Origin: an uncultured beta proteobacterium
GTDB taxonomy: Bacteria > Pseudomonadota > Gammaproteobacteria > Burkholderiales > SHXO01
Assembly: GCA_963827575.1 (NCBI GenBank)
Contig: CAWHCG010000048.1
Location: 197,018 to 261,017 of the forward strand
Reading direction: 5' to 3'
Length of the DNA: 64,000 nucleotides
Part shown: one piece after another, positions 1 through 64,000 of the stretch
Numbering within the stretch: position 1 is the first letter of the stretch
How the letters are laid out: every line of letters begins with the position of its first letter
Translations under genes and position numbers: made by a program
Notes under the pieces: generated by a model
What the model was told of the DNA's origin: nothing
Seen by the model: the letters and a program-made list of their open reading frames with translations, nothing else
The model's database searches: none

Positions 1-1440
1 GCGCAGCTCGAGCTCATTGCTGTCGAGGGCCCGGCGCAGGTCGTTCTCCACCGTGAGACGCTGATGGAAGGCGGCGTTCATTTCCGTCGAGAAGAACGCG
101 TAGCTGTTCTTGCCGGCGGCCTTGACGTGGTACATCGCGATGTCGGCGTGCTTGATCAGCGTGTCCGGGTCCTCGCCGTCGGCTGGATACAGCGCCAAAC
201 CGATGCTCGCCGTCGCGCGGATCTCGTGGCCGGCGACATTCAACGGCCGGCGCAGTTCCTCGATCACCTTCTCGGCGATGACGGTGGCGTCCTCCGGCTG
301 CGTCAGCTCGGGCAGCAGGATGGTGAACTCGTCCCCACCCATGCGGGCCAGCGTATCGCTGCGGCGCAGGCAGGCCTGCAGCCGCGCGGCCACGCCCTTG
401 AGCAGCTCGTCGCCCTCGGCATGGCCGAGCGTGTCGTTGACCAGCTTGAAGCGGTCGAGGTCGATGAACAGCAGCCCCACCAGCCGGCGGTTGCGCCGCG
501 CCGAGACCAGCGCGACGCCGAGCCGGTCGAGGAACAGGACGCGGTTGGGAAGATGGGTGAGCTGGTCGTGATAGGCCTGGAAGCTGATGCGCTCCTCGGC
601 GCGCTTGCGCTCCGAGATGTCGCGCGCCACGCCGTAGGTGCCCAGAAAGCGCCGGCCGCGCGACCCCGGCTCGTCGGCGTAGACGCCGGTAGCGGACAGC
701 GCCACGGTGAGCGGCACGTCCTGCGCGCCGCTCTTGCGCTTGAGCCGCAGCTCGATGTTGCGCGCGGCGCGCTCGCCCGTGCGCCGCTCACCGAACGCGA
801 AGCGCGCGCGCTCCACGTCGTCCTCGTGCACGACGTCCGAGTAGTGATGCCCGAGGAGCTCGCCGCGCTCGTAGCCGAGCACCGCCGCCACGGTCGGATT
901 GAGATAGCCGAAGCGGCCCTGCTCGTCGACCGTGTAGATGATGTCCGGCGAGTGATCCACCAGATAGCGATGCAGCCGCTCGGACTGCTCGAGCCGTGCG
1001 CTGATCACCGCGTTGGTGCGCTCCAGACGCTTGCGTTGGAGCGCGTTGTCGACCGTGCGCAGCAGCTCCTCGGGCTGATAGGGCTTGCGCACGAAATCGT
1101 AGGCGCCGCGCCGCAGCGCGCCGATGGCCGAGTCGATCAGATCGTCCGCGCTGACCACGATCACGGTCATCGAGGGCAGGCGCGCACCGAGCCAGTCCAT
1201 GAGGTCCAGGCCGGTCATATCGGGCAGGCGCAGGTCGAGCAACAGCAGGTCGTAGCGCTGGCGCGACAGCGCAGTCATCGCTTCGGTGCCGGTGCCGCAT
1301 TCGTCGATCTCGCGCTCCGGGGCATCGAGCAGCAGGGCAAGGCTGCGCCGCAAGCGCGCCTCGTCGTCCACCACCAGGACGCGCGCAGCGCTGCCCTGGT
1401 CTGGAGACTCACCCGGCTCATGGACGTTCAGAAACTGCAC
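1..1440 (-). CDS. response-regulator receiver / PAS / GGDEF protein running into an EAL-type domain beyond the window edge (3' partial)
   Basis: Own minus-strand translation from GTG 1440: VLVVDDEARLRRSL..LLLLDLRLPDMTGLDL (REC), PAS-like middle, HDQLTHLPNR..GGDEFTILL (GGDEF), then ENDLRRALDSNELELR at position 1 (EAL start). Frame spot-checked at four places. Absent from the ORF track because it has no stop in the window. Confidence 0.8.
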   Translation of the reverse strand, partial: MQFLNVHEPGESPDQGSAARVLVVDDEARLRRSLALLLDAPEREIDECGTGTEAMTALSRQRYDLLLLDLRLPDMTGLDLMDWLGARLPSMTVIVVSADDLIDSAIGALRRGAYDFVRKPYQPEELLRTVDNALQRKRLERTNAVISARLEQSERLHRYLVDHSPDIIYTVDEQGRFGYLNPTVAAVLGYERGELLGHHYSDVVHEDDVERARFAFGERRTGERAARNIELRLKRKSGAQDVPLTVALSATGVYADEPGSRGRRFLGTYGVARDISERKRAEERISFQAYHDQLTHLPNRVLFLDRLGVALVSARRNRRLVGLLFIDLDRFKLVNDTLGHAEGDELLKGVAARLQACLRRSDTLARMGGDEFTILLPELTQPEDATVIAEKVIEELRRPLNVAGHEIRATASIGLALYPADGEDPDTLIKHADIAMYHVKAAGKNSYAFFSTEMNAAFHQRLTVENDLRRALDSNELELR

Positions 1441-1453
1441 CGTCCCTCCGCCC

Positions 1454-3614
1454 TCAACTCGACCCTGCTGCCTGCGGGCCGGCGTCGCCGTGCGCCGGCC
1501 GGCGCGGCAACAGCACACCGAAGATCGTGCCGCGGCCGGCGCTGCTGCGGCACAGGATCCTGCCGCCCAGGCGCCGGACGATGGCCTCGCTCACCGTCAG
1601 CCCGATCCCCTCGTGGCCTTCGCCCTTCGTGCTCACCCCTTGCTGGAACAGGCGCTGCAGCACTTCCGGCACCACCCCCGGGCCGGTGTCGGTCACCTGC
1701 AGCAACACGAACAGCTCGCCGTCCAGGTTCACGTTGTCCGAGGTCAGCAGCATCAGCCGGCCGCCTTGCGGCATCGCCTCCGCCGCGTTGGTCATCAGGT
1801 TGAGCACCACCTGCTTGACCGCGCTGGGCTCGGAGCGCAACAGCGGCAGGCCCGGATCGAGCTGCTGATGGACCTCGATACCGCGGCCCACGAACAGCGT
1901 CTCGGTGCACAAGGTCACGACCTCGCGCACCAGCGCGTTCAGATCCAGCGGCGCGGCGCTGTCGGCCTCCGCGACGAATGGGTCGCCCATCCGCTGGACG
2001 ATGCGCGCGATACGGTCCAGCTCCTCGTTGAGGATCGCCAGTTCTTCGCCGAACTGACCGGTCTGCGCCGCCTTGTTCGCCAGCACTTGCAGATAGTTCT
2101 TCACGATCGCGAGCGGATTGCCGGTCTCGTGCACGACTCGCTTGCCCATGGCGCGGAACTGCGCGGTCAGCTCGGCGCGAGAGCGTTCTTCCTCGCGGCC
2201 GCGCCGCGCGGCATCGGCGAGCGCATCGGCGGCGGCCATGGTCAGCACGCTCAACGTCACCGCTTCCGCGGCCTGCCGCTCATCCCACGGTGCGTCCAGC
2301 GCTGCCGCCACCACCCCCGAGATGCCGGCGCCCGAGGACAGCGGAATGCACAGCAGCCCCTGGGCGCCGAGCAGCCTCGCCACCACCCGGTCGACTGCCG
2401 CGCCCCCCTCCTCCAGCGCGGCCCCAAAGGCATGCACCGGGCGGCGTTCGCGGGCGGCGGTGGCCAGCAGGCTGCGCGAAGTCGCGAGCGGGATGTGCAG
2501 CTCCCGCACTTGCGCGGGGTCGCGATCCAGCGGCACGCCCTTCAGTGCGCGCTCCTCCGCGCTCGCGACGAATATCACTTGACGGTCCAGCCCCAGGAGC
2601 AGCCCCGACAAGCTGCGCGTGCGCCGCAGCGCCTCGCTCTGCCCCTGCGCGGTGGCCAGCGCCTGACGCAGCGCTGCGCGCAGCCCCGACTCACCCAGAG
2701 ACTGTGTGACCTCCCCCCAACCCCGACTTGCCGTTGTGGCCGACATCTGCGGCGCGAACCCCGGCTCGGTCGGTTCCGCCCACGGCGTCGCAACGCTGCG
2801 AGCGAGGTCTACCCCCCCGGCGTTGCGGCCGGCCGCTTCCTGCGCGTCGTCCAGCGCGCGCGCCACGGCCCGCTCGTGCACACCCAGCAGCAGCGTGCCA
2901 TCGCTGCATGCGGCCTGGGACGAACCCTCGTCCTGCAACCGGCTGGCGATGGCGACCACCCGCACCAGGAACGGCGCATCGATCAACAGCTCCGCACGCT
3001 CGCGCTGCAGAGCCACCGCGTCGGCAAGGAACACCGGCTGCGCACAGCCCCTCACGAGGGCGGCGCCCACTGCGTCGTGCGGGCTGGCAGCCGTGGTGCG
3101 CTCCACGCGCAGCAGTTCCAGGTCGCTGCGCGCCGCTGCCAGTGTCGCCGCGTAGTCGCTGCGCTGCCCCAGCAGAGCAAGCTTGCCCACGCCGTGCAAC
3201 AGCCCGCCAACATACGCTGCCTCGGCGGACTGTCCTGCGCGTTCGGCCAGCGCCTCCGCGGTGAGGGCGCACAGCAGGCAACGGCGCCACACCTCGTGCA
3301 GTGCGCCGGATGGTCCCACGTCGGTGCGCTCGGCGAGTCCGCGGACGGCCTGTTGCACGAGGAGTGCCTCGAGCACTGCGGGACCGACCCGATCGACGCA
3401 GGCTTGCAGGGAAAACGCCTCCTCTGGTTCTTGGCTGCCCGCGCCCGCCAAGAGCACCTGAAGCGTAAGTGCAGGGTCACAGCGAATCAGTCCGGCGATG
3501 CCGGCCGTCGGGCAGATTGCGTTCCCCGAGCGCGCGCAGCAGTCGGCTCAACACCCGCGGGTTGACCGCAAGCTCAGCAGGACTGAGCGACCCCCCTTCC
3601 CTCGCAAAGACCAT
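1454..3614 (-). pseudogene. HDOD-GAF-type sensor histidine kinase, reading frame broken once near the 5' end
   Basis: ORF 1454..3457 has GLLHGVGKLALL (HDOD), HETGNPLAIVKNYLQVL (H-box) and NLMTNAAEAM..VTDTGPGV..GIGLTVS (HATPase). The missing start of the HDOD domain (MVFAREGG..NPRVLSRLLRAL from ATG 3614, then GIAGLIRCDPALTLQVLL) lies upstream in another frame. One 1-nt shift near 3498-3512. Confidence 0.7.
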
Positions 3615-3820
3615 CCCTGTTGCGCGCGCTTATTCTGGTTTGGAAAGGTCGGGACAGCCCCCGGCCATGCCGCGGCGCTGCACGGCTCACGCCACTCGTG
3701 TATGCGCGGAGAATTTCGCACAATTCCTCGGTCGCGACAAGCAACGCGAATGCGACCGACAAAAACGATGCTGCGCGCCTGCGAGATCGAGTGCGCCGAT
3801 GTCTCAGAGCGGCGACAGGC

Positions 3821-4663
3821 TCACTCCTTGATGAGCCAGTTCACTCGCCACTGGCCCTCGCGTTCGGGCGACAAGACCTGCCACAGCCAGGCGAGCACAG
3901 CGCGCGCTTCTTCCTCGAAGCCGAACGGCGGATTGACCACCAGCATGCCGCTGCCGCGCAGACTCACCAACCAGGTTTCAGGGAACACGGAGAGCTCCAG
4001 CTCGAGGACCTTGCGAATCCCGGTGGCCAGGACGCCACGTATGAAGCCGTGCATCACGACTGGCGCCATCAGCGGGTACCAGAGTGCAAACACTCCGGTG
4101 GCGAAACGGCGGTGCGACAGACTCAAGGCCTGCGTCAGCCGCTCGAACTCCCGAGCGCGGTCGAAGGAGGAATCCACCAGGACCAGCCCGCGCCGCTCGC
4201 GCGGCGGCAGATGCGCCTTCAGCGCCTGGTAGCCGTCCGCATGCTCTACCACAACCCTGCGATCCTCGGCGAACAGCGCGCCGAGCTGTTTGCAGTCCTC
4301 CAGGTTGAGCTCGGTGAGGACAATGCGATCGGCGTCGCGCAACAGCCGCTGGGCGATGCGCGGCGAGCCTGGATAGCGCCGCAGGCGCCCGTCCCGATTG
4401 TCCGCACGCACGGCTTCCAGATACGGAGCCAGCAGCGCCGGCGCGTCGTTGCGCTCCCAGACGCGCTCGATGCCCTCGCGGTACTCGGCGAGCTTCTGGG
4501 CCCACGGGTGGCCGAGATCGTACAGGCCCGTGCCGGCATGCGTGTCGAGGTAGCAGAACGGCTTGTCCTTGCGAGCGAGCAGGAGCAGGAGGCGCGTGAG
4601 CAGCGCATGCTTGAACACGTCGGCGAAGTTGCCGGCGTGGAAGAGATGGCGGTAGGCGAGCAC
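3821..4663 (-). CDS. rlmJ: 23S rRNA (adenine2030-N6)-methyltransferase RlmJ
   Basis: GTG 4663 gives (M)LAYRHLFHAGNFADVFKHALL.., the characteristic RlmJ/YhiR N-terminus, at a length of ~280 aa. The longer ORF to 4705 runs into a repeat arm. Confidence 0.85.
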   Translation of the reverse strand: MLAYRHLFHAGNFADVFKHALLTRLLLLLARKDKPFCYLDTHAGTGLYDLGHPWAQKLAEYREGIERVWERNDAPALLAPYLEAVRADNRDGRLRRYPGSPRIAQRLLRDADRIVLTELNLEDCKQLGALFAEDRRVVVEHADGYQALKAHLPPRERRGLVLVDSSFDRAREFERLTQALSLSHRRFATGVFALWYPLMAPVVMHGFIRGVLATGIRKVLELELSVFPETWLVSLRGSGMLVVNPPFGFEEEARAVLAWLWQVLSPEREGQWRVNWLIKE

Positions 4664-4670
4664 GAAAATG

Positions 4671-4763
4671 CAGGCGCGAGGCGCGAGGCGCCGGAGGCCC
4701 GTCACGAGGCCAGGCTCGATCTAGGGTTCGCATCTCGCGCCTCGCGCCTCGCGCCTCGCGCCT
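4671..4763. repeat. composite hairpin element, heptamer class (AGGCGCG / CGCGCCT units)
   Basis: The left arm is caggcgcgaggcgcgaggcgccggagg.. (4671-4710). A ~22 nt loop follows, then a right arm tctcgcg cctcgcg cctcgcg cctcgcg cct (4733-4763). It sits between the rlmJ start and the mazG-like stop and overlaps the TAG by 2 nt. Confidence 0.8.
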
Positions 4764-5118
4764 AGAGCTTGTCATACTTCGTCGCCCTGCCCTTCGCCTT
4801 CTCCACCGGGTACTTCTGGCGGTTGAGGTCGAGCTTCTTCCCGGCCACTGCGATCGGATCGACATCGAGCTTGTCGCACAGGCGCAGCAGGAACAGGAGC
4901 ACGTCGGCAATCTCCAGCTCCACTTCAGCCCGGGTTGCCGGCGCAAGATCGCTGCTCTGCTCCGGCGTGAGCCATTGGAAGTGCTCGACCAGCTCGCCGG
5001 CCTCCGCCACCAGCGCCATGGCGAGGTTCTTCGGCGTGTGGAACTGGTCCCAGTCGCGCTCGGCAACGAAGGCGCGCAGCTGTGCGCGCAGCGCTTCCAG
5101 CCGATCGGCGGGGTTCAT
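4762..5118 (-). CDS. MazG-type nucleotide pyrophosphohydrolase (small all-alpha NTP-PPase)
   Basis: 118 aa: ERDWDQFHTPKNLAMALVAEAGELVEHFQW..EVELEIADVLLFLLRLCDKLDVD, the typical MazG-like signature. Confidence 0.8.
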   Translation of the reverse strand: MNPADRLEALRAQLRAFVAERDWDQFHTPKNLAMALVAEAGELVEHFQWLTPEQSSDLAPATRAEVELEIADVLLFLLRLCDKLDVDPIAVAGKKLDLNRQKYPVEKAKGRATKYDKL

Positions 5119-5490
5119 GCCCCAGCCGCCAGTGCGCGTGCGTCACGCCGGCACGCGATCGGCTCACCCCTCCCGCCCTCGTGGAAACCGCGGGGAAGCC
5201 TGCCATTTGCTGGGTGAGCTGGCATGGAAGGGCCCTGCTACTTCACGCCGTGGCGCGCACGATAGTGCTTCTGCAGCAGCTTGCGCGTCTGCAGGTCCAG
5301 GCGCGGGTTGGGCGCCGGCGCACGGGCAGGGGATGGCGCCGGGGGGCGCGCAGCGGGTGCCTTCGCCTTGGCCACGAGTCGACTCCGGAGAAGAATGCAG
5401 CGAAGCATACCAGCAGCGCAGGGCGCAGGCCGCCGGAAGCGGGCTTTGTCAAGCGGGCCGGTGGCCAGTTAACGATCGAGAAGCGCCTTA

Positions 5491-5527
5491 CCCCTCACCC
5501 CGACCTGTCCCGCAAGGGGAGAGGGGG
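5491..5527. repeat. REP-like GC-rich hairpin (CCCCTC..GGGGAGAGGGG type)
   Basis: cccctcaccccgacctgtcccgcaaggggagagggggg. The outer stem is CCCCTC/GAGGGG and the inner stem TCCC/GGGA. Same motif family as 9214, 22211, 37686, 55555, 55648 and 56429. Confidence 0.7.
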
Positions 5528-5642
5528 GCGCCCGGTTCCCAGCAACGCAGGCCACCCATTTGCTCCGCTGAAATTTCGGCGGTAACATTCGTCGGCGCGG
5601 CACGACGCTGGCCCGCAACGTGCATCGCCGAAACTCAAAACC

Positions 5643-6261
5643 ATGTACCCCTTCAGACCTTCACGCTTGCCCATCCGGGCCCTTCAGCTGGCGGGGCTCG
5701 CGGCAGCCTTGCTGGCGGCTGCAGCCCCGCTGCGCGCCGATGAATCGAGCCTCGACGCCGGCCTGGGCTCTAGCCTGGCCCAACTGGAGAGGGCCGGCGC
5801 CAGCTGGCTCACCGCTGAGCAGCCAGCCCGGAACGCGCCCAATCCCAGCGGCGCCCGCACACTTGGTTGCGACCTGGCTGCCCGGCGGGTCCCCGGTCGC
5901 ACCAGGCCTGGCCCTGGAAGGCACCCGCGCCAGCTTTGTCACCGCCCTGCCGCCTGACGACACTCTGGTGGGCGACGCCGCCGAGCGGGCGGCTATCTGG
6001 GCGGTTTCCAGCGTGGGGTCGGTCCCATTGGACTCGTCGCTGTCCCTGTTTGCGCGCATCGGACTGCACTACCCCGAGGCTCGGGGGCAGGCCTCCCTGG
6101 CTCAAGTGGACGAACTGGGACGCGTCTATGGGGTGGGCCTGCGCTTCGCGCCGAACGAGCGCGTCGACCTGCGTGCCGAGATGCGGCGCTTCACCCGCGT
6201 GGGACCGGACGGCTCCACCGACGCCAGCGCAATGCTGTTCGGGGCTCGCGTACGCTTCTGA
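5643..6261 (+). pseudogene. outer-membrane beta-barrel-type protein, signal peptide and barrel in different frames
   Basis: The frame of 5643 gives a signal peptide, MYPFRPSRLPIRALQLAGLAAALLAAAAPLRA. The frame of 5620 gives the C-terminal part ..LSLFARIGLHYPE..GRVYGVGLRFAPNERVDLRAEMRRF..AMLFGARVRF with a terminal Phe. The shift lies somewhere in ~5770-5870 and could not be pinpointed. Confidence 0.4.
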
Positions 6262-6353
6262 AGCCCGCCGCGCCCGGCTCAGGCGTGGCCTCTGTGGTCA
6301 ATGCGTTTCTTGGCTAGAATGCGCTGCCAATTGACAACAACCCGGAGACCACG

Positions 6354-7214
6354 ATGCCCGCCCGCTTTCTGTTGCTCGCGCTTGCACTCGCCTTTTCGAC
6401 CGTCCTGCCGGCGAGCGCCGACGAGCTCAAGGGCACCCTCAAGCAGATCCGTGACAGCAAGAGCATCCGGCTCGGCTACCTGAAGACCGGGGTCCCGTTC
6501 TCGTTCGTCGATCAGGGCGTGCCACAAGGCTATTCGGTGGAGCTGTGCAAGCGCGTAGTGGGGGGCATCCAGCAGCAGCTCGGACTCGACGCCCTGAACA
6601 TCAGCTGGGTCGAGGTCGACGAGGCCACGCGCTTCGACATGGTGACGAGCGGCAAGATCGACCTGGAATGCGGCACGACCACCAACACCGTCTCGCGCCA
6701 GGAGAAGGTCGATTTCAGCCTGCCGATCTGGGTAGACGGCGCGACCTTCGTGGTCAAGGCCGACTCCGCCATCAAGACTCACGCCGACCTTGGCGGCAAG
6801 AAGGTCGCGGTCATGGCAGGCACCACCACCGAATCGGCGCTGAAACGGGCGCTTGCCAGCAGCTACGTCAACGCGGAAGTGATTCTGGTGAAATCACACG
6901 TCGATGGCCTCGAGCTGGTGTTCAAGGACAAGGCCGATGCCTACGCGTCCGACAACACGGTGCTCATCGGTTTGGCGCTGGCGGTGCGCCAAACCATGCA
7001 GCTGCGGTTCGGCGAGGCGATGTTCTCCTACGAGCCCTACGGACTGATGCTGCGCAAGGACGACGGCGACTTCCGGCGCGCGGTGAACCGCGTCCTCGCC
7101 GGCTTGTACCGCGGCGGTGCGATCAAAGAGATCTACATGCGCTGGTTCGGCAAGATCGGCGAGCCCACACCGCTGCTGGCCGCGATGTTCATACTGAACG
7201 CGCTGCCGGAGTAG
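6354..7214 (+). CDS. amino-acid ABC transporter substrate-binding protein (PBP type 3, Glu/Asp-binding-like)
   Basis: Signal peptide MPARFLLLALALAFSTVLPASA, then LKQIRDSKSIRLGY..GYSVELC..GKIDLECGTTTNT..REKVDFS..YGLMLRKDD, the typical family-3 SBP pattern. Confidence 0.85.
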   Translation: MPARFLLLALALAFSTVLPASADELKGTLKQIRDSKSIRLGYLKTGVPFSFVDQGVPQGYSVELCKRVVGGIQQQLGLDALNISWVEVDEATRFDMVTSGKIDLECGTTTNTVSRQEKVDFSLPIWVDGATFVVKADSAIKTHADLGGKKVAVMAGTTTESALKRALASSYVNAEVILVKSHVDGLELVFKDKADAYASDNTVLIGLALAVRQTMQLRFGEAMFSYEPYGLMLRKDDGDFRRAVNRVLAGLYRGGAIKEIYMRWFGKIGEPTPLLAAMFILNALPE

Positions 7215-7557
7215 CCCGGGGCCGCGCATCGAGCGGCTTGCTCTGCGGTGCGGGCACGCAGCGTTGGTGCAGGTCAGGCACCGCATGACGCGCGCGCCGC
7301 TCGAGGGGCAGAGTTGCGTTACGGGCGGAGGCCTGGAGTAGAGGTGCTTTCGCGGCGCGGATTACCAGCCCACACCCAAAGCTCTGCCGCGTTTGTATTC
7401 TGGCGGCAGCAAAGCTTAACCCTGAGGATCGGGCGCCGCCGGACATCCTCCGGTTCGGCGCTGAGTCCGACTTCGTGCTTAGATCGGCACGCGCCGAGGC
7501 GACTTTAGCCTCAGGCCCTCGCCTCACCGACGTGCACTCCAACAGCGGAGGCGTTGC

Positions 7558-9019
7558 ATGCGCTCGCTCTGGCTCGTGACCCTGTGCACCTTGCTGACGC
7601 CGCTCGCGGTTCACGCGGATGAGGACCTGCAGCCTCTTCTCGACAGGATCGAGGCGACACGCCGCGAGCACGCGATCCCGGGAGTGGGGGTGGCGATCGT
7701 GTCACGGGAAAAGGTGCGCTGGGTCGGCGGCTTCGGGGTGATGGACCTCGAGACCGGGCGACGGGTGACAGCCGATACGCTGTTCCGCATCGGCTCGGTC
7801 ACCAAGATGTTCACCGCCCTCGGGCTCATCATGCTCGACGAGGAGCACAAGCTCAGGCTCGATGCGCCGGTGCGCGAGCTCGCACCCGATGCCCCGTTCA
7901 CCAACCCGCATGAGCGGACACACCCGATCACCGTGGCGCAACTGCTCGAGCACACCGCAGGCCTGCAGGATCTGACCCAACCGGAGTTCGAGCACAGCGA
8001 TCCCAAGCCCTTGACCCTGGAGGAAGGGCTCGCCTTCGAACCGGGCCTCGCGCACGGTGCGCTGGAAGCCGGGGTTGCACGCGGTGTACTCCAACGCGGG
8101 CTATGGCCTGGCCGGGTATGTGCTGCAGACCGTGGCCAAGACGCGCTACGAGGACTTCATTACTCAGCGCATCTTTCAGCCCCTGGGGATGGCGAGCTCC
8201 GGCTTCTTCCCGGACGACCAGGCCGCCGCGCGTCTGGCCACCGGGTATGCGACCGACGCGACCACTCCGCTCCCCTACTGGCACATGCTCATGCGTCCGT
8301 TCGGCGGCATTAATTCCACGCCACGGGACATGGCGAGCTTCGTGCGCTTGCTCTTGAACGATGGATACGTCGACGACCGGCGCCTGGTGCGCCCCCAGTC
8401 CATCTCGCGCATGGAGGTGCCGCTCACTTCTCTGGCCGCCCGCAACGGCCTGTTGTACGGCTACGGCCTGGGCAACAACCAGAAGTTCCGCAAGGGCGTG
8501 CTGTTCAACGGGCACGGCGGCGACGCCGACGGCTACCTCTCGCAGCTCGGCTACAGCCGCGACACCGGCATGGGGTATTTCATCGTGATCAATGCGTTCC
8601 GGCACCGCGCCCTGAGCGACATGCGGCGCGAGATCGAGACCTGGATCATCCGCGATCTCGCCGTACCGCCGCCCCGGCCTGCGGCCAGGCCGAGCGACGC
8701 GGCCCTGGAGCGCTACGTCGGCGATTACGACCTCGCGGCCTGGCGCTTCCCCTGGACTACGCGCGCGGAAGTGGCCGAGCAGGCCATGCGGGTCACACTG
8801 GAGAGCGGTGTTCTCTACTCGCAGGTCGGAACGCACGACAGGCAAGAGCTGGTGCCGGCCGGCCCGCAGCAGTTCCGGCGCCGCGGCGAGCCCACGGCGA
8901 CCTGTGCGTTTGTCGAAGACATCGACGGGACCTGGTACTTCGAGGAGGACGAGAGCTGGCGAAAGCGGGGCACCGGGCCGGCCGTGTCGGAGTGGCCGGG
9001 TGCTGTCGCTGCGCCTTAA
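7558..9019 (+). pseudogene. serine hydrolase, beta-lactamase/PBP4* family, one frame break
   Basis: ORF 7558 carries the signal peptide and the SxxK motif (GSVTKMFTALGL). ORF 8057 carries WKPGLHAVYSNAGYGLAGYV (YxN motif) and the rest of the protein. The frames differ by 1 and the junction is at 8040-8057. Confidence 0.75.
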
Positions 9020-9036
9020 ACCCACTGCAAGGAATT

Positions 9037-9319
9037 CACAGGATTAACAGGATCTCGTAGGATTGACAGGATTCTCCCCCAACATGCGAGGCCGAGGGTT
9101 CCTGCAATGTTGGCCGATCACACCCTGACACCGCCGCGCCGGCTGTATGTGCCCCTGCGTCAAGGACGGGCTGATCTGCGCACACGCTCGCGTCTGGCTA
9201 ATCTGATCTGCTCCTTCCCCCTCGCGAGGGGGAAGGCTGGGATGGGGGTGCGCGCAGAAGACTTTACGACACTCGCCGCACCTCGCAGTGGATCCTGTTA
9301 ATCCTGCGAAATCCTGATA
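9037..9319. repeat. composite hairpin element with CAGGATT-type units and a REP-like core
   Basis: Left arm cacaggattaacaggatctcgtaggattgacaggattc (9037-9074). Core hairpin CCTTCCCCC tcgcga GGGGGAAGG (9214-9236). Right arm gatcctgttaatcctgcgaaatcctgata (9291-9319). A 16-nt perfect match links caggattaacaggatc to gatcctgttaatcctg. Confidence 0.8.
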
Positions 9320-9352
9320 CCCGCTACCAGGCGATCGTGTCGACCTTGAGAG

Positions 9353-9775
9353 TCAGGTCTTCGAGCACCAGACCAGCTCGGGCGGCCTGCCGCGCCGGCC
9401 GGCCACGATGGCGTTCTGACCAAACAGCCGGGCAAGGCGGCACGCCCGCGCGCGGCCGATGCCCATCAGCAGGAGGCTCGGTTCAGGCGGCCACGCCGCA
9501 TCGTCGCCCACGCCCGCACCACTCAATGCGGCGAGGCCAAGCCGTGTGGACAGTGCCTGCAGGCGGCGCTGGCGCGCCAGATTGCGCCAACCAGGCAAGC
9601 GGCGGGAGCGCGGATTGCAGGCGCTGACGAAGGCCCACGCCCGCAAACCGCGGTGTCTCAACAAGCGGTCCAGCGCAGCGCTGCGTTGCCCCACGCGCAG
9701 CGCGAGCGGCCCAGCGGGTGCGTCGACCCGGTAGGTCGTCGAGAGGTAGGCGGGAACCAGCAGCGCAGCGGGCAT
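9353..9775 (-). CDS. DUF3293 domain protein
   Basis: From the internal ATG: MPAALLVPAYLSTTYRV..WAFVSACNP..WPPEPSLLLMGI..ARLFGQNAIV, which matches my recollection of the DUF3293 pattern. It starts 14 nt after the WYL gene stop. Confidence 0.65.
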   Translation of the reverse strand: MPAALLVPAYLSTTYRVDAPAGPLALRVGQRSAALDRLLRHRGLRAWAFVSACNPRSRRLPGWRNLARQRRLQALSTRLGLAALSGAGVGDDAAWPPEPSLLLMGIGRARACRLARLFGQNAIVAGRRGRPPELVWCSKT

Positions 9776-9791
9776 CCGCAGCCTGAACGGT

Positions 9792-10817
9792 TCACAAGGG
9801 CTGGCGGGCCGCAGAGGGGGCGTCGACCGCCAGGATGTCGGCAAAGCGGCCGCCGCGGCCGTAGTGGCGAAGAGCCTCGCTCAGCAGTTCACGCACACGC
9901 TCACGCAACGCCGGCGGATCCAGCACTTCGACCTCGGGGCCGTGCTTGAGGATGTCCATGACCAGCTCGCGATCGTCGCTGTAGGGTATCTCCAGCAGGT
10001 AGCTGCCGTCCGCTTCCAGCTGGGCGGTCTGGTTCGGATGCCATTGCTCGGCCGCGACCCAGCGCGCACGCTGCGGGGTGAAGCGCAAGCGTGCCGTTTG
10101 CGTGGCCCTGCCGCTGAAGATGCCGTAGCCGCTGCTCAAAACCTCATCGAGGTCGTTGGCCGGCACCTCGCGCGCAGGCTGGTCGACGATCCGGGCCGCG
10201 CGGATCGCGTCGACCGCAAAGCTGCGGATGTCTTCACGCAGGTGGCACCAGGCGTCCAGGTACCAGTTCTCTCGATAGTGCACCAGGCGTTGGGGAGAAA
10301 CCACGCGCTGCGTCTCCTCGTCGCGCGCCCGCGTGTAGTAGACGATGGCAAGCTGGTGCCGCTCCAGAAGGGCCTGGGCCGTCGCCTGGAAATGCTTGAG
10401 CGGGACGGCGCGATGCGCCGCGTGCAGGATGCGAATGCGCCGCGCCACTGCATCGGCGGGATGCTCCTGGCTGCCGATGGCGTTGATCAGCCGCTTGAGC
10501 AGCGGCTCGACATGCGGACCCAGCAAGCCGGGCTGGAGGTTCTCGAGCAGCTGCTTCATCGTGAGCAGCGCGTAGATCTCCTGCGCACTGAACCACAATC
10601 CGGGCAGCTCCTGCACCTGCGCCTGCGGATCGAAGCAGTAGCCGTTGTGCTCGCGATCCCAGACGATGGGGATGTTCAGCCGCGAGCGCAGGTACTCCAG
10701 ATCGCGCTTGAAGGTCGCGGGCGAAACCTCCAGCTCGTCGCGAATGCGGCGTGCGCTCACCACCTTGTGACGATGAATGAGCTGCTGAATCTTATAGAAG
10801 CGTTCAGTACGATCCAT
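9792..10817 (-). CDS. HTH-WYL-WCX transcriptional regulator (YafY/BrxR/CapW-like architecture)
   Basis: MDRTERFYKIQQLIHRHKVVSARRIRDELEVSPATFKRDLEYLR (HTH), then YYTRARDEETQRVVSPQRLVHYRENWYLDAWCH (WYL core) and a C-terminal WCX-like part. 341 aa. Confidence 0.85.
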   Translation of the reverse strand: MDRTERFYKIQQLIHRHKVVSARRIRDELEVSPATFKRDLEYLRSRLNIPIVWDREHNGYCFDPQAQVQELPGLWFSAQEIYALLTMKQLLENLQPGLLGPHVEPLLKRLINAIGSQEHPADAVARRIRILHAAHRAVPLKHFQATAQALLERHQLAIVYYTRARDEETQRVVSPQRLVHYRENWYLDAWCHLREDIRSFAVDAIRAARIVDQPAREVPANDLDEVLSSGYGIFSGRATQTARLRFTPQRARWVAAEQWHPNQTAQLEADGSYLLEIPYSDDRELVMDILKHGPEVEVLDPPALRERVRELLSEALRHYGRGGRFADILAVDAPSAARQPL

Positions 10818-11345
10818 GCGCAAAATTGTAGTGGCTCGCGCCTGCGCCGTATCGATCGCCTCGATCCGGCACGGCGCAAACGGTCAGCAAAAAAATTACG
10901 CGCGGCAGGCGGGCACGTTAGCGTGTCGCGCCGCCGCGCGGGTCGTGCGTGATTGGCCGTATGCCGACGCGTGGGGACGACGCGGCGTTCGACCAATCAG
11001 ACCAGAGTTCGAGCTGCCTCCAAGCCCGACCCCCAGCCTTTTCCCGACCATCAGGGAGACCGTCGAACTTGACGGCCCCAATGGGACGCGGCAGGTCTCC
11101 TCCCGTCCCTTCTTGTCCAGCCGCACAGGCGGTGGCGGCTCCCTCCCCCTCTCGCCTTTCGAGACCGCTGGGTCGTCTAGTCACACGCTGCCAATCATAC
11201 CCTGTCGGCAGTCGGCGACACACACAAATCTATCAAATTGTCAGGATCAGGTCCAGCGTAATGCGAAGGGCGGTCTCTTGCAACCCCGTTCGGAGATCGG
11301 CCAGACACCGGACTGGCATTGCCGGGCGACGCCAAGCTGCTGATA

Positions 11346-13037
11346 ATGTGGCCGACCCGGAGCAAGATCGTGGACGCAGAGCTTTTCACCTACCGCAAGG
11401 CGCCGGAGCTGGCCACCGGCAGGCCCGGCCGCTACCGTGTGGCGATCGTCGGGGCGGGTCCGGTCGGCCTGTGCATGGCGATCGACCTGGCCCAGCATGG
11501 GATCGACACCTTGCTGCTGGACCAGGACGACAAGGCCTCCGAGGGCAGCCGCGCCATCTGCTTTGCCAAACGCACCCTTGAAATCCTCGATCGGCTGGGC
11601 GTCGGGCAGCGCGCGGTCGACAAGGGCGTGGTCTGGAACGTGGGCAGGGTGTTCTTCCACGATCGCCAGCTCTACCAGTTCGACCTGCTGCCCGAGTCGG
11701 GCCACAAGCGCCCGGCGTTCATCAACCTGCAGCAGTACTATCTCGAGGGCTTTCTGGTCGACCGGCTGCTGCGCACGGGCCGCGTCGATCTGCGCTGGCG
11801 CAGCCGGGTGGCCGCCGCCGCCCCCCGCGCGGATGGCGTCTCGGTCAGCGTGAGCAGTCCGGACGGCGAGTACCTGCTGGAATGCGACTATCTGATCGCG
11901 GCCGACGGCTCGCGCAGCGCAATCCGCACGATGCTCGGACTGGAGGCGAAGGGTCAGGTGTTCCGCGATCGCTTCCTGATCGCCGATGTCAGGATGCAGG
12001 CGCCGTTTCCTACCGAGCGCTGGTTCTGGTTCGACCCGCCCTTTCATCCCAACCAGTCGGTGCTGCTGCACCGTCAGGCTGACGACGTCTGGCGCATCGA
12101 CTTCCAGCTCGGCTGGGACGCCGATCCCGAGGCCGAGAGGCGGCCCGAGCGGGTCATCCCGCGTATCCAGGCGATGCTGGGGCCCGGCCATCCCTTCGAG
12201 CTGGCCTGGGTCAGCGTCTACACCTTCCGCTGCCAGCGCATGGAGCGCTTTCGCCACGGGCGCGTGTTCTTCATCGGCGACTCCGCGCACCAGGTCTCTC
12301 CCTTCGGGGCGCGCGGCGCGAACAGCGGCATCCAGGACGCCGACAATCTCGCCTGGAAGCTGGCGCTGGTACTCGAAGGCCTGGCCGGCGATGCGCTGCT
12401 GGACAGCTACGATGCCGAGCGCATCCCGGCAGCCGATGAGAACATCCTGAACTCCACTCGCAGCACGGATTTCATCACGCCCAAAAGCGCCGTCAGCCGC
12501 ACGTTCCGCGACGCGACGTTGCAGCTGGCCGAAAAATGTACCTTCGCACGCAAGCTGGTGAACAGCGGGCGCCTGTCCCTGCCGCACGCTTACCGTCACT
12601 CGCCGCTCGACACGCCGGACCGCGACAGCTTCGCGGGCCGCATGACGCCGGGTGCGCCCGCACTCGATGCCCCGCTCGGCCAGACCTGGTTGCTGGACCT
12701 GCTGGGTGGCCCGTTCGCGGCCGTGTATTACCTGGACGGGCAACGGCCGCCGCCGGCGGATCTCATCGAAGGGCTGAAGAGCGAGCCGATAGCGGTCGAG
12801 CCGATCGTCGTCTGCGCTGCGGGCGGCGCACCGCCTGTGGGGCTGCCGCCTGATGTTCCGGTCTTCGTCGACACCGAAGGATTGTTTGCGCAGCGCTACG
12901 ACGCGGCCCCCAGCTCGCTGTATCTGTTCCGGCCCGATCAGCACCTGACCGCGCGCTGGCGACACCTCGATCTCAACGCGGTGCGCTCGGCGGTAGCGCG
13001 CGCGGCCTGCCTGCGCGCAGCGGAGGCGGCCGCGTGA
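11346..13037 (+). CDS. FAD-dependent aromatic-ring monooxygenase (MhpA/PheA-TfdB-like)
   Basis: YRVAIVGAGPVGLCMAIDLAQHGIDTLLLD (GxGxxG), FFIGDSAHQVSPFGARGANSGIQDADNLAWKL (DG/GD motifs). Start codon uncertain (11319 TTG, 11346 ATG). Confidence 0.8.
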   Translation: MWPTRSKIVDAELFTYRKAPELATGRPGRYRVAIVGAGPVGLCMAIDLAQHGIDTLLLDQDDKASEGSRAICFAKRTLEILDRLGVGQRAVDKGVVWNVGRVFFHDRQLYQFDLLPESGHKRPAFINLQQYYLEGFLVDRLLRTGRVDLRWRSRVAAAAPRADGVSVSVSSPDGEYLLECDYLIAADGSRSAIRTMLGLEAKGQVFRDRFLIADVRMQAPFPTERWFWFDPPFHPNQSVLLHRQADDVWRIDFQLGWDADPEAERRPERVIPRIQAMLGPGHPFELAWVSVYTFRCQRMERFRHGRVFFIGDSAHQVSPFGARGANSGIQDADNLAWKLALVLEGLAGDALLDSYDAERIPAADENILNSTRSTDFITPKSAVSRTFRDATLQLAEKCTFARKLVNSGRLSLPHAYRHSPLDTPDRDSFAGRMTPGAPALDAPLGQTWLLDLLGGPFAAVYYLDGQRPPPADLIEGLKSEPIAVEPIVVCAAGGAPPVGLPPDVPVFVDTEGLFAQRYDAAPSSLYLFRPDQHLTARWRHLDLNAVRSAVARAACLRAAEAAA

Positions 13038-13231
13038 GCGCGCATCTGCATATCGAGCCGCGCATCCCCGCGCCGGATGACTTCTACGAAGCTCTGATCG
13101 AAGCGCATCGCGGCCTGAGCGACGCGCAAAGCCAGGCCCTCAACGCGCGCCTCATCCTCCTCCTCGCCAATCACATCGGCGATCTGGAGGTGCTGCGCGA
13201 GGCACTGGCGCTGGCCCGCGACGTTCCCTGA
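13034..13231 (+). CDS. DUF2783 domain protein
   Basis: 65 aa, PDDFYEALIEAHRGLSDAQSQALNARLILLLANHIGD, the pattern I recall for DUF2783. The GTG overlaps the monooxygenase stop (GTGA). Confidence 0.7.
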   Translation: MSAHLHIEPRIPAPDDFYEALIEAHRGLSDAQSQALNARLILLLANHIGDLEVLREALALARDVP

Positions 13232-13275
13232 CCCGGCTGGTGCTTGTGTTCGCTGCGGTTTCCACTTATTATTGA

Positions 13276-13291
13276 TTGACCGGTCGGTCAA
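13276..13291. promoter_or_regulatory. candidate TetR(PaaR)-type operator upstream of paaG
   Basis: TTGACCG GT CGGTCAA: perfect 7+7 inverted repeat with a 2-nt centre, 52 nt upstream of the paaG ATG in an AT-richer patch (ttattattgattgacc). Confidence 0.45.
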
Positions 13292-13342
13292 CGAATTGAC
13301 AGGCGCCGCCACCATCGGCGGTTCACCTCGGAGCACACGCGG

Positions 13343-14140
13343 ATGGCGCGAACGTTTCAGAGCATCGTCTTGGACGTGGCCGATGATGTAGCCACGCTCA
13401 CGCTCAACCGCCCCGAGCGGCTGAACAGCTTCACCGAAGCGATGCACGCCGAGGTGAGAGAAGCGCTCGAGCAGGTAGGCGGCGAGCGCTCCATCCGCGC
13501 CCTGATCCTTACCGGCGCGGGGCGCGGGTTTTGTGCCGGGCAGGACCTCACCGACCGCCAGGTCGCAGCGGGCGATGGGCCGCGCGACCTCGGCGCCTCG
13601 CTGGAAGCGAACTACAATCCGCTGGTCCGGACGCTGCGCACGCTGCCAATCCCGGTCGTCTGCGCGGTGAACGGCGTTGCCGCAGGGGCAGGAGCAAGCC
13701 TGGCGCTGACCTGCGACGTCGTCATCGCGGCGCGTTCCGCCAGTTTCATCCAGGCCTTCTGCAAGCTCGGCCTTGTCCCGGATGCGGGCGGCACCTATTT
13801 CCTGACGCGCGCGCTCGGCGCGCCGCGAGCTCTGGGTCTGGCGTTGTTCGGCGACCGGCTTGCGGCCGAGCAGGCGGAGGCCTGGGGGCTGATCTGGAAA
13901 TGCGTGGACGACACCGAACTGCATCCCACCGCCCGCAAAGTGGCAGAGCGGCTCGCAAGCGGTCCGACGCAGGGATTCGCCCGCATCAAGCAGGCGATTT
14001 ACGCGGCCGAGAAGCACGCGCTCGACGCCCAGCTCGACCTCGAACGCGACCTGCAGCGCGAGCTGGGTCGCACCCACGACTATCGAGAGGGGGTCAGCGC
14101 CTTCATGGAAAAGCGTGCGCCCGCATTCAGAGGAGAATGA
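13343..14140 (+). CDS. paaG: enoyl-CoA hydratase/isomerase family, PaaG-like (1,2-epoxyphenylacetyl-CoA isomerase)
   Basis: VATLTLNRPERLNSF..LILTGAGRGFCAGQDL..crotonase fold motifs. Position at the head of the paa operon. Confidence 0.8.
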   Translation: MARTFQSIVLDVADDVATLTLNRPERLNSFTEAMHAEVREALEQVGGERSIRALILTGAGRGFCAGQDLTDRQVAAGDGPRDLGASLEANYNPLVRTLRTLPIPVVCAVNGVAAGAGASLALTCDVVIAARSASFIQAFCKLGLVPDAGGTYFLTRALGAPRALGLALFGDRLAAEQAEAWGLIWKCVDDTELHPTARKVAERLASGPTQGFARIKQAIYAAEKHALDAQLDLERDLQRELGRTHDYREGVSAFMEKRAPAFRGE

Positions 14141-14144
14141 GCGC

Positions 14145-14588
14145 ATGGATCGGCCCGTCCTCGACCCGCAAGCCATCGCCGAGCGCGTGGGCGCCGGCAT
14201 GCTCGCCGAGGACGCTGCTTCGCGCGGGCTGGGCATGCAGATCGAAGCCATGGGGCCGGGCTATGCACGCCTGAGCATGACGGTGCGGCCGGACATGCTC
14301 AACGGATTCAAGATCTGCCACGGCGGCTACATCACCTTGCTGGCGGATTCGGGCTTCGCTTTTGCCTGCAACAGCTACAACGAGCTGACGCTCGCGGCGG
14401 GGATCGTGGTCGATTTCATCGCCCCGGCCCGCGTAGACGATGTGCTCACCGCCGAGGCGAAAGAGGTCACGCTGTCAGGACGCACCGGCGTCTACGACGT
14501 GGCGGTCACCAATCAGCGCGGCGATATCATCGCCGTGCTGCGCGGCCGCTCGCATCGCGTGAAGGACAAGCAGGTCGTGCCACTATGA
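14145..14588 (+). CDS. paaI: hydroxyphenylacetyl-CoA thioesterase PaaI
   Basis: LGMQIEAMGPGYARLSMTVRPDMLNGFKICHGGYITLLADSGFAFACN, a hotdog-fold PaaI pattern. An AGGAGAA RBS lies 8 nt upstream of the ATG. Confidence 0.8.
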   Translation: MDRPVLDPQAIAERVGAGMLAEDAASRGLGMQIEAMGPGYARLSMTVRPDMLNGFKICHGGYITLLADSGFAFACNSYNELTLAAGIVVDFIAPARVDDVLTAEAKEVTLSGRTGVYDVAVTNQRGDIIAVLRGRSHRVKDKQVVPL

Positions 14589-14638
14589 GCTGTGATCGGT
14601 GCACTTCTGCACTTCACGTGTCGCGCCATCGGTGCATT

Positions 14639-14691
14639 GGTTTCCTTGGCGTCCTTGGCGTCCTCATCGGGTCGGGCCTTGGCGGTGAGAG
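14639..14691. repeat. solitary right arm of a composite hairpin element (CCTTGGCGT units)
   Basis: ggtttccttggcgtccttggcgtcctcatcgggtcgggccttggcggtgagagc, with the usual inner GTTTCCT and outer GGCGGTGAGAG ends. No matching left arm was found between the paaI stop and this arm. Confidence 0.7.
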
Positions 14692-14732
14692 CTTGGCTTT
14701 AGCTTTGGCTTAGCCCGACCCGGAACAGCCCG

Positions 14733-16044
14733 ATGACCGTGCGCGCCCCCTCCCCCGCCGACCTGGAGCCGATCGAGCGCGCCAGCGAGGACGAGCTGCG
14801 CGCGCTGCAGCTGCAGCGTTTGAAATGGAGCGTTCGGCATGCGTACGACAACGTGCCGCACTATCGTGCGAAATTCGCGGCGCACGGCGTGCACCCGGAC
14901 GAGCTGAAAGCGCTCGAAGATCTGAGCAGGTTTCCTTTCACCACCAAGCAGGACCTGCGCGACAACTACCCGTTCGGGATGTTCGCGGTACCGCGCGAGA
15001 AAGTGGTGCGCATCCACGCGTCCAGCGGCACGACGGGCAAGCCCACCGTAGTCGGGCTACACCCGCAAGGACGTGGACACCTGGGCGGATCTGGTCGCAC
15101 GCTCGATCCGCGCCTCGGGCGGCCGCGCCGGCGACATCGTGCACGTGGCGTACGGATACGGCTTGTTCACCGGCGGCCTGGGGGCGCACTACGGCGCCGA
15201 GCGCCTGGGGTGCACCGTGATCCCCATGTCCGGCGGGCAGACCGAGAAGCAGGTCCAGCTCATCCAGGACTTCCGGCCCACCATCATCATGGTGACTCCC
15301 TCCTACATGCTTGCGCTCATCGACGAGATGGACAAGCAGGGCATCGACCCCGTCGCCTGCTCGCTCGAGGTCGGGATCTTCGGCGCCGAGCCCTGGACCC
15401 CTGCCATGCGCGTGGCGATCGAGCAGCGCGCCGGCCTCGATGCCGTCGATATCTACGGCCTTTCGGAGGTCATGGGCCCGGGCGTGGCCAACGAGTGCAT
15501 CGAGAGCAAGGACGGGCCGGTCGTCTGGGAAGACCATTTCTATCCGGAGATCATCGATCCGTACACCGGCAAGGTGCTGGCCGACGGCTCGCCAGGCGAG
15601 CTGGTGTTCACCTCGCTGACCAAAGAGGCGCTGCCGGTGATCCGCTACCGCACGCGCGATCTCACCAGCCTGCTGCCGCCGACTGCCCGCTCGATGCGGC
15701 GCATCGACAAGATCACCGGCCGCTCGGACGACATGCTGATCATCCGCGGCGTCAACGTCTTCCCCTCCCAGATCGAAGAGCTGATCTGCAGGACACCGGC
15801 CCTGGCGCCGCACTACCTGCTGCTCGTCGACAAGGAAGGCCACCTCGACACGCTCACGGTGCGCGTCGAGCTGCGGCAGGAGATGCGCTATGCCGACCGC
15901 GACACCGTTGCGGGCGAACTGCAGCATCACATCAAGAGCTATGTCGGAGTGTCCAGCCAGATCGAAGTGGTGGCGCCCTACGAGATCGAGCGCGTCACCG
16001 TGGGCAAGGCCAAGCGCGTGGTCGACCGCCGGCCTAAGGCCTAA
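14733..16044 (+). pseudogene. paaK: phenylacetate-CoA ligase PaaK, one frame break
   Basis: ORF 14733 gives ..[20 protein letters not shown] 15073 continues [35 protein letters not shown].. Together they form a full-length PaaK. There is an extra G in the GGG run at 15054-15056. Confidence 0.85.
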
Positions 16045-16048
16045 ACCG

Positions 16049-16202
16049 TTGAACCGCAGAGGCGCGGAGGCGCAGAGGTAGGAACTTAGAGGATGAAGGA
16101 TGGCAACCCCGGGTCTTCCCCGCTGGTCGATTGGGAGAAGGCGCACGACCGTATCAATGCTCTGGGTTGATTCCTCTGCGCCTCTGCGCCTCTGCGGTTC
16201 AA
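16049..16202. repeat. composite hairpin element (GCAGAGGCG units), paaK-paaA gap
   Basis: Left arm ttgaACCGCagaggcgcggaggcgcagaggtaggaac. Right arm gttgattcctctgcgcctctgcgcctctGCGGTtcaa. Spacer ~80 nt. Confidence 0.85.
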
Positions 16203-16225
16203 AATTGTCGAGGGGGTAGGAAACG

Positions 16226-17239
16226 ATGTACACACAAGCGATTGACCTGCCGAACCAGCAGCCAGACGAGCAGAAGCCGGGCCCGAAGACGCTCGAGAAT
16301 CCCGACTACCAAGCCGAGTTCGACGCCAGGCTGGCGCGCGGCGAGTTCATCGAGCCGAAGGACTGGATGCCGGAGGCGTACCGCAAGACCCTGGTCCGGC
16401 AGATCTCCCAGCACGCCCACTCCGAGATCGTGGGGATGCTGCCGGAAGGAAACTGGATCACTCGCGCGCCGACCCTCAAGCGCAAGGCCATTCTGCTCGC
16501 CAAGGTGCAAGACGAAGGCGGTCACGGCTTGTACTTGTACGCGGCCGCCGAGACCCTCGGGGTGTCGCGGGACGCGCTGATCGAGGCCTTGCACACCGGC
16601 AAGGCCAAGTATTCGTCCATCTTCAACTACCCTGCGCTCACCTGGGCCGACATCGGCGTGATCGGCTGGCTGGTGGACGGTGCGGCGATCATGAACCAGA
16701 TCCCGCTCACGCGCTGCTCGTATGGCCCCTATGCGCGCGCCATGATCCGTGTCTGCAAGGAAGAGAGCTTCCACCAGCGCCAGGGCTTCGACCTGCTGCT
16801 GACCATGATGCGCGGCAGCCAGGCGCAGCGCGCCATGGTGCAGGACGCAGTCGACCGCTGGTGGTGGCCGGCGCTGATGATGTTCGGTCCGCACGACCAG
16901 GACTCCCTGCACGGGACGCAGAGCAGCCAATGGGGCATCAAGCGCATATCCAACGACGACTTGCGCCAGAAGTTCGTCGACGCGACCGCGCCGCAGGCCC
17001 AGGTGCTCGGCGTCACCCTGCCCGATCCGCATTTGAAGTGGAGCGAGGCGCGCGGGCACTGGGACTTCGGCGAGATCGACTGGTCCGAGTTCTGGGCGGT
17101 GGTGAACGGCCATGGCCCGTGCAACCGTGAGCGCCTGGCCGAGCGGGTGAAGGCCCACGAGGACGGCGCCTGGGTGCGCGAGGCGGCCCTCGCTTACGCG
17201 GCCAAGCAGGCGGCGCGTACCGAGGTACTTGATGTCTAG
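16226..17239 (+). CDS. paaA: 1,2-phenylacetyl-CoA epoxidase subunit A
   Basis: [43 protein letters not shown], di-iron ligand motifs typical of PaaA. 337 aa. Confidence 0.9.
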
Positions 17240-17247
17240 CGGAACAC

Positions 17248-17415
17248 GCTCTCACCGCCAAGGACGCAAAGGACGCCAGAGGAAACACCGATCTTGAATA
17301 CCCAGCGCCGAGGTAGCTCGCCTGGACGACCGGCCAATTGCGTCATCAGCCATTGGACGAACGCAGTCCGCTCCCTGGCTTTCCTTGGCGTCCTTTGCGT
17401 CCTTGGCGGTGAGAG
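17248..17415. repeat. composite hairpin element (CCAAGGACG units), paaA-paaB gap
   Basis: Left arm gctctcACCGCcaaggacgcaaaggacgccagaggaaac. Right arm ctttccttggcgtcctttgcgtccttgGCGGTgagag. The arms are near-perfect complements and the spacer is ~92 nt. Confidence 0.9.
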
Positions 17416-17451
17416 GTCTGGTTTGGTTGATCGAGATCCGGGGAGCAGCTG

Positions 17452-17739
17452 ATGGATAGGAAAGAATGGCCGCTGTGGGAAGTGTTCATCCGCAGCAAGA
17501 GCGGTCTGGACCACAAGCACTGCGGCAGCCTGCACGCGCCCGACGCGAAGCTGGCGCTGCAGAACGCCCGCGACATCTACACGCGCCGGCTGGAAGGCGT
17601 GAGCATCTGGGTGGTGCGCGCGGATCACATCCACGCCTCCGACCCGGACGCCAAGCCCGAGCTGTTCGATCCGGCGGAGGACAAGATCTACCGGCATCCG
17701 ACCTTCTACAAGCTGCCGGATGAAGTGGATCACATGTGA
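17452..17739 (+). CDS. paaB: 1,2-phenylacetyl-CoA epoxidase subunit B
   Basis: 95 aa, WPLWEVFIRSKSGLDHKHCGSLHAPD..ARDIYTRR..IWVV, the typical PaaB pattern. Confidence 0.9.
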   Translation: MDRKEWPLWEVFIRSKSGLDHKHCGSLHAPDAKLALQNARDIYTRRLEGVSIWVVRADHIHASDPDAKPELFDPAEDKIYRHPTFYKLPDEVDHM

Positions 17740-17788
17740 GGGGTGAGGGGCTAGGGGCTGGGGAACTACGTTACTCTGGGCAATCGCG

Positions 17789-18542
17789 ATGTCAACGACT
17801 CACTTCGACTACGTTATCCGTCTTGCGGACAGCCCGCTGATCCTCGGCCAGCGCTTGTCCGAATGGTGCGGGCACGGCCCGGTCCTGGAAGAGGATCTCG
17901 CGCTGGCCAATGTCGCGCTCGATCTGATCGGCCAGGCCCGGCTGCTGCTCGCCCATGCCGGCGGGCTCGAGGGCAGAGGGCACGACGAGGATCAGCTCGC
18001 CTTCCTGCGCGCGGAGTCCAGACTATCGCAACTTCACGTTGGTGGAACTGCCCAACGGCGACTTCGGCACGACGGTGGTACGCAACCTCCTGTTCAGCGC
18101 CTACCAGTCGCATTTGTGGGAAGACCTGCAACGGTCCGCCGACCACGCGCTTGCGGCGATCGCGGGCAAGAGCATCAAGGAGGTGCGGTACCATCTGCGC
18201 CACGCGGCCGACTGGACGATACGCCTTGGCGATGGTACCGAGGAGTCGCACGCGCGCGTACAATCCGCGCTCGATCAACTATGGCCGTACACCGCCGAGT
18301 TCTTCGCGCCCGATGCGGTGGACCAGGCGGCGGCAGCCGACGGCTACGGCGTGGCGGTCGCGCCCCTTCAACCGCGCTGGGACGCAACGGTGGGGCCGGT
18401 CCTGGAGGAGGCGACGCTGCGTGTCCCGGAGCGCACGCCGTTTCGCTCCCATGGCAAGCATGGTGTGCACAGCGAGCACATGGGGCATCTCCTGACCGAG
18501 ATGCAGTATATGCAGCGCACCTATCCAGCTTCGCAATGGTGA
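17789..18542 (+). pseudogene. paaC: 1,2-phenylacetyl-CoA epoxidase subunit C, one frame break
   Basis: ORF 17789 gives YVIRLADSPLILGQRLSEWCGHGPVLEEDLALANVALDLIGQAR..LAFLRAE. The frame of ORF 17955 continues (P)DYRNFTLVELPNGDF..VRYHLRHAADW. A 1-nt insertion lies at ~18017-18021. Confidence 0.8.
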
Positions 18543-18549
18543 GGCAGCG

Positions 18550-19035
18550 GTGCTGACGCCGGCGGAGGCCTGGGATGCACTGCGTGCGGTGCCAGACCCG
18601 GAGATCCCGGTAATCTCGGTATGCGAGCTCGGAATCGTCCGCGAGGTGCGCGCCGACGGCGACGCGCTTACCGTCGTAGTCACACCTACCTACTCGGGTT
18701 GCCCGGCGACCGAAATGATCGCGACGTCCATTTGCGACGCGTTGCGGCAAGCCGGTGCGCGGCGCGTGGAGATCGAGACCCGGCTGTCGCCTGCCTGGAC
18801 CACGGACTGGATCGCGCCCGAGGCGGCCGAGAAGCTGCGGGCCTACGGCATCGTGCCCCCGGGCGCGGCGCCGCCAGATGGACCGCGCCCGCTGCGGTTC
18901 GTCCCGCGCCTCGTCTGCCCGCGCTGCACCTCGCGGCACACCGAACGGCTGTCGGAGTTCGGCTCCACCGCGTGCAAGGCGATGTATCGGTGCCTCGACT
19001 GCCGCGAGCCTTTCGAGTATTTCAAGCCGATCTGA
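18550..19035 (+). CDS. paaD: phenylacetate degradation protein PaaD (PaaJ in alternative nomenclature)
   Basis: VPDPEIPVISVCELGIVREV..TPTYSGCPA and a C-terminal CPRC..CLDC zinc-ribbon-like pair. GTG start. Confidence 0.85.
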   Translation: MLTPAEAWDALRAVPDPEIPVISVCELGIVREVRADGDALTVVVTPTYSGCPATEMIATSICDALRQAGARRVEIETRLSPAWTTDWIAPEAAEKLRAYGIVPPGAAPPDGPRPLRFVPRLVCPRCTSRHTERLSEFGSTACKAMYRCLDCREPFEYFKPI

Positions 19036-19044
19036 GACCAACCG

Positions 19045-19236
19045 CATTCACCGCAGAGGACGCAGAGGAATGCACAGACGAAAATGATCTGTCCCTGCAA
19101 GCAGCGAATTGCGAGCACGCTGAGCGGAGCCGCAGCAAAGAGAGCACCGCTAAGCCCGGCTCCCCCCGGACGAACGCTTGGTTCTGTCGCGCATTCCTCT
19201 GCGTTCCTCCGCGTCCTCTGTGCGTCCTCTGCGGTT
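19045..19236. repeat. composite hairpin element (GCAGAGGAC units), paaD-paaE gap
   Basis: Left arm gcattcACCGCagaggacgcagaggaatgc. Right arm gcattcctctgcgttcctccgcgtcctctgtgcgtcctctGCGGTt. Spacer ~116 nt. Confidence 0.85.
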
Positions 19237-19250
19237 ATCGAGTTTGAGAC

Positions 19251-20318
19251 GTGACACCAAGATTTCACACCTTGCGCATAGCCGAAGTGCGCCGCGAGAC
19301 CCCCGAAGCGGTGAGCCTGCGCTTCGAGGTGCCACGCGAGCTGGCGCCGGACTATGCTTTCACCCAAGGCCAGCACATCACGTTGCGCGCACGCCTCGAC
19401 GGCGAGGAGCTGCGGCGTTCCTATTCGATCTGCGCCGGGGTCGACGACGCGGAGCTGCGGGTGGCGATCAAGAAGGTGCCGGGCGGCATGTTCTCCACTT
19501 ACGCGAACACGAGCCTCAAGCGCGGGGACGCCATCGACGTGCTCACGCCGGAGGGGCGATTTCACACTGCACTCGACGCTGCCAGCCGCAAACACTACGT
19601 AGCCTTCGCAGCCGGCAGCGGCATCACCCCGGTGCTCTCGCTCATCAAGACCACCCTCAAGCGCGAACCACGCAGCCGTTTCACGCTGCTGTACGGCAAC
19701 CGCCGCGTGTCGACCGCGATGTTCCAGGAAGAGCTGGAGGACTTGAAGGATCGCTATCTCGACCGGCTGATCCTCTATAACCTGTTCAGTCGCGAGCATC
19801 AGGAAGTGGAGCTGTTCAACGGCCGCCTCGACGGCGGCAAATTGAAGGCCTTCGCCGGCGCGCTGCTGCCGGTGGATACGATCGACGAAGCCTTCGTCTG
19901 CGGTCCCGGCGCCATGCTCGACGAGCTCGAGCGTGCGCTGCGCGAGCTGGGCATGCCCCCCGAGCACATCCATCTGGAGCGGTTCGGGGTGCCCGGCAGC
20001 GAGACGGCGCATCACGTGGAGCCTGGAGATGCGGCGCAGGCGCACGTCACCATCATCCTCGACGGCGGCCGCCGGGAGGTCGAGTTCCATCGGGACGATG
20101 CCTCGCTTCTGGAGGCTGCGCTGCGCGACGGTCTCGATCTGCCCTACTCGTGCAAGGGCGGCATGTGCTGCACCTGCCGGGCCAGAGTCCTGGAAGGCAA
20201 AGTGCGTATGGACAAGAACTACAGCCTGGAGCAGCGCGACCTCGACGCCGGCTTCGTGCTGGCGTGCCAGGCGCATCCGCTCACCGACCGCGTCGTTCTC
20301 AGCTACGACGAGCGCTAG
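19251..20318 (+). CDS. paaE: 1,2-phenylacetyl-CoA epoxidase reductase subunit (FNR-like + plant-type 2Fe-2S)
   Basis: FHTLRIAEVRRET..RSYSIC (FAD-binding RxYS), GSGITP (NAD binding), C-terminal CKGGMCCTCRARVLEG..LACQA 2Fe-2S motif. Confidence 0.85.
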   Translation: MTPRFHTLRIAEVRRETPEAVSLRFEVPRELAPDYAFTQGQHITLRARLDGEELRRSYSICAGVDDAELRVAIKKVPGGMFSTYANTSLKRGDAIDVLTPEGRFHTALDAASRKHYVAFAAGSGITPVLSLIKTTLKREPRSRFTLLYGNRRVSTAMFQEELEDLKDRYLDRLILYNLFSREHQEVELFNGRLDGGKLKAFAGALLPVDTIDEAFVCGPGAMLDELERALRELGMPPEHIHLERFGVPGSETAHHVEPGDAAQAHVTIILDGGRREVEFHRDDASLLEAALRDGLDLPYSCKGGMCCTCRARVLEGKVRMDKNYSLEQRDLDAGFVLACQAHPLTDRVVLSYDER

Positions 20319-20322
20319 AGAA

Positions 20323-20476
20323 GCGCTCACCGCCAAGGACGCAAAGGACGCCAAGGAAGACGACAGACATGCGTGACCTCGAATCCCACCGCTTGTGTCT
20401 ACCAAGTGGTCCGTTCCACTGCCGCAGACGTTTTTCGTTCTTCCTTGGCGCCCTTGGCGTCCTTGGCGGTGAAAGG
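20323..20476. repeat. composite hairpin element (CCAAGGACG units), paaE-TetR gap
   Basis: Left arm gcgctcACCGCcaaggacgcaaaggacgccaaggaagac. Right arm gttcttccttggcgcccttggcgtccttgGCGGTgaaagg. Spacer ~75 nt. Confidence 0.9.
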
Positions 20477-20494
20477 TTTCGGCAGTAAATAGCC

Positions 20495-21109
20495 ATGGCT
20501 AGAACCAGAGCACCGACGTTCGACCAGCAGCGCGCCAGCATCCTGCAGGCGGCGGCCAGCCTGTTCGCGCAGCGCGGCTTCGAGGGCGCATCCATGGCCG
20601 AACTGGCCCGCGCGTGCGGGGTCTCCAAGGGCCTGCTGTACCATTACTACCGCGACAAGCAGCACATCCTGTTCGACATCGCCGACAGCTACATGGACCG
20701 GCTGCTGGCCAGTGCTGCGCAGGTGCGCAGCCGCAAGCTGCCGGCCGAGGAGAACCTGCGCGCGCTGATCGCCCGCTTCATGCGGGAGTACCAGCATTCC
20801 CAGCCGCAGCACATGGTGCTGGTGCAGGACGTGAAATTCCTGGCAGACTTGCAGCGCGCCCAGGTGCTCGGCAAGGAGCGCGAGGTGGTCGACGCCTTCG
20901 CGCAGGCGATTGCCGCGCTCAAGCCACGCCTGCGCAAGAAGGCGCTGCGGGTGCCGCTGGCGATGATCCTGTTCGGGATGATCAACTGGACCTTCACCTG
21001 GCTGCGGCCCGAGGGGCCGCTGTCCTACGAGGACATGGCGCAGGTGGTAGCGGAGATCTTTCTACGCGGAGTCGTCGATACCGCGGCAGCGCAACAGCGT
21101 GCCGCATGA
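20495..21109 (+). CDS. TetR/AcrR family regulator (PaaR-like by position)
   Basis: ILQAAASLFAQRGFEGASMAELARACGVSKGLLYHYYRDKQHIL is a TetR HTH. The PaaR role is inferred only from its location directly after paaE. Confidence 0.75.
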   Translation: MARTRAPTFDQQRASILQAAASLFAQRGFEGASMAELARACGVSKGLLYHYYRDKQHILFDIADSYMDRLLASAAQVRSRKLPAEENLRALIARFMREYQHSQPQHMVLVQDVKFLADLQRAQVLGKEREVVDAFAQAIAALKPRLRKKALRVPLAMILFGMINWTFTWLRPEGPLSYEDMAQVVAEIFLRGVVDTAAAQQRAA

Positions 21110-21140
21110 GCAGGCGACGCACTGGACCGGAGGGAAGCAC

Positions 21141-22133
21141 GTGAAACTCGCCACACTGAACACCGGCGGGCGCGACGGCAGGCTGATCATCGTCAGCCGC
21201 GACCTCAAGCGCGCCGTCGCCGCCTCGGAGGTGGCCCCGAGCCTGCAGGCCGTCCTCGACGACTGGCATGGCAAGGCGTCGAAGCTGGCACAGCTGTCTG
21301 CCGCGCTCAACAGCGGGCGCGCCGCCGACGCCTTCGACTTCGACCCCAACCGCTGTGCGTCGCCCCTGCCGCGCGCCTACCAGTGGGCCGACGGTTCGGC
21401 CTACGTCAATCACGTCGAGCTGGTGCGCAAGGCGCGCGGCGCGCAGATGCCACCCTCGTTCTGGACCGACCCGCTGATGTATCAGGGCGGATCGGACAGC
21501 TTCCTGGGCCCCTGCGACCCGATCCTCGCGCAGAGCGAAGATTGGGGGATCGACCTGGAGGCCGAGGTCGCGGTGATCACCGAAGACGTACCCATGGGCC
21601 TGGAGCCGGACAAAGCCGCGCAGCGCATCCGCCTGGTGATGCTGGTCAACGACGTGAGCCTGCGCAACCTGATCCCCAACGAGCTGGGCAAGGGCTTCGG
21701 ATTCTTCCAGAGCAAGCCGTCCAGCGCGTTCTCTCCGGTAGCCGTCACACCCGACGAGCTGGGCGAAGCCTGGAACGGAAAAAAGCTGAGCCTGCCCGTC
21801 ATCGTCCACATCAACGGCAGTCAGTTCGGCGAGCCCAACGCCGGCGACGACATGACTTTCGATTTTGCGCAGCTGATCGCCCACGCGGCGAAGACGCGCC
21901 CGCTGGCGGCGGGCACCATCATCGGCTCGGGCACCATTTCCAACCTCGACCGCAGCCGCGGCGCAGCCTGCATTGCCGAGAAGCGGATGCTGGAGACCAT
22001 CGACAGCGGCAAGCCGGTCACACCGTTTCTACGCTTCGGCGACCGCGTGCGCATCGAGATGCGCGATGCCGACGGCAACTCGATCTTCGGGGCGATCGAT
22101 CAGGAGGTGCAGCGGTATACGCCGCCCGCTTGA
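21141..22133 (+). CDS. fumarylacetoacetate hydrolase (FAH) family protein
   Basis: A GTG preceded by GGAGGGA. VKLATLNTGGRDGRLIIVSRD..YQWADGSAYVNHVELVRKARGA..EAEVAVIT..GTIIGSGTISN..GDRVRIEM, the FAH-fold pattern. Confidence 0.8.
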   Translation: MKLATLNTGGRDGRLIIVSRDLKRAVAASEVAPSLQAVLDDWHGKASKLAQLSAALNSGRAADAFDFDPNRCASPLPRAYQWADGSAYVNHVELVRKARGAQMPPSFWTDPLMYQGGSDSFLGPCDPILAQSEDWGIDLEAEVAVITEDVPMGLEPDKAAQRIRLVMLVNDVSLRNLIPNELGKGFGFFQSKPSSAFSPVAVTPDELGEAWNGKKLSLPVIVHINGSQFGEPNAGDDMTFDFAQLIAHAAKTRPLAAGTIIGSGTISNLDRSRGAACIAEKRMLETIDSGKPVTPFLRFGDRVRIEMRDADGNSIFGAIDQEVQRYTPPA

Positions 22134-22136
22134 CAG

Positions 22137-22372
22137 CAGGCGCGAGGCACGAGGCTCGAGGCGCGAGAGGTGCGGCCTTGACAGCGCATTCGGAAGGGCC
22201 GCCGAGTGCCCCCTCTCCCCTTGCGGGAGAGGGCTGGGTGAGGGGCCGACACATCGGAACCGCTACCAGCAGGCTCGAGATCGGCCCCGCGCGTCGCCAT
22301 CGCGCGCGCACGTCGCGCCTCGCGCCTCGCGCCTCGCGCTTGCTCGCGCCTCGCGCCTCGCGCCTCGCGCCT
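22137..22372. repeat. composite hairpin element, heptamer class (AGGCGCG / CCTCGCG) with REP-like core
   Basis: Left arm caggcgcgaggcacgaggctcgaggcgcgagagg (22137-22172). Core CCCTCTCCC cttgc GGGAGAGGG (22211-22233). The right arm has ~8 CCTCGCG units (22311-22372). It fills the convergent gap to within 3-4 nt of both stop codons. Confidence 0.85.
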
Positions 22373-22375
22373 GGG

Positions 22376-23263
22376 TCACCCGGCGTTGCCTCCTCGAACC
22401 GAAGTGGATTCTCGCCCGTCGCGCTCGCCCGCCATGCTGCGAAACTCTTGGGCGTAGCGCCGCATCCGCTCTACTGCCGTTGCGCGCTGGCGGGGGGTCA
22501 GGCTGCGGTCGAGGTCTACCATCATGTCGGTAAAGCTGGCTTCCCAGGCGACCATGGTTTCGCGGTATCGCTCGGTGTGACCTGCGTCCGGATCGGTGAG
22601 AAGGGCAGCCAGCCGCATCTGCGCCTGAGGGTCGTCCGGATGATCCCGCAGCACGATGAGCAACTGCGTCTGACGGTGCTTGCGATCCACCAGTCGCAGT
22701 GCCGGCACATTTGGGAAGGCGCGCACGAACTTCATCACGCGTTCGCGCTGGGCCGCATTCGTATCCCCGGTCCAGTCCTCCAGCCGGGCACAGATCCAGT
22801 CAGCGCGCACGCGCACTGCCTCCTCTGGATCCTTTGATAGCTTGTTGACGTACTTGCGGTTGTCCGCTGCGAAGCGCGCTTCCAGACCCTCGAGCTGCCG
22901 GTCGTTCAGAGTCAGGAGCAACGGCGCCAGGCGATCGGCCGCGTGGCGTCCCAGCACCTGGTAGCGCAAGCGCACGGCCCCGACCACCCAGACCACGTCG
23001 TCCCGCTTCAGTCCCCGATCGAGGCGTGCCGCAGCCTCATCCAGCAGCGCAGCGTAGCGGGGCAGCTCCTCGCGCCGATGCCAGGCGTGGAACTGGCCGA
23101 GCTGCGCCTTGAGGGCCCGCGCCTGGTCACGATCCATGTCCACGTAGCCGCTCGCCATGCGCGCGAGAGCCCAGTCGGCGTTATCGTAGGACAGGCGCAC
23201 CGCGCTGCAGGAAGCCAGCAACGCAAGCAGCAAAATGAACAAAGCAACGGGACGGGCGCGCAT
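22376..23263 (-). CDS. lipoprotein, DUF6279-like
   Basis: From ATG 23263: MRARPVALFILLLALLASCSAVRLSYDNADWAL.. (lipobox LLASC), ..FHAWHRREELPRY.. 295 aa. The 630-aa track ORF is an upstream read-through artefact. Confidence 0.6.
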   Translation of the reverse strand: MRARPVALFILLLALLASCSAVRLSYDNADWALARMASGYVDMDRDQARALKAQLGQFHAWHRREELPRYAALLDEAAARLDRGLKRDDVVWVVGAVRLRYQVLGRHAADRLAPLLLTLNDRQLEGLEARFAADNRKYVNKLSKDPEEAVRVRADWICARLEDWTGDTNAAQRERVMKFVRAFPNVPALRLVDRKHRQTQLLIVLRDHPDDPQAQMRLAALLTDPDAGHTERYRETMVAWEASFTDMMVDLDRSLTPRQRATAVERMRRYAQEFRSMAGERDGRESTSVRGGNAG

Positions 23264-23348
23264 GGGCACGTGTTTTAAGGAACGGGCGGTGGTTCTGCCT
23301 ATAATTCTAGCTTGCGTTCGACTGGCGCGAAACCACCTAGGAGACGCT

Positions 23349-24214
23349 GTGCTCAGCTTTCCCGGACCCCATCGTATTGACCTTCCCGCCGCCGCTTTCT
23401 GGCCGTTGCAGGCGCCCTCGCCGCTGCGCCGCTGCTCGGCGGGCACGCCCTTGCGGCGCGCATCAATCCCCCGGCGCTGCTGGAGAACCTCGAAGGCGGC
23501 TACCGTGTGCTGCCGGCCGGCGGTGTATTCTGCGGCGGGGTGACGCCACTGGACGGTCACGAGATCGTGCACGTCCTGCTCCAGCCTTGGGTGCCGCTCA
23601 AGGACGCCTGGGGCTTCATCGAAGCGTATCTCAAAAGCCTGGGCCGCCCAGTGCGGGCCCTGTGCGGCATGGAGCTGCGCATTCCACGGCAGCTCACCTT
23701 CGACGAGTTCCGTGCCTTCAACCGGCCCTATGCGGAGCAGCTCACGAAGTGGAACCTGCTGCTCGGCCCCTACAGCGCGGTGTGCCGCACCAACGTGGTC
23801 CCCGACGCGGATGCGCCCGGCGAGCCCGTGGTGCACGCGTTCTCCTGCAGCGTGCCCTCCGATTACAAGGGCACGACGTTCTGCGTGTCGGGCACCGCGG
23901 ACATCGACGCACGCGGCCAGATCGTTGCCGCGGGGGATCTGTCGCCTGCCGGCATGAAGCAGCGGCTGCAGTACTGCGTGGACGTGATCACCGAGCGGCT
24001 GTCCATGCTCGAGCTCACCTGGAGCGCGGCCACCCACATCGACCTGTGCGTGGTACAGGACATCCCCGGATTGATGGCCGGGGTCGTCGTGCCGGGTCTG
24101 CAGGGTGCAGCCGCGCGCGGCATCCGCGTGCATCACGCGCGCCCGCCTATCGTAGGCGCAGAGGTCGAGCTCGAGTGCAGAGGATGCCGCCGCGAGCTGG
24201 TGGTGTCGGCATGA
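23349..24214 (+). pseudogene. Cys-rich protein of unknown function with a Tat-type leader in a shifted frame
   Basis: TAGGAGA RBS + GTG 23349 (MLSFPGPHRIDLP). One nt later the frame of ORF 23507 reads (S)RRRFLAVAGALAAAPLLGGHALAA then ..GVFCGGVTPLDGHEIVHV... to 24214. The body is not assignable to a family. The C-terminal IVGAEVELE is vaguely RidA-like. Confidence 0.4.
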
Positions 24215-24441
24215 GGAGACCCGGCGCTGTTGAGGATGCCCTCTCGAGCGCAGGCGCGCACGCGCCACAACTGCTTGATTGAACGCAACCAGCGCCGGTC
24301 CGGCGGCGATCGCTGTAGCAGTTGCAGCGCGGCATCGCCGGACGTCAAAGGAACGTCAACTATCTCCACTTCGCCACTTTCTCGCAAGGACCAGATGGGC
24401 GTATAGTCAGCGTCACAAAAAGCCACTCACGAGAAGAGGCC

Positions 24442-24996
24442 ATGAAGACCACAACGAACTGCACCAGCGCCCAGGAACTGCTGCGCATGCCAGACGACGG
24501 CCATCGCTACGAGCTGGTGCGCGGCCGATTGAAGAAGTCCTCGCCCCTGACGCACCTGCAAGGCCGGATCGCTGCCCGCATCACGCTGTCCTTGTTCGAA
24601 CATGTTTCGGCTCACAACCTCGGTGAAGTCCTGCCGGCCTCGACCGGCTTTCAGCTCGCATCGAATCCAGACCATGTGCGTGGGCCCGACGTGGCCTTCG
24701 TGCAGCGGGAACGCTGTCTGACGCTCGGCGATACCCACGGCTTCTGGCCCGGCGCCCCGGATCTCGCCGTAGAGGTGATTGCCCAGTCCGACACGTTCGC
24801 CGACGTCGAGGAGAAGGTGCTCGACTGGCTGCAGGCCGGAACGCGGCTGGTGATCGTCATCAGCCCGCAACAGCGGACGGTCACGACCTTCCGCTCACCC
24901 TGCGCGGTGCGCATCCTCGGCGACGACGACACCCTCAAGGCCGGCGATGTGGTACCCGGCTGGAGCATGCCGGTGCAGGAGCTGCTGGCGGCTTAG
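24442..24996 (+). CDS. Uma2 family (DUF820) endonuclease
   Basis: RYELVRGRL..GFQLASNPDHVRGPDVAFV..PDLAVEVIAQSD..KVLDWLQAGTRLVIVISP, the PD-(D/E)xK pattern typical of Uma2. Confidence 0.8.
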   Translation: MKTTTNCTSAQELLRMPDDGHRYELVRGRLKKSSPLTHLQGRIAARITLSLFEHVSAHNLGEVLPASTGFQLASNPDHVRGPDVAFVQRERCLTLGDTHGFWPGAPDLAVEVIAQSDTFADVEEKVLDWLQAGTRLVIVISPQQRTVTTFRSPCAVRILGDDDTLKAGDVVPGWSMPVQELLAA

Positions 24997-24999
24997 AAC

Positions 25000-25033
25000 C
25001 AAGGCGCAGAGAACGCGCAAAGGCGAGGACCGT
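25000..25033. repeat. solitary left arm of a composite hairpin element
   Basis: aACCaaggcgcagagaacgcgcaaaggcgaggacc lies directly after the Uma2 stop. No convincing right arm was found downstream. Confidence 0.55.
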
Positions 25034-25296
25034 TCGTCCCTGCCGTGCGCGCGATCCGGTCAATGCGGCGTTGGCGGTTCCTGCTTGAGACCGTCGGCGA
25101 AGCCGTTGATGTCGTCGGCCTTCATCCCGCGATGATCCGTCCAACCCGGGTTCCGATGCTCTCGGCCATGGCTTTGCTCCTTGATAGCCGTTGCGAAATT
25201 CCACTACGCGGGTGGCGGCAGCGTTTTCACGCCACCCGCACTGCCCGAACCGTCATGCTACTGCGTGGTCCCAACGCCGACATCGCCGCGTCCCGC

Positions 25297-25794
25297 TCAT
25301 GCGCGCCTCGACGCGATCACCTGGGCCAGATCCAGCACCGGTCCCAGGCGCGCCGAGATGATGCTCTTATCATAGCAAGGCGCCTGCTCGGTGACGCCCA
25401 GCCGCAGCAGCGCTTCCAGCAGTTGGAACGCGCGGTCGGCCAGCGCCTTTTCCAGGTTCACCAGCTGCTGCTTCTCCTGCGCGCCCGCAGCACGGTGCGC
25501 CAGAACCAGAGCGCACGCCTGCGGCAGCCACTCGCAAACCGCCGTCACCAGCTCCGAATGCAGGCCGTGCCGGTGCTCGGCGTCGCGGATCCGGTTGAGC
25601 GCGGGCGTCAGCACATCGCGCATCCACTGGAGCGACGAAGCGAAATCCTCCTGCCCTTGGGCCCGCTGCCGGGCCTGAGCAATGATGGCGCGCAGCTTGT
25701 CGCTGGGAGTGACGGCGCCTTCGACCTTCAGTTCTGCCAGGAACTCCGCGTCTTCCGCGGGGATCCGGGCCGAGATCGGCAGTGTGCGTGCCAT
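25297..25794 (-). CDS. hypothetical protein with RHH/CopG-like N-terminus
   Basis: MARTLPISARIPAEDAEFLAELKVEGAVTPSDKLRAIIAQAR resembles a ribbon-helix-helix. The remaining ~120 aa are helical and unassigned. An AT-rich promoter patch lies upstream. Confidence 0.5.
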   Translation of the reverse strand: MARTLPISARIPAEDAEFLAELKVEGAVTPSDKLRAIIAQARQRAQGQEDFASSLQWMRDVLTPALNRIRDAEHRHGLHSELVTAVCEWLPQACALVLAHRAAGAQEKQQLVNLEKALADRAFQLLEALLRLGVTEQAPCYDKSIISARLGPVLDLAQVIASRRA

Positions 25795-26015
25795 GTCGCT
25801 TGCTTGACTTGGACTGTGTGTGCATATGTATACACTTTAATTCAATTGTTGTCAAGTGTCTGCACGCCCGTCGAAGCGCCTCCGCGGCTGAAAGCAGTTA
25901 CGGCCGGGCAATGGAGAAACTGAGGGACTGCTGTTCTAGCTAGACGCGGCGATCGCTCTCGCAGCCGATGCCTGCGATCGATGCGCGCTGTTCGCTGAGG
26001 GTGGGGTACGGTACG

Positions 26016-26425
26016 ATGGCGCGGACGTTACCCATGCCTGTACCCGCCAAGACCTTCCTCTTCCTCGGCGCCCTCGCCTGCCTGCTGGCGGTGCTGCTGG
26101 GCGCCTTCGGCGCTCATGCGCTGCGCGGCAAGCTGACCGCCGACCTGCTGGCGATCTATCAGACCGCCGTGCAGTACCACTTCTGGCACGCGCTGGGGCT
26201 GCTCGCGATCGGAATCGTCGCCACCTACCTGCCCGCCTCGGCTTCGCTCAGATGGGCAGGCTGGCTCATGCTGACCGGGATCGTGATCTTCTCGGGCAGC
26301 CTCTACCTGCTGGCGATCACCGGCGTCGCGCTGGCTGGGAGCCATCACACCCATCGGCGGCAGCGGCTTTCATCGCGAGCTGGGCGCTGTTCGCGTTCGC
26401 GATCGCGAAAGCCCCTTCAAGCTGA
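26016..26425 (+). pseudogene. DUF423 (YgdD-like) membrane protein, two frame breaks
   Basis: LLGAFGAHALRGKL..YQTAVQYHFWHALGLL..IFSGSLYLLAITGV. Reading on requires +1 at ~26328 (RWLGAITPIGGSGF) and +1 at ~26371 (IASWALFAFAIAKAPSS*). This matches the E. coli YgdD C-terminus as I recall it. Confidence 0.7.
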
Positions 26426-26470
26426 GCGCAGGCGCTTCACAGAGAACGGCAAGACGGTAAGGGCCGAAGA

Positions 26471-26498
26471 AAAAGGGGCAGCCGCAGCCGCCCCCTTC
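26471..26498. terminator. possible bidirectional stem-loop terminator between convergent DUF423 and pncA-like genes
   Basis: aaaaGGGGCagccgcagccGCCCCCttcc: a GC stem flanked by A-run and T/C-rich tails. Confidence 0.4.
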
Positions 26499-26517
26499 CC
26501 TGTGTCGAACCCCGAGG

Positions 26518-27255
26518 TCACGCCATCTGGATATCCGAGGACTGGATGCGCTGGACTCCGGCCTTGGCCATCTCCTTCCAGGCCGCCGCGAGCGAACCGC
26601 CCAGATCGATGCCACGGCAGGCGTCCTCGATCACGTCGGCCTGGAAGCCGAACCTGCGCGCATCCAGCGCGGACCACGCGACACAGTAGTCGGTCGCCAG
26701 CCCGCAGACGAACACGCGGTTGATCCCGCGTCCCTTGAGATAGCCGGCCAGCCCGGTTTCGGTCTTGCGGTCGGCTTCCAGGAACGCCGAGTAGCTGTCG
26801 ACGTTGCGGTTGAAGCCCTTGCGGATGATGAGCTGGGCGTGCGGGATGTTGATGCCGCTGACGATTGCGGCCCCCTCGGTGCCCTGCACGCAGTGGTCGG
26901 GCCACAGCACCTGGACGCCGTACTCGAGGTCGATGGTCTCGAACGCCTTCTTCCCGCCATGCTGAGACGCGAAGGAGACATGGTCTGCGGTATGCCAGTC
27001 CTGGGTCAGCACCACGTTCTGGAAACTCCTGGCGAGCTGGTTGATGAGCGGAACGATCTCGTCGCCTCCCTTCACCGCCAGGCTGCCACCCGGGACAAAG
27101 CAGTTCTGCACGTCGATGACCAGCAGCGCGTCGCTCTTGGTCGGTTTGATCTTGCCGGCGGCGAGCGCGCTGCGCAACGCGCCCGCCTGCAGCGCCAGGA
27201 CGGCTGCTCCCGCCCCGGCAGCGTTCAGAAATTGTCTTCTCGTGATGTCCTGCAT
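26518..27255 (-). CDS. pncA: nicotinamidase/pyrazinamidase (isochorismatase family) with twin-arginine signal peptide
   Basis: An ATG with AGGAGGGAG RBS. MQDITRRQFLNAAGAGAAVLALQAGALRSALA (Tat motif), then ALLVIDVQNCFVPGGSLAV..QDWHTADHVSFA..WPDHCVQGT..VCGLATDYCV (catalytic D, K, C). Confidence 0.8.
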   Translation of the reverse strand: MQDITRRQFLNAAGAGAAVLALQAGALRSALAAGKIKPTKSDALLVIDVQNCFVPGGSLAVKGGDEIVPLINQLARSFQNVVLTQDWHTADHVSFASQHGGKKAFETIDLEYGVQVLWPDHCVQGTEGAAIVSGINIPHAQLIIRKGFNRNVDSYSAFLEADRKTETGLAGYLKGRGINRVFVCGLATDYCVAWSALDARRFGFQADVIEDACRGIDLGGSLAAAWKEMAKAGVQRIQSSDIQMA

Positions 27256-27381
27256 ACTCCCTCCTGTCACCCCTCGGTTATTCTCCCCCCGGGCGTATTT
27301 CGCTGCGTGGTCGCGCCCGCGCCACCGTTGTCCAGCGCCGCAAATTCTAGCACCGTTGGGCAAACTCGAGTCCTGAGGGGG

Positions 27382-28585
27382 TCACTGCGACGGGACGCTC
27401 AGCACCACTGGGAGCTCGGTTGCCGGCGGCGTGTTGCGGCTGCGCCCGCAGCGCACTACGCCATCGATCATCACCATGCCGACCCCCGGAAGGTCGCCCA
27501 GAGCCACGCTTTCCAGCAGCGTCCGCCCGGCGGTGTGCTGGGCTCGATCGAGGAATACGAAGTCCGCCGACCGGCCGGGCTCGATGAGCCCGCAGTCGAG
27601 CTTGCGCACGCGGGCCGTGTTGCCGGTGGCGAAGCAGAACGCCTGCTCGGCGGGAATCCCCCCGAGGCTCGACAGCAGGGCAGATCACCCGCAGGATGCC
27701 GAGCGGCTGCACGCCGGAGCCGGCCGGGCCATCGGTCCCCAGGATCACCCGATGCAGGCACTTTCCCGCGCGCGCAGCCTGGGCCGCGGCCACCGCCACC
27801 TTTTCGTTGCCGTTGTGCACGATCTCGATGGCGCGGCTGGAGCGCTCGCACAGCTCGCAGACGTGCGCTTCTGGCAACGCGGTATGACCGCCGTTGATAT
27901 GACCGATCACGTCCGCATCGGCCTCCAGCACAACGTCCTTGTCGATCAGCCCCGACCCGGGGATCGACGGTCCACCGGTGTGGATAGTGCTCTGGATGCC
28001 GTGCTTGCGCGCCCAGGCCACCATCTGCCGTGCCTCCGCGCCCGCTTTCACGGAACCCAGGCCGACCTCGCCCAGCAGCGTGACCCCCGCCGCCGCCAGC
28101 TCGGCAAAGTCCGACTCCGTCATGCCCTTCTCGATCACCGGAGCACCGGCCAGCACCTTCACCCCGCCCGGGCGGAAGTTGTGGAAGGCGCGCTGCGCAG
28201 TGATGGCCAGCGCCTTGAGTCCCACGATGTCCTTCGGTCGCCCCGGCAGATGCACTTCCCCTGCCGAGATCATCGTTGTGACGCCGCCATGGAGCGTGGA
28301 GTCGATCCAGCCCAGCTGGTTCTGGCGCGGTGTCCAGTCGCCGAACACCGGGTGCACGTGGCTGTCGATCAGTCCGGGAGCCAAGGCCACGCCCCTGGCA
28401 TCGATGAGCGTGTCGGGCTGCGCGGTGTCGCAGTCGTTCGCCTTGCCGACCTGCCGGATCACGCCGTCGACCGCCACGACGGTGTCGGCGTCCAGGATCG
28501 GCCGATCGAGATCACCGGAGAGCAACAGGCCGATGTTGCGGATGACGAGCTTGCCCTTGGGGCCGGTGGTGGTGTCGACTGCCAT
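27382..28585 (-). pseudogene. enamidase-like amidohydrolase (metal-dependent hydrolase superfamily), one frame break
   Basis: KLVIRNIGLLLSGDLDRPILDADTVVAVDGVI..GLIDSHVHPVFGDW..HTGGPSIPG..GHINGG. The C-terminus continues in ORF 27382..27609 (LLSSLGGIPAEQAFCFATGNTARVRKLDCGLIEPGRSADFV). The shift is at the GGG run 27678-27680. Confidence 0.7.
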
Positions 28586-28708
28586 GGATAGCGCTCTCCC
28601 CCCGATGTCAGCGGAGTTTCACAGATTGTGCATGGCGCCGCCGCGGGCGTCCATGCGCAGGCCTGCGGCGATGTCGAGGAGTTGGCGGCGCGTGAGCCCC
28701 GTCGAGGC

Positions 28709-29425
28709 TCACACCGTCAGGTACTCCCGTTTCACGTCCTCGTTCGCCGCCAGCTCTCTCATCGTGCCGCTGTAGCGCACCTGGCCCTTTTCGATGACGT
28801 ACGCGCGCTCGCTCACCAGCCGTGCAAAGTGCAGGTTCTGCTCGGACAGCACCACTGCCAGACCTTCCTGCTTGAGCTCGAGGATCATGTTGGCCATGTC
28901 CTCCACGATCTTCGGCGCGATCCCCTCCGAGGGCTCGTCCAGCAATACCAGGTGCGGGTTGCCCATGAGCGTGCGAGCGACCGTGAGCATCTGTTGCTCG
29001 CCGCCGCTCATCTGTCCGCCGGGACGCTCGCGCATCTCACCCAGATTGGGAAACAACTGGAACAGCCTCTCCGGCGACCACGCGGGGGCGCCTTCCCGCT
29101 GCGGCTGCCGGCCCACTTCGAGGTTGTCCAGCACCGAGAGCCCGGTGAAGATGCGGCGGTCCTCCGGCACGTAGCCGAGCCCCGCCCGCGCTCTTTCGAA
29201 TGGCTGCCGTCCGCGCAGCGATTGCCCGCGGAAGGTCACGGTGCCGCTGGTGCGTTCCACCAGGCCGATGATGGCCTTCAGCGTGGTGGACTTGCCCGCG
29301 CCGTTGCGCCCCATCAGCGCGACCACTTCCCCCGGCGCCACCTCGAGCGAGACGTCGAACAGGATCTGCGCCCGCCCGTACCAGGCGCACAGGCGCTCCA
29401 CGCTGAGCAGCCGCTGCGGCGCCAT
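28709..29425 (-). CDS. ABC transporter ATP-binding protein, LivF-like
   Basis: MGRNGAGKSTTLK (Walker A), LSGGEQQML (signature), LVLLDEPSEG (Walker B). The ATG is at 29425, 1 nt after the LivG-like stop. Confidence 0.85.
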   Translation of the reverse strand: MAPQRLLSVERLCAWYGRAQILFDVSLEVAPGEVVALMGRNGAGKSTTLKAIIGLVERTSGTVTFRGQSLRGRQPFERARAGLGYVPEDRRIFTGLSVLDNLEVGRQPQREGAPAWSPERLFQLFPNLGEMRERPGGQMSGGEQQMLTVARTLMGNPHLVLLDEPSEGIAPKIVEDMANMILELKQEGLAVVLSEQNLHFARLVSERAYVIEKGQVRYSGTMRELAANEDVKREYLTV

Positions 29426-29426
29426 T

Positions 29427-30182
29427 TCAGGAGAGCACCGGCTGCGCATGAAACGTCGCGCCGGTCCCCAGGTACACAGCCTGCACCTCGGGATTGTCGC
29501 GGACCTGTGCCGGCGAACCCTGGGCAATGATCTGGCCGCGCGTGAGCACCAGGACATGCTGCGCATAGGTGAAGACCATGTCCATGCTGTGCTCGGTGAA
29601 CAGCACCCCGAGATCGCGCTCGCGCGCGAGCTCGGCGGTCAACGCCATCAGCTCGTTGCGCTCCTTCGGTGCCATGCCTGCGGTGGGCTCATCCATCAGC
29701 AACAACTTCGGGTCATGGGCAAGGGCCATGGCGAGCTCCACGCGCTTGACGTCACCGTAAGCCAGCAGGCCGCAGGGGCGTTCGGCCTGCTCCGCCATCC
29801 CGACCCAGTGCAGTAGCGACAGCGCTTCGTCGCGATAGCGCTCGCCGGCACGCGACCATAGGTCGAACAGCCGCCTGGCACGAGACAGCAGCACCAACTG
29901 AACGTTCTCGCGCACCGTCATCGACGCGTAGGTGGCCGCCACCTGAAAGGTGCGCCCGACGCCGCGCTTCCAGATCTCGCGTGGCGGACGGCCGGTCATG
30001 TCGACCCCCTCGAGCCTGACGGTGCCGCTGTCGGGTTCGAGCTGGCCGTTGAGCAAGTTGAAGCAGGTCGACTTCCCCGCACCGTTGGGGCCGATCAGCG
30101 CCACAAGCTGCCCGCGCTCGAGTGTAAACGACACCTCGCGCACGGCCTGCACGCCGCCGAAGGACTTGGAGAGGTTGGCCAC
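29427..30182 (-). CDS. ABC transporter ATP-binding protein, LivG-like
   Basis: IGPNGAGKSTCFN, YGDVKRVELAMALA, LLLMDEPTAGM. GTG start. Confidence 0.85.
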   Translation of the reverse strand: MANLSKSFGGVQAVREVSFTLERGQLVALIGPNGAGKSTCFNLLNGQLEPDSGTVRLEGVDMTGRPPREIWKRGVGRTFQVAATYASMTVRENVQLVLLSRARRLFDLWSRAGERYRDEALSLLHWVGMAEQAERPCGLLAYGDVKRVELAMALAHDPKLLLMDEPTAGMAPKERNELMALTAELARERDLGVLFTEHSMDMVFTYAQHVLVLTRGQIIAQGSPAQVRDNPEVQAVYLGTGATFHAQPVLS

Positions 30183-30194
30183 CGCCAGCAGCGT

Positions 30195-31130
30195 TCACGC
30201 CTCCCGCCTCACAAAGCGCTGCACCGCGCCGCGCGATGCCCTGCGGGAACGCCACCACCATCAGGATGATCACCGCGCCCAGTATCAGCCGCCAGTAGTC
30301 GGTGCTGCGCATCACCTCCGTTTGCAAGGCGTGATAGGCGGCAGCGCCCACGACCGGACCGCTCAGGGTCTGCAGCCCTCCCAGCAGCACCATGACCAGC
30401 GCATCGACCGACTGCGGTATGGCAAGCACCGTGGGGAAGACATTGCCCTGGTGATACGCGTGGAGCGCACCCGCCAGCGCGGCCGCCGCACCCGCCAGCA
30501 CGAACGCCGCCCATTGCTGGCGGCGCACGTCGATGCCGATCGCCTCCGAGCGCAGCGGCGAGTCCCTGCCCGCCCGCAACGCGTAACCGAAGGGCGAGAA
30601 GATCACCCGCCGCAGCAGGATCAGGCTCGCTGCCGACCACCGCCAGCGTGAAATAGTAGTAGGCCGTCGTCGAAGCCGAGCCAGGCGGGCGGCCATACCC
30701 CGAGGATACCGTTGTCGCCGCCGGTCCAGCCCGCTGTGAAAGCTACCGACCAGACGATCTGCGCGAAGGCGAGCGTGAGCATGGCCAGATAGACGCCGGA
30801 CAGACGGATGCAGAACCAGCCGAACAGGACTGCAACCGCCGCGGCGGCGAGCGGTGCGGCCGCCAGGTTGACCGGCATGGGCGAGGCCGCATGTTTGACC
30901 AGCAGCGCGCAGGCATAGGCGCCGATGCCGAAGTAGACGGCGTGGCCGAAGGACACGAGCCCGCCGATGCTCATGATGAAATGCAGGCTGGCGGCGAACA
31001 GCGCGAGGATCATGATCTCGACGCTCACGAGCTGCGCGTACTCGCCGGCGAGAACCGGCAGGAGCAGAAGAATCGCCAGCAGCAGCATTGCAGCGGCCAG
31101 CACCGGCCGGCTCGCAGGACAGATGGGCAA
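30195..31130 (-). pseudogene. branched-chain-type ABC permease, LivM-like, about three frame breaks
   Basis: N-terminal part in ORF 30621..31130 and middle part in the frame of ORF 29752..30696 (SPFGYALRAGRDSPLRSEAIGIDV..). Two 1-nt shifts lie at ~30640-30680. A further one at ~30228-30234 restores the typical end ..FPQGIAGAVQRFVRREA* (TGA 30195). Confidence 0.7.
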
Positions 31131-31131
31131 C

Positions 31132-32042
31132 TCAGCCGATCTGCGGCGCGACGCGCGGGCGCGCCTCCGGCTTGCCCAGCAGCCCGTAGGGCCGGATCAC
31201 CAGCACCACCGCCATGACCAGGAAGGTCAGCACCAGGGTGAGCTGCGGGAAGATGAGGATGCCGAAGGCGGACAGCAGGCCAACCAGCAGCGCTGCCAGG
31301 AAGGCGCCGGTCACGCTGCCCATCCCGCCAATCACCACCACCACGAAGGCCTCGGCGATGACGTGAATGTCCATCTGCAGGTTCACCGCTTCCTTGGGGA
31401 TCTGCAGCGCACCGCCCAGTCCGGCTAGGAACGAGCCGAGGAACAGCACGCTGGTGAACAGCCACCGCTCGTTTACCCCCAGCGCGCCGGCCATCTCCCG
31501 ATCCTGGGTGGCGGCGCGCACCAGCACGCCCCAGCGCGTGCGGTGGAACAGCAGCCACAGGACGCCCAGCACGATGGGCCGAGCACGATCAGGAACAGGT
31601 GATATTGCGGGAAGCGCTCGCCGAGGATCTCCACGGTTGCCCTCAGACCCGGGGCGCGCGGGGCGAACAGGTCCTCCCGGCCCCAGATGGCGAGCGCGGC
31701 ATCCTGCACCACCAGCACCACCCCGAAGGTGGCCAGCAGCTGGAACAGCTCGGGCGCACGGTAGATCCGTCGCAGCAGCAGGATCTCCATCGCCACCCCG
31801 ACGACGCCCACTGCCGCAGCGGCAAGCACGATCCCGGTCCAGAAGCCCACCGGTGCGCCGAACCGCTCCATCAGGAACCCGCTCGCGCTGTAGGCCGCGT
31901 AGGCACCCAGCATGTAGAACGACCCATGGGCGAAGTTCACGATGCGGGTCACACCGAAGATGATCGACAGACCCGATGCGACCAGGAAGAGGGTCGCGGC
32001 GTGGGACAGGCCGGTGAGGAACTGGATGAGGAAGACGGTCAC
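31132..32042 (-). pseudogene. branched-chain-type ABC permease, LivH-like, one frame break
   Basis: From GTG 32042: MTVFLIQFLTGLSHAATLFLVASGLSIIFGVTRIVNFAHGSFYMLGAY... The frame then changes at the GGG run 31576-31578 into ..IVLGVLWLLFHRTRWGVLVRAATQDREMAGALGVN.. Confidence 0.8.
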
Positions 32043-32050
32043 TTATGCGC

Positions 32051-32249
32051 AAGGCGGGAGGCGCCTGCCCGTGAGGCGGTGAGGCGGGAGGCGAGGCGTC
32101 CCCCAACACTGCTGGTGAGGCGGGAGGCGGGAGGCGGGAGGCGTCCCCCTCACCCCGCCTCTCTGAACGGGGAGAGGGAGGATGCGGGTTATCTATCACC
32201 TAGAACGCCTCACTCGCTCACGCCTCACGCCTCTACGCCTCACGCGCCT
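32051..32249. repeat. composite hairpin element, heptamer class (AGGCGGG/AGGCGTG vs CCTCACG) with REP-like core
   Basis: Two left blocks (32051-32104, 32115-32149) of ggcggga/gtgaggc units. Core ccccctcaccccgcctctctgaacggggagagggagg (~32145-32181). Right arm gcctcactcgctcacgcctcacgcctctacgcctcacgcgcct (32207-32249), abutting the SBP stop. Confidence 0.85.
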
Positions 32250-33440
32250 ACTTCATCGCCTCCACCGGCCGCTTCTTCCTCACCACGCATCCGCTCGGCA
32301 TGTAGTCCTTGCCGTCGGCGTAGCGCCAGTCCACCATGACGCCCTTGTTGCCCTTCAGGTCGAGCTTGCCGACAAAGGCCCAACGTGGATTGCTGGTCGA
32401 TTGCGCGAAAGGTGATGGGGCCGAACACGGTGTCGATCGTCAGGCCGCGCAAGGCCTTGATCAGCTTCTCGGGGTCGGTGGAGCCCGCTTTCCTGAGGGC
32501 CTCGGCGATCGCCATGAAGGTGGTGTAGCCCACCACCGAACCCAGACGCGGTGTGTCGTTGAAGCGTTTCTCGTAGGCCTGCACGAACTTCTGGTGCACC
32601 GGGGTCTTGATCTGTTCCCAGGGATAGCCGGTGACGATCCAGCCCACCGGGGTTTCGTCCTTGAGCGGGTCGAGGTACTCCGGCTCGCCCGACAGCATGC
32701 TGACCACCGCGCGATCCTCGAACAAGCCGCGCAAGTTGCCCTCGCGCACGAACTTGGTCAAGTCGGCGCCGAACGTGACATTGAAGATCGCATCGGGCCT
32801 GGCCGCGGCCAGCGCCTGCACCGTCGCACCCGCCTCCAGCTTGCCCAGCGCCGGCCACTGCTCCTCGACGAACTCGACGTCCGGCCGCTTCGCCTTCAGC
32901 AGGGCCTTGAAGCTCGCCACCGCCGATTGTCCGTACTCGTAGTTGGGCGCCACCGTCGCCCAGCGTTTGGCCGGGAGCTTGGCCGCCTCCTCCGCCAGCA
33001 TGGCCGACTGCATATAGGTGCTCGGACGCAGCCGGAAGGTGTAGCGGTTGCCCTTCTCCCACACCAGCGCATCGGTGAGCGGCTCGGCCGCGACGAACAC
33101 GACCTTGTTGCGCAGGGCGATGTCGCTGACCGCAAGCCCGACGTTGGACAGAAAGGTCCCGGCGAGCAGGTCGACCTTCTGGCTCGCGAGCAGCTCGCTG
33201 GCATGCCGGGTCGCATCGTCCGGCTTGCCGCCGTCATCGCGCGAGATCACTTCCAGCCTGCGCCCCAGCACCCCGCCCGCGGCGTTCACCTCCTCCACCG
33301 CCAGCTCCCAGCCGTTGCGGTAGGGGATCGTGAACGCAGGCACGGTGGAGTAGCTGCTGATCTCGCCGATGCGGATCGGGCTGCTGCGCATGCGCGGCTG
33401 TGAGATCAGCACCAGCGCGCCGAGTGCAATCGCTCGTCAT
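32248..33440 (-). pseudogene. Liv-type (PBP type 1) ABC substrate-binding protein, frame broken near both ends
   Basis: The body is in ORF 32240..33412 (PIRIGEISSYSTVPAF..NGWELAVEEVNAAGGVLGRRLEV..). The C-terminus continues after a 1-nt shift at ~32377-32382 as AFVGKLDLKGNKGVMVDWRYADGKDYMP..VEAMK* (TAG 32248). The likely ATG 33440 (MTS..) is also one frame off the IALGALVLI signal segment. Confidence 0.7.
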
Positions 33441-33465
33441 GTCGGTGAATGAATGAACACCTATG

Positions 33466-33631
33466 CACCGCCAAGGACGCCAAGAACGCAAAGGAAAACC
33501 AGAGTCTGTTTCGACAAGCGCTAACACCCTTGCGCCATTGACGACGCTGGTGTCAAGGCGCGTCGCGGATCGCCTTTTCAGCGCATCCCTGCTTCTCGGT
33601 TCTCTTGGCGTCCTTGGCGTCCTTGGCGGTG
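33466..33631. repeat. composite hairpin element (CCAAGGACG units), SBP-ligase gap
   Basis: Left arm cACCGCcaaggacgccaagaacgcaaaggaaaacc. Right arm ggttctcttggcgtccttggcgtccttgGCGGTg. Spacer ~97 nt. Confidence 0.9.
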
Positions 33632-33641
33632 AAGCTTGGGT

Positions 33642-35355
33642 TTACGCTTTGGGCGCATCGCGCAGCTCGCGCCGCAGGATCTTGCCGACCGGGCTCTTGG
33701 GCAGGGAGTTACGGAACTCGACGTGACGCGGGACCTTGTAACCGGTGAGGTTCTCGCGGCAGTGACGGATCAGCGCCTCGGCGGTAAGCGCAGGGTCTTT
33801 GCGCACCACGAACAGCTTCACGGCCTCCCCGGTGTTCTCGTCCGCCACGCCGATCGCGCAAGCCTCCAGCACGCCCGGGTGCATGGCGACCACGTCCTCG
33901 ATCTCGTTGGGGTACACGTTGAAGCCGGACACCAGGATCATGTCCTTCACCCGGTCCACGATCTTGAGATAGCCCTCCGGGGTGATCAGGCCCAGGTCGC
34001 CGGTGGCGAGCCAGCCGTCGGAGCGCAGGACCTTCGCGGTCTCGTCGGGCCGCTGCCAGTAACCGGCCATGACCTGCGGTCCGCGCACGAACACCTGACC
34101 CACAGCGCCCTGCGGCAGCGCGCGCTCCGCCTCGTCGCGGATCTGCACCTCGGTGCCGGGCAGGGGCAGGCCGGTGGTGCCGGTGTGCTCTTCGATGTCC
34201 AGCCGGTTGATGGAGACAGCGCCGGAGGTCTCGGTGAGTCCGTAGCCCTCGGAGAGCACGCGCCCGGTGATCTCCTTCCAGCGCTTGGCCACCGCGAGCT
34301 GCACCGGCGCGCCGCCGCCGCCCGCCATGCGCAGGTTGCTGAAGTCGACCTTGGCGAAAGCTTCGTTGTGGATGAGCGCGTTGAACAGCGTATTGACGCC
34401 GACGAAGAACGTGAACCGGTTGGCGCCGAGGGTCTTGACCAGGTTGGGGATATCCCGCGGGTTGGCGATCAGGATCTGCAAGCCTCCGCCGCGCACGAAC
34501 ATCATGCAGTTCAGCACCAGCGCCAGGATGTGATAGAACGGCAGCGGCGCGACCGCGATTTCCTGGCCGGCTCGCACGGTGTTCCCGGTATAAGCGAGGA
34601 TCTGCTCGACATTGGACAGGACGTGCCGGTGCTGCAGTATCGCGCCCTTGGACACCCCGGTGGTGCCGCCGGTGTACTGCAGGAACGCCAGATCCTCGGC
34701 CGCCAGTGGCGGCACGCTCATGCTTGCGCCCGCCCCCCCGGCGAGGGCTTGCGGGAAGCGCACTGCACCCGCGATGCTCCAGGGCTTGACCATCTTCTTG
34801 ACGCGCCGGAACACGAAATTGATCAGCGCCGCCTTTGATCCAGCCCAGCAGGTCCCCGATCGACGCGACTATCACGTGCTTGACGGGCGTGCGCGCGATG
34901 ACCTCCTGAAGTGTGTGCGCCGCACTCTCGAAGATCACGATCCCCGCGGCGCCCGAATCCTTGAGCTGGTGCTCCAACTCCCGAGCGGTGTAGAGTGGAT
35001 TGACGCTGACCACCGCCAGCCCCGCGCGCAGGATCCCATAGACGGCGATCGGATACTGCAGGATGTTGGGCATCATGATCGCCACACGCTCGCCCTTGCG
35101 CAGCCCCAGGCGGGTCTGCAGGTACGCGGCGAAGTCGCGTGACAAGCGATCCAGCTCGCCATAGCTGATCTGGACGCCGAAGCTCTCGAACGCGGGCTGG
35201 TCGCGGTAGCGCTGAACGCTCGCCTCGAGCATCTGCGGGATCGACTCAAACTCCAGCGGACCCAGTTCCGCGGGCGCGCCGGGCGGGTAGCTCTTCAACC
35301 ACGGCTTCGCTTCGCTACCGCTGGTCATCGACTCCATCTGCGTGCTCCCGGCCAT
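33642..35355 (-). pseudogene. long-chain/medium-chain acyl-CoA ligase (FadD-like, AMP-binding), one frame break
   Basis: N-terminal half in ORF 33709..35355 (..PWLKSYPPG..ERVAIMMPNILQYP..). The C-terminal half in ORF 33642..34814 has LQYTGGTTGVSKGA, GYGLTETS, WLATGDLG and KVPRHVEF. The shift lies at ~34826-34834. The ATG 35355 overlaps the upstream stop (TGATG). Confidence 0.8.
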
Positions 35356-35939
35356 CAGCGCAACCCGTCCTGGCCCTTGATCTCGTGGCTCGACAACCCG
35401 CCCACGCGCGCAAGCGGCCGCCCGCTGTCTGTAACGGCCACCGCCACGACGATTTCGCCGGGCCTTGGCGCATCGCCGACCCGTGCCTCGATCGCGTCGA
35501 AATGGCTGCGCACATAGGCGGCGTCCTTGTGCCCGAGCGGCACGTCGATGGCCGTGCCCAGCGTGCCGATTTTCTTGGCCGAGGGTACCAGCGCCGCGCC
35601 TTTCTCGACCGCCCGGCGCAGCGGCGCTCCCAGTTTCGGGTGCAGGATCGCGGCCGCGTGCTCCAGCTCTCCGGCCTCGCCGACGATCGCCGCTTTACCG
35701 TAGCTCTCGGCGTGTGCCGGTGCGATCCCCAGCGCGTGCACGCAGCGCTCCCCCAGCAATCCGCCCAGCTCTTCGCCGATGTCCATCAGCTCGGTGAGAT
35801 CCTCGGCATAGCGGCCGGCGAAAGGATTGGCGACCACCGCCATCGCCACGGCACGCCGCGTTGGCGGGCTCACCTCGCGGCCCATCTCCATGCGCACCTC
35901 GTCCACCTGGACCACGATCTTCCTGATGCTCGCTTTCAT
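35355..35939 (-). CDS. amino acid synthesis family protein (PF06684/DUF1185-like), paralog 1
   Basis: MKASIRKIVVQVDEVRMEMGREV..AVVANPFAGRYAEDL..YGKAAIVGEAGELEHAAAILHP..VPSAKKIG..DVPLGHKDAAYVRSHFD, the pattern I associate with this family. Confidence 0.7.
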   Translation of the reverse strand: MKASIRKIVVQVDEVRMEMGREVSPPTRRAVAMAVVANPFAGRYAEDLTELMDIGEELGGLLGERCVHALGIAPAHAESYGKAAIVGEAGELEHAAAILHPKLGAPLRRAVEKGAALVPSAKKIGTLGTAIDVPLGHKDAAYVRSHFDAIEARVGDAPRPGEIVVAVAVTDSGRPLARVGGLSSHEIKGQDGLR

Positions 35940-35956
35940 CTTGCCTACACCCTTTC

Positions 35957-36060
35957 TCAACCGCAGAGGCGCAGAGAACACCTGTTTGCTGGTGACGCCG
36001 GGGCCAGTGTTCGTGCCATATGCATTTTCCTCTGCGAGCCTCTGCGCCTGTGCGGTTGGA
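35957..36060. repeat. composite hairpin element (GCAGAGGCG units), short copy
   Basis: Left arm tcaACCGCagaggcgcagagaacac. Right arm ttttcctctgcgagcctctgcgcctgtGCGGTtgga. Spacer ~43 nt. It lies between the two amino-acid-synthesis-family paralogs. Confidence 0.85.
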
Positions 36061-36065
36061 CCCGG

Positions 36066-36644
36066 TTAACGCAGGCCATCGGCGCCCTTGATCTCCGTGG
36101 CACGCAGGCCACCCACGCGCTCGTGCACGCGCGGCCCCGTCGCCATCACCAGGCAGTAGATCAGCTCGTCGGCGGCCGGCGCGCCCGGAACATACACCTC
36201 CATGGCGTCGAAGTGGCTGCGCACGTAGCTCGCGTTTACATGAGTGACCGGTACATCCAGTTTGGTGCCGGGTGCGCCCACCTTCTTCGCGGAGGGCACG
36301 ATGGCTTTGGCGCCGCCCAGCACCTCGCGCATGGCATAGCCCCCCGGCACATGCCACAGCGCGCCGTGCTCCAGCTCGCCGGCCGCGCCAATGATCGCGC
36401 CCTTGCCGTAGCCCTCGATCTCGCGCGGCATAACGCCGATCGCCGCAACCAGCCGCCGCGACAGGTCCAGGCCCAGCGGATTGAGCGCCTCCATCATGGG
36501 CATGATGTTGGGCTCATAGCGGCCTGCGAAGGGGTTGGTGAGCACCGCGCACACTGCGCCGCGCTTGAGCGGCCGCGCCGGGAGCGGGCCGAACTCGTGG
36601 AAGATCTCCTCGACCTGGGTAAAGATCTCGCGTATCTCGATCAT
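36066..36644 (-). CDS. amino acid synthesis family protein, paralog 2
   Basis: MIEIREIFTQVEEIFHEFG..AVLTNPFAGRYEPNI..YGKGAIIGAAGELEHGALWHVP..VPSAKKVG..DVPVTHVNASYVRSHFD. Clearly paralogous to 35355..35939. Confidence 0.7.
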   Translation of the reverse strand: MIEIREIFTQVEEIFHEFGPLPARPLKRGAVCAVLTNPFAGRYEPNIMPMMEALNPLGLDLSRRLVAAIGVMPREIEGYGKGAIIGAAGELEHGALWHVPGGYAMREVLGGAKAIVPSAKKVGAPGTKLDVPVTHVNASYVRSHFDAMEVYVPGAPAADELIYCLVMATGPRVHERVGGLRATEIKGADGLR

Positions 36645-36661
36645 GCCCGACCCGTACCATC

Positions 36662-37558
36662 TCAGCCCCTGGATGCAGGCGGCTGCGAACCACCCCGATC
36701 CGGAACCGGCGCCGTCAATGCTGCCACGCCACCGACCGCCCGCGCGCTTCCGCGCAGACACATCACCGCAGCCGCGATAGTACCTGCATCCAGCAAACGC
36801 TGCGCGTGGGCCGCGCCGGCCGCCAGCGCGCGCTCGATCTGCTCTGTCGACAGGGCGCCAACGTCCACGGTCACGGGGCGTGGCCCCAGGTCGGTGTCGT
36901 CCTTCAGCTCACATGCCGGGCGGCGGATGATCGTCGCGGCGTCGACGTCGACGTCATTGGCGATCATGGTCGCGGCCGCGTCGGCCTCGGCGGCGCTGCG
37001 CGCCAGCACCGTCACGCTGTCGGCGATGCCGAGGCTGAAACTGCGCCCGCGCCAGCCGCTGGTGGCGATGCCCCGCACCGGCTGGTCCGCGGTCACTTCG
37101 AAGGCAGCGTCGAGGCCGAGCGGTTTGCGACCTTGCGATCCGCCCAGCTCGGCGACCAACCCGACGCGGTAGGCCTGACCGGGAGCCAGACACACCGCGA
37201 TGTCGCCCCCGTTGTTCACGTACGCACGACGCACGCCGGCCACGCGAAAAAAGCCGATCATCTCGTCGGCTACCGCGCCCGCCACCGCCGCCATCGGAGT
37301 GATGAACCGCTCGCGGTGCGGCCAGCACGCCGCAACCATGCGCTTCGCGACCGGCTGCCGGACCCCGCCTGCGTCCCGCACCGGCGAGCGCAGCATCCGC
37401 AATTCACCGACCAGCTCAGCCAGGACGCGCTCGAAGCGTTGCCATGCACGTCCGACGGCGAGCTCGACCGCTTCCCGCTCGCCGTCTGCCCCGATGACGA
37501 GATCGATCGGCCCATGCTGGAAATGCCAGCGCCCGTCGGGGAAGCGGGCGCGGCTCGC
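36662..37558 (-). CDS. UPF0280 (ApbE-related) family protein, 5' boundary unresolved (no start codon before the conserved N-terminus)
   Basis: In frame: ..FPDGRWHFQHGPIDLVIGADGEREAV.. (37481-37543) and FITPMAAVAGAVADEM..NNGGDIAV..GIATSGWRGRSFSLGIADSVTVLA. The track ORF starts only at TTG 37402. Upstream the frame runs into the heptamer repeat without ATG/GTG/TTG. Confidence 0.6.
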   Translation of the reverse strand, partial: ASRARFPDGRWHFQHGPIDLVIGADGEREAVELAVGRAWQRFERVLAELVGELRMLRSPVRDAGGVRQPVAKRMVAACWPHRERFITPMAAVAGAVADEMIGFFRVAGVRRAYVNNGGDIAVCLAPGQAYRVGLVAELGGSQGRKPLGLDAAFEVTADQPVRGIATSGWRGRSFSLGIADSVTVLARSAAEADAAATMIANDVDVDAATIIRRPACELKDDTDLGPRPVTVDVGALSTEQIERALAAGAAHAQRLLDAGTIAAAVMCLRGSARAVGGVAALTAPVPDRGGSQPPASRG

Positions 37559-37561
37559 TGC

Positions 37562-37857
37562 CCGTGAGGCGGGAGGCGGGAGGCGGGAGGCGTCCGATCG
37601 CGTGAGGGGAGGCGGGAGGCGGGAGGCGTCCCCCGATACTGCTGCGTGAGCGGGAGGCGGGAGGGGGAGGGTCCCCTCACCCCTGCCCTCTCCCCCGTGA
37701 ACGGGGGAGAGGGAGTATGCTGTTGGGCTGCTTCAGTAACGGATTGACGCCTCACGCCTCACGCACTCGAACGCCTCACGCCTCACGCCTCACGCCTCAC
37801 GCCTCACGCCTCACGCCTCACGCCTCACGCCTCACGCCTCACGCCTCACGCCTCACG
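37562..37857. repeat. composite hairpin element, largest copy: AGGCGGG blocks, REP-like core, GCCTCAC x12 array
   Basis: Left blocks 37562-37670. Core CCCTCTCCCCC gtgaac GGGGGAGAGGG (37686-37713, 11-bp perfect stem). Right arm GCCTCAC x2 (37749-37763) and an uninterrupted x12 run (37773-37857), ending 3 nt from the stop at 37861. Confidence 0.9.
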
Positions 37858-37860
37858 GTT

Positions 37861-39309
37861 TCACCCGACCGGCCAAGGATTGAGCCCATCCCATCCGACC
37901 ACACGTATGCGCTCGCTGTCGACGATCTCGCGGATCGTGCGCACGCGGTCCATATGCCCGCCGAGTGCCCGGTAGTCCGCAAGCTGCAGGGTGAACTCGA
38001 TGGGCGCGACGATGGCCGGGGTAGGCACCCAGCCGAAGGAGTTGTGGGGCATGCGGGTGACATCCACCATCACCGTGATGCCGCCCCCGGGCCAGACATA
38101 CACCGGCGCGCCGCCGCAGGTGACTCTGGTCAGCAGGTCTTTGATGGACCGCGTCAAGCGCACCGGATTCTCGGTCACGCCCGCGCGCAAGCTGCCGCCT
38201 GCGCCGGCCAGGAACAGCACCGTGCACAGAGCCGGCTCGCAGTTCTCGCCGATGCGCTCCACCACCTTGCGTACCGCGGCAGGCATCGGCGCAGGCCGCA
38301 TGCGCAGCTGCTCGTCGAGGATGAAATAAGCCGAATCCTCACCGGTAGTCGAAACCATCAGAATGCGGCCGCCTGCTCGCGCCACTTTGGGGTCGAAGCC
38401 GGTGACGATGGACAGCGGATCGGTGACGTCGGTGCCGCCCCAGCCGGTGCCCGGGTTGGCGACCTGGAAGTAGCGCCCCGGGGTGGACTTGCGCCCCCTG
38501 ATCCTGATCCCGGACGGGGGCATGGCCAGGAAGCGGCCGGCTTGATGCTCGGTGAGCACGCCGGTGATGTGGTCGTCGACCACCACCACCTCGTCGACGT
38601 GCCCGTGCCACTGCTTGGCGAAGATACCGATCGTGGCGGAGCCGCATCCCACCCGCATCCGCTGCTCTTCGACGCCGTTGACCACGGGTGCCTTGCCGGC
38701 CTGGATCACCAGGCTGGCACCACCGTCCACCTGCACCTCGACGGCGCTCTGGTTGCCGAGCTCCATCATCATGTCGCAGGTGACCCGCCCCTCCTTCTTG
38801 CTGCCGCCGGTCAGGTGGTGCACCCCGCCCAGCGACAGCATCTGCGAGCCGTATTCGATGGTGGTGACATGTCCCACAGCCTCGCCCTTGCAGCGCACGC
38901 TCGCCTGCTCCGGCCCGATCCAGCGGTCGGTGTCGATCTTGATCTTGAAGCTGCAGTAGCTGAAGATGCCCTCGGTCACGACCGTGACCATGTCCACGCC
39001 CTGATACTGCGAGCTGACGATGAACGGCGCAGGCTTGTAGTCGGGATACGTAGTACCCGAGCCCACGCCGGAAACGAACACGGGGGCATCGGAAATGGGA
39101 CTGCCGTCCCAGTCCTTCTGCTCCAGGAACCCGGTGACCTCGCCGGACTCGCCCGCCACTTTCTGGAACAGCACCACCGGGTCGACCCGGGTCAGTTTGC
39201 CGCCGAAGTTGCCCCACCGGTCGCAAGCGCCGGTGCGCCCCTCGCTGATCTGGCACAGCACCGGGCAGGCGTCGCAGATCACTTTGCCGGGTGCAGGAAT
39301 CTCGCTCAC
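37861..39309 (-). CDS. 6-hydroxynicotinate reductase-like iron-sulfur protein
   Basis: 482 aa with an N-terminal Cys cluster, ICDACPVLCQISEGRTGACDRWGN. Length and N-terminus match proteins I recall being annotated as 6-hydroxynicotinate reductase. The context includes an enamidase-like gene and a Mo-hydroxylase. Assignment is from memory only. Confidence 0.6.
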   Translation of the reverse strand: MSEIPAPGKVICDACPVLCQISEGRTGACDRWGNFGGKLTRVDPVVLFQKVAGESGEVTGFLEQKDWDGSPISDAPVFVSGVGSGTTYPDYKPAPFIVSSQYQGVDMVTVVTEGIFSYCSFKIKIDTDRWIGPEQASVRCKGEAVGHVTTIEYGSQMLSLGGVHHLTGGSKKEGRVTCDMMMELGNQSAVEVQVDGGASLVIQAGKAPVVNGVEEQRMRVGCGSATIGIFAKQWHGHVDEVVVVDDHITGVLTEHQAGRFLAMPPSGIRIRGRKSTPGRYFQVANPGTGWGGTDVTDPLSIVTGFDPKVARAGGRILMVSTTGEDSAYFILDEQLRMRPAPMPAAVRKVVERIGENCEPALCTVLFLAGAGGSLRAGVTENPVRLTRSIKDLLTRVTCGGAPVYVWPGGGITVMVDVTRMPHNSFGWVPTPAIVAPIEFTLQLADYRALGGHMDRVRTIREIVDSERIRVVGWDGLNPWPVG

Positions 39310-39344
39310 GGCTCCACCAAGCTACGACGCTAGGACTGAACGAC

Positions 39345-39562
39345 GAACCGCCAAAGCAACACAGAGGAAACTTGAACGGTCCTCCAGCGAAAATCTGAAT
39401 GGGCCGCCAAGACGCCAAGACGCCAAGGAAACCAATACAGACTCTCTCGCAACCATACGCACAGGGAACCCCGAAGGAGATGCAGGGCTGTTCTTGGCGT
39501 CTTGGCGTCTTGGCGGCCATTCAGGTTTTCCCTCGTGTCTTGGCGTATGGGTTCTTGGCGGC
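39345..39562. repeat. nested/double composite hairpin element (CCAAGACG octamer units)
   Basis: Outer left gaACCGCcaaagcaacacagaggaaac (39345-39371). Inner left ctgaatgggCCGCcaagacgccaagacgccaaggaaacc (39395-39433). Inner right gttcttggcgtcttggcgtcttgGCGGccattcag (39490-39524). Outer right gttttccctcgtgtcttggcgtatgggttcttGGCGGc (39525-39562). Confidence 0.85.
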
Positions 39563-39597
39563 CCCAGCGCTTCTTCCTCGGCGGTCCAATCGATTCA

Positions 39598-42366
39598 CTA
39601 GCGCGACTGGTCGAGGATGGCCTTGCGCACACGGTCGGGCGTCGCGGGCACGTGCGTGATGCGCACGCCGGCAGCATGGCGGACGGCGTTGAGGATGGCC
39701 GGCGCGGTCGGGATGAGCGCGGGCTCGCCCACACCTTTCGCGCCATACGGCCCGAGCGGCTCGGGGTCCTCGATGATGTGCACGACGATCGGCGGCACGT
39801 CGCCGACGGTCGGAATCAGATAGTCGTGCAGGTTGTCGGACCGGCCGGCGTGATACTCCTCCATGAGCGCCATGCCCAACCCCTGGGCGATGCCGCCGTG
39901 GATCTGCCCTTCCACCTGGGTCGGGTTGATGGCTCGGCCCACGTCATGCGCGGCGTGCATCTTCAGGACCTTGACCCTGCCCAGATCGAGATCGACCTCG
40001 ACCTCCGCGATCTGGGCACCGAAACCGTAAGTGGCGTAGGGAACGCCCTGGCCATTGGCATCGAGCGGCGTGGTGGGCGGATCGAAGTAGCCCTCGCCCA
40101 CGGCGATGGCGCCGTCGGCATCGGCCGGCAAAGCAGCCAGCACCACGCGCCACTCCCGTGCGCCGCTGCGGCCCACCAGCGCGCCCGCCTCCACGGCCAG
40201 CCCGGCGTCGGCAGGCGCGAGCAGCAACTCGAGAAGGCGATCCCGCAAGGCCACACCGGCGAGACGAGCGGCGTTGCCCGACACGAAAGTCTGACGCGAT
40301 GCCGAGGACTTGCCGGCGTCGGCGGTGAGGTCCGTGTCACCCATCACCTGGTCGAACATCGCCACCGGCAGGCCGAGTGCGTCGGCGCAGATCTGCGGCA
40401 GGATGGTGTTCGAACCCTGGCCGATATCCACCGCGCCGTTGTACAGGAACACGCAGCCATCGCGGCGCAGGGCTACCCGAATGGTGGAGGGGTTGGCGAT
40501 CACGGTATTGCCGATGCCGTACCACATGCAGGCGATGCCCACCCCGCGCCGGCTGCCGCGCCGCGATCCGGCGAGGGCATGCTGGCAGGCGTTGTACCCG
40601 GCCACCGCGGACAGCGCCTGCTCCCAGGCGGGTTTGAGTGCGGTCAGGCACTGGACCAGTCCAGCGCTGGCTTCGAGCACCTGGCCGGTGGCGGTGGCCT
40701 GGCCTGCCCGGATGGCGTTGCGCCAGCGCAGCTCGAAACGGTCGATCCCGGTCTGTTCCGCCAAGTCGTCGAGCAACGCTTCATGCACAAGCGTGGATTG
40801 CGGTACACCAAAGCCGCGGAACGCACCCGCGATCGGCCCGTTGGTATAGATCGCCCGGGTCAACGCCCGCACGCTGGGCACGAAGTATGGGCCGCTGGCG
40901 TGGATCGGGACGCGGTTGGCGACCGTGTTCCCCCAGGACGCATAAGCACCCGTGTTGAAATCGCCGAAGAAGTCGGCCGCCAGCAGGCGGCCCTCTGCGT
41001 CGCACCCGAAGCGTGCCTGCATGCGGGCGGGATGCCGCTTGGGTGTCGACAGCATCGACTCCGGCCGCGTATAAGCGCAGCGCACCGGGCGGCCGAGCTT
41101 CCAGGCCGCGACTGCCAGCAGCGGCTGGATGGAGATGTCGAGCTTGCCGCCGAAGCCTCCGCCGATCGCCGAGGGCACGATGTGCACCTGGTCCTCGCGG
41201 ACCTTGAGCACGCGCGCCACCTCTTCGCGATCCATGTAGGGCGTCTGCGTGCACACGAACAGGCGGATGCGATCACCCAGTCGTTCGGCGTAGCCGGCCT
41301 CCGGCTCGATGTAGGCGTGCTCGACGAAGCTGGTCGTGAACGTGCCGTGCGCCAGATACGGCGCGGCGCCCAGCGCCGCATCCACGTTGCCTTTGACCAC
41401 GCGGCCGCGGATCAGCACGTTGTCGGGGGCGAACTCGTGCAGCGGAGTGCTCGAAGCCAGAGCGCGATCCATATCCAGCACCGGCTCCTCCGGCTGCCAT
41501 TCGATCGGCAGCTCGGCCTCATCGATCTCCATCACTGCCTGGTATTCCCCCACGAGGGCCAGCACCGCCTCGCCGTGGAACCGCACCCCGCCCGCCGCCA
41601 GCACCGGCTGATCCTTCACCTGCGGGAAGATACCGAAGCTGTTCTCGGGCACATCACGCGCGCTGAGCACATCGACCAGTCCCGGGTGCCGTGCTCGCAG
41701 CGCCCCGAAGTCGCCCAGCGAGAAGCGGGCTCGCGCATGGGGCGAGCGGATGACACGCAGCCAGAGGGCATCAGGGGGTGCGGTGTCGGCGCCAAAGCGC
41801 TCGCTGCCGGTCACCTTGGCTATGCCGTCCAGCTTGGCCACCCGCGCACCGACCGCCTGCCCAGCCGGCGGCTGTGGCGAGTCCACCAGGCCGCGCGCCG
41901 CAGCCAGCACCGCCTCGACGATCTTACGGTAGCCCGTGCAGCGGCACAGCACGCCTGCCAGGCCGTCGAGGACCTGCTCCGCGCTGGGGTCGGGGTGGCG
42001 CGCCAGAATATCGGCCGCGGCCATCAGCATGCCCGGTGTGCAGATCCCGCACTGCGCGGCGCCGTGCGCGAGGAAGGCTTGCTGCAGGGGCGACAGCTCG
42101 CCCCCGCTTGCCAGCCCCTCGACGGTGGTGACCCGCCGCCCCTGCACCTGACCGGCGGCCACCAGGCAGGCGCACACCTGCTGGCCGTCCAGCAGGACGG
42201 TACAAGCACCGCAATCGCCGGCGTTACAGCCGACCTTGGTGCCGGTGAGGCCCAGACCATCGCGCAGCACGTCGGACAGCCGCTCGCCGGGATGCGCCAC
42301 CACCCGGCAGGGCCGTCCATTCAGCTCGAGCTGCAGGTCCGTCTGCGGGCGGAAGCGCTCATTCAC
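39598..42366 (-). CDS. molybdopterin hydroxylase, fused 2Fe-2S + Mo-binding subunit (xanthine dehydrogenase/aldehyde oxidase family; nicotinate-hydroxylase-like by context)
   Basis: N-terminus LTGTKVGCNAGDCGACTVLLDG..GAAQCGICTPGMLM..LCRCTGY (two 2Fe-2S sites), then an aldehyde-oxidase a/b-hammerhead and Mo-binding region (..AHDVGRAINPTQVEGQIHGG..GAKGVGEP). The start is taken at the GTG overlapping the upstream stop (GTGAATGA). Confidence 0.85.
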   Translation of the reverse strand: MNERFRPQTDLQLELNGRPCRVVAHPGERLSDVLRDGLGLTGTKVGCNAGDCGACTVLLDGQQVCACLVAAGQVQGRRVTTVEGLASGGELSPLQQAFLAHGAAQCGICTPGMLMAAADILARHPDPSAEQVLDGLAGVLCRCTGYRKIVEAVLAAARGLVDSPQPPAGQAVGARVAKLDGIAKVTGSERFGADTAPPDALWLRVIRSPHARARFSLGDFGALRARHPGLVDVLSARDVPENSFGIFPQVKDQPVLAAGGVRFHGEAVLALVGEYQAVMEIDEAELPIEWQPEEPVLDMDRALASSTPLHEFAPDNVLIRGRVVKGNVDAALGAAPYLAHGTFTTSFVEHAYIEPEAGYAERLGDRIRLFVCTQTPYMDREEVARVLKVREDQVHIVPSAIGGGFGGKLDISIQPLLAVAAWKLGRPVRCAYTRPESMLSTPKRHPARMQARFGCDAEGRLLAADFFGDFNTGAYASWGNTVANRVPIHASGPYFVPSVRALTRAIYTNGPIAGAFRGFGVPQSTLVHEALLDDLAEQTGIDRFELRWRNAIRAGQATATGQVLEASAGLVQCLTALKPAWEQALSAVAGYNACQHALAGSRRGSRRGVGIACMWYGIGNTVIANPSTIRVALRRDGCVFLYNGAVDIGQGSNTILPQICADALGLPVAMFDQVMGDTDLTADAGKSSASRQTFVSGNAARLAGVALRDRLLELLLAPADAGLAVEAGALVGRSGAREWRVVLAALPADADGAIAVGEGYFDPPTTPLDANGQGVPYATYGFGAQIAEVEVDLDLGRVKVLKMHAAHDVGRAINPTQVEGQIHGGIAQGLGMALMEEYHAGRSDNLHDYLIPTVGDVPPIVVHIIEDPEPLGPYGAKGVGEPALIPTAPAILNAVRHAAGVRITHVPATPDRVRKAILDQSR

Positions 42367-43201
42367 CGGCCAGCCCTCGCAGAGCACGCTGGATCAGCCG
42401 TTCGGCCGCCTCCGTCCGGTAGGCGGCGGTGCCCCGCACGTCGTCGATCGGACTCAACCCCGCGAGATCGTTCGAGTGCACGAGGCCCGCGGCCTGAGCC
42501 AGCGGCCGCCCGACGAGCCGCGCCTCCAGTGCCGGGAGGCGCTGCGCCACCGGCGAGCACGCGCCCACCGCAACCGCCGCCTCCACCACTGTCCCCCTTT
42601 CGTCCACATCCAGGGCAACGGCGGCCATCAGGATTGAGATCACCAGGTAGCGGCGCGCGCCCAGCTTGAGAAAGGTCGAGCGCGCCCGCGCGCTGCGCTC
42701 GGGGATCAGGAAGGCCGTGACCAGCTCGTCGGACTGGCGCGCAGTCTGCCGCCCGCCGGTGATGAAGCCGGCCAGCGGCACGCGGCGCCGCCCGCGCGCG
42801 CTCGCCAGCTCTACCTGCCCGCCCAGCGCGAGCAGGCAAGGCACGCCGTCGGCCGCCGGCGAAGCGTTGCAGACGTTGCCACCCAGGGTACCGGCGTTCT
42901 GGATCTGCATGCCGCCGACCTCGCGGGCCGCCAGCTTGAGCGCATCGAACAGGGCGGGCAGCGGCTCTGCCAGGATGTCGGACCAGGTGGTGAGCGCACC
43001 GATGCGCCAGATGCCGTCCTCGCGGCCGATGCCGCGCAGGACGGCGACACGGGTGATGTCGAGGACATCTTCGCGCAGCGGCCGCCCGACGCGCGCAGGA
43101 TAGAAATCCGTACCCCCGGCGAGCACGGAGAGCGCGCGCCCGGACAGCGCCGCCAGAGCCTCCTCCAACCCGGCCGGTTGCAGATACAGCGGTTGTTGCA
43201 C
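42359..43201 (-). CDS. FAD-binding subunit of molybdopterin hydroxylase (CoxM/XdhB-like)
   Basis: LAGGTDFYPA..IGALTTWSD..QIQNAGTLGGNVCNASPAADG..DVRGTAAYR. The start is taken at GTG 43201, 13 nt after GAGGAG. The track ORF extends to 43258. Confidence 0.8.
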   Translation of the reverse strand: MQQPLYLQPAGLEEALAALSGRALSVLAGGTDFYPARVGRPLREDVLDITRVAVLRGIGREDGIWRIGALTTWSDILAEPLPALFDALKLAAREVGGMQIQNAGTLGGNVCNASPAADGVPCLLALGGQVELASARGRRRVPLAGFITGGRQTARQSDELVTAFLIPERSARARSTFLKLGARRYLVISILMAAVALDVDERGTVVEAAVAVGACSPVAQRLPALEARLVGRPLAQAAGLVHSNDLAGLSPIDDVRGTAAYRTEAAERLIQRALRGLAGE

Positions 43202-43411
43202 AGCCTTGCCTTGCTCCTCGATTGGCGGCGGCTCGATCCGCGGCGGCCCGACGGCCACCGCGCCGGCGGGTGTGGAGTGGCTGCTACAAAGTTTTAAGAA
43301 CCCGCTTTATTCCCGCCCGCGTGGCAACATATCCTACGGGGCGGCAACTTTCAACCCTGCCCCGGCTTCGGTTACTATCGCAGCTCGCAACTTCCGCGCC
43401 CGGGGAACGCC

Positions 43412-43735
43412 ATGACCCACGTCGTCACCGAATCCTGCATCAAGTGCAAGTACACCGACTGCGTGGACGTGTGCCCGGTGGACTGCTTCCGCGAGGGACC
43501 GAACATGCTGGTGATCGACCCCGACGAGTGCATCGACTGCGCAGTCTGCATCCCCGAGTGCCCGGTCAATGCCATCTACGCGGACGTGGACCTGCCCCAG
43601 AAGCAGCTGCACTTCACCGATCTGAACGCGGAGCTCTCCAAGACCCTCCCGTCGATCACCGGCAAAAAGGAAGCCCCGCCGGATGCCGACGCCTGGAAGG
43701 ACGTGACGGACAAGCTGCAGTACCTGGAACGCTGA
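43412..43735 (+). CDS. fdxA: 7Fe ferredoxin (Azotobacter FdxA type)
   Basis: [55 protein letters not shown], the canonical 3Fe-4S + 4Fe-4S Cys pattern. 107 aa. Confidence 0.9.
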
Positions 43736-43751
43736 GGCGCCGGCGGCGCTC

Positions 43752-44438
43752 ATGGCCGTAGCCGCAGCGCCCGCGCGCTCAGCCGCACGCAAGCCCCGCG
43801 CCGCCGCGGTCGTGAAGCGCGACCCGGCCGGCATGCAGCGCCGCATCCTGGATGCGGCCCGGGCGGAGTTCGCGGGCCACGGCTTCGGCGGCGCACGGGT
43901 CGAGCGGATCAGCCGCCGCGCCCGCACCGTGGACCGGATGCTGTACTACTACTTCGGCAGCAAGGACGGGCTGTTCCGTGCCGTGCTCGAGGACAGCTAC
44001 GAGAAGCTCGGCCGCGCCGAGCAGCAGCTCGAGCTCTCGGGGGTCGATGCGGTGGAGGGGATGCGCCAGCTCATCGCCTTCACCTGGGACTACTATCTGA
44101 TGCACCCGGAGTTCATCCGCCTGCTCAACAGCGAGAACCTGTACCGGGGCGAGCACGTGAAGAAGTCCCGCCGGGTGAAGGCGCTGTCCTTCCCGCTGCT
44201 GTCGGTCCTGACCGGCCTGCTCGAGCGGGGTGCGCAGCAGTGCCGCTTCCGCCGCGGCATCGATCCGGTGGAGATCTACATCACGATCGCGGCCCTGGGC
44301 TACTTCTACCTCTCCAATCGCTACACGCTGACGCGCTTTCTCGGTGTCGATCTGATGGCAAAAGCGCGCCGGGAGCGCTGGCTCGAACATATCACCAGCG
44401 TGGTGCTGGACCACATCGCTCTGCCCTCCACAGCTTGA
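43752..44438 (+). CDS. TetR/AcrR family transcriptional regulator
   Basis: ILDAARAEFAGHGFGGARVERISRRARTVDRMLYYYFGSKDGLF, a TetR HTH. Confidence 0.8.
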   Translation: MAVAAAPARSAARKPRAAAVVKRDPAGMQRRILDAARAEFAGHGFGGARVERISRRARTVDRMLYYYFGSKDGLFRAVLEDSYEKLGRAEQQLELSGVDAVEGMRQLIAFTWDYYLMHPEFIRLLNSENLYRGEHVKKSRRVKALSFPLLSVLTGLLERGAQQCRFRRGIDPVEIYITIAALGYFYLSNRYTLTRFLGVDLMAKARRERWLEHITSVVLDHIALPSTA

Positions 44439-44467
44439 CCCACGGAGGACGGAGGAAACAAACTCCG

Positions 44468-45655
44468 ATGAACGCCGCCTGCATTGAGGACCTGCGCGAG
44501 GCCGCGCGCCGCCGCCTGCCCAAGGCCGTGTTCGACTTCGTCGATGGCGGCGCCCAGGATGAGGTCACCCTGCGGGCCAACCGCGCCGACTTCGCCCGCT
44601 TGACGTTCATGCCCCGGGTCCTCACCGACGTCTCCAACCGCAGCCTCGAGACCACGCTGCTGGGCCGGCGCATTGCGCTGCCGCTGGTGGTAGCGCCCAC
44701 CGGGCTGGCCGGGCTGCTAGCGCGCCGCGGCGAGACAGCCGAGGTGCGCGCTGCGGACCGGGCGGGAATTCCCTATTGCCTGAGCCAGATGGCCGCCACC
44801 AGCATCGAGGAGATCGAGCGCGCGGCCCTGCAGCCGTTCTGGTTCCAGACCTATCTGCTCAAGGACCGCGGCGTCAACGAGTCGCTGCTGCAGCGTGCGG
44901 CACGGGCCGGGTGCGAGGTGCTGGTCGTCGCCGTGGACACCAAGGGGCAGGGCCTGCGCGAGCGCGATATTCGCAATGGCTTCACCGTGCCCCCGCGCGT
45001 GACCTGGCGCAATGCGCTCGACCTGGCGCGCCGACCGGGCTGGCTGTGGGACGTGGGACTGGGCCCGCGGGTCACCTTCGCCAACCTGGCCGGCAGCCTG
45101 GTGGGCAGCAGCGACATCATCAGCATCGCCCGCTTCGCCCAGGAGCAGTACGATTTCAGCGTCGACTGGTCCCAGATCGACTGGTGCCGGGCACGCTGGC
45201 AGGGCAAGCTCGTCCTCAAAGGAATCCTCACCCCCGACGACGCCCGCCTTGCGGTCGAGCACGGGGTCGACGCGCTGATCGTCTCCAATCACGGCGGCCG
45301 GCAACTCGATGGCGCCCCCTCCACGATCGCCGTGCTGCCCCTCATCACCGCTACGGTACGGGGCCGTGCGGAGGTGATCCTGGACGGCGGCGTGCGGCGC
45401 GGTACCGATATTCTCAAGGCGCTCGCGCTGGGCGCGCGTGCCTGCATGGCCGGCCGCCCGTTTCTGTACGGGCTCGCCGCCGCCGGCGAGCAGGGCGTGG
45501 CACGCGCCATCGAGATCTTCCGCAACGAGCTGGATGTGGCGCTGGCGCTGCTCGGACGCCCGAGCGTCGCGGATCTGGATGAGACTGTGCTTGCTAGCGC
45601 GCTTCAACCGACGACAGGCCCAAGGCCAACCGCGAACGACGCAAAGTCCCTGTGA
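44468..45655 (+). CDS. FMN-dependent alpha-hydroxy acid dehydrogenase/oxidase (LldD/glycolate oxidase family)
   Basis: DLREAARRRLPKAVFDFVDGGAQDE..APTGLAGL..FQTY..VVAVDT..LKGILTPDDA..VSNHGGRQLDG..DGGVRRGTDILKALALGA. Confidence 0.85.
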   Translation: MNAACIEDLREAARRRLPKAVFDFVDGGAQDEVTLRANRADFARLTFMPRVLTDVSNRSLETTLLGRRIALPLVVAPTGLAGLLARRGETAEVRAADRAGIPYCLSQMAATSIEEIERAALQPFWFQTYLLKDRGVNESLLQRAARAGCEVLVVAVDTKGQGLRERDIRNGFTVPPRVTWRNALDLARRPGWLWDVGLGPRVTFANLAGSLVGSSDIISIARFAQEQYDFSVDWSQIDWCRARWQGKLVLKGILTPDDARLAVEHGVDALIVSNHGGRQLDGAPSTIAVLPLITATVRGRAEVILDGGVRRGTDILKALALGARACMAGRPFLYGLAAAGEQGVARAIEIFRNELDVALALLGRPSVADLDETVLASALQPTTGPRPTANDAKSL

Positions 45656-45745
45656 AGGCGGATCCGTGACGTGATCGGAACCTTACCGAAGCCGCCACGC
45701 TGGGCGGCGCGCGCGACTCTGCAGGCCATCGGGGTCCACGCGGAC

Positions 45746-46432
45746 CTATCGGCGTTTTAGCTGGTCAAAGCGACGAGCAAAACTGTCGATGAGTGACTCC
45801 ATAACGGGTTTGAACTGAGATTCAAAGTCCTCGTCTGTGACCAAGCCCAGCCTTTCGGATTGCCAGCCACTCGCCTTGCATTCCAAGTGGTGCCCTCGGA
45901 GTGCAGTCTTGATGCCACCGCCCTTTGCTTCGCCCGCGATCCAGCTGTAGCATCGGAATACCACGCCTCGAAGGGTTTCTCCCGTCTCCTTGGCCTGTTT
46001 CCGTCGCCACTCCGCGAATGAAGGAGGCTCTTCGCTTTGGCTTCCAAACACCGGGAAGTCCGGTAGCTTCCCGAGCTGCAGCTTAGTCCACTCTTTCAGT
46101 CGGTCGAGCACTTCCTCGCTGTAAGCATCCTTGCCCTCAGGCCACTGCGCGTGCAAGCCTATGTGGTTAATGTAACGAACAGCGCAGAGCTCCTTGTTTT
46201 CTGCAAACTGAAGCTCTAGTTCAAAGTCGCTATCGGACGGCTTATCCAGCCGCTGTCCTTCCTGTCGTTGGTACCACTTGTGGACTCTTGCTGTCACTGT
46301 CTCCAGGTCCCGCAAGCATTCCTTCTCCGTCTTGTAAGTATCGGCGCCGGCATGGGCCGGTAGAAGAAGCGCTATCCCGAGGAAAAGCGGCGATCGGCGC
46401 AGGAGCGCCGACCACGTTACAGGTATGAACAT
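45746..46432 (-). CDS. hypothetical secreted protein in a lower-GC islet
   Basis: From ATG 46432: MFIPVTWSALLRRSPLFLGIALLLPAHAGA (signal peptide), then a charged 200-aa body with no motif I recognise. Codon usage and GC are visibly lower than in the neighbours. Confidence 0.5.
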   Translation of the reverse strand: MFIPVTWSALLRRSPLFLGIALLLPAHAGADTYKTEKECLRDLETVTARVHKWYQRQEGQRLDKPSDSDFELELQFAENKELCAVRYINHIGLHAQWPEGKDAYSEEVLDRLKEWTKLQLGKLPDFPVFGSQSEEPPSFAEWRRKQAKETGETLRGVVFRCYSWIAGEAKGGGIKTALRGHHLECKASGWQSERLGLVTDEDFESQFKPVMESLIDSFARRFDQLKRR

Positions 46433-46799
46433 ATGGCGTGCGTTTGAACGATTGAATGATAGTCCAACCCGTGCCACGCCGGTAGTCAGGATCGCTCAGT
46501 GTCGGATTTCGACGACTTCCGCCGTGCTGCTCACGTTCCGGCAGGCTCGTCGACCGGCCTTGATCGGCGGCCATGCCGCCGGCAGACGACATCGCCACCA
46601 CCGCGAACTTCTTCAACTGCCCGAAGAACGAGCAACTTCTCCCGAAAGAGCTCGGCGCAAGCGGCGGATTTGCTCTGTGCACGGCGAACGCTCTCGTCGA
46701 ATCGCCGCTTATCCGAGGTCACGTCGCGTCCACTCCGACGTCGCGTCCACCGACCAGTCTCTCACTCATGGCTCCATGCGTCATGCGTAGAATAGCCGC

Positions 46800-47579
46800 A
46801 TGAATCCTCCGCTCGACGCCGCAACCGCGGCCATCTCGCTCGACAACGTCGACAAGGTCTACCCCAGCGGCGTGCGCGCGTTGGAGCGCATCGACCTCGA
46901 TGTACGCAGCGGAGAGTTCCTCACGCTGCTCGGTCCCTCGGGTTGCGGCAAGAGCACTCTGCTGCGCCTCCTTGCGGGGCTGACGCCACCCACCACCGGG
47001 CAAGTGCGGCGGTACGAACCGCAGGACCGGCCCGTCGCCTTCGTGTTCCAGCAGCCGACGCTGATGCCCTGGGCGAGCGTCACCACCAACGTGCGCCTGC
47101 CGCTCGACCTCGCCGGCGCAGACCGGGTGCCGGCGGACGCGCGTGTGCACGACGCCCTGGCGCTGGTGAGGTTGCACGGCTTCGAGCATGCCTATCCGCG
47201 CGAGCTTTCCGGAGGGATGCAGATGCGCACTTCCATCGCCCGGGCCCTGGTGACGGACCCGGGACTGCTGCTGATGGACGAGCCCTTCGGGGCGCTGGAC
47301 GAGATCACCCGCGTGCGCCTGGACCGCGAGATCCGCGATCTGTGGGCCCGCCAGCAGCTCACCGTCGTGTTCGTGACCCACAGCATCTACGAGGCGGTGT
47401 TCCTGTCCTCCCGGGTGCTGGTGCTGTCGGCCCGCCCGGGACGCATCCTGGGCGAGGTGCAGATCGATGAGCCGCATCCGCGCACCGAGGCTTTCAGGGT
47501 GAGCGAGCGCTTTGCGCGCTGGTGCCTGCGGCTGTCCGAGCTGCTCGCGGCCGGCAGCGCCGAGCCGACCCCTGCATGA
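46800..47579 (+). CDS. ABC transporter ATP-binding protein (nitrate/sulfonate/taurine NitT family)
   Basis: LLGPSGCGKSTLLR, LSGGMQMRTSIARAL, LLLMDEPFGALD. Confidence 0.85.
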   Translation: MNPPLDAATAAISLDNVDKVYPSGVRALERIDLDVRSGEFLTLLGPSGCGKSTLLRLLAGLTPPTTGQVRRYEPQDRPVAFVFQQPTLMPWASVTTNVRLPLDLAGADRVPADARVHDALALVRLHGFEHAYPRELSGGMQMRTSIARALVTDPGLLLMDEPFGALDEITRVRLDREIRDLWARQQLTVVFVTHSIYEAVFLSSRVLVLSARPGRILGEVQIDEPHPRTEAFRVSERFARWCLRLSELLAAGSAEPTPA

Positions 47580-47652
47580 GCGGCCAAGGAAAGCGCCTTG
47601 AGCCCAGAGCAACTCAGCCAGTGGCCCGGCAAGCAGCCTTGGACAGAAAACC

Positions 47653-47834
47653 ACAACCAAAGGCGCCAAGGCACAGAGACGCCAAGGAGTCATACACGAG
47701 CACCCACAGCGTTGGCGCAGCCTTGTCCTTGGGCTGCCAGCGATGGCTAGCCGGCCCCTGCTGAGCCACCTTTGCGCCTTTGCGTCTTTGCGGCTTTGCG
47801 ATCCTCGCCGGCTCTCTGTGTCCTCTGTGGCTGC
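47653..47834. repeat. degenerate composite hairpin element (CAAAGGCGC units), ATPase-permease gap
   Basis: Left arm acaACCaaaggcgccaaggcacagagacgccaaggag. The right arm is cctttgcgcctttgcgtctttgcggctttgcg plus ctctctgtgtcctctgtgg. The arms match less well than in other copies. Confidence 0.65.
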
Positions 47835-47846
47835 TTTCTCTTTGCG

Positions 47847-48629
47847 ATGAGCCGCACTCTGAGCTATGCCGCACCGGTGCTCGTAGGGCTCGCGGTCCTG
47901 GGGCTGTGGCAGTTTCTGGTCACCGCCTACGAGGTCCCCAGCTACCTGGTGCCCTCTCCGCTGCTGGTAGCGCGCACTCTGCTGCAGGACTGGGGGTTGC
48001 TGGCGGCGGCGCTGCTGACGACGCTGCGGGTCACCGTCTGCGCCCTGCTGCTGGCTGTCCTCCTGGGCGTGGCGATCGCATTCGTCTTCGTGCAGAGCCG
48101 CGTGATCGAGGCGAGCCTGCTGCCCTACGCGATCCTGCTGCAGGTCACCCCCATCGTCGCGATCGCACCGCTGATCATCATCTGGGTCAGGGACCCCAGC
48201 CTGGCGCTGGTGATCTGCGCCACCATCGTGGCCATCTTCCCGGTGATCTCCAACACCACGGTGGGGCTGCGCAGCGTGGATCCCAATCTGCTCGACCTGT
48301 TCCGGCTCAACCGTGCCACCCGCTGGCAGACGCTGGTGCGCCTGCGCATCCCCGGTGCGCTGCCCTATTTCTTCACTGGGTTGAAAGTTGCGAGCGGCCT
48401 GGCGCTGATCGGTGCGGTGGTCGCGGAGTTCGTGGCTGGCACCGGCGGCACGGCCGCGGGCCTGGCCTATCAGATTCTGCTGTCGGGGATTCAGCTCAAC
48501 ATCCCGCGCCTGTTCGCCGCTTTGCTGCTGATCACTCTCACCGGCGTGGTCCTGTTCGCTCTGGTGTCAACGCTGGGGCGCATGGCGTTGCGCCACTGGC
48601 ACGAGAGCGAGCTGCGGCCCGAGCGCTGA
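47847..48629 (+). CDS. ABC transporter permease (NitT/SsuC-like)
   Basis: From ATG 47847: MSRTLSYAAPVLVGLAVLGLWQFLV..PSPLLVARTL.. Six TM-like segments and an EAA-like loop (..LFRLNRATRWQTLVRLRIPGALPYF). Confidence 0.8.
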   Translation: MSRTLSYAAPVLVGLAVLGLWQFLVTAYEVPSYLVPSPLLVARTLLQDWGLLAAALLTTLRVTVCALLLAVLLGVAIAFVFVQSRVIEASLLPYAILLQVTPIVAIAPLIIIWVRDPSLALVICATIVAIFPVISNTTVGLRSVDPNLLDLFRLNRATRWQTLVRLRIPGALPYFFTGLKVASGLALIGAVVAEFVAGTGGTAAGLAYQILLSGIQLNIPRLFAALLLITLTGVVLFALVSTLGRMALRHWHESELRPER

Positions 48630-48705
48630 GCTGCGTTGCGCGCTTTGGCGGGGACAACACGCTGCGAAGCAGCTTGTTGCGTCGCAGCCAGGGCCGGGAT
48701 GGGAG

Positions 48706-49377
48706 TCACGCCGCGGCAACCGCCTCCTGCAGGCAGACACTGGTCCCTGCCCACCGCGGGTCGGGCTCGATGCCCACGTCGTCGCGGCGTGCTTCGCGCT
48801 GGTCGACCCAGGCGCCGTCACCGTCCAGAAAGCGTGAGAGGCTGGCCCGGACTTTCTGCCTGGCCTTGAGCAGCCGGGTCTTGACCGTGTTCTGGGGGCA
48901 ATCCTGGATGCGCGCGATCTCGACCAGGGACAGGCCTTCGTGCAGCGACAGCCGCAGGCATTCGCGCTGCGGCGGCGGCAGCTCTTCGAGGGACAGCATC
49001 AGGCGCTCGCGCCGCTGGCGCTCCACGGCCGCCCGATAGGGATCGCTGTCCTCGCAGGCCAGGGTGACTTCGACATCGTCCAGACCGTCATGCTCGGGCA
49101 TGCGCGCGCGCATCACGTGCAGCGCCTTGTTGCGCGCGATGCCCAGCAGCCAGGTGGTGAAACGGCAGGTGCGGTTGAAGCGGGTCGCCTGCCGCCACAC
49201 CTCGAACATGGTGTCGATCACCACCTGCTCGGCTTCGTGCGGATCGCGCAGAGTGTTCAGGGCGAAAGCGTAGACGCGCCGCCCGTAGGCGCGGTACAGA
49301 ACGCACAGGCTGGCCTCGTCGCCGGCGGCCATGCGCTCCAGCAACTCGGCGACCTGCAACTCGGTCAGCTCCCTCAT
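48706..49377 (-). CDS. ECF-type RNA polymerase sigma-70 factor with ~35-aa C-terminal extension
   Basis: Region 2 (VYAFALNTLRDPHEAEQVVIDTMFEVWR..FTTWLLGIARNKAL) and region 4 (LPPPQRECLRLSLHEGLSLVEIARIQDCPQNTVKTRLLKARQKV). Confidence 0.85.
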   Translation of the reverse strand: MRELTELQVAELLERMAAGDEASLCVLYRAYGRRVYAFALNTLRDPHEAEQVVIDTMFEVWRQATRFNRTCRFTTWLLGIARNKALHVMRARMPEHDGLDDVEVTLACEDSDPYRAAVERQRRERLMLSLEELPPPQRECLRLSLHEGLSLVEIARIQDCPQNTVKTRLLKARQKVRASLSRFLDGDGAWVDQREARRDDVGIEPDPRWAGTSVCLQEAVAAA

Positions 49378-49563
49378 GTCGATTCCTCTCCACGTCGGTG
49401 GGGCCCGGGCATCGGGCGAACGCCGCGGGGAACGTCTCCCCGTGGCGTGAAGAGTGTCACAAGCCGGCTGCGCAATGGAGCTATCGAAAGTTAGGGGTCG
49501 GCCCTTGCAGCGGCCCGCGCGTGCGGCTAACCTGCTGCGATTTCCACCTCCGAGAGCATCGCC

Positions 49564-50574
49564 ATGAGGTCACCGCGCATTGCTGCCTTGGGCCCGTCCC
49601 GCAGCGCCTTCCGGCTGTTTGCCTGGCTCCTGCTCGGGCTCGCTGCGCCGGCGGTCCCGGCCCAGACGCTCCCCAAGGTCGTATTCCTGACCAACTGGCT
49701 GGCGCAGGCCGAGCACGGCGGGTTCTACCAGGCCGTGGCCGAGGGCACCTATCGCAAGCATGGGCTCGACGTGGAGGTGCGCATGGGCGGGCCGCAGGTG
49801 AACGTGGTCCAGCTGCTCCTCGCGGGACAGGCCGATCTGGTCATGGGCTACGATCTGCAGACCATCAAGCTGCTGGAGCAGGACCTGCCGGTGGTCACGG
49901 TCGGCGCGACGTTCCAGAAGGATCCCGCGGTGATCATCGCCCATCCCGACGTCAAGACGATGGCCGATCTCAAGACCCGCACGCTGCTGATCGGGCAGGC
50001 GAGCGAGACCACGTTCTGGCCGTGGCTCAAGGCCAAGTACGGGTTCACCGATGCGCAGAAGCGCCCCTACGCGTTCAGCGTGCAGCAGTTCCTCGTCGAC
50101 AAGAACGTCGCGCAGCAGGGCTACGCTACCTCGGAGCCCTACTCGATCGAGAAGGCCGGCGTGAAGCCCACCGTGTTCCTGCTGGCCGACGCCGGCTACC
50201 CACCGTACGCCCAGACCATCGTCACGACGCAGGCGACCGCCAGGGACAAGCCCGAGATGGTGCGCAAGTTCCTCCAGGCCACGGCCGAGGGGTGGAAGAG
50301 CTACCTGAGCAACCCCGCACCCGGCAACGCCCTCGTCAAGAAGGCCAATCCGCAGATGGAGGACGCACTGCTCGCCTTCGGCTTGGCGAAGATCCGCGAG
50401 TACGGGCTGGTGACCGGCGGCGACGCCAGGACCCAGGGCATCCTCGTGATGACCGACGCGCGCTGGAAGCAGACCTTCGAGTTCATGGCCGGCGCCGGGC
50501 TGGTGCAGCCGCAGCTCGACTACCGCAAGGCCTACACGCTGGAGTTCCTCAAGGCAGTGAAGGTCCTGCCCTGA
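49564..50574 (+). CDS. ABC transporter substrate-binding protein, NMT1/THI5-like
   Basis: A signal peptide ..LLGLAAPAVPAQT, then KVVFLTNWLAQAEHGGFYQAVAEGTYRKHGLDVEV..GQADLVMG. Confidence 0.8.
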   Translation: MRSPRIAALGPSRSAFRLFAWLLLGLAAPAVPAQTLPKVVFLTNWLAQAEHGGFYQAVAEGTYRKHGLDVEVRMGGPQVNVVQLLLAGQADLVMGYDLQTIKLLEQDLPVVTVGATFQKDPAVIIAHPDVKTMADLKTRTLLIGQASETTFWPWLKAKYGFTDAQKRPYAFSVQQFLVDKNVAQQGYATSEPYSIEKAGVKPTVFLLADAGYPPYAQTIVTTQATARDKPEMVRKFLQATAEGWKSYLSNPAPGNALVKKANPQMEDALLAFGLAKIREYGLVTGGDARTQGILVMTDARWKQTFEFMAGAGLVQPQLDYRKAYTLEFLKAVKVLP

Positions 50575-50613
50575 CTCGGGCGACGCCGACACCACACCGC
50601 CCCGGCGCCGTAG

Positions 50614-50807
50614 CCTGCCCCGGGCAGCGACCCCTGGGGCGCCACCCCGCCTCGTAAGAGGCGAGGACAGAAGACCTCCCCTCCTGCCCGAGGAGGGGTG
50701 GCACGCGAAGCGTGACGGGGTGGTGGGAGCCTGCCCGAGCAGGTTTGCGCCACACCACACTGCCACGTCGCGCTCCGCGCGCCACCCCGCCCCGTGAGAA
50801 GGCGGGG
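50614..50807. repeat. cluster of four GC-rich REP-like hairpins
   Basis: CTGCCC/CGGGCAG (50614-50626), CGCCTC gtaa GAGGCG (50648-50663), CCCCTCC tgcccga GGAGGGG (50678-50698), CCCCGCC ccgtgagaa GGCGGGG (50785-50807). GCCACCCCGCC occurs twice. Confidence 0.7.
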
Positions 50808-50824
50808 AGGTTTTGCTTTTCTTG
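50785..50824 (+). terminator. candidate rho-independent terminator
   Basis: A CCCCGCC..GGCGGGG stem followed by aggTTTTgcTTTTcTT. It lies ~210 nt after the SBP stop and upstream of the amine dehydrogenase cluster. Confidence 0.5.
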
Positions 50825-50965
50825 ATTTCGCGTCCTTCGAGGCGCACTCGGCGAGTTCCCTTTTGCGCGCCCAAGACAGCCTAGTTGCGGCGTCCTGAGG
50901 ACAGTAGTAATCTCGACACCGCTTGGTGGGCTGCTCGAGGCCCGCCCGCTCTCGGGGAGGAAACG

Positions 50966-52120
50966 ATGACGCCTGACTTTCTGCGTGCGCCGCACTTGGC
51001 GTGCGCTGCCGTTGCTCTGGGAATCGGCCTGTCGACCGGCGCGCTTGCAGAGTTGCCGACCGAAACGCTCAGCACCGCGCCGGCCATCACGGCCAAGAAC
51101 CGCGCCTACATCGGCGATGTGGCGATCAACTACATCGCCGACGGCAAGCTGCACGTGGTCGACACCGACACGGGCGCCTATCTGGGCGTGGTCGGCAGCG
51201 GCTTCGCCGGGCAGTACGTCCTCAATGCCGACACGCGCGAGCTGATCATCGCCACCGGCTATCTGTCACGCGGGCAACGCGGCGAGCGCACCGATATCGT
51301 CGAGGTCTGGGACGCCGACACCCTTACCTTCAAGCACGAGATCGTCATTCCTCCGAAACGGGCGATGGCGCTCAACTACGAGGGCCTGTTGCGCCTGTCA
51401 GCCGACAAGCGCTGGCTGTACGTGCAAAACTCCACTCCGGCAACTTCCGTGACCGTCGTGGACATGCAGGCGAAAGCCGTCGCCTCCGAGATCCCGATGC
51501 CCGGCTGCTGGGGCATCTACGTTCCCGCCTCCCGCTCCGACCGCTTCACTTCGCTGTGCGGCGACGGCACCATCGCCACCGTCACACTCAGCAACGGCCA
51601 GCCCGCCTCGCGCGCCAACAGCGCCAAGCTGTTCGATCCGGACAAGGACGCCTGGTTCGTTCAGGGCGAGCAGGACGGCGACAGCTGTCACTTCGTCAGC
51701 TTCCTGGGCAATATCGCCGAGGTGAGCATCGGCGGCGACACCGCCACGCTCACAGGAACCTGGCCGCTGGTCACGATGTCGGCCGACAAGAAGAAGAACT
51801 GGCGTCCCGGCGGCTACCAGCCGCTGGCCGTGCATCCGGCGACTGGCCGCTTGTACGTCACCATGCATCCCAACGGGGCGGAGGGCAGCCACAAGAACCC
51901 GGCCGAGCAGATCTGGGGCTTCGACCTGAAGTCGAAGAAGCGTATCGCGCGCCTCCCGGGACACTCCTCCATCGCGCTGGAGCCTTCCCCCGACGGCAAG
52001 CGCCTCTACGCAATCGACATCGTCAAGACCGAACTGATCGTGTTCGACCTCGGTGCCAAGCCGAAGGTCCGTAGTGCCACGCAGATCGGCATGGTCCCGG
52101 CGCAGATCGAAGCCTTCTGA
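50966..52120 (+). CDS. mauB: TTQ-dependent amine dehydrogenase large (heavy) subunit, MauB/AauB family
   Basis: A signal peptide, then ..VYIGDVAINYIADGKLHVVDTDTGAYLGVV..ATGYLSRGQRGERTDIVEVWD..GCWGIYV..WRPGGYQPLAVHP.., a seven-bladed propeller pattern typical of methylamine/aromatic amine dehydrogenase heavy chains. Confidence 0.85.
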   Translation: MTPDFLRAPHLACAAVALGIGLSTGALAELPTETLSTAPAITAKNRAYIGDVAINYIADGKLHVVDTDTGAYLGVVGSGFAGQYVLNADTRELIIATGYLSRGQRGERTDIVEVWDADTLTFKHEIVIPPKRAMALNYEGLLRLSADKRWLYVQNSTPATSVTVVDMQAKAVASEIPMPGCWGIYVPASRSDRFTSLCGDGTIATVTLSNGQPASRANSAKLFDPDKDAWFVQGEQDGDSCHFVSFLGNIAEVSIGGDTATLTGTWPLVTMSADKKKNWRPGGYQPLAVHPATGRLYVTMHPNGAEGSHKNPAEQIWGFDLKSKKRIARLPGHSSIALEPSPDGKRLYAIDIVKTELIVFDLGAKPKVRSATQIGMVPAQIEAF

Positions 52121-52677
52121 TGGACCTGTCCGCATTCGCTGCCGACCCGATCGCGGTGGGGACCATCGTCGGCGCCCTGGCGCTGGTGATGTTCGCCGCG
52201 GCGTGGCACAAGTTGAGCGAGCCGGACGTGTTCGCCGGCTCGCTGGCGGCGTACCGGTTGCTGCCGCAAGCGCTGGTAACGCCGGTGGCGCGGCTGCTTC
52301 CCTTGGCGGAAGCGGCATTGGGCGCTGGCATCCTGCTGCCCGCCACGCGCCCGATTGCACTGCTGTTGCTGGCAGGGCTGGTACTCGTCTACGGGACGGC
52401 GATGGCGATCAACCTGCTGCGCGGCCGGCACGACATCGACTGCGGCTGTGGCGGCGCAACGCATCCGCTGTCCTGGGGGCTGGTAGCGCGCAACATCGTG
52501 CTCGCCGCGGCTGCTTTGATCGTCAGCCGGCCCACGCTGGAGCGCAGCATGGACTGGATCGACGCTCTGACGCTGGTGCTGGGCGTGCTGGCGTTCTACG
52601 CGCTGTATCTCATGGCCGACGAGCTGCTGCGGCAGGCGAGCCGGCTGGCGCAGATCAAGCGCGCCGAGCAGGATTGA
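52120..52677 (+). CDS. mauE: methylamine utilization protein MauE-like membrane protein
   Basis: FAAAWHKLSEPDVFAGSLAAYRLLP..NLLRGRHDIDCGCGG, the characteristic MauE motif. The ATG overlaps the mauB stop (TGATG). Confidence 0.8.
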   Translation: MDLSAFAADPIAVGTIVGALALVMFAAAWHKLSEPDVFAGSLAAYRLLPQALVTPVARLLPLAEAALGAGILLPATRPIALLLLAGLVLVYGTAMAINLLRGRHDIDCGCGGATHPLSWGLVARNIVLAAAALIVSRPTLERSMDWIDALTLVLGVLAFYALYLMADELLRQASRLAQIKRAEQD

Positions 52678-52682
52678 GCGAT

Positions 52683-53294
52683 ATGACGAGCCTGATGATC
52701 TCGAACGCCCTGCTGTGGGTCCTGATGCTGGCGGTGATCGTGGCCCTGTGGGCCCTGGCGCGCCAGGTGGGGATCCTGTACGAGCGCATCGCGCCCATGG
52801 GAGCGCTGGTGACCGACGCGGGACCGAAGCTCGGCGACAAAGCGCCGGTTTTCGAGCTCCCCGCGCTCAATGGGACGCTGGTGGGCATCGGCGGAGAGCG
52901 CCCCAAGAGCCAGCTCATCTTCTTCCTGTCGCATAACTGCCCGGTGTGCAAGAAGCTGCTGCCGGTGCTCAAGTCGGCCTCGCAGGCGGAGCGCGAGTGG
53001 CTCGACGTGGTGCTGGCGAGCGACGGCGACTCCACCCAGCACCTGGGCTTCTACGGTGAGGCCAAGCTCCAGCAGTTCCCCTATGTGCTGTCGGCGGACC
53101 TGGGCATGACCTACCGGGTCAGCCGGCTGCCTTACGCCGTATTGATCGACGAGCGCGGAGTGATCCGCGCCAAAGGGCTGGTGAACTCCCGCGAGCATCT
53201 GGAAAGCCTGTTCAACGCCAAGGAGCTGGGGGTAGGCACGGTGCAGGACTATATCCGCGACCGTGTCGGCGCGCAGCCCGGTGAGACTGCTTGA
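52683..53294 (+). CDS. mauD: MauD-like thioredoxin-fold protein
   Basis: An N-terminal TM segment, then KAPVFELPALNG..LIFFLSHNCPVCKKLLP (CxxC) ..RLPYAVLIDERGVIRAKG. Confidence 0.8.
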   Translation: MTSLMISNALLWVLMLAVIVALWALARQVGILYERIAPMGALVTDAGPKLGDKAPVFELPALNGTLVGIGGERPKSQLIFFLSHNCPVCKKLLPVLKSASQAEREWLDVVLASDGDSTQHLGFYGEAKLQQFPYVLSADLGMTYRVSRLPYAVLIDERGVIRAKGLVNSREHLESLFNAKELGVGTVQDYIRDRVGAQPGETA

Positions 53295-53335
53295 ATCCGT
53301 AACGTAGGCCCGAATCCGCAAAACTAGCAGGAGGG

Positions 53336-53881
53336 GTGAACATGACGCTCTTCGAAACATGGCTTGATCGCTTCACCGAGCGCCGCGTGCGCCGAGCCGC
53401 ACAGTTGACCGGCCGCCGCAGCGCGGTGGCCAAGGTGGGCGCGGCGCTGGTGGGTAGCGCCGTGCTGCCGATGCTGCCCTTCGACCGCTCGGGCCGGGCC
53501 TATGCCCAGCACGGGGGCGCCGGCGGCGGCAAGGCCGAGGATCCGATGGCCTGCGAGTACTGGCGCAACTGCGCACTGGACGGGTTCATGTGCGGCTGCT
53601 GCGGCGGCTCTGCGACGGCTTGCCCGCCGGGTTCCGTGGTCTCCAAGGTGAGCTGGGTGGGCACCTGCAAGAATCCGAAAGACGGCACCGCCTATCTGGT
53701 GAGCTACAACGACTGCTGCGGCAAGACCGCCTGCGCCCGTTGCCTGTGCAACTTCAACGAGGGCGAGCGGCCGGGCTATCGCATGGGCGTGTTCAACGAC
53801 ATCAACTGGTGCATGGCCAACACTCAGACCATGTACCACTGCACGGTGTCGGTGGTGGTGGGCGTATCGGATGCCGCATGA
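53336..53881 (+). CDS. mauA: TTQ-dependent amine dehydrogenase small (light) subunit, MauA/AauA family
   Basis: A long leader (..RRSAVAKVGAALVGSAVLPMLPF) and a Cys-rich mature part, ACEYWRNCALDGFMCGCCGG..SWVGTCKNP..SYNDCCGKTACARCLCN..INWCM. Confidence 0.85.
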   Translation: MNMTLFETWLDRFTERRVRRAAQLTGRRSAVAKVGAALVGSAVLPMLPFDRSGRAYAQHGGAGGGKAEDPMACEYWRNCALDGFMCGCCGGSATACPPGSVVSKVSWVGTCKNPKDGTAYLVSYNDCCGKTACARCLCNFNEGERPGYRMGVFNDINWCMANTQTMYHCTVSVVVGVSDAA

Positions 53882-54335
53882 GGGGCCCGCAGCGTTAGCC
53901 GGTTTAGCTCTGACCCTCGCGGCCGCCACCGCGAGTGCGCAGGATACGAGCGGCAGCGGCGTGTTTGTTCAGGCCTGCGCCCCCTGCCACCAGCCCGACG
54001 GCAGCGGGACGCCGGGTTATGCCCCGCCCGTGAAGGGTGCGTACTGGCAGAGGCTGCTCGCCGAGCGCAGCTATCTGCCGCGCGTCATCGCATTCGGCTT
54101 GACCGGTCAGATCAAAGTCGGCGAGTCGGTGTTCAGTGGCGGCATGGCCGGGCAGACTCAGCTCACCGATGAGCAGGTCGCCGCCGTCGCCAATCATGTC
54201 GCCTCCGGGCTGAACGCCGGCCAATTGCCTCCCGGCTGGAAGCCCTACGATGCAGCGGAGGTGGCCGGGGTCCGCGGGACTGCACGCGGCAGCGCCGAGC
54301 AGCGGCAACTCCGTAAGCAGGCCCTCGCGCCATGA
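53871..54335 (+). CDS. monohaem c-type cytochrome
   Basis: Signal peptide ..LALTLAAATASAQD, one CxxCH (CAPCH), and a distal Met candidate in ..SGGMAGQ.. It overlaps the mauA end by 11 nt. Confidence 0.75.
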   Translation: MPHEGPAALAGLALTLAAATASAQDTSGSGVFVQACAPCHQPDGSGTPGYAPPVKGAYWQRLLAERSYLPRVIAFGLTGQIKVGESVFSGGMAGQTQLTDEQVAAVANHVASGLNAGQLPPGWKPYDAAEVAGVRGTARGSAEQRQLRKQALAP

Positions 54336-54781
54336 ATGCGCGCCGTGCCGGCGCGCTCGCCGGTGTGCTGCTCGCCGCCACGGCGCCCTGCGGGCTGGCG
54401 GATGTCAAGGTCTACCAGGGCAGCGAGCACGACTACGTGCTGCATTGTTCAGGCTGCCACTCCATGGACGGCAGCGGCCATCCCGACTTCGGGGTTCCCG
54501 ATTTCCGCAATCAGATCGGGTATTTCCTTCGCCTGCCGGAAGGTCGCGCCTTTCTCATGCAGGTCCCTGGCCTGCTGAGCGCGGGCCTGTCGGATGATCG
54601 CAGGGCCGCGGTCACCAACTACGTCATCAAGACCTTTTCGGGAGATTCGCTCCCGCAGGACTTCCTCCCCTACACCGCCGACGAGGCGAAGCGCTACCGC
54701 GAGAACCGGCCGGCCGACGTCGCGGCCAGGCGGGTCCAGCTGTACCAGCAGCTCAACGGGCTCGGGTACGCACTCAAGTGA
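54332..54781 (+). CDS. monohaem c-type cytochrome
   Basis: Signal peptide MNARRAGALAGVLLAATAPCGLA and one CxxCH (CSGCH). The ATG overlaps the previous stop (ATGA). Confidence 0.7.
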   Translation: MNARRAGALAGVLLAATAPCGLADVKVYQGSEHDYVLHCSGCHSMDGSGHPDFGVPDFRNQIGYFLRLPEGRAFLMQVPGLLSAGLSDDRRAAVTNYVIKTFSGDSLPQDFLPYTADEAKRYRENRPADVAARRVQLYQQLNGLGYALK

Positions 54782-54906
54782 CGCTCGAGGCATTCAGCGA
54801 ACATCGGCTCGGTTGAACTAGCCAGCGCGCCTCCGCTCTGAGCTATTGGAACATGCCCCCAGGCATGTCGGCTGCCGCCGTGCGGCTCTACATCACCCAC
54901 CATTCC

Positions 54907-55356
54907 ATGCTCAAGCACCTCGCCAAGCTCCTCTCCGGATCCCAGGACGTATCCGCGCCGCCCTTCGAGCAGCAAGGGCTGGAGAGTGCGGTCGCCACCC
55001 TGCTGTACGAGATGACGCGCATGGACACCGAGGTCAAGGCAGTGGACCTCCAGGCGGCACGCGCCGCGCTCGCGGATCTGCTCGGTCTCGACAGGCAACG
55101 GGCCGATGCGCTGCTGGAGGAAGCCGGGCACAAGGTCGGCCGTCTTACTTCCTACTTTGCGCCGGTGTCCGTCATCAACCGCCATTTCGAAATGGACCAG
55201 CGCATCCGCTTCGTCGAGCACATGTGGCGCGTCGCCTACGCCGACGGCGGGCTGGACCAATACGAAGACCATCTGGTGCGCAAGATCTCGCACCTGCTCT
55301 ACGTGCCTCACGTTCAAGGCATGCTGGCCCGCCAGCGCGCTCGCGGCGCCGCTTGA
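54907..55356 (+). CDS. TerB-family (tellurite-resistance-like) protein
   Basis: From the internal ATG: MLKHLAKLLSG..ATLLYEMTRMDTEV..FVEHMWRVAYADGGLDQYEDHLVRKISHLL, the pattern I associate with small TerB-family proteins. Confidence 0.6.
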   Translation: MLKHLAKLLSGSQDVSAPPFEQQGLESAVATLLYEMTRMDTEVKAVDLQAARAALADLLGLDRQRADALLEEAGHKVGRLTSYFAPVSVINRHFEMDQRIRFVEHMWRVAYADGGLDQYEDHLVRKISHLLYVPHVQGMLARQRARGAA

Positions 55357-55410
55357 CTACCGCCTGAGGCGGGACATCTGGCGTAGCGGCGCCTCAAGAG
55401 CGAACCCCAT

Positions 55411-55686
55411 TCATCCGCAGAGGATGCCGAGGACCGCAGAGGAGGATCGCTAACCTCAGCGACCACGAAGGTCACGAAGGAACACGAAGAAGGCTCTCTC
55501 GTGCTGGTCGATTTGCGGGCCGCCTTGGTGGCTCTATCTGCCCCCTCTCCCCAGCCCTCTCCCACGAGGGGAGAGGGGCCCGCAGCGGCGTTTCCGCCGT
55601 CACTGTGACCGGGCACCAGTGGAAACTACGGGAGAACCACCGAAACTCCCTCTCCCCTTGTGGGAGAGGGTTGGGGGAGAGGGGGA
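55411..55686. repeat. repeat jumble: two different left arms without partners plus two REP-like hairpins
   Basis: cCGCagaggatgccgaggaccgcagaggagg (55411-55445). gaccacgaaggtcacgaaggaacacgaagaagg (55460-55494). CCCTCTCCC acga GGGGAGAGGG (55555-55577). CCCTCTCCC cttgt GGGAGAGGG (55648-55670). Confidence 0.75.
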
Positions 55687-55699
55687 TGGCGAAGGCTGC

Positions 55700-55984
55700 G
55701 ATCCCGATGTCATCAGGGTCGGCGAGATGCGCGACGCGGAGACCGCCCGCATCGCCATCGAAGCGTCCATGACCGGCCATCTTGTCTTGTCTACGCTGCA
55801 CACCAACTCTTCCGCGGAGACGGCAGCACGGTTGATCGAGCTCGGCATCGACCCGTTCAGCTTGTCCGACGCGCTGCTCGCCATCGTGTCGCAGCGGCTC
55901 GCGCGCAAGCTGTGCAGCCGCTGCCGCAAGGCGTACGCGCCCAAGCCCGAGGAGCTCGACGAGCTGGCCGCCGAGTACTACTAC
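55700..55984 (+). pseudogene. internal fragment (~95 codons) of a GspE/PilB-family secretion ATPase
   Basis: [69 protein letters not shown] covers Walker B/His-box to the tetracysteine start. The Walker A half upstream is absent and the normal C-terminus downstream is not recognisable. Confidence 0.7.
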
Positions 55985-56113
55985 TGCGCGCACCGGCGTC
56001 AGCCCGGGCGGGCCGAGCGCGATCAATTGCTGGCGCAGGACGCAGCTCGCCGTGCGCGGGCTCTGCGCCGTAGCTCTATACTGGGCTGCATCGCGACTCA
56101 CAGCGGAGGCACC

Positions 56114-56425
56114 ATGCTCGTCAAGTTCGACTCCAAAGTCGGCGCGCTCACGATGTTCGGTGACGTTGCCGTCGAGCTGCTCAAGCTCATGGGTCACTCG
56201 GGAACAGTCCCGAGTGCCATCCTCGCGCCGGATATCTCTGCGGCGCTCGAGCGCCTCACGCTCGCTCTCGACCAAGGGGCATCGCTGCCGGCCACGCCGA
56301 CCGACGAGGAGGATCGGCGGGAGGGCCGCAAGCCGGTGTCCCTGCGCCAGCGCGCCTACCCGCTCATCGACCTGCTCGAGCGTGCCGCCAGGAACAACGC
56401 CGACGTGATGTGGGAGCGCGGCTAG
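56114..56425 (+). CDS. DUF1840 domain protein
   Basis: [61 protein letters not shown], as I recall DUF1840. It is in the same frame as the upstream GspE fragment but has its own ATG. Confidence 0.6.
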
Positions 56426-56455
56426 CCCTCTCCCCTCACGGGAGTGGGGACAGGT
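56426..56455. repeat. REP-like GC-rich hairpin
   Basis: ccctctcccctcacgggagtggggacagg, with a CTCCC..GGGAG stem, directly after the DUF1840 stop. Confidence 0.6.
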
Positions 56456-56645
56456 GTGGGGGATTGTTTTCTCAATGGAGCCAATGCATCCGGCGGGTTT
56501 ACGCCCGGCTGACTCGCCATTGCCTGCTTTTGAAGCAGGAAGTGTGCTTGCAGATCAGACCCTTGCAGCCGATAAGAGCTGGTCGGACCGGGCCTGGACG
56601 GCGGGATCCGACGCTACCGGTCGTAAGCCTAAGGAGGACCAGACG

Positions 56646-57176
56646 ATGGCGCGTTTTCGTTCCAGTATCGCGATTGGAGCCACTCTGCTTGCAGCCTGCG
56701 GGAGTGGCGAGTTCGCAGATTTGCAGGGTTTCGTCGGCGACCCGCACAACGAGCTGCGTGGGCGCGTAGAGCCGGCCCCGCAGGTTGCGGCGGCCGAGCC
56801 CTTCGCCTATGAGGTTACGGATGTGCCCGACCCGTTTGCGGCGCAGCGTGTAGTGCCCAGAAATGCCGACCCCGGCCTGCCGGCCCCGAGACGTCCGGGC
56901 CCGCACGAACCGCTTGCCGCCTATCCACTCGAATCACTCGCGATGGTCGGCACGCTCACCCGCGGCGGGCAGCGCTGGGCGCTGATCCGCACGCCCGAGA
57001 ACGCGATCTACCGTGTGGCCCGCGGCAGCTTCATGGGCCAGCAACTCGGCGAGGTGGCCGCGATCAGCGAGGCGTCCGTAACGCTGCATGAATACGTGCA
57101 GGACACCGTTACCGGTCAGTGGAGCGAGCGCGTCAGCAATCTCCTGCTCCAGGACGGCGAGCGCGGTCCGGGCTAG
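56646..57176 (+). CDS. pilP: type IV pilus assembly lipoprotein PilP-like (orphan)
   Basis: AAGGAGG RBS. MARFRSSIAIGATLLAACG (lipobox), ..PLESLAMVGTLTRGGQRWALIRTPENAIYRVARGSFMGQQLGEVAAISEASVTLHEYV, the PilP core pattern. No pilMNOQ genes are adjacent. Confidence 0.65.
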   Translation: MARFRSSIAIGATLLAACGSGEFADLQGFVGDPHNELRGRVEPAPQVAAAEPFAYEVTDVPDPFAAQRVVPRNADPGLPAPRRPGPHEPLAAYPLESLAMVGTLTRGGQRWALIRTPENAIYRVARGSFMGQQLGEVAAISEASVTLHEYVQDTVTGQWSERVSNLLLQDGERGPG

Positions 57177-57179
57177 GCA

Positions 57180-57838
57180 CTCAGCGGCACAGCCGCGGGC
57201 TGAGGGGCACGCACGCCGGTGCGCACTCGCCGCAGTTCGGCGAGCACGAGCGGCTGCGCGCCGGCGGCGGCGATCGGTCGGATGCCACGCGCCGAAAGCG
57301 CCGCCGCGAGATCCGCCAGGACTGCCTCGCGGCGGCGCACGAAGCTCGTCGCAAAGCATGCGGTCGCAATGCGCATCCGAGCACCGCAACGTTGAAGCGC
57401 TGCGCGAACATCTCGCGCGACAGCGGTGCACCTACATCGTTGGGCGCGGAGACCATCGACAGGAACATGATGTCGCGCTCCTTGCCCTGGAAGGTGCGTG
57501 CGTCGCCGCACGCCACCGCGTGGCGCCGCAGTGCCTGCGGCCCCAATTCCTCGGCGAGCCGGTCCCACACCCTCAGTCGCCTGATCCTCGCCGAGCAGCG
57601 AGACCACGCCGATGGAGCGCTGCGCCATCCCCGGGTCGGCCGCGATGCGCGCGATCTCCTGGGCGATGTAGTCGATCTCGGCCGGGTTGAGCCCGTCCTT
57701 GCGCACACGCGTCCTCGATGCATACGTCGACCAGCGGTCGGATCCAGCCGCTCGGAGGGGCGCGGCAGCCGCAACGGCTTGAGCTCCTGGTGATCGAACT
57801 CGCGCTTGGAGTACTCGATGATCGCGCGCTACTTTCAA
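57180..57838 (-). pseudogene. C-terminal remnant of a superfamily-1 (Upf1/DNA2-like, AAA_11/AAA_12) helicase, several frame breaks
   Basis: Pieces lie in three minus-strand frames: IIEYSKREF..ELKPLRLP, NPAEIDYIAQEIARIAADPGMAQRSIGVVSLLGEDQA, and CGDARTFQGKERDIMFLSMV..AQRFNVA. The N-terminal ~800 aa expected for such helicases are missing. Confidence 0.55.
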
Positions 57839-58184
57839 TCCGCCTGCTGCCTGGAGCAGAGCCGCACAGGCGCGAGAGAACTACAAGTCAGTGTCTGTCG
57901 GTTCAGCCCCCAGGCAGCAGCGCGGCAGGCTGAACACTCCGTTGACAGTGTGTCGCAGCGATGGCACGGGGGTTGCGAAGTGAGACGGTGACCCGGATCG
58001 ATGGTCAACGGATTGTGAGAGGCCACGTCCGACGAGGGAGGAAGTGCTTGATGCATCGAAGCAACGCATTGCGACAACCGGCGCGAGCCTGGGCCCGGCG
58101 CATGCGCATTTGCGTCCGTTGCAAGTCGCGCAACGACGCTGCCCGCGCACGCACGCAGGTCGCGGCAACCCCGTACCACACACC

Positions 58185-60263
58185 GTGCTTAGATTGCTCG
58201 CAGAGCTGCCGCTGAAGTCCAAGCTGCTCATCACCAGCTTCGTGCTGCTCGGGCTCGCGGTGGCCCTCACCTGCGGTCTCGCGGTAGCCAGCTATCTGCA
58301 GGACGCCAGGGCCCGCGTCACGAGCGAAGCGGCCACCCGCGCGCGGCTCGTTGCGCAGGACGCCAAGCCCGCCCTGCTTGCGTACGACAAGGCCGCCGCG
58401 CACACCGCGCTGCAGGCGCTGCGTCTGGATGCGCTGGTGCAAGGGGCGCGCCTGTTCGACGATCGCGGCGAGATCATGGCCGAATACCGGGGCAAGGATT
58501 GGCGCGACATCGCGCTGCCGCTGGCGGCCCCGGCGACCGAGGCCGATCGTTTCGACGACTCGCACCTGCAGACCACTCGTGTGATCAAGGCAAGCAATCG
58601 CACCATCGGCACACTGGTCGTAGCGACCAACCTCCTTCCGTTCCGCTATGAGCTGACCGGCTTTGCCGTCAGGATGGGCCTGATCGCAGTAGTCGCCCTG
58701 CTCATCGCGTGCAGCGGTATCCTGCTGATGCACACCGCCATCCTCGGTCCGGTGGGCTCACTTGCGGCGCTGGTGCGTCGGTCCGTCCTGGAGAAGCGCT
58801 TCGAGCTGCGCGCGTCGACCCAGCCGCGCGACGAGGTCGGCGCACTGGCAGCCGACGTCAATGCGCTGCTCGAGCGCATCGGCGAGCGCGAGGCCACCCT
58901 GCGGCGCGAGCTGATGGAGCGCAGCGAGACGCAGCGGCGCATCGAGGAGCTGGCGCACTTCGATCCTCTCACCAAGCTGCCCAACCGCCACTACTTCATC
59001 CGCCAGCTGGAACGCGCGCTGCTGGTTGCCATGCAGTCGGGCAGCGCCGGCGCCGTACTGCTGGTCAACCTGGCCGCCTTCCGCCAGGTCAACGAGCGCC
59101 TGGGGCACGACGCGGGCGACACCCTGCTGATGCAGTTCGGGCGACGCGTGACCGCGAAGCTGCGGGAAGGAGACATGCTGTGCCGGCTGGGCGGCGACGA
59201 GTTCGCCCTGATTCTCCAGCAGGTGAGCGGCGAGAGCCACGTCACGGCGGTCGCGAACAAGATCCTCTCCGTGGTGAAGGAGCCGATCCCGGTAGGCGAG
59301 CAGGATGCGCAGGTGGGCGCCTCCATCGGCATCGCCGCGTTCCCGGTGGACGGTTCCGAGCCGCACCTGGTCCTGCGCAGCGCGGAGACGGCGTTGCGGC
59401 GCGCCAAGGTGAACGGCAACAACAGCGTGTGCTTCTTCGCGCCGGAGATGCTGGACCGGCTGCATCCGCAGCTGAACATCGAGGCCGAGCTCAGGCGCGC
59501 GCTCGACAACAGCGAGCTGCGGCTGCACTTCCAGCCGCAGATGGATCTGGCCACCGGAGCGCTGCGCGGCATGGAAGGGCTGGTACGCTGGCAGCATCCC
59601 GCGCGCGGGCTGCTGCTGCCGGGCGAGTTCATTCCCATGGCCGAAGACAACCATGCCCTCATCCGCGCGATCTCCGACTGGACCCTGGATGCGACCTGCG
59701 CGCAGCTGGCCGCCTGGCAGACCGCAGGGCTGGAACCGGTCACCCTGGCAGTGAACTTCACGCCGGTGCAGCTGCGCGACACCGGCATGGTGGCGCGCCT
59801 GGACCAGTTGCTGGAACGCTATGGCGTGCCGGGCTCGCGCATGGAGCTGGAGATTACCGAGAACCTGTTGATGGCCGAGCCGCGCGCCGCCGAGATCCTG
59901 AGCGAGCTGCGCAGCCGCGGGCTGCGCATCGCGGTGGACGACTTCGGCACCGGCTACTCCAGCCTCGCCTATCTCAAGGATCTGCCGATCACCGCCCTGA
60001 AGATCGACCGAGGCTTCGTCCACGGCGTGCCCGATTCCCCCAAGTACGCCTCCATCACCCGCGCCATCATCGGCATCGCCCGCCATCTCGGCTTCGAGAC
60101 CATCGCCGAGGGGGTGGAAACCCCGCGCCAGGCCGACTTCCTGCGCGCGCTCGGCTGCACCGCCTATCAAGGCTTCTGCTTCTCCGCCGCCGTGCCCGCC
60201 GACGAGGCACAGCGCTTCCTGGCTTCCCCGGATCGCGCCAACCTCGATCGGGCCGTGGCCTGA
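58185..60263 (+). CDS. membrane sensor diguanylate cyclase/phosphodiesterase (TM-periplasmic domain-TM-HAMP-GGDEF-EAL)
   Basis: From GTG 58185: two TM segments flank a ~150-aa sensor region. HAMP (..DEVGALAADVNALLERI), HFDPLTKLPNR..GGDEFALIL (GGDEF), ELRLHFQPQ..EITEN..DDFGTGYSSLAYL (EAL). Confidence 0.85.
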   Translation: MLRLLAELPLKSKLLITSFVLLGLAVALTCGLAVASYLQDARARVTSEAATRARLVAQDAKPALLAYDKAAAHTALQALRLDALVQGARLFDDRGEIMAEYRGKDWRDIALPLAAPATEADRFDDSHLQTTRVIKASNRTIGTLVVATNLLPFRYELTGFAVRMGLIAVVALLIACSGILLMHTAILGPVGSLAALVRRSVLEKRFELRASTQPRDEVGALAADVNALLERIGEREATLRRELMERSETQRRIEELAHFDPLTKLPNRHYFIRQLERALLVAMQSGSAGAVLLVNLAAFRQVNERLGHDAGDTLLMQFGRRVTAKLREGDMLCRLGGDEFALILQQVSGESHVTAVANKILSVVKEPIPVGEQDAQVGASIGIAAFPVDGSEPHLVLRSAETALRRAKVNGNNSVCFFAPEMLDRLHPQLNIEAELRRALDNSELRLHFQPQMDLATGALRGMEGLVRWQHPARGLLLPGEFIPMAEDNHALIRAISDWTLDATCAQLAAWQTAGLEPVTLAVNFTPVQLRDTGMVARLDQLLERYGVPGSRMELEITENLLMAEPRAAEILSELRSRGLRIAVDDFGTGYSSLAYLKDLPITALKIDRGFVHGVPDSPKYASITRAIIGIARHLGFETIAEGVETPRQADFLRALGCTAYQGFCFSAAVPADEAQRFLASPDRANLDRAVA

Positions 60264-60954
60264 TTGTTCCGCGACCGCGGCTGACCGCCTTATCCGGCCC
60301 ACACCGGCTTCGTCGGTTTCTTTGGCCGATCCCGCCAAGATCTGCGCTCCACCACGGGCGTAAGTGCAAGCGCAGCTACGTCCAATCCGCACGCGTCCCC
60401 ATGCTGACCATCCCGCGTGGACACTCTACTCCGCCAGAAGACAGCAGCAGCGGTGCGTTTCGCTTCGGCGGGCCTACCGCGATACGTTTCAAAGACGTCG
60501 CATAGGACGACCTAACATTCGAACCGGCGGCATGACGCCTTTCTTAGGCGTAGGATAGAAATTCCATTTTTGCGTTGGGCGTCTCCAGGGTACCGGCGAC
60601 GAGTGCGGAACCGCACCCACAAGGTCGCGAGATGTCGACCCGCACGACACGATTCGGTTCTACGGCCCGCGGCTGCACGAGGCGGCGATGATCCCGGTTG
60701 CTGTGCCCACGTGGCAGCGACACCGAGGACGACATCTTTGGCGCCCCAGCCGGCATCTCTATCGCCGTCTCTGCGGGGACCGGTGGAACCGTTCTATCGA
60801 AGGCTGGAAGAGCTAGGATGGGTCGAAGGGAAGAACGTCGCCTTCGAGTTCCGCAACTCGTGACACGCAAGAGGGGCAAGTGGTCACGTCCCGACTCCCG
60901 GTGGCCTACCAATTGTACGTTCGCGGCCATCATCGGCCCCGCCGGCGCCCGAAT

Positions 60955-61617
60955 GTGACTCCGCTGCACCTCATACTGCTCCTGGTTCTGCTCGCGGCCC
61001 TGATCGGCTTCGTCGAGCTGGCTTCGCTGACGCTGGCGTTCGAGAAACTCGGTTTGTCGGCGCGCTCGGCTTACCTGCTGCTCATGACCACGCTCGGCGG
61101 CAGCTTCCTCAACCTGCCTCTATTCCGGATAAACGCCGCGCCGTCAGGCGCCGCGGCGGTGCCGCCGCAGTTCCGCAACTTCCTGCGCCTGCCGATGAAG
61201 CTGATGCCGGGCAAGATCGTCATCGCGGTCAACGTGGGCGGCTGCGTGGTGCCACTGGCGTTCTGCATATATCTGCTCAAGAACTATCAGCTCGACCCGC
61301 TCTACGTATTGATCTGCATCGCCGCCGTGGCAGCCGTGGCGCGCTCCTTCAGCTGGCCGATCCCGGGTGTGGGAATCGCGATCCCGATCTTCATTGCGCC
61401 GGTGGCCGCGGCGCTCATCGCCTGGCTGCTGAGCCGCGAGCAGGCTGCGCCGCTGGCCTACATCGGCGGCACCCTGGGTGTGCTGATCGGCGCCGACTTG
61501 CTGCGCCTGCCGGATATCCGGCGCATGGGAGTCCCGGTGGCCTCGGTCGGCGGTGCCGGATCGTTCGACGGGATCTTCGTGACCGGGGTTCTGGCCGTGT
61601 TGCTGCTTGGGCTGTGA
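60955..61617 (+). CDS. DUF1614 domain membrane protein
   Basis: From GTG 60955: ..GGSFLNLPLFRI..IAVNVGGCVVPLAFCIYLL..LAYIGGTLGVLIGADLLRLPDI..ASVGGAGSFDGIF, as I recall DUF1614. Confidence 0.65.
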   Translation: MTPLHLILLLVLLAALIGFVELASLTLAFEKLGLSARSAYLLLMTTLGGSFLNLPLFRINAAPSGAAAVPPQFRNFLRLPMKLMPGKIVIAVNVGGCVVPLAFCIYLLKNYQLDPLYVLICIAAVAAVARSFSWPIPGVGIAIPIFIAPVAAALIAWLLSREQAAPLAYIGGTLGVLIGADLLRLPDIRRMGVPVASVGGAGSFDGIFVTGVLAVLLLGL

Positions 61618-61626
61618 GCGCGTAGT

Positions 61627-61656
61627 GAAACGGCCGGCTTCGCGCGGGCCGTTTTC
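61627..61656. terminator. bidirectional rho-independent-type terminator
   Basis: gAAACGGCCggcttcgcgcgGGCCGTTTTc. The stem is ACGGCC/GGCCGT with an A-run on one side and a T-run on the other. It lies between convergent features. Confidence 0.55.
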
Positions 61657-61675
61657 GCTTACGCGGAGGCGCGGA

Positions 61676-61963
61676 TCAGAGCGGACCGTGGTCCCAAGGT
61701 CCCCAGATCGCACAGGTCATGCCGCTGCCCGGCGTCGAGCTGCCGAACAGGTTCACGAACAGGATCTCGCCGTCGGGGCTGAAGCAGGCGCCCACGAACT
61801 CGCTGTCGTTCAGCATATTGACCGCGAACTCGAACGTCTCGCCCGCGAGGCCCAGGCCGATCAGGCGGTTCACGTTCTCGATCCCCGGGGTGAGCGGGTG
61901 CGTGCCGTGGTCGTCGACCCCATTGTCCAGATACTCCGTCGGACCTCTACACAGGCGCTCCAC
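61676..61963 (-). pseudogene. C-terminal fragment of a PhoX/DUF839-family protein
   Basis: ..SEFVGACFSPDGEILFVNLFG..GMTCAIWGPWDHGPL* resembles the conserved PhoX/DUF839 C-terminus. Only ~95 codons are present against ~600+ expected. Confidence 0.5.
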
Positions 61964-62199
61964 AATAGACGCTCAGCATCCCGCCAAGCCGCGAAATTGG
62001 ACAGTAAGGGTTCGATAGGATGCCGTCATCGGCGCATCCAGCCACCCGTTGGCTCGCAGCGGCGATCAGCCAAGTGGCGCGAGGTGAGATCGACACCGCA
62101 CCCGAGATCGCTACCGGCCTGTATCGGGGCAAGGGTGAGCAGTCTCCTGTCCCAGCAGGAGGTGTAAGCTGGGCGCTGTGACTGGCCGAGTACCAGCAC

Positions 62200-62670
62200 A
62201 TGAGGCTCCACCGACCCATGCCGGACCCGCAACTAGCGTTTTCCCACGAGGAGCAGGTTGCCTTCCTCAACCGCATGCTCGAGGCCGAGCGCGCGGGGGC
62301 GAACGCGCTGCTCAAAATCCTCGAAGAGCACCCCCGCGGCGGCGAAGCCTGGATCGCGCTGCGTCGCGTCCACGCCGACGAGGCGCATAACTGCGTGCTG
62401 CTCGGCCAGCAGATCCAGCGGCTCGGCGCCGATTACAGCCACGCCACGGGCGACTTCCTCGCCAAGCTGCTCACGGTCGAGGGTCGGCACGCGCGCGTCG
62501 AGTTCCTTGCGAAAGGGCTCCGCTGGGCGGTGAAGCGGTTCGATGAGGCACTCCCGCGGCTGGACGGCGCGGCGCGGGACACGATCGTCGGCATGCGCGA
62601 GTCGCACCTGCGCAGCATCGAGAGCTGCGAATCCGTCGCCAGGACGCTGGCCGAGGACGTCGGCCGCTAG
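62200..62670 (+). CDS. DUF6306-like ferritin-fold protein
   Basis: EEQVAFLNRMLEAERAGANALLKIL..RRVHADEAHNCVLLGQQIQRLG..FLAKGLRWAVKRFDEALPRL, the pattern I recall for DUF6306. Start codon uncertain (62200 or 62218). Confidence 0.55.
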   Translation: MRLHRPMPDPQLAFSHEEQVAFLNRMLEAERAGANALLKILEEHPRGGEAWIALRRVHADEAHNCVLLGQQIQRLGADYSHATGDFLAKLLTVEGRHARVEFLAKGLRWAVKRFDEALPRLDGAARDTIVGMRESHLRSIESCESVARTLAEDVGR

Positions 62671-63248
62671 TTCGCCTCAAGCCCGGCGCCTTGCCAGCCG
62701 CCGACGCACTTGCTCGATCGCCTCGCCGGGCAATCAAGCAAATTGCTGACTCATCGCGCGAAAAATCGGACCATGACCAAGTCCGGCGGTTATGGCCCCG
62801 CGGACGAAGCGGAATGGCCGCTTTCCAGAACTCGCTATGACCGCAGTGGGTCGACAACCGACGGTCGCTTGTCTCTGGAGCGGTCGTTCGCCGGAATATG
62901 TCCGCTTCCGAGGACCGCCATCGGCAGCAGCCGGCCAAGAGCTGACGGTCGCTCTGATTTACCACAGCTCTCCGCTCGGCTACGTCCGTGCTTGCTGTTC
63001 CGCCAGAACAGGGCCTTGCGGATCGGAACGCGAGTACAGAACTCTGGCATCCCGTAGACTGACGTACCGCCCATGCAGCGTATCCCGCTGGGCGATATGA
63101 TGAAGTAGCACAATAAGCCGCTGATTTGGTTGCTAGATAAGCCAAAATCCCGGAACAAGTCCATCCGGGATATGCTGCATTCCTGCAGTTGATTTCAAAG
63201 TTCGGCGTCACGAGGGAGACGGCCGTGGGCCGCCGACGAGGTAATTCA

Positions 63249-64000
63249 GTGATACGACGCATTAGCCGGTTCTGGTTCGTGTACCAGTTCGCTGCCCTGG
63301 TCGCCTACGTCAGCTTATTCGCTATGGCTAGCGCCGCCGATGCACAGCAGCCGCCATCGCCGCGGCGCATCGGAGTCGTCCTCGTGGGCTTTTCGCCAGA
63401 AAGCAAGGAAGTGCAGGAGTTCCCCCGAGGGCTAAGGGACGCAGGCTACGTTGAGGGACGCGACATTGTGATCGAGTGGCGATCAGCCAGTGGTGATTAC
63501 GATCGGCTAACGGAGTTGGTCGCCGACCTGGTCCAACGCCAAGTCGACGTGATCGTGGTGGAGAACACGCTTGCAGCCCGGGCAATCAAGCGTGCCACGT
63601 CCACTATCCCTGTCGTCATGGCGATCGTCGCTGATCCAGTTGGATCCGGCTTGGTCGCGAGCCTCGCGCGTCCTGGGGGAACATTACTGGGCTTTCGATG
63701 ATGCTGACCGAACTCAGCGCGAAGCGACTCCAACTGCTCAAGGAAGTGCTCGATGCGCCACTCGTGTCGCGGTCCTGTGAATTGACTGTACTGTGGCACG
63801 CAAAGGTGATCGAGGACCTGAAAGCGGCCGCGCCCTCGCTGTCGATCGAACTGAGTTTTGCGGGCGTAAGAACTGCCGAAGGAAATTGGCCTGGCATTTT
63901 CAACCGTCAACCGAGCGCACGCTCAAGCGCTGTATGTAATTGAGCATCCTCTCTTCGTTGTCCATCGGACTACGGTTTTCAAGCTAGCGTCGAACGCCCG
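63249..64000 (+). pseudogene. ABC_sub_bind-family (PF04392-like) substrate-binding protein, frame broken, runs to the window end
   Basis: RRIGVVLVGFSPESKE..GLRDAGYVEGRDIVIEWRSASGDYDRLTELVADLVQRQVDVIVV..IPVVMAIVADPVGSGLVASLARPGG. After a 1-nt shift at ~63675-63684 it continues NITGLSMMLTELSAKRLQLLKEV.., with a later stop at 63943. Confidence 0.6.

Follow-up and report, generated by a model that had tools for sequence, protein, structure and literature searches.

Intergenic foldback repeats with matched, tandem-array arms in an uncultured beta proteobacterium

The genome of an uncultured beta proteobacterium (Burkholderiales; SHXO01) carries intergenic foldback repeats whose two arms evolve with matched changes. 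We analyzed a window of 64,000 nt (GCA_963827575.1, contig CAWHCG010000048.1, 197,018-261,017), in which these repeats are real, make up 4.1% of the sequence and occur about once per 4 kb. In each element a purine-rich array, with units of 7-9 nt, is joined through a spacer to the reverse-complement array, and the two arrays close a stem of 20-45 bp on a single strand. On balance, we lean towards viewing them as a lineage-specific, REP/STRR-like intergenic family that was dispersed first, was vertically inherited afterwards and affects the host via the folded stem. The architecture resembles that of little-studied repeats already known from Xanthomonas (PMC4692102) and cyanobacteria (PMC2670836) and thus has precedents.

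Arrays and inverted arms lie where the preliminary description had placed them, and the typical copy in the window consists of two inverted arrays around a spacer of 60-230 nt. The purine-rich arm comes first in 34 of 36 elements, compared with a ratio of 66:43 for ordinary inverted repeats. Units of 7, 8 and 9 nt occur side by side; all but CAGGATT are built alike, from C(G/A)C and a purine run, and the 9-mers have an invariant AGGAC core. Outer ends read ACCGC...GCGGT, and the arms are non-palindromic tandem arrays without a tag. The claim that the unit differs between copies was overstated. The copies fall into about six related families (4671 and 22137; 32051 and 37562; 17248, 20323, 33466 and 14639; 16049, 19045 and 35957; and, singly, 9037, 39402 and 47653), some of which have a systematic mismatch in every unit (GAGGCGG versus ACGCCTC). 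Inside one family the arms are exchangeable, with complementarity across copies equal to that within copies; arms of 17248, 20323 and 33466, for example, pair equally well across the three copies and within each. The co-variation attributed to individual copies is thus really a family-level property within this genome and, by the standard that the preliminary description set for itself (better pairing within than between copies), evidence from the window alone falls short.

The proposed ability to form hairpins was confirmed by folding. Twelve of 13 full copies fold well beyond dinucleotide-preserving shuffles with RNA and DNA parameters (z -3 to -13), with the left arm paired to the right arm; the copy at 47653-47834 folds weakly (z -0.3 RNA, -0.7 DNA). 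A strict detector found six elements in the window and none in 20 Markov shuffles, and an inverted-repeat detector that requires periodic arms found eight in the window versus none in 1.30 Mb of other GC-rich sequence, from 79 other Burkholderiales paa loci. Chance in a GC-rich genome, or an artefact of assembly or polishing, can practically be dismissed. The window does derive from a metagenome-type contig and some related long-read contigs contain frameshifts, but at least 15 metagenome assemblies, built independently from short or long reads, have the same elements at the same sites; the elements therefore are not artefacts. Independent short-read JGI and ENA assemblies showed only single-nucleotide differences and one unit-number polymorphism. 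The elements match none of the sequence-defined families, as first thought: there were no Rfam matches at the gathering threshold (E-value mode gave only a spurious sub-threshold miRNA-hairpin match), and no plasmid match was found.

Five consecutive gaps of the paa cluster are filled by elements, as are several minus-strand operon gaps. The 4HBT/paaK gap holds a solo right arm (14639-14691) of TCCTTGGCG units with a terminal GCGGTGAGAG; this arm is also present in two related lineages, L081, where the units are CTTTGCG, and L179. Between paaK and paaA is a full element with the 8-nt unit CGCAGAGG (16049-16202; arms 16049-16094 and 16157-16202; z -9.7), the ortholog of which in L081 has CACAGAGG in each of its two arms. 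The full paaA/paaB element (17248-17415; z -11.1) combines the 9-nt units CGCCAAGGA and CGCAAAGGA in an outer stem that is perfect at 30 of 30 positions (17249-17278 with 17386-17415). A further solo purine-rich array, absent from the original list of copies (17736-17763, plus strand; GTGAGGG GTGAGGG GCTAGGG GCTGGGG), begins within the paaB stop codon. Full elements also occupy the paaD/paaE gap, with the 9-nt unit CGCAGAGGA (19041-19236; z -4.1), and the paaE/paaR gap, again with CGCCAAGGA (20323-20476; arms 20327-20360 and 20439-20472, 32/34; z -8.4 for the fold of 20315-20500), where L181 has a 13-nt gap.

Outside the paa cluster, the full element at 4671-4763 (7-nt unit AGGCGCG; arms approximately 4671-4698 and 4730-4763; z -5.4) lies between a MazG-like gene (stop 4762-4764) and an RlmJ gene (GTG start 4663), both on the minus strand. 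Its array is 0 nt from the preceding stop codon and 7 nt short of the next start codon. The same unit, AGGCGCG, forms the full element at 22135-22373 (z -5.4), downstream of an FAA-hydrolase gene and between convergent genes, with four left units versus about 12 right units and a nested CCCTCTCCCC..GGGAGAGGG hairpin (22213-22231). Convergent genes also flank the full element at 9030-9319 (arms 9030-9074 and 9291-9319; z -3.8), which has 9-10-nt units with CAGGATT and a 216-nt spacer containing a GGGGGAAGG-type hairpin. Two full elements have 7-nt units GAGGCGG on the left and ACGCCTC on the right. That at 32051-32251, with the resulting systematic G·A mismatch, includes two left arrays and a spacer hairpin akin to the CCCTCTCC..GGAGAGGG family. 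The other, at 37562-37858, is the largest (z -8.8 RNA, -12.9 DNA), with about nine left units in three blocks, 15 right units and a nested CCCTCTCCCCC..GGGGGAGAGGG hairpin (37688-37711).

Two further full elements separate minus-strand genes. One (33466-33631; 9-nt unit CGCCAAGGA; z -7.7) lies in an AMP-binding/periplasmic-binding-protein gap and is a collapsed remnant in L182. The other (35957-36060; 8-nt unit CGCAGAGG; z -5.3) lies between two AA_synth genes; it is kept in L182 with an unrelated spacer, and L183 has an 11-nt gap. The region 39345-39562 (z -7.4), initially described as one copy, does contain an element but is a nested pair: an inner element with the 8-nt unit CGCCAAGA and a perfect 26-nt stem (arms 39402-39427 and 39493-39518) is enclosed by a degenerate outer element, and L182 has a 9-nt gap at this site. 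Also degenerate is the weakly paired element at 47653-47834, with CAAAGGCG-type units and a right array of four CCTTTGCG copies (47769-47800). Plus-strand purine-rich arrays occur as a solo left-type array at 25000-25033, 3 nt past the stop codon of a Uma2 gene, and as two solo arrays at 55411-55494, where three CGCAGAGGA-like units are followed by three of CACGAAGG, without a right arm.

The same architecture is found at orthologous gaps of the window and of L081, L088, L097, L098, L179 and L182. Identity at four-fold sites among these is only 0.52-0.73, indicating that synonymous sites are near saturation, and orthologous spacers are no more similar than shuffled sequence except in the closest pair (the window and L179). 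Arm sequence has stayed conserved; at the AA_synth site, for instance, 18 of 18 right-arm bases match. The elements have been vertically inherited beyond the time needed for synonymous-site saturation, and a substitution in either arm has its counterpart in the other. The orthologous sequences come from few lineages (five to six), which are related to each other. In alignment A1, which was anchored by hand, nine of 22 pairs changed on both sides; there are 26 double-change cells versus two G·U cells, and the covariation score was reached by none of 500 shuffles. For the paaD/paaE element in six lineages, 11 of 35 pairs are compensatory (MAFFT and RNAalifold, untrimmed). The orthologs thus bear out the earlier suggestion that there is either selection for a stem or arm-to-arm copying.

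Isolated stem mismatches include 13 of G·U, 14 of A·C and 21 of transversion type. Because G·U is not preferred over A·C, the constraint looks strand-symmetric. Under RNA-only selection G·U should exceed A·C, and thus a classical RNA-structure constraint is disfavoured. Given this strand-symmetric, non-RNA-like mismatch spectrum, we infer that the stem is maintained by selection and/or arm-to-arm copying: purifying selection on pairing may retain it, probably aided by hairpin-templated copying, and slippage would alter unit number. An arm left open would present a long single strand rich in purines or in C, at a cost, and so closure of the stem may itself be selected. Pairing is not the sole preserver of the arrays, because solo arms (14639 and its orthologs) persist unpaired.

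Could the elements have arisen in place? A seed near a stop codon might expand by replication slippage, a template switch might make the inverted array, and intrastrand templated repair might keep the arms identical, without a transposase or a host function. The paaB/paaC site offers a growth series of this kind, from a single GTGAGGGG seed (L081, L088) via the four-unit solo array of the window to a full (AGGGGCT)n hairpin (L097), and at the site of the full composite 37562, L182 carries a solo (GGCGCGA)n array. Whole units are gained and lost, with change confined to one arm within one population (three or four CACCAAGGA copies on the left, a constant right arm). Stem mismatches resemble unfiltered mutational input without a wobble preference, and double changes have almost no one-sided intermediates. 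We nevertheless consider this origin rather improbable. Local seeds do not predict the recurrence of a few unit families across many unrelated loci, nor the spacer that 32051 and 37562 have in common. Conversion alone would not slow divergence of units between lineages, yet the units are conserved, and unit variants keep their specific order, CCAAGG before CAAAGG, across paralogous sites and across lineages, which speaks against fast turnover of the arrays where these are paired.

The elements have been copied to many loci. Arms of one family are near-identical at unrelated loci, and 32051 and 37562, also at unrelated loci, are homologous over their entire length (spacer z 17), as expected if a whole element was duplicated. 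Such observations would suit purely selfish, mobile foldback MITEs in which a transposase acting in trans, RAYT-like or of another kind, binds the tandem units as subterminal sites, the arms match because one protein binds each end, and the host gains nothing. Also compatible are the nesting at 39345-39562 and the differences among relatives, which include presence and absence, solo arms, collapsed remnants, compact gaps (11-51 nt in L181 and L183; 9 nt in L182) and strong contrasts in element density between related lineages. Long inverted termini made of short tandem repeats around a variable middle are likewise known from the Drosophila FB and Galileo foldback transposons (PMC3573991). As in these, length varies between copies and between arms. 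They differ in being eukaryotic and kilobase-scale, with some copies coding for a transposase.

We consider a purely selfish nature unlikely. Selfish arms should decay as the spacers do, yet these are conserved and compensated at orthologous sites with synonymous positions near saturation, and at least ten different units would require several proteins. No clear target-site duplication was evident at the single junction where a filled and an empty site were compared in detail. Among the window genes, scanned in part against Pfam, none adjoining an element was seen to be a transposase or RAYT gene, and the Pfam matches listed for relatives (about 150 kb) include no Y1 (RAYT) domain and no transposase other than one DDE transposase (L089). 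MITEs are small non-coding inverted-repeat elements in intergenic DNA, and integron attC sites, which follow each ORF in a co-directional gene array, conserve structure over sequence. The elements share these features; they differ from MITEs in that no related IS was seen, and from attC sites in that the outer ends read lack GTTRRRY/RYYYAAC cores and the flanking genes, rather than being mobile cassettes, belong to a paa operon with conserved synteny.

The closest likeness, judged by description, is to the convergent inverted (GGGAATC)n pairs of Xanthomonas, of which there are 70-75 per genome in X. campestris and X. axonopodis (Rehm et al. 2015, PMC4692102). These have the same sequence of array, spacer and reverse-complement array, purine-rich arm first, and the same intergenic placement: 89-93% are intergenic, near the upstream ORF, mostly between co-oriented genes and seldom between divergent ones, and their position is conserved between species with variable unit number (PMC4692102). 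Xanthomonas has essentially one G-rich heptamer at about one pair per 70 kb (our estimate), whereas the window has at least six families of 7, 8 and 9 nt at about one per 4 kb, and most of these families cannot form G3 quadruplexes. Arms that evolve by compensation and units that change in concert are seen here and are not described for the Xanthomonas pairs.

Action as non-B DNA or RNA (G-quadruplex, i-motif) was proposed earlier for the Xanthomonas and Nostoc heptamers, and GGGAATC arrays form G-quadruplexes in vitro (PMC4692102). For the present arrays such action, or service as sites for one protein (CsrA-like on RNA, ribbon-helix-helix on DNA), seems very unlikely. GAGGCGG and AGGGGCT units do have G3-4 tracts, the AGGAC core of 9-mers is invariant and solo arrays persist partnerless, but a G3-type quadruplex motif occurs in only three of 17 window elements (one of the three may fall in a nested hairpin). 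The diversity of units (CGTGATT, GTGAAAAG, CGTGAATGT, GCGGATY, CACGAAGA, CCAAGGACG, GAGGCGG) is too great for a single protein, unit lengths of 7, 8 and 9 nt are found together, and compensatory covariation indicates a duplex stem.

The family reading that we favor also draws on bacterial hairpin repeats. Cyanobacterial STRR heptamer arrays form intercistronic hairpins, as in hupS-hupL, with putative roles in transcript stability or translational coupling (PMC2670836). They share with the window elements tandem 7-bp units foldable into a hairpin between co-transcribed genes, and differ in phylum and units. A single direct array is the usual form of an STRR, in contrast to the paired inverted arrays here. 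REP/BIME and REPIN sequences of gamma-proteobacteria are abundant extragenic hairpin repeats after stop codons and between co-directional or convergent genes, with several families per genome and hypothesised effects on mRNA stability, supercoiling and transcription termination (PMC3733652, PMC2817692, PMC3116915). Each REP is in itself palindromic, over 20-40 bp, and bears a GTAG or CGTC tag; two REPs in inverted orientation make up a REPIN (PMC3733652, PMC2817692, PMC3116915). The window elements likewise form hairpins past stop codons in several families, but their arms are tagless non-palindromic arrays, and the regions inspected showed no RAYT gene.

The elements occupy the small interval that separates a stop codon from the following ribosome-binding site or stop codon, mostly between genes of one operon, and the array starts 0-9 nt past the stop codon in all ten co-directional cases. 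None was seen in a gap judged divergent (gene calls are approximate), and no U-tract terminators or sigma-70 promoters were found at the elements. This placement suggests a host function. Most likely, the insert would fold aside, such that in the folded transcript about 20-30 nt still separate the stop codon from the next start codon. The intercistronic stem-loop would then work like REP/BIME or cyanobacterial STRR hairpins, and may serve in mRNA 3'-end protection, processing or translational coupling, rather than as a terminator or promoter.

Reading the sequence at the sites of the preliminary description, we found a purine-rich tandem array, then a spacer, then a reverse-complement array. 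The coordinates stand, but two amendments to the list are required: the entry at 39345-39562 is an element nested in another, and a solo array (one arm without its partner) at 17736-17763 had been missed. Repeat tools, applied independently of that list, return the elements as the longest inverted repeats and the period 7, 8 and 9 arrays of the window. Tandem Repeats Finder and our own detector identified 2-15 copies per arm of units that repeat every 7, 8 or 9 nt. The spacers (loops) span 25-236 nt, and the summed element length is 2,644 nt, or 4.1% of the window. A strict detector, defined as an array, a spacer of at most 350 nt and a reverse-complement array of equal period, identified six elements in the window versus none in 20 Markov shuffles. 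A second detector, which finds inverted repeats having periodic arms, identified eight in the window, whereas the 1.30 Mb of 79 further Burkholderiales paa loci contained none (paa is the gene cluster in the window that holds several elements). The search of species-representative genomes with PaaA provided a 1.3-Mb negative control and one element-positive relative (L001); the closest PaaA among these genomes is 83% identical and is from an uncultured Burkholderiales MAG. The same elements were found in at least 15 independent assemblies. Thus, an artefact is excluded, and we give that explanation essentially no weight.

The elements had been described as hairpins, and folding bears this out. 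Using RNA and DNA parameters, 12 of the 13 full copies are much more stable than dinucleotide-preserving shuffles (z −3 to −13). In single-strand folds, the element closes end to end, its first 30 nt pairing with its last 45, and the fold of 20315-20500 reaches −95.5 kcal/mol (z −8.4). Copy 47653-47834 is degenerate (z −0.3).

The window has a G+C content of 62-70% and its genes are ordinary chromosomal genes. Based on Pfam hits and the gene tables of related contigs, elements are present in the intergenic gaps paaK|paaA, paaA|paaB, paaD|paaE and paaE|paaR, and also behind the FAA-hydrolase gene. A minus-strand run of element-bearing gaps involves genes for a MoCo-binding dehydrogenase (MoCoBD), an unknown 482-aa protein, an ApbE-like protein, two AA_synth proteins, an acyl-CoA ligase, a periplasmic binding protein and a permease. 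From our reading of the flanking genes, approximately 13 of the 16 sites initially listed are co-directional, three are convergent and none is divergent. The array starts 0-9 nt past the upstream stop codon in 10 of 10 co-directional cases, in which the right arm ends 7-53 nt ahead of the next start codon. A scan of the window identified no sigma-70-like promoter or U-tract terminator overlapping any element, and no tRNA or tmRNA was found in the window. One element was compared with the PLSDB plasmid collection, in which nothing similar was found. There is no coding capacity between the arms, and peptide-coding arrays were rejected because 7- and 8-nt periods disrupt the reading frame. Intrinsic terminators combine a short GC-rich stem, a small loop and a U-tract; the full elements carry no terminator-like site, and their right arms are not followed by T runs. 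The sole terminator-like match nearby is a small stem of its own, next to the solo right arm at 14639; directly upstream of this arm (14600-14615) are two tandem copies of the 8-nt TGCACTTC, which is not complementary to it. Elsewhere, the 2-kb bin at 30001-32000 has an AT skew of 0.277, several-fold above that of any other bin of the window.

All copies were originally thought to differ in unit sequence. Instead, there are families of copies whose arms are interchangeable: 17248, 20323 and 33466; 16049, 19045 and 35957; 4671 and 22137; and 32051 and 37562 (elements are named by their window start). When left arms are compared all-against-all with reverse-complemented right arms, the diagonal mean is 22 and the off-diagonal mean 10, and none of 100,000 permutations reaches the observed sum. 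The 8- and 9-mer units are C(G/A)C followed by a purine run, and the 7-mers are GAGGCG(C/G/T). Given interchangeable arms and related units, the evidence for copy-specific covariation from the window alone would not hold, judged by the comparison of within-copy with between-copy complementarity that the preliminary description itself set. Elements 32051 and 37562 are homologous end to end, including the spacer (spacer z 17), at unrelated loci. On sequence grounds, this full-length homology shows that whole elements have been copied. It is from these two copies, and from no others, that we infer mobility; other members of the same family have unrelated spacers.

Contigs of relatives were found among metagenome contigs using the paa TetR-family regulator and an AA_synth protein. 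The set of related loci comprises L081-L087 and L099; L088-L096 and L180; L097, L098, L179 and L181; and L182 and L183. A metagenome scan with paaR (TetR-family) added one close lineage among the matches listed, and distant lineages among those matches (L107, L108 and L168) also carry elements. Identity at four-fold degenerate sites between lineages is 0.52-0.73, which is close to saturation given this codon bias, and the similarity of orthologous spacers is not above that of shuffled sequence, except in the closest pair (the window and L179). The arms are conserved between lineages, and differences occur on both sides. At paaK|paaA, the window unit CGCAGAGG corresponds to CACAGAGG in L081, a change mirrored in the right arm. 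The paaD|paaE unit is CGCAGAGGA in the window and L179, CACAGAGGA in L088, L098 and L097, and CACGAAGGA in L081, and the unit core at paaE|paaR is CCAAGG, CAAAGG or CAGAGG across lineages; at both sites the right arm mirrors the change.

In a hand-anchored alignment of 10 stems, 9 of 22 pairs changed on both sides, with 26 double-change cells versus two G·U cells. Paired cells make up 89.5% of this alignment, versus 36-51% after sliding the 3' partner by 1-3 columns, and a covariation score as high as that observed was obtained in 0 of 500 shuffles. For six lineages, alignment of untrimmed gaps with MAFFT followed by RNAalifold recovered the same long-range stem, with 35 pairs of which 11 are compensatory. 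Orthologous arms thus compensate while spacers randomise, which supports the original proposal of either selection for a stem or arm-to-arm copying. Genome-wide concerted unit change, involving a co-evolving trans factor, was also considered. At three sites, CCAAGG of the window corresponds to CAAAGG in L081, and CGC is replaced by CAC at two L081 sites. However, both variants coexist in ancestral arrays and CGC is kept elsewhere in the same genomes, and this idea was dropped because the evidence is too weak.

If selection acted on pairing in the transcript only, G·U mismatches would be expected to exceed A·C mismatches on the sense strand. There is no such excess: relative to the direction of transcription, G·U and A·C occur 14 and 17 times, respectively, in 715 stem positions. 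Isolated internal mismatches (13 G·U, 14 A·C and 21 of transversion type) likewise show no wobble preference. Thus, the mismatches resemble unfiltered mutational input. One-sided intermediates are nearly missing from fixed differences. A strand-symmetric process fits, either hairpin-templated arm-to-arm copying or selection on a structure in either strand, or both; an RNA role may be compatible with the mismatch symmetry. Of 36 elements, 34 lead with the purine-rich arm, versus 66:43 for ordinary inverted repeats, and Xanthomonas pairs are likewise 'convergent' (PMC4692102). A Shine-Dalgarno, anti-Shine-Dalgarno or CsrA reading of the AGGA/GAGG cores was rejected, as units of CGTGATT, CACGAAGA, CGTGAATGT and CCAAGACG have no such core.

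Comparison of presence and absence in relatives, proposed at the outset, revealed filled, empty, solo-arm and remnant sites. Compact empty gaps occur in L181 (13-51 nt, four sites) and L183 (11 nt), and L182 has a 9-nt gap at the site of the nested 39345 element and a collapsed remnant at the 33466 site. Some sites with full elements in other lineages hold a solo array, and one solo right arm is retained in three lineages. Within one population, CACCAAGGA is repeated three or four times in the paaE|paaR left arm, and the right arm does not vary (L092 and L095 versus L088-L094). This polymorphism is whole-unit gain or loss, as expected from slippage. Further units with the same architecture in distant lineages are CGTGAYT, GTGAAAAG, CACGAAGA, CGTGAATGT, CACCGAGA and GCGGATY. 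In L081, a direct duplication of about 80 nt (GCCGCATGAGCTACCTGGCGAGGGGCCCCAGCTTGCTGGGGATCGACAGTCAAGCGA twice; L081:2168-2355) separates the FAD-monooxygenase and DUF2783 genes, which overlap in the window.

The elements could be purely selfish foldback MITEs, a view that we consider unlikely. A MITE has terminal inverted repeats, a target-site duplication and ends related to an autonomous IS. The elements have inverted ends; at the MoCoBD|482-aa junction, which among the filled and empty gaps was compared in most detail (window versus L182), no clear direct duplication was seen. No Y1_Tnp domain, the type found in the RAYT transposases associated with REP/REPIN elements, was identified in the gene tables of the relatives' 20-kb pieces or in Pfam scans of element-flanking window genes, and no related IS was seen for the elements in the regions inspected. 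One strain of the L088 lineage has a DDE_Tnp_1 insertion sequence after paaR, where the downstream genes are replaced (L089:3224-4387); this is the only transposase among all fetched loci, and it is unassociated with the foldbacks.

The paaB|paaC gap shows three states that possibly form a growth series: one GTGAGGGG seed in L081 and L088, a solo array of four units in the window, and a complete (AGGGGCT)n hairpin in L097. Such states may be relevant to an origin in which foldbacks arise de novo and self-organise, independent of any transposase. A seed beside a stop codon would grow by slippage and gain an inverted partner by template switching, intrastrand arm-to-arm gene conversion would keep the foldback perfect, and lineage-specific 'molecular drive' would alter all units and both arms together. 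We regard this origin as doubtful, with a distinctly low probability. If it were true, dispersed repeat families with fixed architecture and drifting sequence would be possible without mobile-element machinery, and operons could later recruit them as intercistronic structural modules.

The genomes of X. campestris and X. axonopodis contain 183-186 (GGGAATC)n arrays, with 70-75 convergent inverted pairs. These arrays are 89-93% intergenic, with a mean distance of 28 nt to the ORF upstream, and most are flanked by co-oriented genes; 83% are conserved in position between both species, with variation in unit number (PMC4692102). In cyanobacteria, hairpins of STRR heptamers occur between hupS and hupL as well as at other sites, with proposed roles in transcript stability or translational coupling (PMC2670836). 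Xanthomonas-type inverted arrays and STRR-like repeats constitute a descriptive class, not a curated family. The elements share with it arms of at least two tandem 6-9-nt units, a nearby convergent reverse-complement array that makes a stem-loop possible, an intergenic location near the upstream ORF, mostly with co-oriented flanking genes, and a conserved position with variable unit number. To our knowledge, no explanation has been given for the inverted arrays of short units (7-9 nt) previously described in Xanthomonas and cyanobacteria. Unlike the Xanthomonas-type arrays, the elements have no general G-rich, quadruplex-capable unit (GGGAATC or GGGGAYT). A G3-type motif is present in only 3 of 17 window elements, and in most units G runs are limited to GG or absent. 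This argues against quadruplex arrays, and we consider an explanation by quadruplex or protein-binding arrays very improbable.

Other known systems are more distant. According to PMC3733652, a REP unit is an imperfect palindrome of 20-40 bp, one end of which carries a conserved GTAG or CGTC tag; unlike REP/BIME, the arms here are non-palindromic tandem arrays, with outer ends ACCGC...GCGGT or AGGCG...CGCCT. Integron attC sites have RYYYAAC...GTTRRRY cores, cassettes and an integrase, whereas the outer ends read here do not fit GTTRRRY and the elements occur in a syntenic paa operon common to Burkholderiales. PMC3573991 describes eukaryotic Foldback/Galileo elements with terminal inverted repeats built of short tandem repeats, an internal design as in the elements here, although nothing links both. 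The elements could not initially be placed in a catalogued family, and Rfam agrees, with no covariance model (ERIC, Correia-like RNAs and others) matched at the gathering threshold over the entire window; in E-value mode, only MIR6462 was reported (33 bits versus a gathering score of 96). Literature matches to literal GGGAATC are primers only, and a review of prokaryotic satellites mentions 6-8-nt satellites in Burkholderia and not inverted pairs. The architecture has precedent, and the elements belong to a known, poorly understood kind rather than to a new category. The new aspects are how varied the units are (7, 8 and 9 nt), how densely the elements occur, that they occupy several intercistronic gaps within an operon, and that their arms co-evolve in a compensatory, strand-symmetric manner, with unit-number polymorphism and gain and loss in natural relatives.

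Also present is a second, unrelated repeat family, whose small hairpins have the form CCCTCTCCC(N4-12)GGGAGAGGG; G-rich motifs, for example CTGGGTGAGGGG, often follow them. The pattern has four exact matches in the window versus 0.07 expected (22213-22231, 37688-37711, 55557-55575 and 55650-55668), with related ones near 9215-9250 and 32150-32190 and in relatives (L081:18335-18375, L088:11495-11535, L098:17900-18221). Two to four lie within foldback spacers (22137, 37562 and probably 32051 and 9037), and two more form a 128-nt inverted pair (55549-55676). Judged from their sequence, they look like a REP-type element inserting into foldback loops. An ORF at 55619-56425 (+), the 5' part of which overlaps a repeat-rich gap, matches T2SSE (PilT-like ATPase) in part, over positions 211-320 of the 370 in the profile, also has a DUF1840 domain, and may be a truncated or mis-called gene. 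Upstream of the paa enoyl-CoA hydratase gene is a palindromic motif, TTGATTGACCGGTCGGTCAA, which is conserved in all lineages and triplicated in L179 (window 13240-13300; L081:2625-2660; L098:4060-4090; L179:2895-2960). This looks like a candidate operator, possibly for the TetR-family PaaR.

Considering the established placement, persistence, covariation, unit-number polymorphism and whole-element duplication, we think it somewhat probable that these are REP/STRR-like foldbacks that dispersed to many sites after stop codons and were vertically inherited thereafter. Slippage would alter unit number, and the stem would be maintained by purifying selection on pairing, helped by arm-to-arm copying. 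The closed stem would take the insert out of the intercistronic path, giving a folded stop-to-start distance of perhaps 20-30 nt; in element-free relatives this distance is 9-26 nt. Open arms would probably be costly. By analogy, the intercistronic stem-loop may act as proposed for REP/BIME and STRR hairpins, via 3'-end protection, processing or translational coupling.

The set of such elements in this lineage is unusually dense (approximately one per 4 kb) and diverse (at least six unit families), and it occupies several gaps of an operon. Annotators should note that structured non-coding repeats, to which no Rfam family was matched here, make up about 4% of such genomes. Many natural relatives differ in element presence, unit sequence, unit number and arm integrity. 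[quoted passage not shown]

Follow-up and report, generated by a model that had tools for sequence, protein, structure and literature searches.

A widespread, apparently undescribed class of foldback intergenic repeats with a purine-first arm polarity

Intergenic spacers in a 64,000-nucleotide stretch of DNA from an uncultured beta proteobacterium (hereafter the window) carry inverted repeats whose arms are arrays of short tandem units. These elements apparently represent a very widespread and so far undescribed class of foldback (REPIN/MITE-like) repeats, and on balance we favor the view that they derive from an intergenic repeat of the REPIN/MITE kind, foldback in type and non-autonomous. 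In every copy of the window, the purine-rich arm bearing AGG lies 5' and the arm bearing CCT lies 3'.

Anatomy and position of the elements

A scan of the window for inverted repeats with arms of at least 20 nt, complementarity of at least 85% and a gap of at most 350 nt returned 13 of them, ten clearly purine-first and none pyrimidine-first, against 0-2 in each of 20 first-order Markov surrogates; intergenic inverted repeats far exceed chance expectation in the window. Twelve complete hairpin-type elements were counted (Table 1), ten within 16049-47834 and two outside it (4672-4763 and 9030-9315), so that the 13 complete copies announced by an earlier, sequence-only reading were approximately right. 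Three to four further copies are partial or degenerate (14641-14690, 47650-47840, 55410-55490 and 17736-17770).

Each element consists, in this order, of a foot, a tandem array, a variable interior of 15-250 nt and the exact complement of array and foot. The units measure 7-9 nt and mostly read CGCNRAGG(A), all being built on the pattern CRCNRAGG(A). The foot at the element ends is short and conserved, (TTGA/TCTC)ACC(G/A)C, and its ACCRC motif was present in 49 of 92 elements against a background of 6.8%. Six unit types coexist in this one window, the partner arm carrying the exact complement of each, and the number of units is unequal between arms (~4 versus ~12 at 22135-22373, ~14 versus ~15 at 37563-37857). 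Predicted stems are 20-45 bp long with minimum free energies (MFE) of -53 to -193 kcal/mol, and stable folding is computed for RNA as well as for DNA. Some elements are nested, and a search of Rfam returned no matching family.

Table 1. Foldback elements, partial copies and small hairpins of the window
Position	Feature	Units and arms	MFE (kcal/mol), z	Context
4672-4763	foldback element	AGGCGCG (5') / CTCGCGC (3')	-66.7, z -5.8	adjoins stop codon of MazG-like gene (minus strand)
9030-9315	foldback element, separate ACAGGATT family	arms 9030-9074 / 9291-9315		small C-first hairpin within interior
14641-14690	partial copy, 3' arm only	TCCTTGGCG units, end GGCGGTGAGAG; without 5' partner		
16049-16202	foldback element	CGCAGAGG; foot TTGAACCGC...GCGGTTCAA	-97.4, z -10	starts 4 nt past paaK stop codon, ends 23 nt before paaA ATG
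17249-17415	foldback element	CGCCAAGGA; foot CTCTCACCGCC; outer arms 30/30 complementary		paaA/paaB spacer
17736-17770 (+)	solo G-rich array	GTGAGGG GTGAGGG GCTAGGG GCTGGGG; without partner arm		overlaps paaB stop codon
19039-19246	foldback element	CGCAGAGGA		paaD/paaE spacer
20327-20472	foldback element	CGCCAAGGA	RNA -85.6, z -10.5; DNA -48, z -8.8	paaE/TetR gene spacer
22135-22373	foldback element	GCGAGGC, ~4 copies in 5' arm, ~12 in 3' arm		occupies whole convergent spacer; nested small hairpin 22211-22233
32067-32251	foldback element	GTGAGGCG / GGGAGGC; 5' arm compound		overlaps stop codon of periplasmic-binding-protein gene
33466-33631	foldback element	CGCCAAGGA		
35958-36058	foldback element	CGCAGAGG; foot CAACCGC		between two AA_synth genes
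37563-37857	largest foldback element	GAGGCGG arrays, ~14 units in three blocks, facing (ACGCCTC)x15	-193, z -9.5	nested small hairpin 37686-37713
39402-39518	foldback element	CGCCAAGA, SD core almost absent; arms 26/26 complementary		
47650-47840	degenerate copy	CCAAGG-type 5' units; (CCTTTGCG)x4 3' array		3' array reaches into start of next gene
55410-55490 (+)	5'-type arrays only	CCGCAGAGGA..., CACGAAGGA x3; without complementary arm		
55555-55670	small C-first hairpin, two copies	CCCTCTCCC-loop-GGGAGAGGG		other copies at 22211, 37686 and 56426

In 11 of the 12 copies the 5' end, taken in the direction of transcription, lies at most ~10 nt from the upstream stop codon. The sequence-only reading had placed the end of the 3' array 10-35 nt before the next start; this describes the four plus-strand paa spacers (23, 36, 4-14 and 22 nt) but not the other copies, which stand 24-160 nt from the next gene or, at 35958-36058, are overlapped by its start. 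Closeness to the upstream stop codon is more constant than distance to the next gene. The elements at 9030 and 22135 have convergent gene neighbors, and the context of 47 elements was co-directional in 26 cases, convergent in 16 and divergent in five. Elements also occur within operons such as paaABCDE, whose orthologous spacers in 80 other Burkholderiales are devoid of them. Intrinsic (Rho-independent) terminators similarly place a GC-rich stem right after a stop codon and are enriched in convergent spacers. However, no U-tract follows the stems in the printed spacers, the stems of 20-45 bp and interiors of 15-250 nt set the elements apart, and the paaABCDE-tetR gene string alone contains four copies.

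Arm polarity and its possible causes

An X..X' geometry reads identically on both strands, as had been correctly pointed out, and the proposed single polarity class was borne out by the 12 complete copies, all of which have the purine/AGG arm first. Purines make up a fraction of 0.53-0.76 of the 5' arm in 12/12 elements, against 0.48-0.50 in three unrelated inverted repeats of the window. Within one window, common descent leads one to expect such invariance in any inverted-repeat family: a small hairpin, CCCTCTCCC-loop-GGGAGAGGG, used as a control family, is C-first in 5/5 copies, an opposite and equally invariant polarity. The rule nonetheless extends further. A census of both polarity classes over ~2.4 Mb of unrelated genomes yielded 76 purine-first tandem-arm repeats against 11 nominal and ~4 genuine pyrimidine-first ones; the two classes were thus not similarly frequent, an outcome in favor of the sequence-only reading on this point. 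Counted on the partner side, purine-first and opposite arrangements numbered 26 and 4 in the CGCCAAGGA family, 45 and 4 in the CAGGATT family, and 16 and 0 in the GGGAATC family (genera other than Xanthomonas); junctions of adjacent elements explain most of the exceptions inspected. Purine-first polarity is real and common to three families with unrelated units in many phyla. These families may share an origin. Descent alone is insufficient to produce one polarity across the GGGAATC, CAGGATT and CRC-type families, and since unrelated units obey one rule, an additional directional constraint exists. This cross-family rule is the interesting residue of the analysis. The purine gradient also runs on through the interior (0.59, 0.54 and 0.43 by thirds), the first third exceeding the last in 46 of 56 cases.

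Among possible roles, the sequence-only reading named ribosome standby or decoy sites. Developed further, this view makes the 5' arm an array of functional Shine-Dalgarno (SD)-like or GGA-type sites that would capture a CsrA-like protein, terminating ribosomes or 30S subunits; the 3' arm would be a built-in antagonist, and the pair would adjust how the following cistron is coupled or how stable it is. Its description of SD-like cores in the first arm and their complement in the second held for the 4-mers GGAG, GAGG and AGGA, which number 1-8 in the first 45 nt of an element against 0.59 expected from window density (a 2- to 14-fold enrichment) and are absent from 3' arms, with none in the last 45 nt of 11/12 elements and the complementary 4-mers mirror-imaged; it did not hold for the 39402-39518 element, which almost lacks an SD core. 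Most families have an RGGA or GAGG core (CAGGATT, CAAGGAC, CAGAGGC, GGGAGGC), CAGGATT is similar to the repeats of CsrB, CAGGA(U/C/A)G, and, as the 5' arm begins 1-10 nt past a stop codon, a terminating ribosome would melt the stem foot. The likeness to SD and anti-SD, however, would stem from the RAGG core of the unit. Both polarity and architecture are kept by units lacking an SD core, namely CGCCAAGA in the window and CACGACGA, GGGAATC and ACTGGGG elsewhere. Pairing buries the cores in stems of high stability; convergent spacers also harbor elements, as do phyla with little SD use or without CsrA, such as Bacteroidota and cyanobacteria. In the short spacers inspected, a purine-rich, SD-like stretch is visible before paaA, before paaB and before the gene that begins at 35981, each time outside the element, and none is visible in the paaE and TetR spacers. 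Among mismatches of the stems on the sense strand, G.U is not significantly in excess (17 G.U versus 12 A.C). Core-less families, buried cores, separate SD-like stretches and the missing G.U excess speak against a standby or decoy role in which SD is sequestered by anti-SD. The SD/anti-SD reading is a description of the arms; a ribosome-binding-site mimic explains their polarity poorly and we hold it to be very unlikely. Of the roles listed by the sequence-only reading, two others remain viable: segmental mRNA stabilization, and a footprint left by the mechanism of copying.

Polarity could instead be fixed by selection on the transcript. In an untranslated transcribed spacer, the first-made arm would remain single-stranded until its partner is transcribed; a pyrimidine- or C-rich first arm would load Rho as a rut-like site and make the element polar, and therefore only purine-first copies would survive inside or after operons in either transcription direction. 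A purine/G-rich first arm would offer no rut-like site, and the C-rich arm would pair upon emerging. In its favor, unrelated unit families obey the rule, and the elements lie at transcribed positions right after stop codons, divergent spacers being rare (5/47). Some 3' arms are long, C-rich and G-poor, as (ACGCCTC)x15 at 37747-37857, but many are not, the TCCTTGGCG unit having 3 G. Solo GGGAATC arrays between co-directional genes have the G-rich strand as sense in 10 cases versus 2, a bias that becomes weak (11 versus 5) when all families are pooled, and the small hairpins of the same transcripts are C-first. The Nostoc ACTGGGG/CCCCAGT pair has the polarity of the window elements and the few paired, strongly skewed Nostoc arrays are also G-first, and cyanobacteria are not known to possess Rho. 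Selection of this kind is an unlikely source of the rule.

Copying behavior and likeness to known repeats

The ~30-nt arm module of the window elements recurs in several other phyla. It was found as pairs in Sporomusa, Pirellulales, Lacipirellula, Sorangium, Chloroflexia, Anaerolineae and Proteobacteria, whereas in Lentisphaeria its arms are present only as a junction; the ACAGGATT family of 9030-9315 is likewise present in other phyla. Thirty-nine metagenome contigs carry the 26-mer of the 5' arm without a mismatch, nearly all with a 3' arm downstream, and the interiors of these elements have no detectable mutual similarity, repeat sampling of the same loci aside. Identical-arm elements within the window also have unrelated interiors, those at 20327 and 17249 sharing the first 26 nt of the 5' arm (CACCGCCAAGGACGCAAAGGACGCCA). 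Three paralogues in one MAG have an interior that is ~82% shared; one of them is inverted with its arm polarity unchanged, and an exact 9-nt indel, corresponding to one unit, distinguishes paralogues. Copies therefore multiply within a genome together with their interior, and the one-unit indel and the unequal unit numbers of the arms show that arrays grow and shrink in whole units by slippage.

The polarity might also be a footprint of arm synthesis, purine/G-rich units being added or copied 5'->3' onto 3' ends. If the two ends of a break, or an end primed by fold-back, received such units, the G-rich arrays would necessarily face each other, and either strand would read G-rich first. A variant of the idea has correctly oriented G-rich arrays on both 3'-ending strands favoring recombinational repair after hairpin-tip cleavage. 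The exclusively convergent pairing of three families fits this scheme, as do the 70-75 convergent pairs of GGGAATC heptamer sites, one site per strand, reported in Xanthomonas (Rehm et al. 2015, PLoS One, PMC4692102). Many arrays are solo (112/128 GGGAATC, 90/155 CAGGATT), which suggests that arrays can arise partnerless, and the differing unit numbers, the unrelated interiors of identical-arm copies and the gradient extending into the interior are all consistent with synthesis of the arms. The inverted repeat, however, includes a conserved non-repeat foot external to the arrays, which is more in keeping with a defined mobile end than with units added de novo wherever a break occurs, and paralogues do share interiors. 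We know of no bacterial enzyme for such an addition, none was found here, and the unit diversity in one genome would require many templates. Arm synthesis as the origin of the polarity is quite unlikely.

Interiors decay and the arms stay complementary, kept so perhaps by selection or by arm-to-arm templated repair. If the elements are non-autonomous foldback repeats, unit orientation relative to the foot would be part of element identity, and the purine/AGG arm would come first on both strands in every copy because flipping an inverted repeat leaves its orientation unchanged. The lack of a U-tract and a 20-45-bp stem that brings the two ends together would let them persist within operons and directly downstream of stop codons. 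The transcribed stem might most plausibly serve as a 3'->5' exonuclease barrier or an RNase III site, resulting in segmental mRNA stabilization or processing, and is unlikely to be a ribosome site. Several results count against this explanation. A Pfam scan of 30 window ORFs, mainly flanking the elements, identified housekeeping, catabolic or signaling genes, and neither a transposase nor a RAYT gene nor an autonomous partner of full length was found; tblastn with one RAYT sequence as query gave a single weak, unrelated match, no long-range arm pairs flanking an ORF were found and no target-site duplication is visible at the elements. Unrelated interiors between identical arms are unusual for a recently active MITE and would need great age plus arm constraint, or copying of the arms alone, while near-identical arms across phyla are hard to derive by neutral descent.

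REP/REPIN elements, which RAYT transposases mobilize, are likewise abundant intergenic hairpin-forming doublets whose arrangement is fixed within each family; they lie downstream of genes and within operons, are co-transcribed and replicate as a unit (Bertels & Rainey 2011, PMC3116915; Di Nocera et al. 2013, PMC3733652). REPs are self-palindromic, 20-40 nt long and lineage-specific, whereas the arms described here are tandem arrays with a sequence common to several phyla, without a GTAG or CGTC tag or a detected RAYT gene. Bacterial MITEs (Correia, ERIC, RUP, Nezha) are also short, non-coding and multi-copy with terminal inverted repeats, sometimes nested and tolerated in transcribed spacers; the window elements differ in having variable-length arrays as terminal repeats, interiors mostly unrelated among copies and no identified target-site duplication or parent insertion sequence. 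In arm architecture they are like the eukaryotic Foldback (FB) transposons, which have long, unequal inverted arms of short tandem subrepeats around a variable or absent center and are kilobase-sized, some with a transposase; nothing indicates homology.

The Xanthomonas GGGAATC pairs share with the window elements tandem units (7-nt there) of variable number, an intergenic and transcribed location, a G-rich arm first in convergent orientation and a position much closer to where the preceding ORF ends (28 nt in Xanthomonas) than to the following ORF (160 nt) (PMC4692102). They were treated as simple sequence repeats and not as a foldback family, their polarity being left unexplained (PMC4692102). 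The window elements differ by their conserved foot and by units of CRC-N-RAGG or ACAGGATT type, and since these contain GG rather than GGG runs, the G-quadruplex interpretation proposed for Xanthomonas does not transfer. Low-GC, mostly cyanobacterial loci of the GGGAATC sample gave 0 pairs. Cyanobacterial STRR repeats are tandem heptamers in intergenic DNA with polymorphic unit number, mostly as solo arrays. The VNTR loci used for MLVA typing of Xanthomonas resemble the window elements as intergenic tandem heptamers with unit-number polymorphism but are mostly solo arrays.

Elements of the window and their polarity

At the three sites named in the sequence-only reading of this DNA, direct inspection found head-to-tail copies of short units forming the arms of long inverted repeats. 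Arms and their 7-9-nt periods were listed with a repeat finder and Tandem Repeats Finder, and our own inverted-repeat scan of the window added two extra copies. Counting inverted repeats whose arms reach 20 nt or more at a complementarity of 85% or higher and lie no more than 350 nt apart gives 13 in the window (67% G+C), against 0-2 in each of 20 first-order Markov surrogates. Complete elements number 12, and a scan of all window spacers of at least 60 nt revealed no copies beyond those tabulated here.

Tandem-arm elements, partial copies and small hairpins of the window
Feature	Window position	Remark
Complete element	4672-4763	
Complete element	9030-9315	
Complete element	16049-16202	
Complete element	17249-17415	5' arm identical to that of the 20327 copy over 26 nt
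Complete element	19039-19246	
Complete element	20327-20472	5' arm identical to that of the 17249 copy over 26 nt
Complete element	22135-22373	about 4 vs 12 units in the two arms
Complete element	32067-32251	GGGAGGC arrays with G3 runs
Complete element	33466-33631	
Complete element	35958-36058	
Complete element	37563-37857	GGGAGGC arrays with G3 runs; about 14 vs 15 units
Complete element	39402-39518	
Partial copy	14641-14690	
Partial copy	17736-17770	
Partial copy	47650-47840	
Partial copy	55410-55490	
CCCTCTCCC-loop-GGGAGAGGG hairpin	22211-22233	
CCCTCTCCC-loop-GGGAGAGGG hairpin	37686-37713	
CCCTCTCCC-loop-GGGAGAGGG hairpin	55555-55577	
CCCTCTCCC-loop-GGGAGAGGG hairpin	55648-55670	
CCCTCTCCC-loop-GGGAGAGGG hairpin	56426-56448	
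Similar hairpin	about 9203-9228	
Similar hairpin	about 32150-32190	
Pair of CGCCACCCCGCC-type hairpins	50600-50810	directly repeated at a distance of about 140 nt; 310-nt spacer

The arrays are built from the units CGCAGAGG(A); CGCCAAGGA and CGCAAAGGA; GCGAGGC; GTGAGGCG and GGGAGGC; CGCCAAGA; CACGAAGGA; and ACAGGATT, all but the last being variants of C-R-C-N-R-A-G-G-(A). Their number is frequently unequal between the two arms of an element. Outside the arrays the stem is prolonged by a short conserved foot, (TTGA/TCTC)ACC(G/A)C, present in 49 of 92 elements from all sources and in 6.8% of random 24-nt background windows. Interiors span 15-250 nt and are not conserved, even between the 17249 and 20327 copies. 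The purine-to-pyrimidine gradient of the arms nevertheless runs on through them, with purine fractions of 0.59, 0.54 and 0.43 in successive thirds; in 46 of 56 elements the first third is richer in purines than the last. Folded as RNA, the elements reach minimum free energies of -53 to -193 kcal/mol (z -3.5 to -10), and as DNA they are likewise highly stable.

The purine-rich, Shine-Dalgarno (SD)-like arm had been described as invariably 5' and the CCT-rich arm as 3'. This claim is correct, since the 5' arm is the purine-rich one in all 12 elements (purine fraction 0.53-0.76, with scores of 0.48-0.50 in three unrelated inverted repeats of the window) and the SD-type 4-mers GGAG, GAGG and AGGA agree with it. 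The first 45 nt contain 1-8 of them, where 0.59 are expected, and the last 45 nt none in 11 of the 12 elements, the complements of these 4-mers being distributed in mirror image. The observation is thus real, and it is more general than the sequence-only reading knew. The accompanying statement that elements end 10-35 nt before the next start codon holds in the paa spacers and fails for the other copies; nearness to the upstream stop codon is the more constant feature, as 11 of 12 elements begin within about 10 nt of it in the direction of transcription.

The genes flanking the elements are ordinary ones and comprise, on the paa side, paaK, paaA, paaB, paaC, paaD, paaE, a TetR regulator and a fumarylacetoacetase-family gene, and elsewhere a branched-chain transport cluster, an AMP-ligase and molybdopterin dehydrogenase subunits. 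Four elements lie within the paa gene string itself, between paaK, paaA, paaB, paaD, paaE and tetR, and of the window's longer spacers, roughly 20 in all, about 12 are occupied by elements. Pfam scans of 30 window ORFs, flanking genes included, disclosed no transposase, integrase or reverse transcriptase. Among 47 elements from all sources with callable neighbours on both sides, 26 stand between co-directional, 16 between convergent and 5 between divergent genes. The window genes are closest to Burkholderiales, with PaaA identity of up to 83% among the matches listed. Since 880 kb of paa loci from 80 other Burkholderiales essentially lack window-type elements, the window lineage had its own expansion of them; different repeats occupy the corresponding spacers in some of these relatives.

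Two neighbouring genes deserve mention. The phenylacetate-CoA ligase gene paaK (14733-16044) appears frameshifted, its first roughly 110 codons lying in the 14733 frame, which has no Pfam match, and the remainder in the 15073-16044 frame, with the switch near 15050-15075; it is either a pseudogene or the product of a sequencing error. A WYL-WCX domain regulator gene (9792-10823, minus strand) adjoins the ACAGGATT element and is probably unrelated to it.

Relation to known hairpin repeats

REP, REPIN and MITE sequences are known intergenic hairpin repeats. The best-supported description makes the window elements a REPIN/MITE-like family of foldback repeats, prone to slippage in their arms, probably co-transcribed and either tolerated or mildly useful as a predicted stable RNA stem. 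Their closest structural analogue is presumably the eukaryotic Foldback transposon. The elements resemble REPINs in being inverted doublets that form one long hairpin of fixed arrangement. However, their arms consist of direct tandem arrays, (CGCCAAGGA)n for example, that are not self-complementary, whereas a REP arm is an imperfect palindrome of 20-40 nt, and their terminus (TTGA/TCTC)ACCRC carries no GTAG or CGTC, the tetranucleotide tags defined for REP sequences (PMC3733652). No RAYT (Y1 transposase) was present among the 30 window ORFs scanned, and about 3.3 Mb of loci, searched by tblastn with a provisional RAYT query, gave one weak, unrelated match. Terminal inverted repeats are shared with MITEs. 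As for a common interior, three copies in one metagenome-assembled genome (MAG) are about 82% identical there and three window CGCCAAGGA copies have none. The flanks of the window elements and of 39 metagenome copies, all of them occupied sites, display no consistent direct repeat of the target-site duplication type. A search of about 2.4 Mb for arm pairs 0.4-6 kb apart around an ORF, as in an autonomous insertion sequence, gave a weak negative.

The closest published description is that of the Xanthomonas heptamer pairs. Rehm et al. 2015 (PMC4692102) reported 70-75 convergent GGGAATC pairs in two Xanthomonas genomes, at a mean distance of 28 nt from the upstream ORF versus 160 nt from the downstream one. 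The window elements are likewise convergent pairs of tandem 6-9-nt units close to the upstream ORF. They differ from these G-quadruplex repeats, which call for at least four G3 tracts in an arm, in that the units of 10 of the 12 elements offer only GG and G3 runs are confined to the GGGAGGC arrays (32067, 37563).

Several other candidates were rejected. Intrinsic terminators do not fit: the stems are followed by AAATTGTCG, AAAGGTTTC, GTCTGGTTT and similar sequences without a U-tract, four copies sit inside the paa operon and co-directional neighbours are the most frequent arrangement. Integron attC sites have cores of the form RYYYAAC ... GTTRRRY and an adjacent integrase or cassette array; the element termini TTGAACC...GGTTCAA misfit this consensus, and the flanks are housekeeping operons rather than cassettes, an integrase having been sought in the scanned ORFs. 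A GGA sponge of the CsrB/RsmZ type would expose its cores, but the GGA/AGG cores are base-paired in both minimum-free-energy and centroid structures. The betaproteobacterial 16S helix 45 reads AGCCG... and is not matched by the stem foot, for which reason mimicry of that helix was dropped. The 3' end GGTTCAA is similar to a tRNA T-arm but lacks the complementary CCGCC after it. Against Rfam no match reached the gathering threshold, the sub-threshold ones being plant miRNA-precursor hairpins only (E 0.006-2.5).

Polarity and copying in other genomes

One genome per species was scanned for TCCTTGGCGTCCTTGGCG, two units of the 3' arm. Among the matches listed, paired elements sharing the roughly 30-nt arm module of the window were present in Sporomusa, Pirellulales, Lacipirellula and other Planctomycetota, in Sorangium, Chloroflexia, Anaerolineae and Thermoanaerobaculia, and in Gamma-, Beta- and Deltaproteobacteria. 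Paired tandem-arm foldback repeats were encountered in Pseudomonadota, Planctomycetota, Myxococcota, Bacillota, Chloroflexota, Acidobacteriota and Gemmatimonadota; additional phyla yielded arrays. Outside the window, some copies amount to a minimal hairpin whose loop measures about 12-22 nt, and others enclose nested tandem-arm hairpins of a different unit. The exact 26-nt 5' arm common to two window elements recurs in 39 metagenome contigs, almost always with the 3' arm downstream and, repeat sampling of identical loci aside, with no detectable interior similarity. Carriage by phages was rejected, as only 2-3 of 49 viral-contig matches are paired.

The MAG with shared interiors, a deltaproteobacterium, holds one of its three copies inverted with the arm polarity unchanged, and two that differ by exactly one 9-nt unit; whole-element copying and slippage in units are therefore directly evidenced. 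Two metagenome copies (L221:2577-2704 and L227:372-499) share about 70% of their interiors, and the likeness spills over by about 13 nt on the upstream and about 35 nt on the downstream side before the flanks become unalignable, which suggests that the copied unit can reach past the arms. Elements built of CAGGATT, a unit unrelated to those of the window, form regular tandem series of at least 5 copies in two deltaproteobacterial MAGs (L419:1-600 and L481:1-700, periods of about 112 nt and about 187 nt), so whole elements with their spacer are amplifiable head to tail. The CAGGATT pattern, paired or not, matches many more phyla. Three CAGGATT units in a row match two archaeal contigs of Candidatus Methanoperedens (L470, L478) as a pattern.

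In the CGCCAAGGA family the partner arm was located 26 times on the purine-first side as against 4 times on the opposite one, and most of the apparent exceptions examined (loci L002, L012, L093 and L119) place the 3' end of one element beside the 5' start of a second. The tandem-arm inverted repeats in 2.44 Mb of collected DNA comprise 76 purine-first, 24 compositionally neutral and 11 pyrimidine-first cases, the last being 4 junctions, 3 instances of GC-rich coding noise, 3 weakly skewed repeats and one phage repeat, GCCCCAAGT, which may, as a guess, be an operator array. Two families of unrelated unit follow the same rule: arrays of GGGAATC have the partner downstream (purine-first) 16 times and upstream never, with 112 solo arrays, and those of CAGGATT downstream 45 times and upstream 4 times, with 16 tandem element series and 90 solo arrays; pairs with both arms matching are counted twice here, so that distinct elements are somewhat fewer.

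Junction forms (L093:6750-6820, L119:57-132 and 4610-4685, L455 about 6640-6700 on the minus strand) have an element 3' end 2-20 nt from a 5' start, as in ...GGCGGTT AGTTCCTCTTCA TTGAACCGCC..., some without outer partners. They may stem from insertions that abut one another, or may be left over from a circular or tandem intermediate.

The ribosomal reading and the purine-first rule

The fixed polarity had been interpreted as an array of SD-like motifs that a downstream anti-SD-like array can sequester. Within one family, however, invariance is expected: inversion leaves an inverted repeat unchanged and copies inherit their polarity. The window provides its own control in the small hairpin CCCTCTCCC-loop-GGGAGAGGG, which is C-first in all five copies, three of them within or beside big elements. 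The uniform polarity of the 12 elements therefore needs no ribosomal explanation. The likeness to SD motifs derives from the RAGG core in the unit, which makes the SD/anti-SD reading largely a by-product of that sequence. As functional SD arrays the elements are poorly suited, their cores being base-paired within stems in the minimum-free-energy and centroid structures. Elements built of CGCCAAGA, CACGACGA, GGGAATC or ACTGGGG retain the architecture without an SD core, and where the next gene shows an SD-like stretch, as do paaA, paaB and the one that starts at 35981, this stretch is external to the element. Sense-strand stem mismatches (17 G.U vs 12 A.C, not significant) bear no sign of RNA-specific wobble, and elements also occur between convergent genes. 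Buried cores, core-less families, separate SD-like stretches, the lack of a G.U excess and convergent spacers equally speak against functional SD or GGA sites as the cause of the purine-first rule across families.

Descent explains neither the chirality common to families of unrelated units nor the near-identical arms that recur across phyla around randomised interiors. Selection against a pyrimidine- or C-rich arm emerging first in an untranslated transcript, where it would load Rho, agrees with the transcribed positions of the elements and with a weak, merely suggestive sense-strand bias of solo arrays (10 vs 2 for GGGAATC, 11 vs 5 overall), but the pairs seen at Nostoc loci are G-first and many 3' arms are not G-poor. 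Alternatively, arms could be made directionally, by synthesis onto 3' ends or by fold-back priming, or both 3'-ending strands could be protected after tip cleavage. Abundant solo arrays, unequal arms and unrelated interiors favour such a process, with which the conserved foot outside the arrays and the paralogues with shared interiors are hard to reconcile. We tentatively propose, as a possibility we would not rate as probable, that tandem-arm foldbacks constitute a cross-phylum class with a near-universal purine/GG-first 5' arm despite unrelated units, pointing either to a hitherto undescribed directional mode of making or copying or to a constraint that all transcribed hairpins would face. 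Under this proposal, descent alone would be insufficient in view of the near-universal chirality over unrelated units; the directional route would consist of 3'-end-templated or fold-back synthesis, and the constraint could be Rho loading, or contact with the ribosome or anti-SD.

Full-text searching of open-access papers gave nothing relevant on the exact arm and foot strings and brought up no account of this arm module or of a class of foldback repeats with tandem arms, a conserved foot and a set chirality. Keyword searches there returned only Rehm et al. 2015 and general REP/REPIN papers, and the sole precedent found is the mention by Rehm et al. of GGGAATC pairs in convergent orientation in Xanthomonas. 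The purine-first rule across families poses a testable question. If general, it would give a simple handle on how such hairpins arise or get filtered, flag the elements as frequent, unannotated occupants of operon spacers, and caution that an SD-like array in a spacer may derive from a repeat and need not be a translational signal.

The small CCCTCTCCC-loop-GGGAGAGGG hairpin, a second repeat family, frequently lies nested in big-element interiors and is often trailed by a run such as GGGTGAGGGG, and a similar hairpin occupies the paaD-paaE spacer of a relative (L121). The two similar CGCCACCCCGCC(T/C)CGT(A/G)AGA(A)GGCG(A/G)GG hairpins of the window have no tandem arms and represent a different kind of repeat.

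Follow-up and report, generated by a model that had tools for sequence, protein, structure and literature searches.

Nicotinate and nicotinamide are abundant vitamins as well as metabolites of plants and algae. The fermentation cluster of Eubacterium barkeri comprises NdhFSLM, Hnr and Ena, followed by Hgd, Hmd, Mgm, Mii, Dmd and Dml, and the nic cluster of Pseudomonas putida KT2440 comprises NicAB, NicC, NicX, NicD, NicF and NicE. To our knowledge, the reductive route through 6-oxo-1,4,5,6-tetrahydronicotinate (THON) is the least studied bacterial nicotinate pathway, and the only work on it in aerobes has been physiological. This route has been summarized for E. barkeri and Azorhizobium caulinodans (PMC9304392), and a homologous cluster was found in A. 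caulinodans, Bradyrhizobium, Rhodopseudomonas palustris and strain SG-6C, which grows on nicotinate and 6-hydroxynicotinate (PMC3511419). The same work described the proteobacterial cluster as including an ABC transporter and two proteins without assigned function, and placed homologous clusters in bacteria that catabolise nicotinate via 6-hydroxynicotinate and THON (PMC3511419). The locus that we analyse here is thus of a kind already described in Proteobacteria (PMC3511419), and is less new than an earlier, sequence-only reading of the same DNA had implied.

The locus lies in a 64-kb stretch of DNA from an uncultured betaproteobacterium, hereafter the window. As judged from its gene content, it probably serves (with a probability of about 80%) the catabolism of nicotinate (vitamin B3), as a proteobacterial cluster of the E. 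barkeri/Azorhizobium type that comes with a dedicated uptake system. Families were assigned with Pfam and NCBIfam, and with tblastn searches using the proteins of the intact relative L002 (Table 1). These analyses bore out the gene families, the gene order and the common minus strand that the sequence-only reading had proposed for positions 26518-43258. The proposed extent held for the genes listed, but not for its end at 43258, because a divergent unit (43412-45655) is conserved alongside the cluster in the closest relatives. Likewise, the two permeases listed correspond to a single fused LivH-LivM gene (ca. 614 aa) in every relative examined, and five of the listed genes are not intact ORFs, since small indels break the reading frames of the ligase, binding protein, permease and enamidase.

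Table 1. Features of the putative nicotinate cluster and its divergent unit (positions in the window)
Feature	Position	Strand	Evidence
Predicted exported nicotinamidase PncA, 245 aa, MQDITRRQFL twin-arginine signal	26518..27255	-	NF008623, PDB 2WT9
Enamidase homologue, ~400 aa after removing +1 indel near 27682	27382..28585	-	PDB 2VUN
ABC ATPase, LivF-like	28709..29425	-	Pfam ABC_tran; 87% identity to L002 ATPase2
ABC ATPase, LivG-like, BCA_ABC_TP_C tail	29427..30191	-	Pfam, tblastn
Fused LivH-LivM permease, four frame segments	30209..32042	-	Pfam BPD_transp_2 halves, tblastn
Periplasmic binding protein, Peripla_BP_6	32248..33440	-	Pfam; PDB 3I45, E 8.6e-160
FadD-like acyl-CoA ligase	33642..35355	-	Pfam AMP-binding halves in two frames; NCBIfam long-chain-fatty-acid--CoA ligase models
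PF06684/DUF1185 paralogue 2, "amino acid synthesis family"	35355..35939	-	Pfam E 8e-73; PDB 2QTP, E 4e-91
PF06684/DUF1185 paralogue 1	36066..36644	-	Pfam E 8e-69
UPF0280, distant ApbE-like	~36662..37567	-	NCBIfam NF003322, 296.7 (cutoff 290)
Intergenic repeat element	37566..37857	.	Sequence analysis
Hnr homologue, 482 aa	37861..39309	-	Homologues named 6-hydroxynicotinate reductase
Fused [2Fe-2S] and molybdopterin hydroxylase subunit, 922 aa	39598..42366	-	Pfam Fer2, Fer2_2, Ald_Xan_dh_C, MoCoBD_1, MoCoBD_2
Hydroxylase FAD subunit	42359..43201	-	Pfam FAD_binding_5, CO_deh_flav_C
Divergent intergenic region	43202..43411	.	Candidate sigma-70-like site
7Fe-type ferredoxin (Fer4 and DUF3470)	43412..43735	+	91% identity to L002 ferredoxin, which has Fer4 and DUF3470
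TetR-family regulator (TetR_C_29)	43752..44438	+	Pfam
FMN-dependent alpha-hydroxy-acid dehydrogenase family protein	44468..45655	+	Pfam FMN_dh E 5.5e-140

The hydroxylase contains a complete set of Pfam domains, and its closest solved relative is the nicotinate dehydrogenase of E. barkeri (3HRD): the fused molybdenum subunit matches chains A, B and D with 263, 225 and 144 bits, and the top PDB match of the FAD subunit is 3HRD_C, NdhF, with 103 bits. These matches amount to 0.6-1.0 bit per residue, compared with 0.44 for the next best, the MOP aldehyde oxidoreductase, so that NdhL, NdhM, NdhS and NdhF are the best per residue among solved structures, in agreement with the proposed nicotinate-type hydroxylase. 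The amidohydrolase is, as anticipated, a close homologue of the E. barkeri enamidase (PDB 2VUN, E 4e-74). The alignment covers residues 12-247, i.e. the intact N-terminal part from end to end, and the C-terminal part was found in an adjacent frame; once reconstructed, the protein shares 93% identity with the product of the intact L003 gene. The 482-aa Hnr-like protein had no match in Pfam, NCBIfam or PDB. It belongs to one continuous family, with members named "6-hydroxynicotinate reductase" or "hnr" (NCBI, JGI) in both Proteobacteria and Bacillota, and is 30-45% identical over its full length to distant members; the family alignment shows invariant C12, C15, C19, C29 and C222, as well as an invariant G-C-G-S-A-T stretch. 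Its link to the E. barkeri enzyme rests on these database names and on the published 42% identity between the Hnr of E. barkeri and a homologue from another proteobacterium (PMC3511419). The hydroxylase, Hnr and enamidase genes are clustered, this clustering is conserved across genomes, and the trio also occurs in a distant lineage.

PncA scores 202.5 bits with the curated equivalog model NF008623 (cutoff 174) and matches the characterised Acinetobacter nicotinamidase (PDB 2WT9) with an E value of 9e-86, which supports the proposed feed-in of nicotinamide. A putatively exported PncA also ends the cluster in 39 related genomes. The N-terminus of the protein carries a T-R-R-Q-F-L motif, then a hydrophobic stretch and ALA-A, with a Pfam TAT_signal score of 19.1, below the cutoff of 22.7, and the RR motif is kept in at least 32 of the 39 cluster-linked orthologues; export by the Tat system is thus predicted from this signal peptide. 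The binding protein is an orthologue of PDB 3I45, and the four tblastn segments of the permease all fall on a single 614-aa protein, in L002 as in L003. Nicotinate would be the substrate of the importer, as suggested by genetic linkage.

Searches that could have spoken against the sequence-only reading all came out in its favour: together, the enamidase, hydroxylase, Hnr-family and PncA matches support a combined nicotinamide and nicotinate catabolic pathway with import. Nicotinamide would be converted to nicotinate in the periplasm by the nicotinamidase, a family assignment made by homology and a location suggested by the signal peptide, and the invariantly linked Liv-type ABC importer (binding protein, fused LivHM and two ATPases) would take the nicotinate in. 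Homology further suggests that the NdhFSLM-related FAD/[2Fe-2S]/molybdenum hydroxylase produces 6-hydroxynicotinate, which Hnr would reduce to THON, and that the enamidase, given its close homology, opens the THON ring to 2-formylglutarate and ammonia. Since the Hnr of the window lacks the N-terminal domain with two [4Fe-4S] clusters that is present in Bacillota homologues, its electrons probably arrive via a separately encoded ferredoxin. The 7Fe-type ferredoxin of the divergent unit is the candidate donor; among 82 related loci, 19 have a detectable ferredoxin gene beside the cluster and 48 an accompanying FNR gene, and ferredoxin and/or ferredoxin-NADP reductase genes adjoin Hnr in related loci. 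The TetR protein, of a family encoded next to the cluster in most of the 82 loci, is the likely regulator. A single sigma-70-like site (43354-43326, minus strand) is a candidate only, because such sites were no more frequent than expected by chance.

It might be argued that the true substrate is some other N-heterocycle or a cyclic amide (for instance, a different pyridine carboxylate, a lactam or a compound resembling purines), and that the resemblance of the enzymes reflects shared chemistry only. Indeed, the best NCBIfam model for the molybdenum subunit is selenium-dependent xanthine dehydrogenase, albeit with a score below cutoff, and the importer family is generic. Related clusters also swap the hydroxylase type and replace the enamidase with hydantoinase A/B, and one Rhodobacter locus contains enamidase and DUF1185 genes but neither Hnr nor hydroxylase, which together indicate that modules of the cluster are reused. 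Nevertheless, we consider another substrate highly improbable: no solved structures are closer to the hydroxylase than the four subunits of the E. barkeri nicotinate dehydrogenase, the nicotinamidase is a genuine PncA equivalog with a conserved place at the end of the cluster, and homologous clusters occur in bacteria shown to use nicotinate via 6-hydroxynicotinate and THON (PMC3511419).

At least nine indels of 1-2 nt, overlooked in the sequence-only reading, break the ligase (+1 at ~34827), binding protein (-2 at ~32381, and three alternating +/-1 within 55 nt of the signal peptide, 33380-33435), permease (~31571, ~31140, 30673 and 30633, with a +1 indel splitting the fused gene) and enamidase (+1 at ~27682) genes. 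Most indels fall in 7.5 kb of the 64-kb window, and are more clustered than random error would give. Additionally, the gap upstream of UPF0280 holds a repeat element with (GAGGCGG)n, a spacer and (ACGCCTC)15 in inverted orientation, which has no counterpart at this junction in L002; elements of a similar kind occupy 32117-32251, 33469-33628 and 39405-39515. No ATG, GTG or TTG was found upstream of the conserved UPF0280 N-terminus, where this 290-nt element sits.

The frameshifts most likely arose as errors in the consensus of a long-read assembly, and not through gene decay. True decay, with real indels inactivating import, ring opening and the ligase and leaving a non-functional remnant, would fit the concentration of at least nine frame-disrupting indels within 27.6-34.9 kb, compared with the ~2-4 detectable in the other 56 kb, as well as the lack of a start codon in the UPF0280 gene and the insertion of repeats in four intergenic gaps. 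However, we found no premature stops within the correct frames nor other signs of decay, and protein identity on either side of the indels is 80-100%, with broken genes as similar to their relatives as intact ones. A series of indels that alternates between +1 and -1 over just 55 nt is a typical mark of consensus errors, and unrelated genes in the window (beta-lactamase-family, PaaK-like and PaaC-like) are split too. Moreover, the independent assembly of L001, likely a long-read metagenome judging by its contig name, shows ~15 other frameshifts in the same genes, whereas the short-read relatives L002 and L003 have them intact. A decaying cluster is therefore unlikely.

Comparison of related loci separates a fixed core from exchangeable parts. 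The core, formed by Hnr, UPF0280, one or two DUF1185 genes and the ABC importer, has an identical gene order across 80 Burkholderiales genomes and also occurs on several alphaproteobacterial plasmids; what differs between relatives is the type of hydroxylase, the enzyme that opens the ring and the set of downstream genes. UPF0280 adjoins Hnr in all 80 proteobacterial loci carrying Hnr and is absent from the two without it (L004 and L080), and DUF1185, whose two paralogues in the window are 46% identical to each other, is conserved in all related loci and tracks the ring-opening step. An activity of UPF0280 as an ApbE flavin transferase was considered and set aside: its score with Pfam ApbE PF02424 is 23.9 bits, below the cutoff of 25.6, its only PDB relative is an uncharacterised protein (2O34, E 0.001), and the flavinylation target motif D-x-x-[ST]-G-A-[ST] (PMC12052999) is absent from Hnr and all other cluster proteins. 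UPF0280 is probably a maturation or partner protein of Hnr, and the substrate of the DUF1185 pair is most likely the ring-opened enamine or aldehyde, on which it would work as a deaminase, tautomerase or decarboxylase. We propose these roles as hypotheses, because of the absence of the motif and because neither UPF0280 nor DUF1185 adjoins Hnr homologues in genomes other than those of Proteobacteria. Since these genes remain linked to Hnr and to the genes for ring opening even where hydroxylase, ring-opening enzyme and downstream genes have all been exchanged, we may tentatively go further, to a proposal that is for now rather doubtful: that UPF0280 and the two DUF1185 proteins are essential uncharacterised parts of the nicotinate pathway, with UPF0280 as a dedicated maturation or electron-transfer partner of an Hnr devoid of the two [4Fe-4S] clusters, and a DUF1185 hetero-oligomer as the missing 2-formylglutarate decarboxylase or enamine deaminase of the Azorhizobium glutarate route, together with a conserved periplasmic conversion of nicotinamide to nicotinate coupled to import.

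Beyond ring opening, the carbon skeleton could conceivably follow the course reported for Azorhizobium, through glutarate and glutaryl-CoA, with the lineage-specific FadD-like ligase as a possible activating enzyme. The suggestion that this ligase hints at the downstream route fared unevenly. Among the 82 loci, the ligase appears only in the window and L001-L003, a narrow lineage, and is absent from the other 78; on the other hand, a Sulfitobacter plasmid carries a non-orthologous AMP-ligase, together with acyl-CoA dehydrogenase, enoyl-CoA hydratase and 3-hydroxyacyl-CoA dehydrogenase genes for beta-oxidation, adjoining its enamidase gene, in support of the suggestion. Because neither a glutaryl-CoA dehydrogenase nor an aldehyde dehydrogenase was found in the 64-kb window, and because most relatives lack the ligase, this last step is not encoded locally. 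The FMN-dependent dehydrogenase is restricted to the window, L001 and L002.

By itself, the locus adds little, but its comparison with ca. 90 related loci yields a clean parts list: a fixed core, exchangeable hydroxylase, ring-opening and downstream modules, and a frequently attached, putatively exported nicotinamidase. It also gives a concrete, testable context to two widespread uncharacterised families, UPF0280 and PF06684, the latter currently misnamed "amino acid synthesis", and points to culturable strains that carry both. Besides, a raw ORF reading of the window overestimates gene integrity, because the sequence contains many small indel errors.

With respect to known systems, the window would share with P. 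putida KT2440 the first reaction, the molybdenum-dependent conversion of nicotinate to 6-hydroxynicotinate, and diverge from it afterwards, with a putative reductive Hnr and an enamidase instead. No genes for a NicC-type monooxygenase, a NicX dioxygenase or the maleamate branch were found in the cluster, and we discarded a Pseudomonas-type nic pathway because every cluster ORF falls in another family. The first three predicted steps are in common with the E. barkeri cluster (an NdhFSLM-related hydroxylase, an Hnr-family reductase and a close enamidase homologue), although the counterparts of NdhS, NdhL and NdhM are fused here into one 922-aa protein, and a separate ferredoxin gene takes the place of the N-terminal two-[4Fe-4S] domain of the Bacillota Hnr homologues. 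None of the later E. barkeri fermentation genes (2-(hydroxymethyl)glutarate dehydrogenase, B12 mutase, etc.) is present in the cluster or the 64-kb window, which adds instead the ABC importer, the putatively exported nicotinamidase, UPF0280 and two DUF1185 genes.

The closest likeness is with other proteobacterial clusters. By published description, those of A. caulinodans ORS571 (AZC_2790-2804), Bradyrhizobium, R. palustris and SG-6C are homologous (PMC3511419, Fig. 4), and the alphaproteobacterial plasmid versions are syntenic with the window, with 50-71% protein identity. Compared with the A. caulinodans type, the window represents a betaproteobacterial (Burkholderiales) member in which a lineage-specific FadD-like ligase gene separates the DUF1185 genes from the importer, the divergent unit includes an FMN-dependent dehydrogenase, and the enamidase and PncA occupy the 3' end. 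The Comamonadaceae version (Variovorax, Acidovorax sp. GW101-3H11, Polaromonas and others; L007-L082) has an identical core of Hnr, UPF0280, two DUF1185 genes, binding protein, fused permease and two ATPases, usually with a putatively exported PncA and without the FadD-like ligase. In this version, the enamidase, TetR, ferredoxin-NADP reductase and ferredoxin genes are divergent upstream, and the hydroxylase, located downstream, is a two-component NicA/NicB-like enzyme composed of a small 2Fe-2S subunit and a large one, longer than 1090 aa, that has molybdenum and cytochrome c domains.

Gene families were assigned with Pfam, NCBIfam and tblastn, using the proteins of an intact relative as queries. 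The order, families and minus-strand orientation of the genes agree with the list proposed in a sequence-only reading, and all the real genes between 26.5 and 43.3 kb are on the minus strand; the G+C content of the window is 65–70%. One entry in that list has to be corrected, because the LivH and LivM halves, read as two permeases, form one fused gene of ~614 aa in all the relatives examined. The list also lacked a divergent unit, kept in the closest relatives; an operator and promoter search of this divergent region gave one sigma-70-like site, no more than expected by chance, and no inverted repeat. The two DUF1185 (PF06684) paralogues show 46% mutual identity, and the UPF0280 ORF has no canonical start codon upstream of its conserved N-terminus, that place being occupied by a 290-nt repeat element.

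Genes, indels and repeats of the window, and hydantoinase gene pairs of related plasmid loci (genes numbered in transcription order)
Feature	Position	Strand or change	Description
Gene 1		minus	FAD subunit
Gene 2		minus	2Fe-2S/molybdopterin subunit, fused
Gene 3		minus	Fe-S protein, 482 aa (Hnr homologue)
Gene 4		minus	UPF0280/ApbE-like protein
Genes 5–6		minus	two PF06684 (DUF1185) paralogues
Gene 7		minus	acyl-CoA ligase, FadD-like
Genes 8–11		minus	Liv-type binding protein, permease, two ATPases
Gene 12		minus	amidohydrolase
Gene 13		minus	isochorismatase-fold protein with RRQFL signal
Divergent unit	43412–45655	divergent	ferredoxin, TetR regulator, FMN-dependent dehydrogenase
Indel	~34827	+1	ligase
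Indel	~32381	−2	binding protein
Indels		three, alternating, within 55 nt	binding-protein signal peptide
Indel	~31571	−1	permease
Indel	~31140	+1	permease
Indels	30673, 30633	+1 each	permease
Indel	~27682	+1	enamidase
Repeat elements	4672–4763, 16055–16196, 20331–20468, 22138–22372, 32117–32251, 33469–33628, 37566–37857, 39405–39515
Single repeat arrays	14643, 17382, 19194, 47769
Hydantoinase A/B pair	L083 15005–18840		Pleomorphomonas
Hydantoinase A/B pair	L088 5522–9261		Sagittula
Hydantoinase A/B pair	L089 22974–26682		Fuscovulum

Comparison with the solved proteins of E. barkeri bore out the proposal that the hydroxylase and the amidohydrolase are of the type found in that organism. The fused Fe-S/Mo protein matched NdhL, NdhM and NdhS of nicotinate dehydrogenase (Ndh; PDB 3HRD) with 263, 225 and 144 bits, a score per residue that tops that of every other solved molybdenum hydroxylase, and NdhF was the top PDB match of the FAD subunit. 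Likewise, the amidohydrolase matched enamidase (PDB 2VUN) with an E value of 4e-74 over its intact part, the remainder being recovered in the adjacent frame. The 482-aa protein, proposed to be 6-hydroxynicotinate reductase (Hnr), had no match in Pfam, NCBIfam or PDB, and showed >8000 close homologues, several of them named 6-hydroxynicotinate reductase; homologues on alphaproteobacterial plasmids, 61–67% identical to it, also receive this name from PGAP. Together with the 42% identity published for another proteobacterial homologue and E. barkeri Hnr (PMC3511419), these names indicate a probable Hnr, whose link to the E. barkeri enzyme is indirect. The family comprises 1253 representative clusters in an exhaustive search, and C12, C15, C19, C29 and C222 are invariant across its distant full-length members (30–45% identity). 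Most distant members, among them Bacillota proteins annotated as hnr or 6-hydroxynicotinate reductase, possess an additional 2x[4Fe-4S] domain at the N-terminus, which the window protein lacks. The E. barkeri entry was not found in a cluster look-up of ten distant representatives, and a search seeded with a Bacillota-type Hnr retrieved Sporomusa, Desulfotomaculum and 'hnr' entries, and none from E. barkeri, among the best 120.

The GC3 frame plot, a codon-usage Viterbi parse and tblastn agreed in placing frame changes inside the ligase, binding-protein, permease and amidohydrolase genes. Three-way DNA alignments with L002 and L003, relatives from short-read metagenomes in which every gene is intact, indicated that these are indels of 1–2 nt within otherwise conserved sequence, nine or more in total between 27.3 and 35.4 kb. 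The protein identity flanking each shift equals that of intact genes, and L001, probably a long-read metagenome assembly to judge by its contig name, shows ~15 frameshifts in these genes that differ from those of the window. Outside the cluster, a beta-lactamase-family gene (~8065) and a PaaK-like ligase (~15052) are each split between two frames, a PaaC-like gene (~18000) with a partial domain match lacks its N-terminal third, and there is a fusion of a T2SSE ATPase fragment with DUF1840 at 55619–56425, all of which suggests an assembly generally prone to indels. From the high flanking identity, the intact genes of L002 and L003, the different shifts of L001 and the split genes elsewhere, we consider the indels very probably errors of assembly. 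Their concentration in 27.6–34.9 kb exceeds chance alone. An origin as homopolymer errors was not upheld: just some of the shifts fall within short runs and three are next to GATC, a suggestive pattern that is not diagnostic.

The repeat elements of the window are intergenic and share one architecture, in which a unit of 7–9 nt, different in sequence in each copy, is repeated 3–15 times and followed by a spacer of 40–120 nt and then by repeats of its reverse complement. Three of the spacers have in common a hairpin-like core, CCCCTCACCCC...GGGGAGAGGG. Four elements lie in gaps of the nicotinate cluster, and the same junctions of L002 are without them.

A genome scan anchored on DUF1185 genes retrieved 80 Burkholderiales loci. 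In essentially every locus extending far enough, the genes for Hnr, UPF0280, DUF1185-1, DUF1185-2, the binding protein, the fused permease and the two ATPases form a fixed core, adjacent and co-oriented, which is also borne by alphaproteobacterial plasmids. The FAD plus Fe-S/Mo hydroxylase occurs in ~13 loci, including the window, and a NicA/NicB-like pair in ~50 (Variovorax, Acidovorax, Polaromonas, Rhodoferax and others); the large subunit of the latter, of over 1090 aa, has Mo and cytochrome c domains (e.g. L031 16797–20582, Acidovorax sp. GW101-3H11), and enamidase, TetR, ferredoxin-NADP reductase and often ferredoxin genes are divergently upstream. Most Comamonadaceae (L007–L082) pair the Hnr core with this second type. 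The association of one core with different hydroxylases indicates that lineages have exchanged this module. On the Sagittula, Fuscovulum and Pleomorphomonas plasmids, a hydantoinase A/B (oxoprolinase-family) pair takes the place of enamidase, suggesting an ATP-dependent alternative for opening the lactam ring of 6-oxo-1,4,5,6-tetrahydronicotinate (THON). In Roseobacter-group versions, the DUF1185 genes are separated from the importer by an inserted gene for the alpha subunit of a Rieske-type ring-hydroxylating oxygenase (L084 16070–17137; L088 17532–18602); it is pure speculation that this enzyme supplies the pathway with a methylated or otherwise substituted pyridine such as trigonelline. In L087 (4172–14971), an Hnr homologue that is distant (42% identity) and lacks a Fer4 domain neighbours a three-subunit Mo hydroxylase, an ADP-forming acyl-CoA synthetase, a carboxyltransferase, a RidA-family protein and an Amidohydro_2 enzyme, possibly a CoA-dependent variant of the pathway.

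In E. barkeri, Hnr binds its flavin covalently and has one [2Fe-2S] and two [4Fe-4S] clusters. The idea that UPF0280 is a flavin transferase acting on Hnr is a weak hypothesis, unsupported by the motif search, as the canonical ApbE target motif (defined in PMC12052999) is found in none of the cluster proteins, or by the two Hnr neighbourhoods examined outside Proteobacteria, which contain Hnr and a Mo hydroxylase, and in one case an enamidase-like amidohydrolase, without UPF0280 and DUF1185. The invariant Cys222 is an alternative candidate for flavin attachment. Our best guess is that UPF0280 is a partner or maturation protein for Hnr, because it always accompanies Hnr. A role of DUF1185 as obligate Hnr subunit is weakened by L004 and L080, where the DUF1185 pair accompanies enamidase in the absence of Hnr; we favour an action on the ring-opened enamine or aldehyde, because DUF1185 tracks the ring-opening step. 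DUF1185 was named after amino acid synthesis solely from neighbouring Liv-type transporters (PMC2954203), and the 'amino acid synthesis family protein' label in Pfam and PGAP rests just on this proximity; the name is probably misleading, because the ABC genes in question are part of the nicotinate cluster in at least ~80 genomes. The CoA ligase was rejected as a conserved pathway member: it is present in 4 of 82 loci (the window and L001–L003), and the AMP-ligase that adjoins the enamidase gene on a Sulfitobacter plasmid, with acyl-CoA dehydrogenase, enoyl-CoA hydratase and 3-hydroxyacyl-CoA dehydrogenase genes, is non-orthologous (28% identity). Similarly, the FMN dehydrogenase is limited to the window, L001 and L002. 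No downstream glutarate-pathway genes were found within the window, where the cluster has as neighbours a phenylacetate (paa) catabolic cluster at 13343–22133 (enoyl-CoA hydratase, thioesterase, PaaK, PaaA-E, TetR, FAA hydrolase) and a methylamine dehydrogenase (mau) cluster at 50885–54781 (heavy chain, MauE, redoxin, light chain, cytochrome c).

The last gene product passes the NCBIfam nicotinamidase equivalog cutoff and matches a characterised Acinetobacter nicotinamidase (9e-86), as anticipated for the end of the cluster; the nicotinamidase (PncA) gene follows the ATPase genes in 39 loci, with a twin-arginine motif in at least 32 of them. The binding protein matches PDB 3I45 (8.6e-160; 65–70% identity), and literature searches on this structure or on DUF1185 function gave nothing beyond a 2010 structure note. 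Signal peptides and invariant linkage suggest that the nicotinamidase, probably exported, would convert nicotinamide into nicotinate in the periplasm and that the ABC system would import the nicotinate. The hydroxylase, by direct homology to characterised enzymes, would then yield 6-hydroxynicotinate; Hnr, by indirect homology, would reduce it to THON with electrons from a separately encoded ferredoxin; and the enamidase, directly homologous to a characterised enzyme, would release 2-formylglutarate and ammonia. The route might continue via glutarate and glutaryl-CoA, after the Azorhizobium physiology cited in PMC3511419, represented in the window only by the lineage-specific ligase.

This cluster raises real but modest questions on what UPF0280 and DUF1185 do, on the importer ligand and on the probably exported nicotinamidase. 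The 2006 E. barkeri paper reportedly pointed out that nine Proteobacteria have the first three genes. As the sequence-only reading had supposed, full-text literature searches found no later genetic dissection of the proteobacterial clusters, and for the cluster of Acidovorax GW101-3H11 a search for fitness or genetic studies likewise gave nothing. The homologous gene sets it had mentioned do exist, and a nicotinate cluster of this type was already described in 2012 for A. caulinodans, Bradyrhizobium, R. palustris and strain SG-6C (PMC3511419). The cluster in the window is therefore not a new type; it is a betaproteobacterial member of an already described one, with minor lineage-specific additions.
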